Shown here piece by piece: positions 1 through 26,851 of a DNA stretch of 26,851 nucleotides. Made by a program: the position numbers and the translations under genes. The notes under the pieces are model-generated. The model saw only the letters and a program-made list of their open reading frames with translations. It did no database searches and was not told the origin of the DNA. Source of the DNA: an archaeon (GTDB taxonomy: Archaea; B1Sed10-29); NCBI GenBank assembly GCA_048620055.1, contig JBMCFZ010000001.1:1-26851 (forward strand), in the 5' to 3' direction. Numbering within the stretch: position 1 is the first letter of the stretch; every line of letters begins with the position of its first letter.

Positions 1-1
1 G

Positions 2-610
2 TATCAGACAACTGAAAAAGTTCTAAAGGAAATATCAAAAGGGCACGGAGAATTATCAAAAGAATTTAAGAAAACATATAAAGAAATAGAAACCGGGGAA
101 ACAGTGAAAAAAGCATTGAAAAACATGGGAGAAAGAACAGATTCAAAACTCGTTAAAAGAGCAACACAGGTTCTTATAAATGGACATGAATCGGGTTCAA
201 ATTTATCAAAAGCACTGGAAGAAACCGCTGAAGAAGCAAAAAAACTACATGAGATAAAGAGGAAAAGAAAATTAAGTACGACAATAGAGAAATACACTTT
301 GTTATTAGCTGGAGGATTAGTAGTGCCATTTATACTCGGAACACTAACTTCAGTAATAGGTTCATTAGAATTAGGAACAATAACACATTTAAGCATAGGA
401 GTATCGGAAGAAATAAGAGAACAGATAAAAAATAACGCTGTAAAAGGAAATCAAATATACATAGCAATATACTCTGTAATAGCTTCCTTATTTGTATCCT
501 ATCAAGAAAAAGAAATGGAAAAAGCATTGATATACATAGTAATACTTCTACCCACTGCTCTAGCAATATTTAACATTTCAAAAACAGTTAACATTCTAGA
601 AATCCTATAA
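2..610 (+). CDS. Type II secretion system F (TadC/FlaJ-like) membrane platform protein, 5'-truncated by the window edge
   Basis: Frame is open from base 2 (YQTTEKVLKEISKGHGELSKEFKKTYKEIETGETVKKALKNMGERTDSKLVKRATQVLINGHESGSNLSKALEETAEE), matching the T2SSF pattern G-x-LS-x-EF...G...AL..M..R..S...G..SG. Three C-terminal hydrophobic helices follow. The track start at 104 (GTG) is internal. Confidence 0.85.
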   Translation, partial: YQTTEKVLKEISKGHGELSKEFKKTYKEIETGETVKKALKNMGERTDSKLVKRATQVLINGHESGSNLSKALEETAEEAKKLHEIKRKRKLSTTIEKYTLLLAGGLVVPFILGTLTSVIGSLELGTITHLSIGVSEEIREQIKNNAVKGNQIYIAIYSVIASLFVSYQEKEMEKALIYIVILLPTALAIFNISKTVNILEIL

Positions 611-640
611 AAACGCAGTAAACGTAGAAAATGAGATAAA

Positions 641-655
641 CCAAAACCTTAAATA
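641..655 (+). promoter_or_regulatory. Putative BRE/TATA promoter of the PAC2-DUF473 unit, flanked by a 7-bp inverted repeat
   Basis: CCAAAACCTTAAATA lies between TGAGATA (632-638) and TATCTCA (654-660). Confidence 0.4.
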
Positions 656-729
656 TCTCACCTTATTCCTATATACCTGAAGAAATAAAGCTAATAAACA
701 AATAAAGAGAAAAAACAGAGAAGATTAAA

Positions 730-1476
730 ATGGTTAAAATAAAGCTCAAAAAAGATGCAAATCTTAAAGGAACAACAATGATAGAAGGATTTTCCGGAGG
801 AACAGGGCTAGTAGGAACAATAGCAGCTAATTACATAATAGAAAAAGAAAAAATGGATCCAGTAGGACACATAGAATCAAATAGATTCCCACCAGTAACC
901 CATATACACGAAGGAAGACCACAGCATCCGATTAGAATTTATAAACACCCTGATAAAAACATCTGTATATTGATAGGAGAGTTAATAATTCCAAGTGAAA
1001 TTACACAGGAACTATCGAACAAAATATTGAATTTCGCGGAAGAACAAGAAATAGAGAAAATAATATCAATTGGAGGGATGAGGAAAACAACAGGAGAAAA
1101 AAACAGTGAAAAAGTATATGGAATAACTTCAAAGAAAGAACTAAAGAAAGAACTGGAGGAACTAGATGTAGAATTAATAAAAGAAGGAATCGCGATGGGA
1201 GTATCAGGAGTAATACTTGCAAAAGCAGCAGAAAAACAATACCCCGCAATAAGCTTGCTTGCGGAATCAAGAAGAAACCTACCGGACCCAGAAGCGGCTG
1301 CAGAGATAGTGAAAAAGATAAATAAGATATTTGAAACAGATATAGATACCGATGAATTAAAAGAAAAGGCAAAAGACATAGAACAAAAGACAAAGAAATT
1401 AGTAAAAAGGGTTAAAAAAGCACAGAAGAGATACAAAGAGTCGGAAGAAAAACCAATATCCCCCATGTATGGATAA
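730..1476 (+). CDS. PAC2-family proteasome assembly chaperone (PbaA/PbaB-like)
   Basis: N-terminal IEGFSGGTGLVGTIAANYI resembles the family GFPGxGLVG motif. Also P-x-RIY, IISIGG, GVSGVIL, LLAES and PDPEAAA motifs, and a C-terminal HbYX tripeptide (M-Y-G). Confidence 0.92.
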   Translation: MVKIKLKKDANLKGTTMIEGFSGGTGLVGTIAANYIIEKEKMDPVGHIESNRFPPVTHIHEGRPQHPIRIYKHPDKNICILIGELIIPSEITQELSNKILNFAEEQEIEKIISIGGMRKTTGEKNSEKVYGITSKKELKKELEELDVELIKEGIAMGVSGVILAKAAEKQYPAISLLAESRRNLPDPEAAAEIVKKINKIFETDIDTDELKEKAKDIEQKTKKLVKRVKKAQKRYKESEEKPISPMYG

Positions 1477-1495
1477 TTAAAAAGAGGTGGTTAAA

Positions 1496-1855
1496 ATGAA
1501 GACCTTAATAGGAATTTTAGATGAAAGTATGAGAGACCTAAAAGAAAATGAAATTAAGACACTTGAACTAGTCACACCAGATAACGTAACAACTGCGGAG
1601 AATCTCGAAAGAAAAGAAGAAGTATTCATAACATCAGCCGGAAAAAGAGATGCAAAACCAGGTACAAAAGGAATCATAGCGGAAGTAAAGCATAAGAAAA
1701 GATTCTATAACAAAATAGGGTCATTATTTGATGAAAAAGAAGCATTAACTGTTAGAATACAATTAGAGTACTTGGAAGAAGCGGAAGCAAAAGACGTAAT
1801 GATAGAAGATAGAGGACTGGAAACAGAAATAGAAAAACACTTCCTATTTGGATAA
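1496..1855 (+). CDS. DUF473-family conserved archaeal protein
   Basis: GI...DL....IKTLEL....N......L.....VFITS....D..PGT.GIIA.V...R.QL pattern recognised as DUF473. GAGGTG (1484-1489) lies 6 nt before ATG 1496, so it is the SD and the track GTG at 1487 is probably not the start. Confidence 0.8.
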   Translation: MKTLIGILDESMRDLKENEIKTLELVTPDNVTTAENLERKEEVFITSAGKRDAKPGTKGIIAEVKHKKRFYNKIGSLFDEKEALTVRIQLEYLEEAEAKDVMIEDRGLETEIEKHFLFG

Positions 1856-1887
1856 AAAGAAATATGAAGAGATCTTAAAGTGTCCAC

Positions 1888-1902
1888 CAAATAAGTTAAA
1901 TA
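1888..1902 (+). promoter_or_regulatory. Putative BRE/TATA promoter for a leaderless flavin reductase transcript
   Basis: CAAATAAGTTAAATA with TTAAATA at 1896-1902, about 21-27 nt upstream of ATG 1923. Confidence 0.45.
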
Positions 1903-1922
1903 CTTTAAGTCAATAAAGGTAC

Positions 1923-2486
1923 ATGGGAATTAAGATGGAAATAGATAACCGTGAATTTCATAAATTATTAGTTCCAAGACCAGTTCTATTAGTAACAACT
2001 ATGAGTAAAAGGGGAAGAGCAGATGTATCTCCATTTTCCTTCACGGGACCAATATCCTTTGAACCTCCTTTATTGATGCTCTCAGTGGGAACAGATAAAC
2101 ACAGTTACTGGAGCATAGTTCAAAAAGAAGAATTTGTAGTTAATATTCCAAATGAAGAAATGTTGGAGAAAGTATGGATAGCAGGAGGAGATTGGGAAGA
2201 AGAGAAGTCAAAGATAGAAAAAGCAGAGTTAAAAACCGAGGAAAGTGACTTAATTGGGCCGCCACTACTATCCGAATGCCCAGTTAACATGGAATGTATA
2301 GTTAAAGATGCTAAGAAAATAGGTGACCATATACAAGTTATAGGGGAAATTAAAAAGATACATGTAGATGAAGAAGTAATAGATGACGATGGAAACTTAA
2401 AGGTAGATATAGTTAGACCGCCACTACATATATCTGGTGCAAAATTCGCTTTCCCATATGTAACTAAAAAAGCAGGTAAAGAATAA
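1923..2486 (+). CDS. Flavin reductase-like FMN-binding protein (DIM6/NTAB family)
   Basis: LLVPRPVLLVTT...G..DVSPFS...PISFEPPLL..SV...HS...I....EFVVNIP, plus PPLLSECPVNMEC and GDH...IGEI motifs. Confidence 0.9.
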   Translation: MGIKMEIDNREFHKLLVPRPVLLVTTMSKRGRADVSPFSFTGPISFEPPLLMLSVGTDKHSYWSIVQKEEFVVNIPNEEMLEKVWIAGGDWEEEKSKIEKAELKTEESDLIGPPLLSECPVNMECIVKDAKKIGDHIQVIGEIKKIHVDEEVIDDDGNLKVDIVRPPLHISGAKFAFPYVTKKAGKE

Positions 2487-2506
2487 TATCTTATTCTAGG
2501 TTTATC

Positions 2507-3979
2507 TTAAAGTTTATCTTTCTGAACAATTATCTGTTTATTACAATGAGGACATTCATATATTATAAATTCCCCTTGAGATTTTATCTTCTCAGCACAG
2601 TTAGTACAAGAACCTTCACCACAACTTGGACAATAAATAACAGTTGTATTCAGTGAACCACAATTAGGACAACCTTTATCTTTCTTAGATTCTTTTCCTG
2701 ATTCCTCTAAATCCTCTTCTAATAACTCTGATTCATCTTCTTCATCCACATCTTCTCCGAGAAGTGATTCTACTTCTGTTTCTCCATCAGAATCATCGTC
2801 TAAGTCACCTATATCTAGAGGTGGCAAATCATCAAACGATTTTCCAGAAACGCTTTCTCCTGAACTTTCTAAGCTTTCTTCTGATCTTCTTTCTCTTCCT
2901 TTTCTACTTTTTCTGCTTTTCTTACTTCTTTTACCTCTATATCTCTTGTACCTACTTCTACCTTTACTCTTTGAACTATCTTTAGATTTCTTCTTCTTAA
3001 ATATACTTGTTATTTTACCTAAACCTGATTTTTTCTCCTTTTCCTCCTCTTTTTCATCTTCACTCCCCCTACGTTTTAAGTATCTTTTTCTAGCTTCTCC
3101 ACTAGATTTCTCTCTTTCTCTTCTCTCTCTAATAACTTTTTTTAATTTCTTCTTCTCTTCTTCAGGCTTTATCTCAGGTTCTTCTTCAACCTCTTCTTTA
3201 TCTTCTTTCTTTTCTCTCCTACGCTCAATATATCTCTTCCTACGTTTTTCAAGCTTCTTAGATCTTTCCTCTTCAGATTCTTCTTCATCTTCTTTTTTCT
3301 CTCCTTTTAACTCTTCATCTTCTCCTTTCTCTTTTTCAGGGACTTCTATATCTTTTGTTATTTGCTCTATCTCTTGTTCCTCACTTAATGCAGGTTCTTC
3401 TTCGGGTTCTACTTCAAGCTCTTCTTCAGCCTCTTCTTTCTTATCCCTTTTTTCCTTTAAATCTTCTTCTGATGCTTTTTCATCTTCAATTATATCCTTA
3501 GATTCCTCTACCTCAGGTTCTTTCACCTCAGGTTCTTCTTTCTCAGGTTCCTCTTCTTCAATTTTTTCTTCTTTCTTATCCAGTTCCTTTCGTTCTTCAG
3601 GTTCTCTGCTAGGAGCTTTTCTTGGCTTCTTTCTCAAAACTTTTCCCCTTGGAATTTTTTTTCTAAATCCCATTCCACTTGAAGATGCCCAGGCCTTAAG
3701 GGCTACTGAGAAAATAGCTGAAATAACTGCTAGAATAGGTAAAGAATAAAGTATGGATCGAAAAACCGCGATAGATATAATTAGAGATGGAATAACCATT
3801 ATGAATCCCAAAGTAGAAGCAAATCCAAATTTCCTCTGATCTGAAAGCATTCTTATATCTGGAAAAGTAAATCTAAGTGTTAAGTAACCGTAACTTATTG
3901 CTCCAAAGACAGCTATTATGTTAAGAGCTAACCAAAATAGATTTATTTCCATTCCGAACACGGTGACCATTCTCATCAC
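2507..3979 (-). CDS. Hypothetical membrane-anchored protein with a long charged low-complexity linker and a C-terminal 4xCxxC Zn-binding domain
   Basis: About 3 hydrophobic helices in the first 100 aa, then about 330 aa of E/K/R/S/D-rich sequence, then CPNC, CPSC, CTNC and CPHC. Start may be ATG 3976 or 3970. Confidence 0.8.
   Translation of the reverse strand: MMRMVTVFGMEINLFWLALNIIAVFGAISYGYLTLRFTFPDIRMLSDQRKFGFASTLGFIMVIPSLIISIAVFRSILYSLPILAVISAIFSVALKAWASSSGMGFRKKIPRGKVLRKKPRKAPSREPEERKELDKKEEKIEEEEPEKEEPEVKEPEVEESKDIIEDEKASEEDLKEKRDKKEEAEEELEVEPEEEPALSEEQEIEQITKDIEVPEKEKGEDEELKGEKKEDEEESEEERSKKLEKRRKRYIERRREKKEDKEEVEEEPEIKPEEEKKKLKKVIRERREREKSSGEARKRYLKRRGSEDEKEEEKEKKSGLGKITSIFKKKKSKDSSKSKGRSRYKRYRGKRSKKSRKSRKGRERRSEESLESSGESVSGKSFDDLPPLDIGDLDDDSDGETEVESLLGEDVDEEDESELLEEDLEESGKESKKDKGCPNCGSLNTTVIYCPSCGEGSCTNCAEKIKSQGEFIIYECPHCNKQIIVQKDKL
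3510..3554 (-). repeat. Three imperfect 15-nt tandem copies encoding EPE units in the charged linker
   Basis: Plus strand acctcaggttctttc / acctcaggttcttct / ttctcaggttcctct, translating as EEPEKEEPEVKEPEV. Confidence 0.55.
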
Positions 3980-4112
3980 TTTGATTTTTTAATTTTTCCC
4001 TACATATTTACAAATACCTTAGATTATAAAGACCTTTACCATTTAATAGTTACTTAACATTACTCCAAATTCGTCCATTAATTACTTAAAGAAAGAATTA
4101 CTTTTATAGAGC

Positions 4113-4643
4113 ATGGCTATAGAAGGAGTAGGTATGGCGGAAATATTTGGAATAATAATTGAAAACCCATTGCTATTTCTATTAATGACATTTATAACCG
4201 GTTCTCTGAGAAACGGCCCGATTTTTTTAACTCTACTCGCTGTAATGACATCTATATTTACTTATCCATTTATCTTCCTGGGAATATGGATTCTAAAGAA
4301 ACAAATGATGAAGATAGAGGAATTTAATGACTGGCAAAAAGAACTAGTAACCGTTATTTCTTTATCTTTCATCTTCTGGATACTGATTAGAGTTTGGTAT
4401 GTTTTAGCTGGATCCAGTTTCATAACGGATATCCCTGGATTCATAGCTTGGGCACTAATAACAGGGTTTGTAGCTTACTTGTTTTACCTCGGAGCTAAGA
4501 AAACACATTTAATATTCACAGATAAATGGGAGATGCCAAAACCACTCTCTTACTTTATAGTAAATTACGCATTCAACTTAATAGGATGGATCCTCTTATA
4601 CATAATAATAATAGTGATAAGTATGGATACTGCATTCATATAA
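4113..4643 (+). CDS. Hypothetical integral membrane protein (about 5 TM helices)
   Basis: 176-aa ATG-started ORF made of hydrophobic segments. No family recognised. Confidence 0.7.
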   Translation: MAIEGVGMAEIFGIIIENPLLFLLMTFITGSLRNGPIFLTLLAVMTSIFTYPFIFLGIWILKKQMMKIEEFNDWQKELVTVISLSFIFWILIRVWYVLAGSSFITDIPGFIAWALITGFVAYLFYLGAKKTHLIFTDKWEMPKPLSYFIVNYAFNLIGWILLYIIIIVISMDTAFI

Positions 4644-4662
4644 CGTAAAAAAGGTGTAATGA

Positions 4663-5367
4663 ATGAATAAAAACCCCGTTAAAATACCTATGATAATTCT
4701 CATAAGCACATTAGTAATCTTATTACTATCTTCTATTGGAATTGGGCAGATAGAATCTAATATAGTGGGTCCAGAAGAAGATTTCGGAGAAATGCCTGGA
4801 TTAAATGATCTTCCTTGCTTTGAAGAAAACGGGCTTTGGTATTGCTACGAAGTATCACCCTCCACTGAAGTGAGATTAGAATTCGAAGAAAATATAGAAT
4901 GTTTTCTTGACGAAGAATCTCTGGATAAATACGAGGAAAAAGGAAATTGTTTTACATCAGTCAAATTCATGGAAGATGTTACCATTAATTCAACTTTAAG
5001 AGAAATACATTCACCACAAGAATACAAAAGAGTAAAAAGAGAAAAAGAATTCAAAAAAAACGATAATATAACCGCTATAGTCTCCCCCGAACAAATAGAT
5101 TATAACAGATGTGGTGAGCCAGAGTTAAATGACACTTTACTAGATTTAACTGAAATTTACAAAGTAGATTGTAATTATACGAATAGAGAATACAGTGCAA
5201 ATATAACCTATTACGGAGAAGGTATCCTTATTCATGAGATGGCTCCTCCAAAAGAAGAATCTTTTAGAATACCTTTATCAAGCTTACCTATATTGATACT
5301 GATAATATTAGTAATAGGAACAGGTGTATGGGTATTTTATCCTAAAATAAAAGATCATATGAAGTAA
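4663..5367 (+). CDS. Hypothetical exported protein with C-terminal membrane anchor
   Basis: N-terminal hydrophobic signal, acidic domain with 6 Cys and several N-x-S/T sequons, C-terminal SSLPI-LILIILVIGTGVWVFY-PKIK. SD-like AGGTG upstream. Confidence 0.75.
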   Translation: MNKNPVKIPMIILISTLVILLLSSIGIGQIESNIVGPEEDFGEMPGLNDLPCFEENGLWYCYEVSPSTEVRLEFEENIECFLDEESLDKYEEKGNCFTSVKFMEDVTINSTLREIHSPQEYKRVKREKEFKKNDNITAIVSPEQIDYNRCGEPELNDTLLDLTEIYKVDCNYTNREYSANITYYGEGILIHEMAPPKEESFRIPLSSLPILILIILVIGTGVWVFYPKIKDHMK

Positions 5368-5420
5368 CAAAAAATTCGAAAGTAAGAAAAATGAAAAACC
5401 ACAAATAAAAATAGAGGAAA

Positions 5421-8400
5421 ATGAAAATGAAGAGAAATTGGAAAACGGGTTGCTTAAAAGGAATTTCACTCGTATTAACCTTAGTTCTAACTCTACATAT
5501 GCTTTCTTTGCCTGTATCAGCTGCTCCTTATAATTCAAATGTATCTGATGAAGATCAAGAAGAATACACTGATGAAGAATTACCTCCTTTGAAAACTGAA
5601 AGTATAAGTGACAGCGTAGAAATAGTTGAATTAGATTGGAAGGAAGTAGAAAGATTATTGGATCAAACGGGAAATGTTACATTCGACGGATTTGGAGATA
5701 AATCTGCTTACGATGAATATAAAGCAAGAGAAGAAGCAGGAATATCAGATACACCAGGAATTAACAATACGGAAAATAAGTTTATTACTACGAATGAAGG
5801 AGAAACAGTAATGCTTTATGATTTACTTGAACATAGAGCAATAGACCCAACTGAAGTACCTCATCTAAGTCATATGGTTACAACAGGACATATGTCATAC
5901 ACTACCTTACTAGAAGAAACAACTAGAATATGTCCAGAATACCCAGATGAAACCTGTGAAACAGGACATCTAAACCCACAGAAAAGAAACGAACTTCAAG
6001 AAGAAATAAATGAAAAAGAAAGAGCTATTAACGAAGCTAGTGAAGTAGCAAGGGACGTCGCCGGACCAATGGGAGAGACTTTAGAGAGCATAACTTATCA
6101 AATGGGGTTCGCTGAATATGAGAATGTCACGGAATTTTTCGAAGGAGAAACAAAAGACTTAGAAGAACTAAAAGCAGAAATAGGAGATGAATCACCTTTA
6201 AACGCAATTCAAAGTAATTATTCCATATCACATCTACAAAGAACAGATTCTACATTACTCTTCCCTCATCATTTAGCTAAATTCACTCAATTCCTAGAAA
6301 GTTTACAACCAGGAGACAGAATGTACTCAGTAGCTCTAGGAATATCAGTAGCTACAAGCCTAGGAAGTGTAGCACAATCAATGAGTGGTCTTAAAATGGC
6401 TAAAAAAGGAACAGATGCAGTAGATAACTTAGATGCAGTGACTAAAAAAGCAGATAAAGCAATAAGCAATATTGAAGCAAAAATGAAGACAGGGGACCTT
6501 ACTCAAGATCAAATGGATGTCTTAAATGCTAAAAAATCTGCACTAAAAGCCTTAAAGAGCAAGGCAAAATCTGCAGATAGTGTAGATGACTTCCAAGATT
6601 CTGTAAAAGGGACAAGAATAGGTGGAGATACCACTAAAGGAAGTCAAGCATCAGAATCCTTTGATGATGCTATTAAAAATATAGAAAACAATAAAGAAAC
6701 CCTTGATAGCTTCGAGGGATTAAATGCTAATGATGAAATAGAGAATTATCAACTCGCAAAAAGACTAGTTAATGCAGAAGATTCTAAACAATACACTTCT
6801 ATACTTAATGATATAGATAGCACTGAAAAAGCTAATGAAGTACAAGATATACTTAAGACCCAAGGAGGTATAAGCGAATTTAATGATGTAACTAAAACTC
6901 TAGGTGGAACTGATGGAGACGAATTAATGAAAGCTTTGGGTAGACATGATGCATATTACGGTGATGTTGGACAATTTATGGGTACTACTATGGACACTAC
7001 AAGTAAGAAAGGTAAATTATTAACAGCTCTGACTGACTTAGGTGTGAGTCGAAGAGCAATAGGAATAAGAGCCCTATCAGGATTTAGAAATAGTGTAAGT
7101 GTATTTCAAGGATCATTAGTAGTTTCATTTATCCCTTTAACTTTCTTTGGACAACCAAAACCAACATTTGAATTAATGACTCTTTCAATGGAAGCAGAGC
7201 CAAATAGAGTAATTGAAGATAAAGATGCTTATTTAGAAATAGCTAGAGCTACAGATAGAGCTTATGGACAAGATTTTTATCCTGCAGGAGTATTTGAAAA
7301 TTTATTGAACTTCTTCAACTTTGATTTAAGTGAAATAACAGGAGAAAATGATGCAGACATAGTTAGAAGAAAAATAGAACAAAACCCAGGGCCTGGGTAC
7401 GTTAAAGTAATAGATCAAGAAACCTCTGCTGAACAATACTCAGAAAAACCAATTAACATGATTTATCCGCAGAGAATAGGTGACGGAACCGGAGAAAAAT
7501 GGATGATCAACAGTATAAATCCAACAATGACAGACTATCAAGCATTTGAACATCCCAAATCATACGTCGAAGGGAATAAAAATTTATTTTCAACATTTAC
7601 TCTGATAATAAAAAACCTGAACTTGGGTGGATTAACTACAGTAGAAGAAGATTGGGCAGAACATAGTCATGATTACCTAGTAGATTACACTCCAACTACT
7701 AAAACAATGGTTTACGGATCAGCGATAGGAGGAATACTAACTGGAATAGCACCAGGAGGAATGTTCACAGGTAGAACAGGAACAGGGGTGCTAAAAGGAG
7801 TTGTAGCAACATTAATGCTAAAAGGATGGGGTTCTTTAGCTCAAGAAGAAGCAGAAAGAATGCAAGATCAAAAATACGGTGAAGTTGTAGACATAGGAGA
7901 AGCTTATAAAGAGGGAGAGCCATGCAGTGCCAAACTTGATGAATTAGAAAGTGATATTCAAGATATGAGAAGATGGATGTGGGTAACAATAATCGGAAAT
8001 ACCGGAGCAGATATAACAAGCATGGCTATAACCAGTGCAGCTACAGCTACAACAGGACCATTTGGACTAGCTGTAACCGCAACTAACATTGGCTTCTCAA
8101 TAGCTAATTACTACTACACAAGAGAATATCAAACCCTAAAAACAGATGGATTAGAAGAAATGAAAGAATGTCAAGAGACAATGTTTGAAGTACTTGCATT
8201 GAAAGCAATGCCAACGGAAGATAAACAATCGGAAGATATGTTAGAACAAATTAAAGGAGATCTAGGGGAAGGATTATCAGGAATACCTGGAATAGAATCA
8301 ATATCACCGGAAACATCAGATGCCCTCAAAAATCTAGGGCCAACATCCTACCAAAATATAATGGCTCTAAGCGGAAAAATAGAAGGAAAAAGCTTAATAA

Positions 8401-9956
8401 ATCTACTTGGATCAGAACTTTACCAAGTTCATTTAGACAGAGAAGCTGACATAAAATGGTTCTTAGAAGAACAACAAAACATAGATTTCTGTTATCAAAC
8501 AGACACAACCATGGAAGAAAGACCAATATTCGAATGTATACAAGCTCAAGGCTACACATTACTAGATCCAGAGGGAAGACCTATAATAGATGCACCTCAA
8601 ACAAAAGGATTCAGATGGGACAATGATAGAGAACTAATGACCATACCACAGAAAGTGATAAATACAAAACAAGAAACTGGAGAACTAATGGAGATAGAAA
8701 GAGACGAAGTAAGGATAGATGATCAAGATACTCAGGAAGCAGTACAGAAATTAACAGGAAATTCATATACCAAAGATATATTTGGGGAACTGCAGACGAT
8801 TAAAACAGAAGAAGCCGTAATATGGCACGATGGGAACACAGCAGTAGCTAGATTCACAGAACCTGTTGGAGGAGAAATAGGAAGAGGAAAAGTCTTAAGA
8901 TTCGATGATGCACACATACAAACGTATAAAGATAACCAAATAGAGATACAAAGTAATGCAGACAATGAAAAACTATTAGACCACACTTTTGAACTTGGAG
9001 AAAACGGGTTCCTAAGTTTCGAAAATGGTAAAATAGTGCCAGGAAGTGGACAACATGAATTAAATATAAATAACCAAACAGCTACTAGGGACTTTGGAGA
9101 ATGGAACCATATAATACTGTATGATTTACTGAGCTTCACCGCTGATAGAGCGGATGATTACGACATAGAAGGACTAGAATATGATGAAGATGGCAATATA
9201 GTTGGATTTGAAATGGGAGGGGACTTCCCGGATGAACATCAAGATCAGATGGATGCATTATTAGAAGAAATGGCTTTCAATGATTTAGTAGGGCCAGATG
9301 GAAGGAGAATGAGAATAGAAGACGGAGAATTAATATATGTTGATGAGACGGGAGAAGAAACAAGATCTAAAATAATAGGGTTTGAAGATGGAAAAATACA
9401 ACTAGAGGATGGTAGAGAACTAGAATTAGATAAAGGTCCTGATGGACAGCCTCAAGCACAATTCTATCGAGATGGAGAACCGGTTGGAGCACCAATACCC
9501 TTACTTAGAGCCAGTGGAGTTGGAGGAATGATGGGATACGATCCACAAACTGGAGAAATATCAATAAGTAATGAATTCCCATTCCAAATGAACCCTCAAT
9601 TCGGAGATATAGGAGCAGGAATGACTAATCCAGGAATGATGATACCTCAACAATCTGAATTTGGAGGAAGACCACCAGAACCAGGAGTAGATTTCCCAAG
9701 AGAAAGAGAACCAGGATTGATAGCAGAACTACCATCAACACCGGGAAGAGAAAGTCAATTAGGAGAATTAGATGAAGATAGTCAAGAAACAGAGATGGAA
9801 CCAAGTGAAACCTCTGATGAAGCAGAGGAAGAAAAAGAAACAGGAACAACTTTACCAATCAATAAAATAGCATTAATCCTATTCATTTTAACAATACTTG
9901 GAGGAGTACTAGCAATAAGAAAGAAAGGAAGGAAGATAAGAGTTAAGAAAAATTAA
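5421..9956 (+). CDS. Giant (1511 aa) exported, C-terminally anchored surface protein with internal Gly/Ala-rich hydrophobic segments
   Basis: Signal peptide ending PVSA-A, acidic body, hydrophobic segments near aa 301-325, 545-578, 763-808 and 852-899, Pro/Glu-rich linker, then TTLPI-NKIALILFILTILGGVLAI-RKKGRK. GAGGA SD upstream. Confidence 0.85.
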   Translation: MKMKRNWKTGCLKGISLVLTLVLTLHMLSLPVSAAPYNSNVSDEDQEEYTDEELPPLKTESISDSVEIVELDWKEVERLLDQTGNVTFDGFGDKSAYDEYKAREEAGISDTPGINNTENKFITTNEGETVMLYDLLEHRAIDPTEVPHLSHMVTTGHMSYTTLLEETTRICPEYPDETCETGHLNPQKRNELQEEINEKERAINEASEVARDVAGPMGETLESITYQMGFAEYENVTEFFEGETKDLEELKAEIGDESPLNAIQSNYSISHLQRTDSTLLFPHHLAKFTQFLESLQPGDRMYSVALGISVATSLGSVAQSMSGLKMAKKGTDAVDNLDAVTKKADKAISNIEAKMKTGDLTQDQMDVLNAKKSALKALKSKAKSADSVDDFQDSVKGTRIGGDTTKGSQASESFDDAIKNIENNKETLDSFEGLNANDEIENYQLAKRLVNAEDSKQYTSILNDIDSTEKANEVQDILKTQGGISEFNDVTKTLGGTDGDELMKALGRHDAYYGDVGQFMGTTMDTTSKKGKLLTALTDLGVSRRAIGIRALSGFRNSVSVFQGSLVVSFIPLTFFGQPKPTFELMTLSMEAEPNRVIEDKDAYLEIARATDRAYGQDFYPAGVFENLLNFFNFDLSEITGENDADIVRRKIEQNPGPGYVKVIDQETSAEQYSEKPINMIYPQRIGDGTGEKWMINSINPTMTDYQAFEHPKSYVEGNKNLFSTFTLIIKNLNLGGLTTVEEDWAEHSHDYLVDYTPTTKTMVYGSAIGGILTGIAPGGMFTGRTGTGVLKGVVATLMLKGWGSLAQEEAERMQDQKYGEVVDIGEAYKEGEPCSAKLDELESDIQDMRRWMWVTIIGNTGADITSMAITSAATATTGPFGLAVTATNIGFSIANYYYTREYQTLKTDGLEEMKECQETMFEVLALKAMPTEDKQSEDMLEQIKGDLGEGLSGIPGIESISPETSDALKNLGPTSYQNIMALSGKIEGKSLINLLGSELYQVHLDREADIKWFLEEQQNIDFCYQTDTTMEERPIFECIQAQGYTLLDPEGRPIIDAPQTKGFRWDNDRELMTIPQKVINTKQETGELMEIERDEVRIDDQDTQEAVQKLTGNSYTKDIFGELQTIKTEEAVIWHDGNTAVARFTEPVGGEIGRGKVLRFDDAHIQTYKDNQIEIQSNADNEKLLDHTFELGENGFLSFENGKIVPGSGQHELNINNQTATRDFGEWNHIILYDLLSFTADRADDYDIEGLEYDEDGNIVGFEMGGDFPDEHQDQMDALLEEMAFNDLVGPDGRRMRIEDGELIYVDETGEETRSKIIGFEDGKIQLEDGRELELDKGPDGQPQAQFYRDGEPVGAPIPLLRASGVGGMMGYDPQTGEISISNEFPFQMNPQFGDIGAGMTNPGMMIPQQSEFGGRPPEPGVDFPREREPGLIAELPSTPGRESQLGELDEDSQETEMEPSETSDEAEEEKETGTTLPINKIALILFILTILGGVLAIRKKGRKIRVKKN

Positions 9957-9966
9957 TTCTCATAAA

Positions 9967-10464
9967 CTAGTAATAGACCTTAAAAACTGCTTCACAACCA
10001 TCATCCAAATTTACTGAAGAAGTATAAGCAACGAAATTTTCTCTGAAGAATTCTTCTTCTACATCTTCTCCCTCGTATTGATAAACATAATCTGAATCTT
10101 CATTGGGATAACAATACGGAGTATCAACAGCACAACCTCCTTCGAAACAGAGGAAAGGATATCTGCTTGGAGAAGAATTGAGTACTTCTCCCCAAATATC
10201 TTCTCCATCAATATAATCAGTTATTTCATTCTCATCACCATCTTCCTCAACTCTATATCTAATATCATTCCAAAATCGGAAATTATTTACACTATGTAAA
10301 GCAACTAACGAATTCCCTGTATACTCTAAGTTATATACAGCACTTATCTGTTGATCTATACCTTGACCATATAATCCAGAGACATAAAACATTAAAGTAG
10401 ATGCAACCGCACATATGAACATGAAGAACAATGCATCCATCACGGCTCCCTGTCCCTTATTCAT
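9967..10464 (-). CDS. Prepilin-like protein with class III signal peptide (minor pilin/pseudopilin)
   Basis: MNKG|QGAVMDALFFMFICAVASTLMFYV. SD GAGGTG (10476-10471) 6 nt before ATG 10464 favours this start over the track GTG at 10473. Confidence 0.75.
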   Translation of the reverse strand: MNKGQGAVMDALFFMFICAVASTLMFYVSGLYGQGIDQQISAVYNLEYTGNSLVALHSVNNFRFWNDIRYRVEEDGDENEITDYIDGEDIWGEVLNSSPSRYPFLCFEGGCAVDTPYCYPNEDSDYVYQYEGEDVEEEFFRENFVAYTSSVNLDDGCEAVFKVYY

Positions 10465-10500
10465 TTCCAGCACCTCTTGTCAAAAATCTAAGTTTCTTAA

Positions 10501-10932
10501 TCATCTCACATCCCACACACATACTCTAAGAGTTTCTAATTCTATGTTATCTCCTTCTTTCCTTGAAACTAAATAAGAAAAGTAAAGAGATTCTTCGCCA
10601 CATCCTTTATTAGGATCATCAGAATTAAAAGGACTTCCTTCTATCTCATCTCCCCCGTAATCTGCATTGAAAGCTAAATCATTATTTCTAGCTATAGATT
10701 TTGCTTCGGGTACATCTACTAACTTTTTAGAATCATACTCTATTATAGAGTCTCCAACTATTGCTCTACTTACATCTAAACCACCTTGCATTAACCTAAC
10801 ATCTCTTTGTTTAGTGTTAAAAGTTCTCATTGCAAACGTTAATCCCGTGAAGAAAAGAGTTAAAGCTAACATTATAGCTATTAATGAAGGCAAGTCATCT
10901 CCTATTGGTCCTATAAATCCTTTATTTTTCAT
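10501..10932 (-). CDS. Prepilin-like protein with class III signal peptide
   Basis: MKNKG|FIGPIGDDLPSLIAIMLALTLFFTGLTFA, with an acidic C-terminal domain containing a Cys pair. Confidence 0.75.
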   Translation of the reverse strand: MKNKGFIGPIGDDLPSLIAIMLALTLFFTGLTFAMRTFNTKQRDVRLMQGGLDVSRAIVGDSIIEYDSKKLVDVPEAKSIARNNDLAFNADYGGDEIEGSPFNSDDPNKGCGEESLYFSYLVSRKEGDNIELETLRVCVWDVR

Positions 10933-10967
10933 AATATTTCCCTATTCATTTTTATCCATACATTAAT

Positions 10968-11468
10968 TTAATTTCTTCTTCCACCGTAGATTCTAAATAA
11001 ATTTCCTTCTTTACGTACGTATACTATACCGTAAGCAGAAGAATTCAATATTAAATTATCTTCACCATTATCATCTTCACCTAATTCTATTTCGTAGTCT
11101 TCAAACGTGAAAGATGAAGCGGCTATATAACTATCAATATCTTTACCAGGACTATGTAAATCTTCAGCAATAGCTATATAAACTTCATCGCTTGATTCTG
11201 TCCAGATATGCATAGTATAAGGTATTGACCTATCTGAATCCTCTGGAATCTCCTCAGGCATAACTACAAATCTCGTTCCTGTTTCAGCTCTTATTCCAAG
11301 CAGTGCCTGTATTGAATCTTTTACTCTTAAGACTAAGTGCTGAGAAGAATCAGCAACAGCCCTTTGTTGAACCAAACCTGTAAAAGAAAGGATAACTGCA
11401 AAAGTCATTGTTAAGAAAATCAACATCACGACTTTAGTCATTAACCACGTTGCTATCCCTCTCTTCAT
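10968..11468 (-). CDS. Prepilin-like protein with class III signal peptide
   Basis: MKRG|IATWLMTKVVMLIFLTMTFAVILSF. SD AGGTGA upstream. Confidence 0.75.
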   Translation of the reverse strand: MKRGIATWLMTKVVMLIFLTMTFAVILSFTGLVQQRAVADSSQHLVLRVKDSIQALLGIRAETGTRFVVMPEEIPEDSDRSIPYTMHIWTESSDEVYIAIAEDLHSPGKDIDSYIAASSFTFEDYEIELGEDDNGEDNLILNSSAYGIVYVRKEGNLFRIYGGRRN

Positions 11469-11490
11469 TTATTCACCTAATTATATCTTA

Positions 11491-12057
11491 TTAGTTACCA
11501 AGTCTCTTTATAACTATTCTATCACTACTCTCCTTCGTAACTTGAACTGAGAAAGTTCCTTTACCCCATCCACAATCTTCATTAGAATTAAATTCCTCAT
11601 CATAAATATCTGTATGATCATCTTCCCTACAACTTCCTATATTTTCCATATCTACGGTTATTCCTTCCGGAATATCAATGTAACTTCTTGCAGCTATGTA
11701 CCTATTTTCTCTTTGGTCAACAGATACTGCTACAGCCATTATACAGTCTCTTTTACCAATATTATCTTCACAGGCATCTGGAGGACCATCAACAAGCCTT
11801 ATAGATTCAAAACCCACATCACACCCAGGCGGAACAGAAGTATCAAGAGTTATAGCTGGAGGTCTAGTTCCTTCTCCTCCCTGGTAAGCTTGTTCCATTA
11901 CCCTACTAAGTCTATCTAAACCCGCTCTTACTTTGTGATCGTACTGTGTCGCACATACTTGTCTGTAACTGTAGAAACCAATAGTTACAACAAAAGTCAG
12001 TATAGTGACTCCTAATAAAAGTTCTACGGGCATTGATTCTTGACCTTTATTTTTCAT
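11491..12057 (-). CDS. Prepilin-like protein with class III signal peptide
   Basis: MKNKG|QESMPVELLLGVTILTFVVTIGFYSY, with a Cys-rich acidic domain. Confidence 0.78.
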   Translation of the reverse strand: MKNKGQESMPVELLLGVTILTFVVTIGFYSYRQVCATQYDHKVRAGLDRLSRVMEQAYQGGEGTRPPAITLDTSVPPGCDVGFESIRLVDGPPDACEDNIGKRDCIMAVAVSVDQRENRYIAARSYIDIPEGITVDMENIGSCREDDHTDIYDEEFNSNEDCGWGKGTFSVQVTKESSDRIVIKRLGN

Positions 12058-12079
12058 GATTTAACAAAGAATCTCTATG

Positions 12080-12088
12080 TATAAAAAA
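12080..12088 (-). promoter_or_regulatory. Putative internal TATA box for a leaderless transcript starting at ATG 12057
   Basis: Minus strand TTTTTTATA, with TTTATA 23-28 nt upstream of ATG 12057. No SD precedes that ATG. Confidence 0.45.
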
Positions 12089-12118
12089 CTGACTACCAAA
12101 TAAAGATATTAACACATT

Positions 12119-12125
12119 AAAAAAA
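12119..12125 (-). terminator. Putative oligo-T archaeal terminator after the 53-aa mini-pilin
   Basis: T7 run on the minus strand immediately after the TAA stop at 12128-12126. Confidence 0.35.
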
Positions 12126-12287
12126 TTAAAGGAAAAAGGGAGCTATTAAAGAGAGTCCGTACTCCGCGTATCTAGCTCCTTCCTGGAACATTGGCTTTAT
12201 TATAGCGAATAAAAGAATTGCAGCTATCGCTATCACTATCATTAAGTATATCGGTGTCCAGCCAACTTCTCCAGATTCATCCATCAT
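12126..12287 (-). CDS. 53-aa prepilin-like membrane peptide (not in the ORF track)
   Basis: Hand translation gives MMDESG|EVGWTPIYLMIVIAIAAILLFAIIKPMFQEGARYAEYGLSLIAPFFL*. It fills the gap in a co-oriented prepilin array, 13 nt after the stop of 12301..12726. Confidence 0.75.
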   Translation of the reverse strand: MMDESGEVGWTPIYLMIVIAIAAILLFAIIKPMFQEGARYAEYGLSLIAPFFL

Positions 12288-12300
12288 TTAAATCATTCTT

Positions 12301-12726
12301 TTAATTAATATCACATTCACTTGTCATATCATCTGTATCTGCACCTACTCCTATGTAACAAGTATCATCATCATCGCAACAAACTAAAAAGTCACTATCA
12401 CCGTCACCAGTTATCTCAAGAGTAGAACCCCAACTTCCTTCAGGATCACAGAACCCTCTATCACATCTAAACTCTACGTTTCCTCCTCCTGCTGCATCGC
12501 TGAAAGCACCACCTGTATATAAGGACCCTGATTCAAAAGGTACTTCTGGACCTCTTCTTACTACTCCTCCATCTCTAGCATCTCTGAGTAGTTCTCTAGC
12601 TTGTTGTTCAAATCCTACCGGAGTAGTGATTCCTCCTAATATTTGTAGTAATATTCCTAATATCGCTATTGCTACTACTGCTGCTATTAATAATTTGAAC
12701 GTGCTGAACTCCTGTCCTTTCATCAT
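12301..12726 (-). CDS. Prepilin-like protein, candidate major pilin
   Basis: MMKG|QEFSTFKLLIAAVVAIAILGILLQILGG, with a Gly/Asp-rich domain containing 6 Cys. The SD GAGGTGAT 6 nt upstream is the longest I noticed in the array. Confidence 0.8.
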   Translation of the reverse strand: MMKGQEFSTFKLLIAAVVAIAILGILLQILGGITTPVGFEQQARELLRDARDGGVVRRGPEVPFESGSLYTGGAFSDAAGGGNVEFRCDRGFCDPEGSWGSTLEITGDGDSDFLVCCDDDDTCYIGVGADTDDMTSECDIN

Positions 12727-12793
12727 TCATATATCACCTCGGTTTTCGTTATTATAAATATACTTGGAAAGTTTATAAATCTTTTCATAAAAT

Positions 12794-13186
12794 TCATTTA
12801 CCGCAATTTGAAGAACCAATCCAAAGACCACAGTCATTACTATTACATTCAGCTGAAAGTGAAGACTCTGCATTATACTCGATGATATCACCCGATAAAA
12901 AAGGCGCGTCACCTTCTATAGACACAGTTTTATCTTCCACGAAGTTCTCCAACATGCTTTCATGATAAGGTTGTCCTTCTTGGAAATGAACAGGATCTCT
13001 TGAGAAACAAGCATCTGGTGTTTCAGAAGCACTTCTCAAAACTGATTCAGCTGCTTCTATCCCTGTTATAGGGGGTTGAATTGAATATACGTAACTGTAG
13101 ATTATTGTTAGAAGAGCTACTGAGAAAGCTGCAGCTATAAGTAGTTTGAATATCTCTCCACTTTGACCTTTATTCATTGAAATCAT
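12794..13186 (-). CDS. Prepilin-like protein, paralog of 12301..12726
   Basis: (MIS)MNKG|QSGEIFKLLIAAAFSVALLTIIYSYV shares FKLLIAA, A..(L/V)LR.A and V.F..G..Y with the neighbour. Alternative start ATG 13177. Confidence 0.78.
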   Translation of the reverse strand: MISMNKGQSGEIFKLLIAAAFSVALLTIIYSYVYSIQPPITGIEAAESVLRSASETPDACFSRDPVHFQEGQPYHESMLENFVEDKTVSIEGDAPFLSGDIIEYNAESSLSAECNSNDCGLWIGSSNCGK

Positions 13187-13199
13187 CTTTTGTATTATC

Positions 13200-15263
13200 T
13201 TATGCCATTACCGCTGACATTTGAGTTGCCATGTAAGCTGAGATGAAGTAGAAGACTAATGCTATTGGTAGTCCCTTTGCTATATTTATTTTTAAGGCTA
13301 AGTTATTTGGTCCTTCTTCAACTCTACTTGTGAAGTAAATTAGTATTAGGGTAACTTGTACTACGTATACTCCAATTATTAGTAGGAAGAATGTTGGCCC
13401 TGGTACCGCTTCAAGTACCTCCGCTGATCCAAATATTCCTGATAGCCCTCCTATACCTACTTCTCCAGCGGCTTCTGCATCTCCTATCTGTGTGTCTCCC
13501 ATTGCTCCCAATGCATTTATAATTATTCTTTGAAGAGATGTGGTTATTCCTAGTACTAATGGACCTATAAGGTAAGCTATTGACTTCATCATAGCTGTTA
13601 TATCTTCTAGTTGTGTTCTAATTTTCTTTCTAACTTCTCCTGTATCTTTTAATTGTATTGATAGAGAAACTAAGGTTCTTGCTGCTTGTTTAGCTCCTAG
13701 TCTTGATGAATCTACAACTACTTTCATTGCTCCTTTTATTAAGTCGCTTGGAATATGTTTTAAGGAACCGTAGTTAGGATCAAAGAAGGCTTCTTCCATC
13801 GTCATTCCCATTGTTTTAAGGTTACTTACTGTTTCTTCAAATAATTTGGCTATTGGTGTGTCTCCTAGGAATTTAGCCGTGTATGAGAGAGCTTCTTCCA
13901 TAGGTCTGTTTTCTCCTAATCTGCTTGATAAAATATATATGGAATCTTTGAACCCTGTCTCCATTCTAATCATTTCTTCTTGAACCTTTCTACGATCCTT
14001 GCTCATACCGTATAAGTAAATTGATATGGCTGCTGCTATTGCTAATATTGATCCTGATAACCTGAAGAAAGGAATATATTCTTCCTCAGCAGCTGCTGCA
14101 GTTTCCATTACTGGTTCAGGGTTTAACATAGGTTCCAAAACATAGGAAAATGATAAGAAGATAGCTATAGCGATTGCTATTGATACTAACCATACCGGGA
14201 GCATTGTGTCTCCAATTTTCATGTGTCCTCTTTTCGGTAGTCCAGGATGATCTTTTGGTATATTGGGAGGAACGTAAACTGGTGGTCTTTTACTAAGGAT
14301 GTGTTTAGCGAATACGAATGTCCCTATAGGTACTAATATATTGTATAACAGTATTAAGACCCACCATTTAGCTAATGGTACATTAGCCATCATTGACCCT
14401 ATTGGTAACATTATTACTAGTATCAGGGGAAGTAGAACTCCGACGTAGTAGAGATATATACTTGGTTGTTTCATTGATTTTGCGTATTCAGTCATATCAT
14501 TTTTTATACCCTCTAAAACATTTTCCATAGCTTTATCCAGTAGTTGTCTTCTTTGAGCATCGTTTGGTTCCACTGTACTTGATCTTATCAGCATTAACCC
14601 GTGTTTGAATTCTTCACTGTATTCTCCCCATCTATAAGCTAGTTCATCCAGAGCTTCTCCCATTGTTCTGTATTTCCCTATCTCTAGATTCCATACTATG
14701 TCCTCTAAGTCCTCTGCAATTTTTCCTCTTCCATGTTCTGCTGCAAAACTCACTGCTTTCTCTAAGTTAGGAGTGAGTTTCATGGACATTACTAAGTAAT
14801 TCGTTATTTCAGGTATGTATGTAAGCGCTTCAACTCTTTGTTGTTCAGCTGCTTTTATAGGGTAGTTGTTGAAGAAGTATAATACCATTATAGGTAGTAG
14901 GACTAGTGGCATAGCTATGTATACTAATATAGTCATGCTAAGTACATTTTCTATGAATGTGAAGTAGAATAGTAGTCCAAAGGCAATTATAGTTGGTATT
15001 AGTGCCATTGTCGTGGCTTTTTTAGTAGCTGCGGCTATTTCATTGGGTGTTAATTTCCATCCTAGGAACCCTACTGCTTTTTTGTATTTTTCAGAGGTCC
15101 ATTCCCCTCCTTTTATTTTAGGATTCTCTGCAAATTTAGTGTACCAATTTTTCTTTTCTTTTTTTTCACTTGGTTTTTTGTCTTTTCCAAATCCGCCTGG
15201 ACTGTATATCCCCTCGTCTTCTGAATTGGAGTTATCTTCGTTATATCTTTCCCGCGGCGTCAC
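13200..15263 (-). CDS. Type IV pilus/T2SS F-family (TadB/TadC/FlaJ-like) platform protein with two cytoplasmic domains
   Basis: Repeated TM-pair plus helical-domain architecture, with motifs PNLEKAVSFAAEHGRGKIAEDL and RLGENRPMEEAL. Lies directly downstream of and overlaps the ATPase. SD AGGAGG (15276-15271) supports GTG 15263 over the track start 15284. Confidence 0.88.
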   Translation of the reverse strand: MTPRERYNEDNSNSEDEGIYSPGGFGKDKKPSEKKEKKNWYTKFAENPKIKGGEWTSEKYKKAVGFLGWKLTPNEIAAATKKATTMALIPTIIAFGLLFYFTFIENVLSMTILVYIAMPLVLLPIMVLYFFNNYPIKAAEQQRVEALTYIPEITNYLVMSMKLTPNLEKAVSFAAEHGRGKIAEDLEDIVWNLEIGKYRTMGEALDELAYRWGEYSEEFKHGLMLIRSSTVEPNDAQRRQLLDKAMENVLEGIKNDMTEYAKSMKQPSIYLYYVGVLLPLILVIMLPIGSMMANVPLAKWWVLILLYNILVPIGTFVFAKHILSKRPPVYVPPNIPKDHPGLPKRGHMKIGDTMLPVWLVSIAIAIAIFLSFSYVLEPMLNPEPVMETAAAAEEEYIPFFRLSGSILAIAAAISIYLYGMSKDRRKVQEEMIRMETGFKDSIYILSSRLGENRPMEEALSYTAKFLGDTPIAKLFEETVSNLKTMGMTMEEAFFDPNYGSLKHIPSDLIKGAMKVVVDSSRLGAKQAARTLVSLSIQLKDTGEVRKKIRTQLEDITAMMKSIAYLIGPLVLGITTSLQRIIINALGAMGDTQIGDAEAAGEVGIGGLSGIFGSAEVLEAVPGPTFFLLIIGVYVVQVTLILIYFTSRVEEGPNNLALKINIAKGLPIALVFYFISAYMATQMSAVMA

Positions 15264-17520
15264 GTTGTTTCCTCCTTGCCACAAGTTCTTTTACTTGTTC
15301 TTTCTTTACCCATTCTTTCCATTTCTCCTTAGCTTCTTCATAATTTACGGAACCGTGTTCTTTTCTTTGGTTTTCTAGTATCAAGCTCCATTTCGTGTTT
15401 GCTGGAACTGTGTATTCTCCTTCTAGTAATTTAGGTATTTTGTATTCATTTTTCATGTCAACCAAGAATTGTTTGGTGTTTGCTCTTGCATTGATATCCT
15501 TCCAAATATCTTCTTGGGTTAAGCCTCTGTCTTTTGATATTTTTTCAAATAACTGTGAATCATCCAGGTTTTCTTCCATTATGTGATGGCTGTCTTCTTT
15601 TGTATTGAATCCTAGGATATCTATTAGTTCTCCTTCTCTGTATGGGTCTTTGTACCAGTGTTTTCCTATCTCCGTTATTCCCACGAGTCTTCTTTTTTTC
15701 TCTAATGACCCTTTGAATCTAACTGGTTTACAGGTTACAACAACATCGGTTGCTTTGAATGATGTGCTTGGTACCCCTAAATCATTTACTACTCTATCCC
15801 ATACTGAGTATGCTCCTGTTCCGTGTATTGTTCCCATCACTACGTTTCCCGCTGCTCCTACTCTCATTGCTTCGTATAATACTTTTGCTTCCTTTGATCT
15901 TACTTCCCCTATAATCAGTACTGATGAACCTAGTCTTAATGCTGTTCTTAGAGCTTCTTCTGGTGGTACTTCTGCTTCTGTACCTGCCATTGATATTGGC
16001 GACCGTGTTTTGAGTCTTTGTATGTTGAAGCCTATCTTCTTCATGTATTCAACAGGCATCTCGAATGTATCTTCTTGAAGTATTATTCTTAGTGATGATA
16101 ATATTTCGAGCATTAAAGCCTGCGTCATAGAGGTTTTTCCTGCTCCTCTACTTCCTGTTACTAGAGTGGTTGCTTGTGCATCTATTAGGAAACTTAGTAA
16201 ACCAGCTGCTATGTCATTAACCATATTTACATCTATATATTGTGGAAGTGTCCATGGAGTAATTTTATGTAGCCTTAGGACTATTGCTCTTCCTTCTGGC
16301 GCTAATGGTTTTCTTATTGCCGCTACTCTAGTATCTAGTCTTTCCAGTGAGAGGTCTAATATAGGATGTGCTTCGTCGAATGGTCTTCCTGATAGTGACC
16401 TGAATCTAGTGATTATTCCTTGTGCTTCTTCTTCTGTAAATATGACGTTTGTTTGACAAGTTCCATAATCCTGGTGTGTTAGATAAACCGGGTATTGCCC
16501 CATAGGAGAATCTATGTATATATCTGTTAGTTTTCTGTCATTTAGAAGTAGTTCCATCATCCCAAAGCCAATTGTGTATCTTGCAACGATGTTTGCTAGA
16601 TTATCTCTTTTTTCTGTAGATATATCTATATTGTTTTGTTCAGCTAGATCTTCTATTGTCTTTGAATAGGTTCTTTTGAAGTATCTTTTCGCTTCTCCCG
16701 GTTCTCTGAACGATACTTCTTCTGGTCTATAGTTAGCTACCTGTTCCCTTGTTTTTGATAGTAAGAAATATTCATCCGGTGTTAAATAGTATTCAGGTGG
16801 CTGTATGTAGTATAAGTTCTCTATTTTGTTTGGATTACTATATATTTTTACTTTCGCATCCCTTACCTCGTATGAATCCAGTAATTCTACTTCTTCCGGT
16901 GTTTGGTAAAATACTCTGCTCGATACGAACCCTGGTTTTATCTCAACTTCGAACACTGAGTGGTAAGGTTCTCTCGTTCTTGGAATTTCCCCCATTTCTT
17001 TTATTAATAATTTGAGTTCTTTGACTATCTCGGTTTCATTGAATCTTTTCAGTATCCAATTAAGTGTCTTTAGGTAAGCTAAACTGCATTGTTTTTCTTT
17101 TTCACTAAGCTGATTTAATCCTTCTTTTTCTCTCTTTATAACTTGTCTTAGTCTTATATATGCTTGTAGTGGATCTCTTGTTACGAGTTCTCTGGCAATC
17201 GTGACGACTGTATTATACCTTGGTTTATGATTTCTATTACATTCTTTAGATTTTATTCTGCTTGGAGCCCATACTTTTTTTTGTTCAAACTCATCTGCTA
17301 GTGCTCCTAGTTCCTTAACCATTTTTGTTTGTTTTTTATTGTAAGTTCTTTCATACACTTTACTAACTACTATTATATCCGCGTTGTGTTTGAAGCTCCA
17401 TTTGGCGCATTTATTCATGAATTCAGGGTAATCAGCGATGGAGCAGTTTGTTTCTCCTTTGCAGTTAATTATTAAATAGGTGTCGTCACCTTTTGTTTTA
17501 GTGGTGTATTCATGAGGCAT
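15241..17520 (-). CDS. Type II/IV secretion system (VirB11/TadA/FlaI-like) ATPase with a long N-terminal extension
   Basis: Walker A GSRGAGKT (16155-16132), Asp box QEDTFE, Walker B LIIGEVR, His box MGTIHG. Also ARYTIGFG..E.LL.D..L.DIYID and the RPFDEAHPILD motif. Confidence 0.95.
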   Translation of the reverse strand: MPHEYTTKTKGDDTYLIINCKGETNCSIADYPEFMNKCAKWSFKHNADIIVVSKVYERTYNKKQTKMVKELGALADEFEQKKVWAPSRIKSKECNRNHKPRYNTVVTIARELVTRDPLQAYIRLRQVIKREKEGLNQLSEKEKQCSLAYLKTLNWILKRFNETEIVKELKLLIKEMGEIPRTREPYHSVFEVEIKPGFVSSRVFYQTPEEVELLDSYEVRDAKVKIYSNPNKIENLYYIQPPEYYLTPDEYFLLSKTREQVANYRPEEVSFREPGEAKRYFKRTYSKTIEDLAEQNNIDISTEKRDNLANIVARYTIGFGMMELLLNDRKLTDIYIDSPMGQYPVYLTHQDYGTCQTNVIFTEEEAQGIITRFRSLSGRPFDEAHPILDLSLERLDTRVAAIRKPLAPEGRAIVLRLHKITPWTLPQYIDVNMVNDIAAGLLSFLIDAQATTLVTGSRGAGKTSMTQALMLEILSSLRIILQEDTFEMPVEYMKKIGFNIQRLKTRSPISMAGTEAEVPPEEALRTALRLGSSVLIIGEVRSKEAKVLYEAMRVGAAGNVVMGTIHGTGAYSVWDRVVNDLGVPSTSFKATDVVVTCKPVRFKGSLEKKRRLVGITEIGKHWYKDPYREGELIDILGFNTKEDSHHIMEENLDDSQLFEKISKDRGLTQEDIWKDINARANTKQFLVDMKNEYKIPKLLEGEYTVPANTKWSLILENQRKEHGSVNYEEAKEKWKEWVKKEQVKELVARRKQRDAAGKI

Positions 17521-17619
17521 GTTGATCGTATCTCCAGTTATATTTCTAAAGGGTATAATCGTTTAAAACGTTTCTTGAATTTAAGTTCTTCATCCCCTTC
17601 AGATTCCCGAGTAAATTCA

Positions 17620-18207
17620 TTGGAATTGAAGAAGGGTTTACTATTCATAATAAGTATTTTGTGTTTATATACTTTATTTTGGTACTTAATTCAGTTCATT
17701 GGACTGGAGCATCTGAGGAATTTCACCGCCTATGCTGCTTCGGAGTTACTCAGATTTTCAGGAGTCGCTAACATCGTTGTTACTCGTAATTCTTTTCCTG
17801 TCATAACTATTGTGATTGAGTCCGTTAGAGGAATCGAAGAGTTAATAGGTGGAGCGGTCACTGATCTATGTGTAGGTGACATAGAATTGGCTCTTCTTCC
17901 AGCCATTATCTTAAGTACTTTTGACAGGTCCTTGAGAAAAAGGATAATGGGAGTAATATCAGGAATTCTTTTAATTGTATTGATTAATCCTCTTAGAATC
18001 TTTGTGGTGATGTGGACAGGAACAAGATTCGGATGGGGAGTAGCTGAATTTATGCATTCATTCACCTTCAGGTTAACATTAATCTTAATAATACTGGGTT
18101 TCTACTACATATGGTACTTGAAATATGAGGAAGCATCAAACGCACTTCGTTTGGCTCCAAGATTTATTTCAAGGAAAATCGATGAAATAAGGGGAAAAAT
18201 TAGATGA
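17620..18207 (+). CDS. Archaeosortase/exosortase-family membrane transpeptidase/peptidase
   Basis: Putative catalytic Cys in VTDLCVG (17869), Arg in INPLRI (17995) and His in EFMH (18055), within a multi-TM protein. Track start 17512 overlaps the divergent ATPase start, so in-frame TTG 17620 or 17626 is more plausible. Confidence 0.85.
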   Translation: MELKKGLLFIISILCLYTLFWYLIQFIGLEHLRNFTAYAASELLRFSGVANIVVTRNSFPVITIVIESVRGIEELIGGAVTDLCVGDIELALLPAIILSTFDRSLRKRIMGVISGILLIVLINPLRIFVVMWTGTRFGWGVAEFMHSFTFRLTLILIILGFYYIWYLKYEEASNALRLAPRFISRKIDEIRGKIR

Positions 18208-19220
18208 AGAAAAAATGCTCTATGAGAAATAATAATAGAGAAGAATATGAAGATAAAGGAAAGAAAGGATTTAGTTTATTTACCCCTCTAGTCGGTACCG
18301 CAGTAATAATCATAGCTATTTTAGTCTCAATAACCATGATTCAAAATAACTTAAAGATAAGTGAAGGGATAAGTGATTCTTATTCTGCTTCCGGACAAAG
18401 TATTGGTTCTCAAACCATACAATCAGCCTCAACTGGTTTTATAATAGACCAAATAGAGAAATATACAAAAAAACAATTAGAAGGAGGTAGAGGAGACTAC
18501 ATAACCATTGAAGAATGTGAAGATGGAGATGAATGTAATTCTGAGTTAAAAGAAGAACTTAATGAATGGGGAGCGCTGAAAAGAGAATTGCAAATAAGAT
18601 GGTTTATAGGGATGTTGGATAGAGTAAGAACAGTTACCGATTACGAAATAGTTGGAGGAGATGACTGCGAAAAGGCCTGTGAAAAACTAGATGACCAAGG
18701 AGTAGATGTGCCTACTAGATGTTACGATACTTTTGAAGATTGTGCAGATGCTGTTTCAGTACAGGGGATTGGGATAGATATCGTGTCTACAGAATACACT
18801 GATGAAGGTAGTTTAGAAGTAAGACTGAATACAAATAAAATTAGAGAAAGTGAACACTACAGGGATGCGTTTGAAATAAGATTAAAAGATGAAGGAGAGG
18901 AAACAGATATGACTATTATAATGGTGCCTTCAGAAGCTACTTACACAACAGCTAAATTATCCGATCATATAAGCAAAACAGGAGAAGCATTTGATTACTT
19001 AAAAGAAAATGCGGAGGATAAGGATCTCGATATAATTTGTAATGAGATAAAAGCAGATATTCTCGACAACGAGTATGAATACGATGAATTGACATTGATA
19101 AATGGCACTGAAGGAGAAGTAGCTCTTCAAATCAAATGGAAAAACATAGACATAGATACCAATCTTCATTTAGAGTACAAAAGTGCAGAATATGTGGAGG
19201 GACAAGAAGAAAGTTGTTAA
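18204..19220 (+). CDS. Large prepilin-like protein with class III signal peptide
   Basis: KGKKG|FSLFTPLVGTAVIIIAILVSITMI followed by an acidic Cys-containing domain. ATGA overlap with the sortase stop. Confidence 0.75.
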   Translation: MKKKCSMRNNNREEYEDKGKKGFSLFTPLVGTAVIIIAILVSITMIQNNLKISEGISDSYSASGQSIGSQTIQSASTGFIIDQIEKYTKKQLEGGRGDYITIEECEDGDECNSELKEELNEWGALKRELQIRWFIGMLDRVRTVTDYEIVGGDDCEKACEKLDDQGVDVPTRCYDTFEDCADAVSVQGIGIDIVSTEYTDEGSLEVRLNTNKIRESEHYRDAFEIRLKDEGEETDMTIIMVPSEATYTTAKLSDHISKTGEAFDYLKENAEDKDLDIICNEIKADILDNEYEYDELTLINGTEGEVALQIKWKNIDIDTNLHLEYKSAEYVEGQEESC

Positions 19221-19276
19221 TTCAAAGAAAGTATTTAGATAAAAAATTACTGAATAAATTACTACTGATGAAAGAA

Positions 19277-19288
19277 AAAGTATTTAAA
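19277..19288 (+). promoter_or_regulatory. Putative BRE/TATA promoter of the 1625-aa gene
   Basis: AAAGTATTTAAA with TTTAAA at 19283-19288. AAAGTATTTA is also directly repeated at 19228-19237. Confidence 0.35.
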
Positions 19289-19295
19289 AAAGAAG

Positions 19296-22200
19296 ATGTT
19301 AATAGTAGTCAGGGAAAATGGAGGAATCAATATCAGTCTAAAAAATTTCTACTACAAAATAGAAGACAAGTGGTTTGCAGGAATAGATAAGCTAGATAAG
19401 AAAGGATTTCCTGCTTACAAAATGATAGACCCGTTGGAAAAAAGGGGGATACCAAGCCTACCAGTATTTATTGCTTTTCTAATAATAATCTCCTACATTT
19501 TATTTCCATATATGCCTTGGGTAGAACCTGAACAAACACCAGAACCAATACCAGAAGAGGTAACAGTCTTCATAACAGTATCAAATGAACTTGAAAAAAT
19601 AGAGGACGCAAATGTAGAAGCATTGAAAGAAGGAGAATTTAAAGATTCAGGTACAACTAATTTTGAAGGAGAAGCAAGTTTAACGTTAGAAAGAGGAAAA
19701 ACCTATAAAATAACCGCAAGCAAAGAAGAATGTACTGAGCAAGAGATGACATATAAAGTTCCAGAAGAAGAAGAATCTCCTACGGAAGATATTTCACTGG
19801 AATGTGACTCTAAACTAGAAGAAGGAGAAACAGAAATATGTTTTACTCCTGAGGTATCTGAACCAATTAAATACGAAAAATTAGGCGTAAGAGACTTAGT
19901 ATTAGAAGATGGGGAATGTGAAGCTGAAGAATCTGGGAAATGTTTCATGTCACTAGATGAAAATGTTAGTTACAGTTTTGAAACCGATAAATACATCTCA
20001 GAAAGTACGTATACAACAAGTCAATTAGAGGATTACGAAGATGAAGAATGTATACCAATGCTCGAAAAAGAAGATGACGATCCAAATGATGATATAGAGT
20101 CAGAAGTAGGAGAAGAAATAATATGGGTAAAAGATGAAGAAGGGAATTCCTTAGGAGGAAAAACAGTTCAACTAGTTTATCCAAATGAAACTAATACACA
20201 TATAGTAGAGGGAAAAACAAGCGAATCAGAAGGATCTGTAGGTAGAGTAACACTTAAACCACCATTAGAAGAAGAATACAAGATAAAGGTCCTCTCAGGA
20301 GAAGAGACTTCATCCAAATTAACTGAAGAAATTTATGAAGTAACAAAAAGTGCAGAAACCCGTCATGTTACAGTGGGAAAGCACGAGGAAACAGATATAG
20401 AAGTAGTAAGTAGTAGAGACGCAGCACCTCTGGAAGGAACCCATATAAGAATATTCGATGATGGGGAAGAAGTATATGAAAGTCAAACCAATTCAAAAGG
20501 AAAAGCCGATCCAATGCCAAATCTACAGGGACACACATACGAAGCAACCTTATTTAAACAAGGATACGCTGCGAAAGAGATAGAGATAACAGGAGGAGAA
20601 TCAAGAGCTTTTGAACTAGATGGACTTGAAGACCACGAAATGGCTGATGTAGAGATAACTGCGAAAACAAATACTGAAACTCAGGAAAGAGTACAAGAAG
20701 CTAAAGTAGATCTAAAATATGAAGATGGAGGACAAATGGGCTACCCGACAAAAGAAACCAATGACTTAGGAGAAGTGAAGTTCCCGAAAGTCCCAGAAGG
20801 AGATTACTGTGCTGAATTAACCTACGAAGGAAAAACATACCCATGTGAAAACCACTCTATAACGGTAAGGCCAGAAGAAGAATCAGTTGCAACTAGAACA
20901 ATTTTAATAGATCCTATAATGAGATTATTAAGAGTAAGAATTACTAGAGAAGATGAAGGAATAGAAGGAGTAACAATAAAAGGAAAAGATAAATTCGGAC
21001 AAACATATACACCAAAAGAAACTGATACAGGAGGAATGACCTCATTCAGAGTTCCTGACGGTAGATTAGTATCTGTTAGTGCAGAAGCAACAGTAGAGGG
21101 AGAAGAATTCAGACCAACAGAAGACGTAAGGATGGATAACGATGAAACAATTGAATTTGAGCTTGACGAACCAATAGATAGGGACGTAGTATTCAACCAA
21201 CTCACTGAAAACAAAGGCGACCAATATGAAGAGGGAGAAAGGATAAATCCAAATACCTGGTACGATGCTGAATTCCAAATGGATCTATCCAACGTAATGG
21301 AGGAAAGATGGAATGAAGTAGAATACAACATATGGACTGAAGATGATATTAACATATACAAATCACCAGAAGTCAATTCATGGACAGGATGGGGAGCAAA
21401 CTCAGAAGACCTACCAGGAAAAAATCAGGAAATAACAATTGAAGGAAACTACGACAAAGAGGATACGGAACCGATATTTAATGTTCCAATAGTGGCATTG
21501 CCTAAAGACTCTTCAGATGAAAAGATAGAATTGAATTTCCAAGCAAATTGGAAACACGAAGAAAGCGATACTTACATTGAAACAGAAGAAGAAACAATTG
21601 AATTTGAACTAAACCACGGAGAAGGGTCAAGACAAGGGCCATTCTATGTTGACAGAACAATAAGCAGAGAAGAACCAGTAGATCCAGAACAACCTGTTAC
21701 AGCATTCTGGAATATAAGTTTAGTAGAAGGGGTTTTTGACGGAGAAATGGTATTTGAACCTGAATTCAACAACACTGAGTTTGATCCAGTAGAACTTGAA
21801 AAACTAGAGAAAACTAATCCGGAAGGAGAGAAAACTGATTTAACTGAAGAAGTGGCTCTAAGAGAAGATTATCTAGCATTCAACTTTACAGAAGAAAACC
21901 AATTGGAAGAAGGGGATCACTTAGAACTCCAAATGATAAACACTCCAAAATACCCTTCATCAGATGTAAAGATTCAAGGAAAAGCCGGTGAAATTGACCT
22001 AGGACACATAAAGTATGAAACCGGTGGAAAAATATCAACGACAACTACACTATCAGAAGGAAGTAGATACACGCTGAGCGACCATGTGGAAATGACTATA
22101 AAGGACAAGGAAAGAGGATCTGTGTTAGAGGGAAATGAATTGGTAAATATAAAGAGACATGAAGATAGTAAGATAACCGGTTCACTACAAGGTTGTAACG

Positions 22201-24173
22201 AGATACCTCTATCAAAAGCTGAAATAGCTCAAGATGAAGAAGGAAGAAATGTATTGAGAGTAGATTTAGACAGCGATTGCCATCTAAAAGAGGGAGAAAT
22301 AGATGTAAGCATAGCTGGAGGAGATATAAAGGAAGATACATCTTCTTTTGAAATTGAACCAACATTTACGATTCAAAGAATAGGTCAAACCGGAATAGTT
22401 CCTGGAGAAACTTGCCCAATAGACTTAACAAAACAAGGAACAGAAGAAGTATCAATAGGTGCTCCAGGAGAAGAATCAATAGGAATAGCTAGAAGCGAAT
22501 GTGAAGAAGAAAGACCTTCAGAAATGGGAATAAGTTATGCAGAAGCAGCAGGGATAGAACCGGAAAACCTAGAGGTAGATGAAGAATCAGTAGAGCTCGA
22601 ATCAGCTGATAAAGATCAAATAAGCAATGAAATATTAAGAAGATTTGTAGATATAGACGTAAAGCAAGATAGAATAACCTTAGAACCCGAAGCATTTGAA
22701 GGAGGAGAAGGATATGATTTCCAAGTAAAATTCACGATGAAAGGGACAAACAACGACATAACAGACGAAGAAACCATCACCACTGACATATCTCTTTCAC
22801 AACCAATGAGAGAACTAGGAGGAAACAGATTTAGAAGAAACCTGGTCCAAAGTTATGATGCGGAAGAATACAGATGCAACGTTAGATACTGTAATCTAGA
22901 TCAAATATTTGAATATGGAATAAAAGATAGTCCAACAACAAGATCAGAAGTACTAATGGTGGAAATGGGAGGAATAACCCCCTCAATTGCAGCTAGCATA
23001 CTAACAGATACATTAGAAGGTATGGAAGAATTGGAAGATGAAGATTGGGAGGTAAGAACAGGAGAACCAGAAGACACCATAACGTCTGAAAATGAATTTA
23101 TAATAGATGGAAATCCAGAAAACATGCCTGATGTGGGAAGAAACGAAATGGTGGTAGCGAATGAAACAGATGACGATGGAAACACTCAATACCACATATG
23201 GTTCAATCACCTAGACGATGAAAATCCTCTTCTCGTGGAAAATATTGCACTATGGATGCCTCACCAACAAATAAGTTACGGAGAATTAAATAAAACAAAC
23301 GTACTTGAAAAACAGATGGAAACACCGATATACATAGATGAAACGATAGAAGAGGAAGTATATCGAGAAGAAATAGAAAAAGATATTCAAGAAGCTCTTG
23401 GAGGAATGTGGGGAGTAGACAAGGAGAACTTCCCAGTAAAAGAACAAGAAGAAGAATTTGAAGGATATGAACATGGAATACACATAGGACTCTGTCCTGA
23501 AGGAGAACCAGAACATGAAAACTGCCAAAGATTAGAAGATAAAAATTATTCATTAGGGAAACCAGCTATTTTCAGAGGAGGGTTTGAATCAAGAACATAT
23601 ATCCACGCTAGAAACGAAGGAGATCTGCTCAACCTAACGGAAAGATTTGAACTGGCATTTGGAGAAGCTAGATCTGGATTAGCACTCGAGATGATGAACA
23701 AAGATGATCCAACATTAGGAGGACTGACATTAGCACCTGAAGAAATAAAGTACTACTGCTGGTCTCAAGGAGCACCAAACTGTCCAGGAGGAGAAGAAAC
23801 ACTAAACGCACTGGAACAACTAGGAGAAACAATGCTAGGAGCACCTGCAGTAGAACTAGAACAAGAAAAGGATTTCGAAGAGATATTAATAGAAGATGAA
23901 AAAGAAGTGGACTTCATAATAACATCGTCGGATAATACTAAAGACCTGAGAAGAAGTGGTCAATTAGGCTCAAACCCCTACATAAGTGGATCAGGAGGAT
24001 ATATTGACATCTTTGGAAAAGGAGTAAGGTCAAAAAGAGTAAGACTGCCACCAGGAGGAATATTATATCAACCAGACGGACCAACAACACTACTAGTACC
24101 AGAAGACAACGGAGCAAATGCACCAGATTTACTACAAGAACTTCACTTCCAACTAACAGTAGGAGAAGAATAA
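19296..24173 (+). CDS. Giant (about 1610-1625 aa) N-terminally anchored surface protein with carboxypeptidase-regulatory-like (Cna-B/prealbumin-like) beta-sandwich repeats
   Basis: TM segment LPVFIAFLIIISYILF, then about 5 repeats of the pattern V..A.V.......G.T(N/D)..G......L..G.Y...A.K.GY. Highly acidic with paired Cys. The true start may be ATC 19332 (see findings). Confidence 0.85.
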   Translation: MLIVVRENGGINISLKNFYYKIEDKWFAGIDKLDKKGFPAYKMIDPLEKRGIPSLPVFIAFLIIISYILFPYMPWVEPEQTPEPIPEEVTVFITVSNELEKIEDANVEALKEGEFKDSGTTNFEGEASLTLERGKTYKITASKEECTEQEMTYKVPEEEESPTEDISLECDSKLEEGETEICFTPEVSEPIKYEKLGVRDLVLEDGECEAEESGKCFMSLDENVSYSFETDKYISESTYTTSQLEDYEDEECIPMLEKEDDDPNDDIESEVGEEIIWVKDEEGNSLGGKTVQLVYPNETNTHIVEGKTSESEGSVGRVTLKPPLEEEYKIKVLSGEETSSKLTEEIYEVTKSAETRHVTVGKHEETDIEVVSSRDAAPLEGTHIRIFDDGEEVYESQTNSKGKADPMPNLQGHTYEATLFKQGYAAKEIEITGGESRAFELDGLEDHEMADVEITAKTNTETQERVQEAKVDLKYEDGGQMGYPTKETNDLGEVKFPKVPEGDYCAELTYEGKTYPCENHSITVRPEEESVATRTILIDPIMRLLRVRITREDEGIEGVTIKGKDKFGQTYTPKETDTGGMTSFRVPDGRLVSVSAEATVEGEEFRPTEDVRMDNDETIEFELDEPIDRDVVFNQLTENKGDQYEEGERINPNTWYDAEFQMDLSNVMEERWNEVEYNIWTEDDINIYKSPEVNSWTGWGANSEDLPGKNQEITIEGNYDKEDTEPIFNVPIVALPKDSSDEKIELNFQANWKHEESDTYIETEEETIEFELNHGEGSRQGPFYVDRTISREEPVDPEQPVTAFWNISLVEGVFDGEMVFEPEFNNTEFDPVELEKLEKTNPEGEKTDLTEEVALREDYLAFNFTEENQLEEGDHLELQMINTPKYPSSDVKIQGKAGEIDLGHIKYETGGKISTTTTLSEGSRYTLSDHVEMTIKDKERGSVLEGNELVNIKRHEDSKITGSLQGCNEIPLSKAEIAQDEEGRNVLRVDLDSDCHLKEGEIDVSIAGGDIKEDTSSFEIEPTFTIQRIGQTGIVPGETCPIDLTKQGTEEVSIGAPGEESIGIARSECEEERPSEMGISYAEAAGIEPENLEVDEESVELESADKDQISNEILRRFVDIDVKQDRITLEPEAFEGGEGYDFQVKFTMKGTNNDITDEETITTDISLSQPMRELGGNRFRRNLVQSYDAEEYRCNVRYCNLDQIFEYGIKDSPTTRSEVLMVEMGGITPSIAASILTDTLEGMEELEDEDWEVRTGEPEDTITSENEFIIDGNPENMPDVGRNEMVVANETDDDGNTQYHIWFNHLDDENPLLVENIALWMPHQQISYGELNKTNVLEKQMETPIYIDETIEEEVYREEIEKDIQEALGGMWGVDKENFPVKEQEEEFEGYEHGIHIGLCPEGEPEHENCQRLEDKNYSLGKPAIFRGGFESRTYIHARNEGDLLNLTERFELAFGEARSGLALEMMNKDDPTLGGLTLAPEEIKYYCWSQGAPNCPGGEETLNALEQLGETMLGAPAVELEQEKDFEEILIEDEKEVDFIITSSDNTKDLRRSGQLGSNPYISGSGGYIDIFGKGVRSKRVRLPPGGILYQPDGPTTLLVPEDNGANAPDLLQELHFQLTVGEE

Positions 24174-24219
24174 AACATAAAAATGCTGAAAAGATTACAT
24201 AATAAATAAGAGGGAAAAA

Positions 24220-25965
24220 ATGGAAAAAAATCGAAAAAACTTGATAAAGAAAACTCTGCTACTACAAACAGCAGTAATAATCCTAGCTATAATGATGTTA
24301 AGTATCCCAACTTATAGAGCAAAAAGACTAAATCAAGTAACCCTGCCTGATACTACTATATACGATGTAGCTAGTGGGGAAACAGCGCCAGAAGGTATGA
24401 ACTTACAAATATTCTGTGAAGGGCCGAATGAATATGGATTCTGGTTTGCAGGGTGTGATGACCCAGGTGCAAGTAGTGGAGAAGGAATAACAGATAGTAA
24501 CGGAATAATAGAAAAATTAGATGGAGAATACGAAGGAAAAGTATATACTGAAGGATGTAGACATGGGTACTATGGAAACTGTATGCTTGCAGTAAACACT
24601 AATGAAGATATAAAAGATCTAGATCCTGATCAAGCTGAAATAGAGGGAGCAAGCGGTAGATGGAGAGGAACAGTATCCAAAGAAGATTTAATACGGTACG
24701 AAAACTGGGAAGATAACGATCCAGAACAATACTTCCAGGGATTGGAAGGAACGGATAGCTATGACCAATCAACATGGGCAACAGTAGCAGGATGGACAGC
24801 GATGATAATAATAATAATAGTACTCACTATAATAACAGGAGGGCTTTTTGCAAAAGTAGGAGCCTTAATGGCAGGACAAACAATAGGAGCAGGGCTTTTA
24901 AAAACTGGCTTAGCATATTTAGGAGTGAAGGCCTTTGGTATAGGAGTTGGAATTGGAGTAATAGTAACCTGGCTTACAGGTGCCGCCAACTACCTAGGTT
25001 GCCAAATATCAGAATTGTGGGATGACGAAGCATGCGTGCTCGAAAGAAAATTTAAAAATACAGTAATAGGGATAGAGCCGACAGGACCAGAAGAAACCTA
25101 CGAAGAAACAACAACCACAAAAGTAGACAACGTGCAAGTAGAAGCTGACAATGTAGTTACAGATGTAAAAGTAATGACAAGGCATCAATTAAATGAATAC
25201 TTAATAGGACAAGGACTGAACCAAGAAGTAGAAGACACCAGCAGTCAAGAGATAATAAGAGTGATAGAAGGCCCAGAATATCCTAACTGCAGGATAGCAC
25301 CCAACTATGGATATATAGATGGGGATACAACAAGGCCGCTAGAAGGAGAACTAAGAATAGAAAACGCTACTGCAAATGAGTCAATGATACTTAACAATGA
25401 AACCTACAAATTCACAGTGGAAGACAAACCAGGATCAAGAAACTTCGAGATAACAGCACAGAAACTCACTGAAAACACAAAAAACATCTTAGAAGAAATG
25501 CCTGAGTCAGTAGGAATAAATCAAGAGGGATACCAAGGACCATGTGTATCAAGCTACTCAAGCACACCATTAGAATCAAGGATAATGAATTTTGCAATGG
25601 AACCCGCAAGCCCACTAAAATCAGGAGATGTATACACACCAAGTCCGATATATGAGGGAGAAAGAGCAGGATACATAGAAGAAATAAATGAAGAACTAAG
25701 ATGTGCACCAGGAGACGAATTAGTGTCAGCAACAGAAACTCCTGATAGCAAACTGTTAAGAGATAAAGTTCTAGAGGAAGCTGATATAGATAATTACTGT
25801 GAAGTAAGTCCAGAGAATTTCGCTGAAAGAATGGTTCCATGCGGAGAAGGACAAGCAGCACCAGTAGGATACATGTGCGCAGAAAAAGGAGAAAAAACCT
25901 GTCCACTAGGATCACTCTATAATCCAGCCACAGAAAAATGTATGATATCACAGGATATGGGTTAA
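24220..25965 (+). CDS. Exported Cys-rich protein with an internal 76-aa Gly-rich hydrophobic segment
   Basis: N-terminal signal or anchor, 14 Cys by hand count, hydrophobic W186-C261 segment, C-terminal CPLGSLYNPATEKC module. Confidence 0.8.
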   Translation: MEKNRKNLIKKTLLLQTAVIILAIMMLSIPTYRAKRLNQVTLPDTTIYDVASGETAPEGMNLQIFCEGPNEYGFWFAGCDDPGASSGEGITDSNGIIEKLDGEYEGKVYTEGCRHGYYGNCMLAVNTNEDIKDLDPDQAEIEGASGRWRGTVSKEDLIRYENWEDNDPEQYFQGLEGTDSYDQSTWATVAGWTAMIIIIIVLTIITGGLFAKVGALMAGQTIGAGLLKTGLAYLGVKAFGIGVGIGVIVTWLTGAANYLGCQISELWDDEACVLERKFKNTVIGIEPTGPEETYEETTTTKVDNVQVEADNVVTDVKVMTRHQLNEYLIGQGLNQEVEDTSSQEIIRVIEGPEYPNCRIAPNYGYIDGDTTRPLEGELRIENATANESMILNNETYKFTVEDKPGSRNFEITAQKLTENTKNILEEMPESVGINQEGYQGPCVSSYSSTPLESRIMNFAMEPASPLKSGDVYTPSPIYEGERAGYIEEINEELRCAPGDELVSATETPDSKLLRDKVLEEADIDNYCEVSPENFAERMVPCGEGQAAPVGYMCAEKGEKTCPLGSLYNPATEKCMISQDMG

Positions 25966-25992
25966 AAACCAATAAACATAAAGGAGTATACC

Positions 25993-26851
25993 ATGGGTTT
26001 AAGAGAGATATACTACAGAGTAGAAGACAAATGGTTTGAAACAATAGATTCCTTAGACAAGAGAGGAATACCATCTTACAAAGCAATTGATCCATTAGAA
26101 AGAAGAGGAATACCAAGCCTACCAGTATACATAGCTATATTAATAATTCTCTTATACTTCGCAGTGCCAGGGTTAATCGGAGTAATACAACCAGAAGGAC
26201 CAGTAGAGCCAGAAGATCCGGATGAAATACAAGTGCCTATAGAAGTAATAGATACTGATTCTATGCAAATGTTAGAAGGAGCAGAAATAAAAGCGATGCT
26301 AGAAGAAGAAATAAGAGAAGAACAAATAACTAACGAGGAAGGATTAGCTAACTTGATGCTATTTTCAGGAGAAACATATAATATAACCGCAAGTAAAGAA
26401 GGATGTACCAATGACAGCACTACAATAAGATCTCAAACAGATAGAGAAAATCCGGAAATTCTTAAAATAGACTGCGAATACTTACTAGCGGAAGATGAAG
26501 TAGAAATATGCTTCGATGAATCGGTAGGAAAAGTAGAATATATACCAGTACAGTCACCAGGAATCGTTAGAACAGATTTAAAAGAAGAATGCGGGACAGG
26601 AGAAGAAGGATGTAGATTTAGACCTGAAAAGGACCTTGAATACAAATTCAAATCTCTAAATTCTGAATATGAAAGTGAAAGAAGATACACTTCGGAAGAA
26701 TTAGAGGAAAAATCACCTTCAGAAGAATGCATACCAATGAAAAAAATAAGTGAAGATGAAAACGAATCAGATGATGACGATAACGATGAGATTGACAAAA
26801 AAAAGGGAAAAATTATATACATAGTAGAAAGCGAAGAAGATGAACATAGAC
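25993..26851 (+). CDS. Paralog of the 1625-aa surface protein, 3'-truncated by the window edge (not in the ORF track)
   Basis: SD AAGGAG plus ATG 25993 and 286 stop-free codons to the window end. MGLREIYYRVEDKWFETIDSLDKRGIPSYKAIDPLERRGIPSLPVYIAIL aligns with 19296..24173, as do TYNITASKEGC, EICF and EECIPM. Confidence 0.88.
   Translation, partial: MGLREIYYRVEDKWFETIDSLDKRGIPSYKAIDPLERRGIPSLPVYIAILIILLYFAVPGLIGVIQPEGPVEPEDPDEIQVPIEVIDTDSMQMLEGAEIKAMLEEEIREEQITNEEGLANLMLFSGETYNITASKEGCTNDSTTIRSQTDRENPEILKIDCEYLLAEDEVEICFDESVGKVEYIPVQSPGIVRTDLKEECGTGEEGCRFRPEKDLEYKFKSLNSEYESERRYTSEELEEKSPSEECIPMKKISEDENESDDDDNDEIDKKKGKIIYIVESEEDEHR

Follow-up and report, generated by a model that had tools for sequence, protein, structure and literature searches.

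A candidate type IV filament cluster of DPANN archaea with an archaeosortase and giant surface proteins

What kind of surface structure is encoded by a gene cluster that combines a pilus-type motor with a sorting enzyme and giant exported proteins? The question is raised by the window, the whole 26,851-nucleotide stretch of archaeal DNA that was analyzed. Between positions 2507 and 26851, it contains a FlaI/TadA-type ATPase, a TadC/FlaJ-like platform, seven tandem pilin-like genes, an archaeosortase, and one further pilin-like gene, the eighth. It also encodes giant surface proteins of two families, giant A (g19 and g21) and giant B (g8). Every part listed in the initial annotation is present. 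The host genome is 657 kb, and its relatives carry the labels Iainarchaeota/Diapherotrites or Micrarchaeota. With a probability of roughly 0.6, DPANN archaea have in this cluster a type IV filament (T4F) machine of a distinct kind, with sortase-anchored, pilin-linked giant adhesins.

The conserved cluster and its motor

The motor is encoded by two minus-strand genes, g16 (15241..17520) and g15 (13200..15284), which overlap by 44 nt. The g16 product, 759 aa in length and with long extensions at both termini, is a secretion/assembly ATPase of the PilB/FlaI/TadA superfamily; its PF00437 match (67.4 bits, Pfam cut-off 24.9) places it among the PilB/VirB11-superfamily assembly ATPases, and the nearest solved structures are A. 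fulgidus GspE (1.4e-27), CpaF (2e-21), and FlaI (2.5e-17). Orthologues that are 50-92% identical are present in 327 species-representative stretches. The g15 product is a polytopic protein of 694 aa and a candidate platform, single, fused, and TadC/FlaJ-like, with multiple membrane helices by hydropathy. Its matches to T2SSF (22.4 bits, E 1.3e-4, under the Pfam cut-off of 25.2) and to ArlJ (E 4.9e-5) are both weak.

ATPase and platform are co-transcribed with the seven pilin-like genes. Among RNA runs, none was found to contain the locus. The platform adjoins the ATPase in 62 of 68 loci, and the gene order around the ATPase is also kept for the sortase (50/66 loci), the pilin block (39/45), and giant A (35/45); rearranged loci retain g12b-g12-g11-g10-g9 as a single block. 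A loss of synteny between the sortase, the giants, and the ATPase in related genomes had been named at the outset as grounds for rejecting the proposal, and this refutation fails: dozens of species keep the sortase, the pilin set, and the giants in synteny with the ATPase. The initial view that a DPANN archaeon here encodes machinery of the type IV filament kind is likewise supported.

The conserved cluster extends to the left of position 4663, where its boundary had been drawn, adding g5 and g6. Gene g5 (2507..3979, minus strand) encodes a membrane protein that has a zinc ribbon of four Cys pairs at its C-terminus as well as a long, charged linker. The ribbon portion is 39% identical (E 5e-16) to the product of a gene adjoining the pilin block of the related genome AR10, and a neighbor of this type is also found in three other loci (L038, L056, and L088), making g5 a conserved cluster neighbor. 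The first gene of a g6-g7-g8 operon, g6 (4113..4643, plus strand), encodes a small membrane protein with about four membrane helices by hydropathy. In five loci (L016, L019, L038, L050, and L056), a membrane protein of 142-180 aa is likewise encoded upstream of giant B; since sequence homology to these counterparts is not significant, g6 is classified as a positional analogue only. The product of g7 (4663..5367, plus strand) is an exported protein of 234 aa with a signal peptide, a C-terminal membrane helix, and a basic tail, whose orthologues adjoin giant B in six loci.

Models of characterized systems were also considered. The FlaI model of the archaellum reaches 122 bits against a cut-off of 550, and no archaellin, FlaH, or FlaF/G matches are found in the cluster. 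For the Tad/Flp pilus, the TadA/CpaF-type model TIGR03819 gives 114.6 bits against 373. For the type II secretion system (T2SS), GspE gives 39 bits against 630, and no secretin family is matched by the cluster proteins. For the bindosome assembly system, the BasE model NF053672 gives 57 bits against 1000. All four models are far under their cut-offs, and the gene set equals that of no characterized archaeal pilus system.

Eight pilin-like families

The seven pilin-like genes between 9967 and 13186 (minus strand) carry class III signal motifs, and each defines an orthologous family. An N-terminus composed of [KR][GA] and a hydrophobic helix is conserved in 51-68 related loci for the seven-gene set, and in 27-68 loci across all eight families. 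The last gene of the block in every case, g9 (9967..10473), has the N-terminus KGQ(G/A)A(V/I)xDALFF and orthologues in 51 loci. In g10 (10501..10932), a near-invariant KGF(I/L)GP(I/L)GDD(L/F)P precedes the hydrophobic helix. Genes g11 (10968..11468; KRG|IATWLMTKVVMLIFL) and g12 (11491..12057; KGQE(S/E)xP(V/F/I)ELL) have orthologues in 52 and 64 loci, respectively. Gene g12b (12126..12287) encodes a pilin-like protein of 53 aa that is "headless" (...G|(D/E/Q)V(G/N/S)WTPIYL...IKPMFQ); its family comprises proteins of 42-57 aa in 57 loci, with orthologues that have K/R at -2, and it is a candidate for the major filament subunit. The g13 product (12301..12726) combines a small head rich in Cys with a class III signal of the classic archaeal kind (MKG|QEFSTFKLLIAAVVA), and g14 (12794..13186; NKG|QSGEIFKLLIAAAF) is its paralogue.

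The eighth gene, g18 (18204..19220, plus strand), encodes a larger pilin-like protein of 338 aa with a bacterial-looking N-terminus (KKG|FSLFTPLVG). Its start overlaps the end of the archaeosortase gene by ATGA, an arrangement indicative of translational coupling. Orthologues of 257-700 aa are found in 27 loci and invariably run in the same direction as the sortase and giant A.

Scans with Pfam and NCBIfam gave zero matches for all eight families. Their pilin status is based on the N-terminal motifs, and for g10 alone there is also a fold lead: the Atlas model has an N-terminal helix and an alpha/beta head, with look-alikes among archaeal pilin-like clusters. Cleavage of the leaders is predicted. 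An A24 prepilin peptidase is encoded elsewhere in the host genome (PF01478, 58.9 bits, G000:C4:6936-7271), inside a separate, ordinary Epd-like pilus locus that has its own peptidase (contig C4). Since the genome also has ordinary pilus loci, the present cluster is taken to be specialized.

The Epd-type archaeal pili ("system 1", Methanococcus maripaludis EpdA-L/EpdE with EppA) share with the cluster a PilB/FlaI-family ATPase and a TadC-like platform. Their minor pilin-like genes, several in number and with Gln at +1, and their very short, headless major pilin (PMC13705601) also have counterparts here. However, Epd systems use two platform genes and their own peptidase, whereas here a single fused 694-aa platform accompanies a 759-aa ATPase, the cluster also has an archaeosortase and two giant families, and the pilin models of Pfam and NCBIfam are silent. 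Bacterial type IVa pili and T2SS (FimU-PilVWX with PilY1; GspH-I-J-K) also combine one motor and one platform with a fixed set of at least four distinct minor pilins encoded together and an associated large adhesin, either non-pilin or pilin-like. Unlike these, the cluster has no secretin, PilM-N-O-P, or retraction ATPase, and its signals are of the archaeal class III context; the likeness is one of organization only, with no homology detected among the minor pilin-like proteins. Among DPANN archaea, "dark matter" type IV pili islands have been described that contain FlaI, TadC, signal-peptide proteins in which no known pilin can be recognized, and "specific surface proteins" (Makarova, Wolf, and Koonin 2019; PMC6393860). 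That description is generic, and in its text neither an archaeosortase nor a sorting signal is mentioned, nor a fixed set of eight pilin families, nor giant families.

The archaeosortase and the giant surface proteins

Divergently paired with the ATPase is g17 (17620..18207, plus strand), which encodes a minimal transpeptidase of the archaeosortase/exosortase family. The open reading frame is open from 17512, and the likely start is a TTG at 17620. The family signature TIGR04178 is matched at 39.3 bits (cut-off 23). The active site is intact: 60 orthologues show no variation at Cys120, Arg162, or His182, and Glu125 and Asn159 are invariant as well. The gene is present in 28 of the 31 genomes of the window's phylum and in all 11 of the high-quality ones. 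None of the named subfamily models reaches its cut-off; ArtB is the best match (34 bits against 150), followed by ArtD (25 against 125) and pacearchaeosortase (16 against 80), while ArtA and ArtC are absent from the subfamily matches listed. A Gram-positive sortase (class A-F) was also considered, and the Pfam scan of g17 lists Exosortase_EpsH alone. Thus, the divergent "dedicated sortase" of the initial annotation, coupled to the eighth pilin-like gene, is indeed present, but as an archaeosortase/exosortase rather than a class A-F enzyme.

ArtA processes PGF-CTERM proteins and anchors the Haloferax S-layer glycoprotein. With ArtA/PGF-CTERM of Haloferax volcanii and with ArtB/VPXXXP-CTERM, g17 has in common the exosortase-family signature and a Cys/Arg/His-type active site, and their substrates share with giant B a short, Pro-containing C-terminal motif followed by a membrane helix and a basic tail. 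In contrast to these systems, g17 sits in a pilus cluster and has seemingly one substrate per genome.

Giant B (g8, 5421..9956, plus strand) is a protein of 1511 aa that carries a Sec signal peptide; its N-terminal half is helical and its C-terminal domain beta-rich. The family is present in 14 or more loci, the Iainarchaeota copies being linked by iterated HMM. At its C-terminus, LPSTP is followed by LPIN, a membrane helix, and a basic tail, a candidate archaeosortase signal. The LPxxP(E)-TM-basic arrangement is kept in the window, in nearer relatives, and in six Iainarchaeota; in the window and one relative (L010), however, about 55 residues separate LPSTP from the helix, and a second LP(I/L)N adjoins it. 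A search for the coding pattern NLPS[LM]PE found giant B alone in each of five genomes, the single extra match in AR10 crossing a TGA stop. None of the NCBIfam sorting-domain models (PGF-, PEF-, VPXXXP-, Loki-, LPXTG, and others) scored above cut-off with giant B tails; the best scores were 13 for Loki-CTERM (cut-off 19.9) and 15.0 for LPXTG_anchor (cut-off 15.9), and three of seven tails gave no score. Because the signal matches no curated model and occurs once per genome, giant B is likely the dedicated substrate of the cluster archaeosortase, its processing being predicted from sequence. A second archaeosortase is present in every genome examined, and it could be the enzyme that acts on giant B.

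Giant A is encoded downstream of g18. Gene g19 (19296..24173, plus strand) specifies a protein of 1625 aa with a cytoplasmic leader ending in G|IPSLP, one membrane helix, and CarboxypepD_reg/Ig-like repeats (PF13620, E 9e-12), without a C-terminal anchor. Its paralogue, g21 (25993..26850, plus strand), is cut by the window end and is 41% identical to g19 over 285 aa (E 8e-52); thus, the initial annotation of two paralogous giants holds. Across related loci, giant A is present as at least two highly divergent paralogues of 1400-2900 aa, with adhesin-type Ig/CarboxypepD_reg/SpaA-like repeats and variable C-termini. The 45-residue N-terminal leader is conserved: its profile matches 1048 protein-cluster representatives, always at residues 1-75, and position -2 is often Ala or His. 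This leader and the LPxxP(E) signal of giant B, which lies outside the curated CTERM models, are new here.

A filament and its alternatives

In the proposed machine, trimming of the [KR][GA] leaders would fall to the A24 peptidase, and polymerization of the subunits to the ATPase with its platform. The shaft would be formed by the 40-residue headless g12b, possibly together with g13/g14, and g12-g11-g10-g9, which always move together, would constitute a minor-pilin priming or tip complex. The archaeosortase is coupled to g18 and to the N-anchored giant Ig-repeat proteins. The g18 product, and perhaps giant A via its G|IPSLP helix, would connect giant adhesins with the filament or with its base. 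The archaeosortase would cleave giant B at LPxxP(E), fixing it covalently on the cell surface. Overall, the machine would probably attach the cell to a surface or to a partner cell, and it probably builds the main attachment organelle of DPANN archaea. Judging from the lifestyle of these archaea, the product may make contact with a host.

A doubtful alternative, although the better of those considered, is a pseudopilus or bindosome-like device, in which the pilin-like proteins build no long pilus but a piston or scaffold, short and located at the membrane, that places the giants or pushes them through the S-layer, as in T2SS or the Sulfolobus Bas system. The seven to eight distinct pilin-like proteins in fixed stoichiometric order, the lack of tandem expansion of a major pilin, the absence of Glu at +5 from every pilin-like protein, and the constant presence of the giants as cluster partners all fit such a device. 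In addition, the giant A leader ends in Gly before a hydrophobic helix and so may itself be a substrate, like the Bas-dependent binding proteins. The bindosome (BasEF-BasABC) indeed uses a T4P-like ATPase, a platform, and pilin-like proteins to place non-filament surface proteins. However, sugar-binding proteins are absent from the cluster, giants and a sortase are absent from Bas, and the BasE and GspE models remain far under cut-off. Moreover, the Ala or His often present at -2 in the leader of giant A is unfavorable for PibD-type cleavage, the signal peptide of giant B is an ordinary one of the Sec type, and the headless 40-aa subunit resembles major pilins of the Flp/EpdE type. The conservation of this short gene suggests a real filament rather than the pseudopilus or secretion mode initially favored.

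It is improbable that the cluster serves envelope biogenesis, with the giants as S-layer or anchoring stalks, the archaeosortase as their anchoring enzyme, and the pilin-like set as an envelope scaffold. The g10 marker family is single copy and near-universal, with matches in 179 of the 201 AR10-phylum genomes that were sampled (labelled Iainarchaeota at NCBI) and in 24 of 30 of a small DPANN phylum that is probably the window's own, as compared with 4 of 51 sampled genomes of the Micrarchaeota-type phylum; such conservation could suit a housekeeping envelope role equally well. The S_layer_N domain (PF05123) of the Micrarchaeota S-layer protein has no match in g8, g19, or g20, and it was found neither in the window's own genome nor in four of five relatives, although the own genome is only 62% complete, which weakens this negative result. 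Against an envelope role, the divergent giant A paralogues of variable length are typical of adhesins, and the helical half of giant B, with its odd hydrophobic hairpin, is unlike a lattice-type architecture.

Equally improbable is penetration or fusion, in which the filament motor would present giant B so that its disulfide-clamped, Gly/Ala-rich helical hairpin (Cys835...Cys917) enters the membrane of the host. In 17 of 17 aligned giant Bs the Cys pair is unchanged and the uncharged Gly/Ala/Ser/Thr-rich center with its Pro/Gly turn is kept, similar segments are found in AR10 and L107, and the AF2 model of g8 gives a long helical hairpin whose fold matches include parts of the alpha-pore-forming toxins YaxB, XaxA, and AhlC, but these matches (Z ~8.5) fall in the range of generic helix arrangements, the hairpin is modelled at pLDDT 50-67 (the beta-rich domain at 75-93) and has a hydropathy of just 0.4-2.0, and in ARM-1, a cultured Micrarchaeota-type symbiont, the intercellular tubes originate from the host (PMC11329633). 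The membrane insertion initially suggested gains no positive support: the hairpin of g8 is conserved but only weakly hydrophobic. A broader version, with slim prospects, has the cluster as the symbiont-side contact organelle of many DPANN archaea, the motor presenting giant adhesins and the hairpin of the sortase-anchored giant entering the partner membrane; if true, the cytoplasmic bridges observed by cryo-ET could arise by a route based on proteins.

Both of the proteins that had been singled out as Gly-rich and hydrophobic are present, g8 and g20 (24220..25965, plus strand), but the latter is a lineage-specific, polytopic membrane protein with an orthologue in a single relative (L010). Of its 581 aa, residues 182-264 make up an internal segment of strong hydrophobicity, and the protein also has an anchor at its N-terminus; the hydropathy values are 2.56 and 1.95.

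Gene order and distribution of the cluster

By ORF calling, the genes of the window fall into three co-directional groups. Nine genes are read from the minus strand, from 17520 to 9967: the ATPase gene g16 (15241-17520), the platform gene g15, and the small pilin-like genes g14, g13, g12b, g12, g11, g10 and g9, with gaps of 13-68 nt or overlaps between them. A plus-strand group begins with the archaeosortase-family gene g17, whose start is ~100 nt from that of the ATPase, and continues with g18 (an eighth pilin-like gene that overlaps g17 at an ATGA), g19 (19296-24173, giant A), g20, and g21 (a second giant A, cut by the window end). The third group is also on the plus strand: it begins at 4113 with g6, continues with g7 and closes with the giant B gene g8 (5421-9956, 1511 aa), whose end and that of g9 are 10 nt apart; g5 (2507-3979, minus strand) is divergent from this group. 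Left of g5 are housekeeping genes (PAC2, DUF473, flavin reductase) and the tail of a second T2SSF-type platform gene. The contig begins within this gene (2-610, plus strand; PF00482, E 3.4e-14), and thus the window is directly preceded by another pilus-like locus.

The genome with the window, from hypersaline lake and microbial mat metagenomes, comprises 657 kb in 123 contigs and is 62% complete; its GTDB phylum holds only 31 species. Among RNA-seq runs, none was found to contain the locus. Homologues of g16 with 50-92% identity are present in MAGs labelled Diapherotrites/Iainarchaeota, Micrarchaeota or DPANN. Some Diapherotrites copies of this ATPase (P0068, P0073) are 1279-1302 aa long and contain intein/homing endonuclease domains (PF14528, PF14890). 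Three distant homologues (ATPase 57-60% identical) share the map of the window: exosortase, g18-like gene and giant on one side, and on the other the ATPase, the platform, ~seven small genes including one of 46-50 aa, a convergent 200-aa gene, and a 1650-aa giant.

Synteny was assessed in 80 species-representative loci out of 327 matching stretches (the complete AR10 genome, Ca. Iainarchaeum andersonii, included), the ORFs of which were searched with iterated HMMs made from the window proteins; a word-index homologue search gave few relatives (20 for g10, 7 for g8), and the locus-based HMMs were used instead. When only loci with sufficient flank are counted, the platform is adjacent to the ATPase in 62/68, the sortase is present in 50/66 and giant A in 35/45, and the five-gene block g12b-g9 is found in 39/45. 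Every pilin-like gene represents a separate orthologous family, and the order g14-g13-g12b-g12-g11-g10-g9 is conserved. Even in rearranged loci two modules stay whole, [ATPase-platform-g14-g13(-sortase)] and [g12b-g12-g11-g10-g9]. Thus, the giants and the sortase are syntenic with the ATPase across relatives, and the loss of synteny that the initial annotation had named as fatal to its proposal of a host-contact machine did not occur. The components that it listed are all present, and the cluster is a conserved, near-universal unit in at least two DPANN phyla, which is more than had been claimed. Insertions are occasionally seen. One relative (L005/L006, 14870-17076) has radical SAM and acetyltransferase genes between the first pilin-like genes and the remaining block, and an Iainarchaeum-labelled MAG (L019) has small toxin-antitoxin-like pairs (PIN-like and others) inside the pilin block and beside giant B (15987-16858 and 19675-20322).

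A profile of the g10 family (A4) finds a match, nearly always a single one, in 179/201 sampled genomes of the phylum of AR10 (Iainarchaeota by NCBI labels), in 24/30 genomes of a small DPANN phylum that is probably the window's own re-sampled, and in only 4/51 genomes of a Micrarchaeota-type phylum, where the ATPase and the pilin block are apart. In two Micrarchaeota-type genomes (G262 and G263; loci L053 and L079), all that stays beside the ATPase is a gene of 380-400 aa that carries the giant A leader, and the g10-type pilin gene is ~200 kb off or on a different contig; thus, the cluster is split there. The sortase orthologue is present in 28/31 genomes of the window's phylum and in 11/11 of the high-quality ones.

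Motor, pilin-like proteins and the affinities of the cluster

The g16 protein is an ATPase of the PilB/FlaI/TadA superfamily (PF00437, 67 bits), and its scores against the named equivalog models are all far under cut-off (FlaI 122/550, TadA 115/373, BasE 57/1000, GspE 39/630). The closest solved structures are A. fulgidus GspE, CpaF and FlaI. The platform protein, g15, is polytopic (694 aa), with sub-threshold similarity to T2SSF/ArlJ. No Pfam or NCBIfam family was found for the eight small exported proteins, g7, g8, g18 or g20, nor for their AR10 orthologues.

Each pilin-like family has a fixed N-terminus across orthologues: KGQ(A/E)FxxFKLLIAAVVA in g13/g14, [KR][GA](Q/D)xxW(T/S)xIYL...IKPMF in g12b (42-57 aa in total), KGQE(E/S)AP(F/I)ELL in g12, KG(I/L)xxW(L/I)MSK or MLGF(T/I)LSK in g11, KGF(I/L)GP(I/L)GDD(L/F)P in g10, KGQ(A/G)A(V/I)xDALFF in g9, and KGF(S/T)(L/V)FTP(L/M)VG in g18. 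Judged by sequence, these N-termini fit archaeal class III signal peptides. As the initial annotation had seen, none of the families has a Glu at +5, and all eight escape all current models. In an ESM Atlas model of g10 (pLDDT 0.71), an alpha/beta head bears a helix at the N-terminus; the model resembles archaeal hypothetical clusters, including ones from Microcaldota and Iainarchaeota and a DUF7287 cluster, which is a lead towards a pilin fold rather than proof of one. DUF7287 itself was rejected as the family of g10, since its model matches another pilin-like gene at a different locus (contig C7).

The pilin-like families are present in one copy each in the genome, which has further pilus loci with ordinary E+5 pilins. 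One of these, on contig C4 (L102, 1-13716), is an Epd-like locus that encodes an ATPase of 567 aa, two platform proteins (377 and 304 aa), the only A24 prepilin peptidase detected in the genome, and ~ten small pilin-like proteins in which Glu takes its usual place at +5. It resembles the Epd-type "system 1" that a 2026 census assigned to many DPANN (PMC13705601).

The cluster belongs to the type IV filament (T4F) superfamily and to the exosortase family, and it is outside every characterised subtype of both. By analogy, the closest functional model would be a type IV pilus that has a set of minor pilins and, associated with it, large adhesins. Its rivals are, in rank order, a pseudopilus, which is the less far-reaching part of the view of the initial annotation, then a structure of the cell envelope, and last an apparatus for penetration.

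DPANN archaea make up a major, mostly uncultured share of archaeal diversity, and to our knowledge few of the proteins with which they attach to other cells have been identified. A 2016 census of archaeal type IV pili mentions neither exosortases nor DPANN, and no report of a link between an archaeosortase and a pilus locus was found in the literature searched. The nearest prior notice is generic: a 2019 essay notes "dark matter" islands of DPANN type IV pili in which FlaI and TadC occur along with surface proteins and with signal-peptide proteins of no recognisable kind (PMC6393860). According to the October 2026 census of archaeal type IV filaments (PMC13705601), ordered T4F loci are rare in DPANN, pilins are scattered, and system identity is mostly ambiguous. 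This one system is the opposite, an ordered, single-copy 25-kb locus that about nine tenths of the genomes sampled from AR10's phylum possess and that also occurs in a second DPANN phylum. In cultured Micrarchaeota-type symbionts, cryo-ET has revealed thin filaments, remodelling at contact sites, and a barrel-shaped complex in the symbiont envelope; the nanotubes in such cultures originate from the host (PMC11329633, PMC8975820).

The archaeosortase and giant B

The archaeosortase g17, which likely starts at a TTG at 17620, passes the exosortase/archaeosortase signature (TIGR04178, 39.3 bits vs 23) and falls under the cut-off of every subfamily model. Cys120, Arg162 and His182, together with Glu125 and Asn159, are invariant in 60 orthologues. 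A new subfamily of archaeosortases that is integrated in a pilus locus is one of three testable points, next to the sorting signal and the giant A leader described below. Giant B proteins of the g8 family have a Sec signal peptide and, in every full-length member seen, LP(W/S/G)(T/V)P a few residues ahead of a membrane helix and a basic tail at the C-terminus. By iterated HMM, the family reaches giants that follow a small membrane gene in Iainarchaeota; there, the C-termini (6/6) consist of (F/L)NLPS(L/M)PE (VPTLPKE in one), helix and basic tail. The coding pattern NLPS[LM]PE occurs in giant B alone in each of five genomes, and a reversed control gives none; the single additional match in AR10 runs across a TGA stop. 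None of the curated C-terminal sorting-domain models reaches cut-off on seven giant B tails.

Taken together, the features of g17 and the giant B tail are those classically seen in an exosortase with its own dedicated substrate, LPxxP(E)-CTERM being a candidate new sorting signal that has one substrate per genome; the archaeosortase branch probably anchors one giant. Three caveats apply to the pair. First, a second archaeosortase is encoded elsewhere in every genome checked, the window's own and nine relatives, with exactly two archaeosortase-family genes in each of the relatives. Second, LPSTP is set off from the helix by an acidic insert both in the window and in the relative closest to it, and LP(I/L)N adjoins the helix. 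Third, a complex prediction with g17 (17620-18207) and the last 76 residues of g8 scores 0.11 against a mark of 0.34, which speaks neither for nor against pairing. In the window's genome the second gene (contig C31, 4918-5697; L101) scores 50.7 bits with TIGR04178 and is best matched by an XrtH-like subfamily model (56 vs 86). Two exported proteins of this genome (C50, 1459-3618, 719 aa; C88, 1003-2952, 649 aa) also end in a Pro-containing motif (TPVIPT... and ITPTS..., respectively), a membrane helix and a basic tail, and one of the two archaeosortases may act on them.

The AF2 model of residues 37-545 of g8 is poor (mean pLDDT 43) and was set aside. That of residues 540-1440, built with 17 sequences, has a mean pLDDT of 62.7, with a confident beta-rich C-terminal domain (about 980-1400) and, at moderate confidence, a long helical hairpin at 835-917. 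For the beta-rich domain, Foldseek yields no informative neighbour, its only matches being archaeal relatives that are themselves uncharacterised and generic proteins with beta-repeats at TM below 0.1; an Atlas search of g8 gives no usable match. The hairpin is real and conserved: two bracketing Cys are invariant in 17/17 sequences, and in every case the intervening 66-95 residues show polar arms and, at the centre, an uncharged Gly/Ala/Ser/Thr-rich stretch with a Pro/Gly turn. Similar segments are present in AR10 and in locus L107. Insertion of the hairpin into a membrane, as a penetration apparatus might employ, is only a hypothesis. In VIA-align, generic helical hairpins dominate, and the matches to ESCRT-III hairpins, designed bundles and alpha-pore-forming toxin arms, all at Z ~8.5, represent a common arrangement according to the tool.

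Giant A and the flanking genes

The giant A proteins g19 and g21 are paralogues with a conserved leader of ~45 residues, one membrane helix, CarboxypepD_reg/Ig-like repeats, and a variable C-terminus at which no anchor is seen. The leader reads YxxxEDKW(F/Y)xxLDxLDxKG(I/V)PxYxxxDPLExxG(I/V)P(S/A)(L/F)P. Its profile finds 1048 cluster representatives, always at residues 1-75 and mostly in proteins of 1500-3100 aa. The leader marks out a family of giant surface proteins with at least 1000 clusters. Together with the archaeosortase and the sorting signal, it is a concrete handle on the contact sites of DPANN for work with antibodies, proteomics and cryo-ET. The Gly ahead of IPSLP could be a prepilin-type cleavage site, although position -2, which is often Ala or His, counts against this. 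An Atlas search of g19 yields adhesin-type leads only (Ig, DUF11, SpaA), each below 0.9. If the giants were instead envelope proteins, they could form an S-layer; the S-layer protein of Micrarchaeota is distinct and of the S_layer_N type. No S_layer_N domain was found in the giants. Since this domain is likewise undetected elsewhere in these genomes, S-layer identity is kept as a minor rival.

The [IV]P[SA][LF]P that ends the giant A leader just ahead of the helix is much like the LPS[LT]P of giant B, a likeness seen in the window at 19410-19440 and 9850-9870 and at the C-terminus of giant B in L099; one would expect the two motifs to lie on opposite sides of the membrane.

The g20 protein, whose helices are strongly hydrophobic (hydropathy 2.56 and 1.95) and for which only one relative has an orthologue, is a lineage-specific membrane protein and no conserved part of the cluster; g7 is restricted to nearer relatives. 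Many loci have a small membrane protein with several helices ahead of giant B; it shows no significant sequence similarity to g6. The zinc ribbon of g5 is homologous to a gene adjoining the pilin block in AR10 (E 5e-16). In g5 an extreme Glu/Lys-rich linker of ~320 residues separates the membrane domain from the ribbon; in AR10 the two parts are adjacent ORFs.

Follow-up and report, generated by a model that had tools for sequence, protein, structure and literature searches.

The membrane-inserting hairpins of colicin pore domains, the diphtheria toxin T domain (TH8-TH9) and Bcl-2-type proteins are built from a pair of uncharged helices with a short turn between them. They lie in initially water-soluble proteins, carry acidic residues in or near the hairpin and have a hydrophobicity marginal enough for export, and such marginal hydrophobicity suits the exported, later-inserting segments of colicins, diphtheria toxin and RTX toxins. 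ClyA-family proteins, tripartite toxins and T3SS translocators place an apolar region at the far end of a coiled-coil stalk, and it is this far end that enters the target membrane. Adaptor hairpins such as those of HlyD and AcrA are polar along their full length and dock on TolC.

Cryo-tomography has visualized contact sites, nanotubes and bridges between DPANN archaea and their hosts (for example PMC11329633 and PMC11291902), and the parts of these two articles covered by a search for candidate-gene terms name no membrane-active protein.

The window (the whole 26,851-nt stretch of DNA that was analysed) comes from a DPANN archaeon whose relatives are labelled Ca. Iainarchaeum and Ca. Micrarchaeota. 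It encodes a 1511-aa protein (Table 1), 27% of whose residues are charged. The whole protein had no match in Pfam, NCBIfam or PDB sequences, Pfam returned zero matches for 30 family members and for hairpin fragments at E values up to 10, and PDB sequences gave nothing usable when searched with profiles of the N-domain and of the stretches 545-985 and 545-1440. Approximately 30 full-length relatives were found, with one match each in 19 of the 31 species genomes of the phylum; within the order, 13 of 17 other genomes carry the family. This giant-protein family is confined to one DPANN phylum, and a literature search found no paper on it.

Table 1. Features of the 1511-aa protein and its locus (KD, Kyte-Doolittle hydrophobicity; AGST and ILFV, summed residue fractions; AF2, AlphaFold2).
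Feature	Residues	Position	Strand	Remarks
1511-aa ORF		5421-9956	+	putatively exported, acidic, net charge −133; founds its own family
N-terminal basic stretch and hydrophobic signal peptide	1-35	5421..5525	+	KD peak 1.97
S1, marginally hydrophobic, Ala/Gly/Ser/Thr-rich	301-323	6321..6389	+	KD 0.97, AGST 57%; conserved K/R cluster follows
Hypervariable K/D/E/A-rich region	324-552	6390..7076	+	sequons 0 vs 34 expected, z = −6.4, 27 homologs
S2, marginally hydrophobic helix	553-578	7077..7154	+	appears packed along the hairpin; AF2 helix 546-576
S3, glycine-zipper-like pair of weakly hydrophobic segments	762-806	7704..7838	+	pLDDT below 50
Cys835, clamp residue 1	835	7923..7925	+	opens AF2 helix 835-872; invariant (30/30)
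Polar stalk arm 1	836-851	7926..7973	+	heptad-like hydrophobic positions
Apolar arm 1	852-872	7974..8036	+	KD 0.74, AGST 48%, ILFV 24%
Turn	873-879	8037..8057	+	Ala/Thr/Gly, Pro880 adjacent; AF2 pLDDT 51-65
Apolar arm 2	880-899	8058..8117	+	NYYY aromatic collar at end; polar stripe Asn889/Ser893/Asn896
Polar stalk arm 2	900-916	8118..8168	+	hydrophobic at −3, −6/−7 and −14 from Cys2, rest charged
Cys917, clamp residue 2	917	8169..8171	+	conserved C-x-E-T-x-F motif follows; invariant (30/30)
L-P-x-x-P motif, C-terminal sorting signal	1437-1441	9729..9743	+	conserved
C-terminal transmembrane anchor	1476-1498	9846..9914	+	KD 2.27; basic tail after
Small-ORF run, labelled in the earlier note as pilins, T2SSF-like platform and T2SSE-like ATPase		9967..17520	−	syntenic with the giant gene in relatives
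Archaeosortase-family gene, conserved locus		17512..18207	+	TIGR04178, E 6.1e-10

The signal peptide is likely cleaved after VSA, and the C-terminus has the tripartite signal of an archaeosortase substrate (motif, TM helix and K/R tail), with A1435, L1437, P1438 and P1441 each found in no fewer than 85% of 27 homologs. The archaeosortase encoded in the same locus, whose counterpart in a related locus (L005) matches Pfam Exosortase_EpsH, is likely the processing enzyme for this signal. The giant gene remains syntenic with the pilin-like ORFs, platform, ATPase and archaeosortase at identities as low as 31%; the seven pilin-like ORFs have no Pfam match. An earlier note made from the DNA had placed the protein at the cell surface, and the signal peptide, the archaeosortase-type signal and the C-terminal anchor all agree with surface anchoring, by way of presumed export and probable processing.

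The same note had described a Cys-clamped hydrophobic hairpin within the protein. Translation of 7923-8171 (+), inside the ORF, returned exactly the residues it quoted: Cys835, 16 polar residues (836-851), a 48-residue low-charge stretch (852-899), 17 polar residues (900-916) and Cys917. The stretch is indeed nearly uncharged, its sole charge being Asp864, but hydrophobic is too strong a word for it. Its best 19-residue KD mean is 1.03, below the classical 19-residue threshold of 1.6, compared with 1.97 for the signal peptide and 2.27 for the C-terminal anchor. With 40-48% AGST and 24-30% ILFV, the apolar arms are unlike the ordinary membrane helices of the organism (AGST 29%, ILFV 55%; n=234).

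Across the family, the profile of stalk arm 1, anchored on its Cys, is hydrophobic at +3/+4, +7, +11 and +14 and otherwise charged. Apolar arm 1 begins with an RR-WMW collar and carries a polar stripe of Asn860, Asp864 and Ser867. Among 30 homologs, K/R reaches 37-47% at +15/+16, immediately outside the tip boundary, and W/Y/F reaches 43-50% at −19/−20 from Cys2 against a background of 8.7%. The tip is composed of 20% A, 16% G, 11% T and 10% P, with K and R at 1% each and Gly plus Pro at 26%. An acidic residue recurs within each arm (43% at +29 and at −24), while a basic residue is never recurrent.

Both Cys residues are invariant in all 30 members, with pairwise identity down to about 20%. 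The polar/low-charge/polar layout is also kept, although some cores are short or charged: the inter-Cys length is 65-97 residues (median 78), the low-charge core 26-54 (median 38) with a mean KD of 0.55-1.51, and core charges reach 6 in some homologs. Each polar arm has a median of 16 residues. The 16/17 symmetry emphasized in the earlier note holds in the subgroup of the 1511-aa protein, but family-wide the arms lie within 3 residues of each other in 16 of 30 members by a crude measure. To assess chance, we compared Cys pairs spaced 60-100 residues apart (574 pairs in 618 ORFs of the genome), and this pair alone combines balanced charged arms with a core of at least 36 residues bearing at most one charge. 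Because the pair is unique in the genome and both Cys are invariant across the family, chance is excluded as the origin of the layout.

A distant branch of the family carries a twin clamp, with one CX6C motif on either side of the hairpin in 5/5 proteins, and retains the C-x-E-T-x-F motif. The 7-residue Cys spacing is the same in each arm, as would be expected of an in-register disulfide ladder of two rungs across an antiparallel coiled coil.

Two independent AlphaFold2 models gave a helix at 835-872, a turn at 873-879 and a helix at 880-916, with a pLDDT of 81-88 in the stalk and 51-65 in the tip. The predicted element is thus an 82-residue antiparallel helical hairpin with both Cys in register at its base. 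Together with the twin CX6C, the models bear out the antiparallel stalk proposed earlier; the disulfide we infer from the same geometry. In VIA, the hairpin superposes on the coiled-coil hairpin of HlyD (5c21; Z 7.3, rmsd 1.8 Å over 82 residues) and matches the AcrA hairpin (2f1m; Z 6.6), and superpositions on HlyD, a lengthened ROP variant and F-BAR give an rmsd of 1.6-1.9 Å over 75-83 residues. We note that helical matches at Z below 8 mean little.

The earlier note had also likened the hairpin to colicins, the diphtheria T domain and T3SS translocators. No sequence or fold similarity to these was found, and Foldseek against PDB and BFVD, along with VIA and the ESM Atlas, revealed no similarity to pore-former, translocator or fusogen folds. 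For an 896-residue model, Foldseek against PDB gave just low-TM, beta-propeller-like rows (TM 0.05-0.09), and for a 441-residue model no row in PDB or BFVD attained E 0.001. ESM Atlas structure searches gave TM-scores of at most 0.24, and the best VIA-wide Z values (8.5 and 8.1 for the 441- and 896-residue models, respectively) all belonged to generic helical arrangements. In the ESM Atlas feature search, the top hits were unnamed clusters (0.84); RTX, colicin and glycine-zipper clusters followed at 0.77-0.79 and serve as leads only.

Compared with the systems described above, the hairpin shares parts of several layouts. Residues 852-899 resemble the two uncharged helices and short turn of the colicin, T-domain and Bcl-2-type hairpins, with an acidic residue in or near the hairpin and marginal hydrophobicity common to both. 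However, those hairpins are buried in a globular bundle of 8-10 helices without a polar stalk or disulfide clamp, whereas the present one extends a coiled-coil stalk and is clamped. The Pfam colicin pore-forming domain (PF01024) matched neither the whole protein, the 30 members nor the hairpin fragments. A colicin pore domain is not among the Foldseek or VIA rows either, an absence that leaves the fold possible; the one colicin Ia row in VIA aligns to chain residues 230-440, which we take to be its long coiled coil and not its pore domain.

The stalk-plus-apolar-tip layout of ClyA, YaxAB/XaxAB, Hbl/Nhe/AhlB and IpaB/SipB/YopB is analogous only. The Cys clamp is absent there, and unlike ClyA-family proteins and T3SS translocators the 1511-aa protein would stay anchored to its producer through its C-terminal anchor. 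ClyA-family and tripartite toxins gave no sequence match and are not among the Foldseek or VIA rows. The locus contains no T3SS component, but rather a T2SSE/T2SSF-type motor and an archaeosortase, and the protein has a Sec-type signal peptide. RTX toxins (HlyA, CyaA) likewise carry several marginally hydrophobic Ala/Gly/Ser/Thr-rich helices in a secreted protein, but are exported by a T1SS, in contrast to the Sec route suggested by the signal peptide, and we found neither a PF02382 match nor any GGxGxD motif in 30 family proteins.

CHCH (twin CX9C) proteins are antiparallel helix-turn-helix structures stapled by in-register Cys pairs, as in the distant branch. There the spacing is CX6C, and the 1511-aa protein has a single pair; its hairpin, predicted to be extracellular, is far longer and has an apolar tip. 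The resemblance is that of a similar staple and not of a family member. The alpha-hairpins of HlyD and AcrA are the best geometric match (Z 6.6-7.3), within the generic helical range, and Pfam detects no lipoyl or beta-barrel adaptor domain that would place the protein among these adaptors. Class I viral-type fusion proteins gave no significant match in BFVD or PDB, and a gp41-derived 5-helix bundle appears in VIA at a generic Z of 6.2.

The protein has four conserved segments that are rich in Ala/Gly/Ser/Thr and of marginal hydrophobicity: the hairpin and S1, S2 and S3, the latter three kept across the family by composition and not by sequence. Composition is conserved in S3 as well, where GxxxG motifs start at 766, 771, 775, 780 and 789. 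All of the internal segments are less hydrophobic than the ordinary TM helices of the organism.

The region spanned by these segments is depleted of N-x-S/T sequons. Family-wide, residues 300-985 contain 20 sequons where 111 are expected (z = −9.6), and the hypervariable region between S1 and S2, with a mean pairwise identity of 14%, contains none at all. Control tripeptides are close to expectation (z of −0.2 to −2.0 in 324-552 and up to −3.3 in 300-985), as are sequons in the N-domain (56 vs 58). In the genome, the sequon ratio is 0.97 for likely cytoplasmic ORFs and 1.40, an enrichment, for ORFs with an N-terminal hydrophobic segment, and an STT3/AglB homolog is encoded. This pattern points to purifying selection against N-glycosylation sequons in the central region. 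Taken together, the purging, the STT3/AglB homolog and the enrichment elsewhere suggest that the region is exposed to the glycosylation machinery and selected to stay bare.

Based on the predicted hairpin, the conserved clamp, the composition, the sequon counterselection and the conserved locus, we tentatively favor the hypothesis that residues 835-917 and S1-S3 form a latent membrane-insertion module in which the hairpin acts as a tip-first wedge. An antiparallel hairpin of ~82 residues would be stapled at its base by a Cys835-Cys917 disulfide, with the 16-17 clamp-proximal residues of each arm forming an ordinary charged coiled-coil stalk. The distal 20-21 residues per arm and the Gly/Pro turn would form an uncharged Ala/Gly/Ser/Thr-rich tip, with a basic/aromatic collar at the stalk-tip boundary and a narrow Asn/Asp/Ser stripe along each apolar arm. 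The protein would be exported, probably processed by the archaeosortase and anchored C-terminally, presenting the hairpin, S1 (301-323), S2 (553-578) and S3 (762-806) as a glycan-free, latent membrane-active module whose segments may lack the hydrophobicity needed to arrest export. Once the protein is exported, the clamped hairpin could insert tip-first into a lipid bilayer, most likely that of the host cell, at contacts made by the neighboring type IV pilus-like machinery.

Insertion into a host membrane, as proposed in the earlier note, is favored by the charge-free tip, the collar, the Gly/Pro turn, the three sister segments and the sequon-free center. Against it stand the low KD, the short cores of most homologs and the internal charges of some, the predicted helix 546-576 that appears to lie beside the hairpin, the lack of matches to any pore-former, translocator or fusogen, and the periodicity of arm 2, which a soluble-bundle helix with one packed face would show as well. 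Bilayer-length arms, which we considered as a general argument, fit the 1511-aa protein (21 + 20 residues) and not the family: the core (median 38 residues) lacks, in most members, the length for two helices that span a bilayer, and would at best make a monotopic wedge.

Several of these points could instead reflect a structural or oligomeric role, which we regard as somewhat less likely. The hairpin and S1-S3 would then form a small-residue, 'Alacoil'-like bundle whose uncharged surface is buried in a homo-oligomer or lattice, such as a stalk or S-layer-like assembly, with the disulfide just stabilizing it and no lipid involved. In the models, the hairpin forms a regular coiled coil with a third helix (546-576) apparently alongside, and VIA three-helix-bundle matches span model residues 2..361. 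Arm 2 has an amphipathic 3-4 periodicity (bulky at −20, −23 and −27, polar at −21, −24 and −28), small residues abound in the arms, which carry [GAS]xxx[GAS] motifs of the kind common in closely packed helices, several homologs show low hydrophobicity and internal charges, and sequons could also be avoided because the protein is densely packed in a fibre or lattice.

Predicted docking of the S1 region (270-340) on residues 545-985 lends weak support to such a bundle. Its score was 0.50 (best control, 0.00) with the contact location unspecified, at least 63% of contacts agreed between runs and the pLDDT of the partner was at least 57. Of 80 solved complexes, 58 passed the docking mark, as did 2 of 110 mismatched pairs, and passing scores of at most 0.60 comprise just 7 of the 80 solved complexes and both passing mismatches. 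However, buried cores normally conserve sequence and length, whereas the tips are ~19% identical among homologs and variable in length. In addition, charges are absent from every heptad position over ~20 residues per arm, with a charged fraction of 0-7% at most tip positions irrespective of heptad position in 30 homologs, and the basic/aromatic collar is unexpected in a soluble bundle.

The K/R flanks of S1 and S2 raised the question of whether the module resides in the symbiont's own membrane. We consider it unlikely that the hairpin, and possibly S1-S3, sit there permanently as the base or collar of a pilus or other surface apparatus, either in a polytopic arrangement with 324-552 cytoplasmic or as hairpins re-entering from outside. 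The charge clusters do fit the positive-inside rule, with 2.96 K/R vs 0.78 D/E within 12 residues downstream of S1 and 2.19 K/R vs 0.26 D/E within 12 residues upstream of S2, and region 324-552 has a net charge near 0, whereas the other domains are acidic. The distant-branch hairpins, with KD 1.5-2.0, are TM-like, and among the weak Foldseek rows, none of them significant, are EsaA and Wzc, polytopic proteins with long extracellular helical hairpins. A cytoplasmic 324-552 should nevertheless hold sequons at the chance level of cytoplasmic ORFs, and its complete lack of them led us to reject the polytopic arrangement, with S1 and S2 as real TM helices, as the main explanation. The internal segments also fall below ordinary TM-helix hydrophobicity, and a cleavable-type signal peptide with an archaeosortase-type C-terminal signal is typical of secreted surface proteins.

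That the apolar tip docks on a hydrophobic protein, for example pilin-like N-terminal helices or a host surface protein, is improbable: the HlyD and AcrA superpositions invite the analogy of tip-to-tip adaptor docking on TolC, and the position beside the seven pilin-like ORFs is kept, but the geometry is generic at Z below 8 and a specific interface should conserve the sequence and length of a tip that varies in both.

Returning to the latent wedge, we can also envisage a larger and more doubtful role, in which the hairpin and its sisters are the membrane-penetrating, bridge-nucleating part of a DPANN host-contact apparatus that acts after pilus docking. The symbiont-anchored central module would enter the host membrane, with the hairpin as a wedge or pore-lining element, and S1 and S2 would bring the 230-residue loop, hypervariable and free of sequons, to the host bilayer or across it. 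Such an arrangement might nucleate the pore or cytoplasmic bridge by which the symbiont obtains its food, and the loop would evolve with host specificity.

With one match per genome in one DPANN phylum, apparent anchoring to the symbiont and a pilus-and-sortase locus, the 1511-aa family provides a concrete, clonable candidate for the breaching of, or fusion with, host membranes, and its Cys clamp, collar and tip define the module sharply for mutation. If the structural explanation is true, the finding is more modest, namely an unannotated surface protein that carries a new motif, a stapled coiled coil. New here are the four-segment set, the sequon purging of residues 300-985 and the conserved synteny with pilus-like genes and an archaeosortase. 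Complete sequon purging of a fast-evolving region may be a cheap computational sign of exported, glycan-free segments, and a disulfide-clamped coiled-coil stalk with an apolar tip, or its twin-CX6C form, offers a search motif for other episymbionts.

The Gly-rich insert of the neighboring 581-aa protein was considered as a further sister hairpin and set aside; it is far more hydrophobic (KD ~2.6, computed by hand), contains a five-Ile run and resembles ordinary TM helices.

Translation of positions 7923-8171 of the window, within the forward-strand ORF for the 1511-aa giant protein, yields the 83-residue string quoted in the earlier note, which starts and ends with cysteine. The earlier note had proposed that this segment is a hydrophobic hairpin in which two polar arms, clamped by Cys835 and Cys917, enclose a nearly uncharged stretch. 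The layout was confirmed and strengthened by translation, a genome scan and family conservation, and the near-absence of charge stands, but the hydrophobicity was overstated: the best 19-residue Kyte-Doolittle (KD) mean of the stretch is 1.03, compared to 1.97 for the signal peptide and 2.27 for the C-terminal anchor, and about half of its residues are Ala, Gly, Ser or Thr. Because the whole protein is strongly acidic (net charge −133, 27% charged residues), 48 residues with one charge are conspicuous. When we scanned the 618 ORFs of the same genome (a 657-kb bin, 62% complete) for Cys pairs at 60–100 residue spacing, only Cys835/Cys917, out of 574 pairs, enclosed balanced charged arms and a core of ≥36 residues with ≤1 charge.

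Features of the giant protein, and one further segment encoded in the window
Feature	Residues	Window position	Strand	Description
Giant protein	1-1511	5421-9956	+	ORF
Cys171/Cys179	171, 179	5931-5957		Kept in 27/27 members having the region
S1	301-323			Marginally hydrophobic, small-residue-rich
Sequon-free region	324-552	6390-7076		Hypervariable, ~230 residues
Sequon-depleted region	300-985	6321-8375
S2	553-578			Marginally hydrophobic, small-residue-rich
S3	762-806	7704-7838		Five overlapping GxxxG motifs (glycine zipper)
S4 (hairpin)	835-917	7923-8171	+	Cys835, 16 polar, 48 with one charge (Asp864), 17 polar, Cys917
Cys1024/Cys1039	1024, 1039	8490-8537		Kept in 30/30 members
C-terminal signal		9729-9743 and 9846-9956		[AQ]-L-P-x-x-P, 3-8 residues, TM helix, basic tail
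Gly-rich insert of a 581-aa protein	186-261 of that protein	24775-25002		Run of five Ile, KD ~2.6

A word-based search returned four relatives with 32–65% identity, and a profile search of 1.84 billion cluster representatives returned 42 proteins (28 with E ≤1e-30), almost all 1300–1800 aa long. In the studied region, no member carries a Pfam domain, and PDB sequence profiles gave no match to the family. The genome collection used contains one match per genome in 19/31 species genomes of the phylum, among them 13/17 of the remaining genomes from the same order; matches in the class's other families are weak and lie mainly over S3 and the hairpin. Relatives of the giant gene lie in genomes labelled Candidatus Micrarchaeota and Candidatus Iainarchaeum, and the source organism is therefore a DPANN archaeon. 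The family is previously unannotated and restricted to one DPANN phylum.

Both hairpin cysteines are invariant (30/30 members), and with the two further conserved pairs they probably form three disulfides. The sequence between them is weakly conserved (identity ~19% in the tip, 16–22% in the stalk) and varies in length from 65 to 97 residues, with the design maintained throughout as two polar arms (median 16 residues) flanking a low-charge core (median 38). Family profiles anchored on the cysteines reveal heptad-like hydrophobic positions in the stalk (+3/4, +7, +11, +14 and −3, −6/7, −14), K/R at 37–47% immediately beyond the tip boundary in arm 1, and W/Y/F at 43–50% at −19/−20 in arm 2 against a background of 8.7%. 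The tip is composed of Ala, Gly, Thr and Pro with charge nearly absent, and an acidic residue, never a basic one, recurs within each apolar arm.

In other families of the class, five distant homologs (L014–L018) all carry one C-x6-C directly before the hairpin and another directly after it, about 60–75 residues upstream of a C-[QK]-E-x-x-F motif. The outer cysteines align with Cys835 and Cys917, and these hairpins are more hydrophobic (KD 1.5–2.0). The one-heptad spacing of this twin motif, equal on both arms, is what an antiparallel coiled coil would need to carry two disulfide rungs, and it is the strongest sequence-level support for the putative clamp. The same proteins have further Cys residues just upstream of the clamp and occasional N-x-S/T sequons right before it.

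Two AlphaFold2 runs (residues 545–1440 and 545–985, each with a 30-sequence alignment) concur on an antiparallel hairpin with helices 835–872 and 880–916 joined by a turn at 873–879, placing both cysteines at equal distance from the turn; pLDDT is 81–88 in the stalk and 51–65 in the tip. In VIA-align, the hairpin superposes on HlyD 5c21 (Z 7.3, rmsd 1.8 Å over 82 residues) and also on a lengthened ROP variant, F-BAR domains and AcrA, which are ordinary antiparallel coiled coils. Several three-helix bundles match across model residues 2..361, which suggests that helix 546–576 (S2) runs next to the hairpin in the model. All Z scores are ≤8.5, a range generic for helical proteins by the tool's own notes. 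Foldseek against PDB and BFVD and an ESM Atlas shape search returned nothing significant, and the likeness to pore-forming, translocator or fusogen folds raised in the earlier note was not found in PDB or BFVD.

The hairpin is the last of four conserved, marginally hydrophobic segments whose composition, and not sequence, is maintained. S3 is the least confident region of the model (pLDDT <50); its composition is nonetheless family-conserved, and S3 and the hairpin are what remains recognisable in the most distant homologs. Compared to ordinary membrane helices of this organism (Ala+Gly+Ser+Thr 29%, Ile+Leu+Phe+Val 55%, n = 234), the hairpin arms contain 40–48% and 24–30%, respectively. The Gly-rich insert of the 581-aa protein, considered as the same module, is far more hydrophobic and resembles ordinary TM helices.

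Across 27 full-length divergent homologs, the hypervariable region between S1 and S2 (summing to 6,922 residues, at 14% pairwise identity) contains no sequons, against 34 expected by shuffling (z = −6.4). The depletion is about five-fold over residues 300–985 (20 versus 111, z = −9.6), with the N-terminal domain at expectation (56 versus 58). Control tripeptides ([ST]-x-N, N-[ST], N-x-x-[ST], D-x-[ST], Q-x-[ST]) stay near expectation, with z of −0.2 to −2.0 in 324–552 and at most −3.3 in 300–985. In the same genome, the ratio to expected is 0.97 for likely cytoplasmic ORFs and 1.40 for ORFs with an N-terminal hydrophobic segment. An STT3/AglB-type oligosaccharyltransferase homolog in an 846-aa ORF (G000:C63:1870-2718), with a score of 36.6 bits that exceeds the Pfam cut-off, makes it plausible that this reduced genome supports N-glycosylation. 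K/R clusters downstream of S1 and upstream of S2 led us to consider a polytopic topology with a cytoplasmic 324–552; the absence of sequons argues against it, as a cytoplasmic loop is expected near 1.0. Zero sequons instead indicate that this region is exposed to the glycosylation machinery and selected to remain bare, which shows that the central module, including the hairpin, does something that bulky glycans would block. Membrane entry or crossing, narrow threading, or very dense packing could each be that activity.

A latent membrane-insertion wedge is the role that we tentatively favor for the clamped hairpin. In this hypothesis, the charged stalk would project it away from the beta-rich body, the disulfide would hold both arms together for entry as one unit, the uncharged Gly/Pro tip would go in first, and the basic/aromatic collar would fix depth at the lipid interface; Asn/Asp/Ser stripes might form a pore lining or zip one hairpin to another. 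Such segments get through export machinery owing to their marginal hydrophobicity, as established for secreted pore-formers. In its working, the hairpin would be comparable to those of colicins and the diphtheria toxin T domain, in its stalk-and-apolar-tip design to ClyA-family toxins and T3SS translocators, and in its staple to CHCH-type proteins. The membership tests with a clear outcome went against these groups: no colicin pore-domain (PF01024) profile match, no T3SS component in the locus, and a single Cys pair, or twin C-x6-C in the distant homologs, in place of the twin CX9C of CHCH proteins. No described family known to us joins a coiled-coil stalk to an in-register Cys clamp (single or twin C-x6-C) and an apolar Gly/Pro tip within a surface protein of the archaeosortase type. 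Tethering to the symbiont and a gene position next to a pilus motor make the host membrane an attractive target; the data would fit insertion into either the host's membrane or the symbiont's own. The predicted fold upholds part of the earlier interpretation, in which the membrane-inserting role is hypothetical. The hairpin is a concrete, testable candidate bearing on how DPANN cells engage host membranes.

Several findings weigh against a wedge: low core KD (0.55–1.51), cores too short for a bilayer span in most members, up to six core charges in some homologs, amphipathic periodicity in arm 2, the helix apparently packed alongside, and no similarity to any known membrane-active fold. A small-residue helical bundle buried within an oligomer or surface lattice is the main alternative, somewhat less likely than the wedge; dense packing is among the acts that glycans could block. 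Permanent residence in the symbiont's own membrane is improbable, and docking onto a hydrophobic protein partner is more improbable still. A docking prediction of the S1 region against residues 545–985 scored 0.50 versus 0.00 for the control, a weak result that does not separate the wedge from its rivals.

The window (G+C ~35%) also encodes PAC2 and DUF473 proteins, a T2SSE-type ATPase, a T2SSF-like platform protein, a run of small putative pilin-like ORFs and an archaeosortase-family protein (TIGR04178, E 6.1e-10). The family's C-terminal signal resembles VPXXXP-CTERM, one residue shorter; the giant protein and its three closest relatives have a ~35-residue acidic insert between motif and TM and a second T-[TL]-P immediately before the TM. 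Relatives with identity as low as 31% retain the gene order: small exported proteins, the giant protein, seven small pilin-like ORFs, platform, ATPase and archaeosortase. In the 31%-identical relative, a deoxyhypusine synthase gene (L005 14464-15384) separates the giant gene from the pilin-like ORFs, with the remaining order the same.
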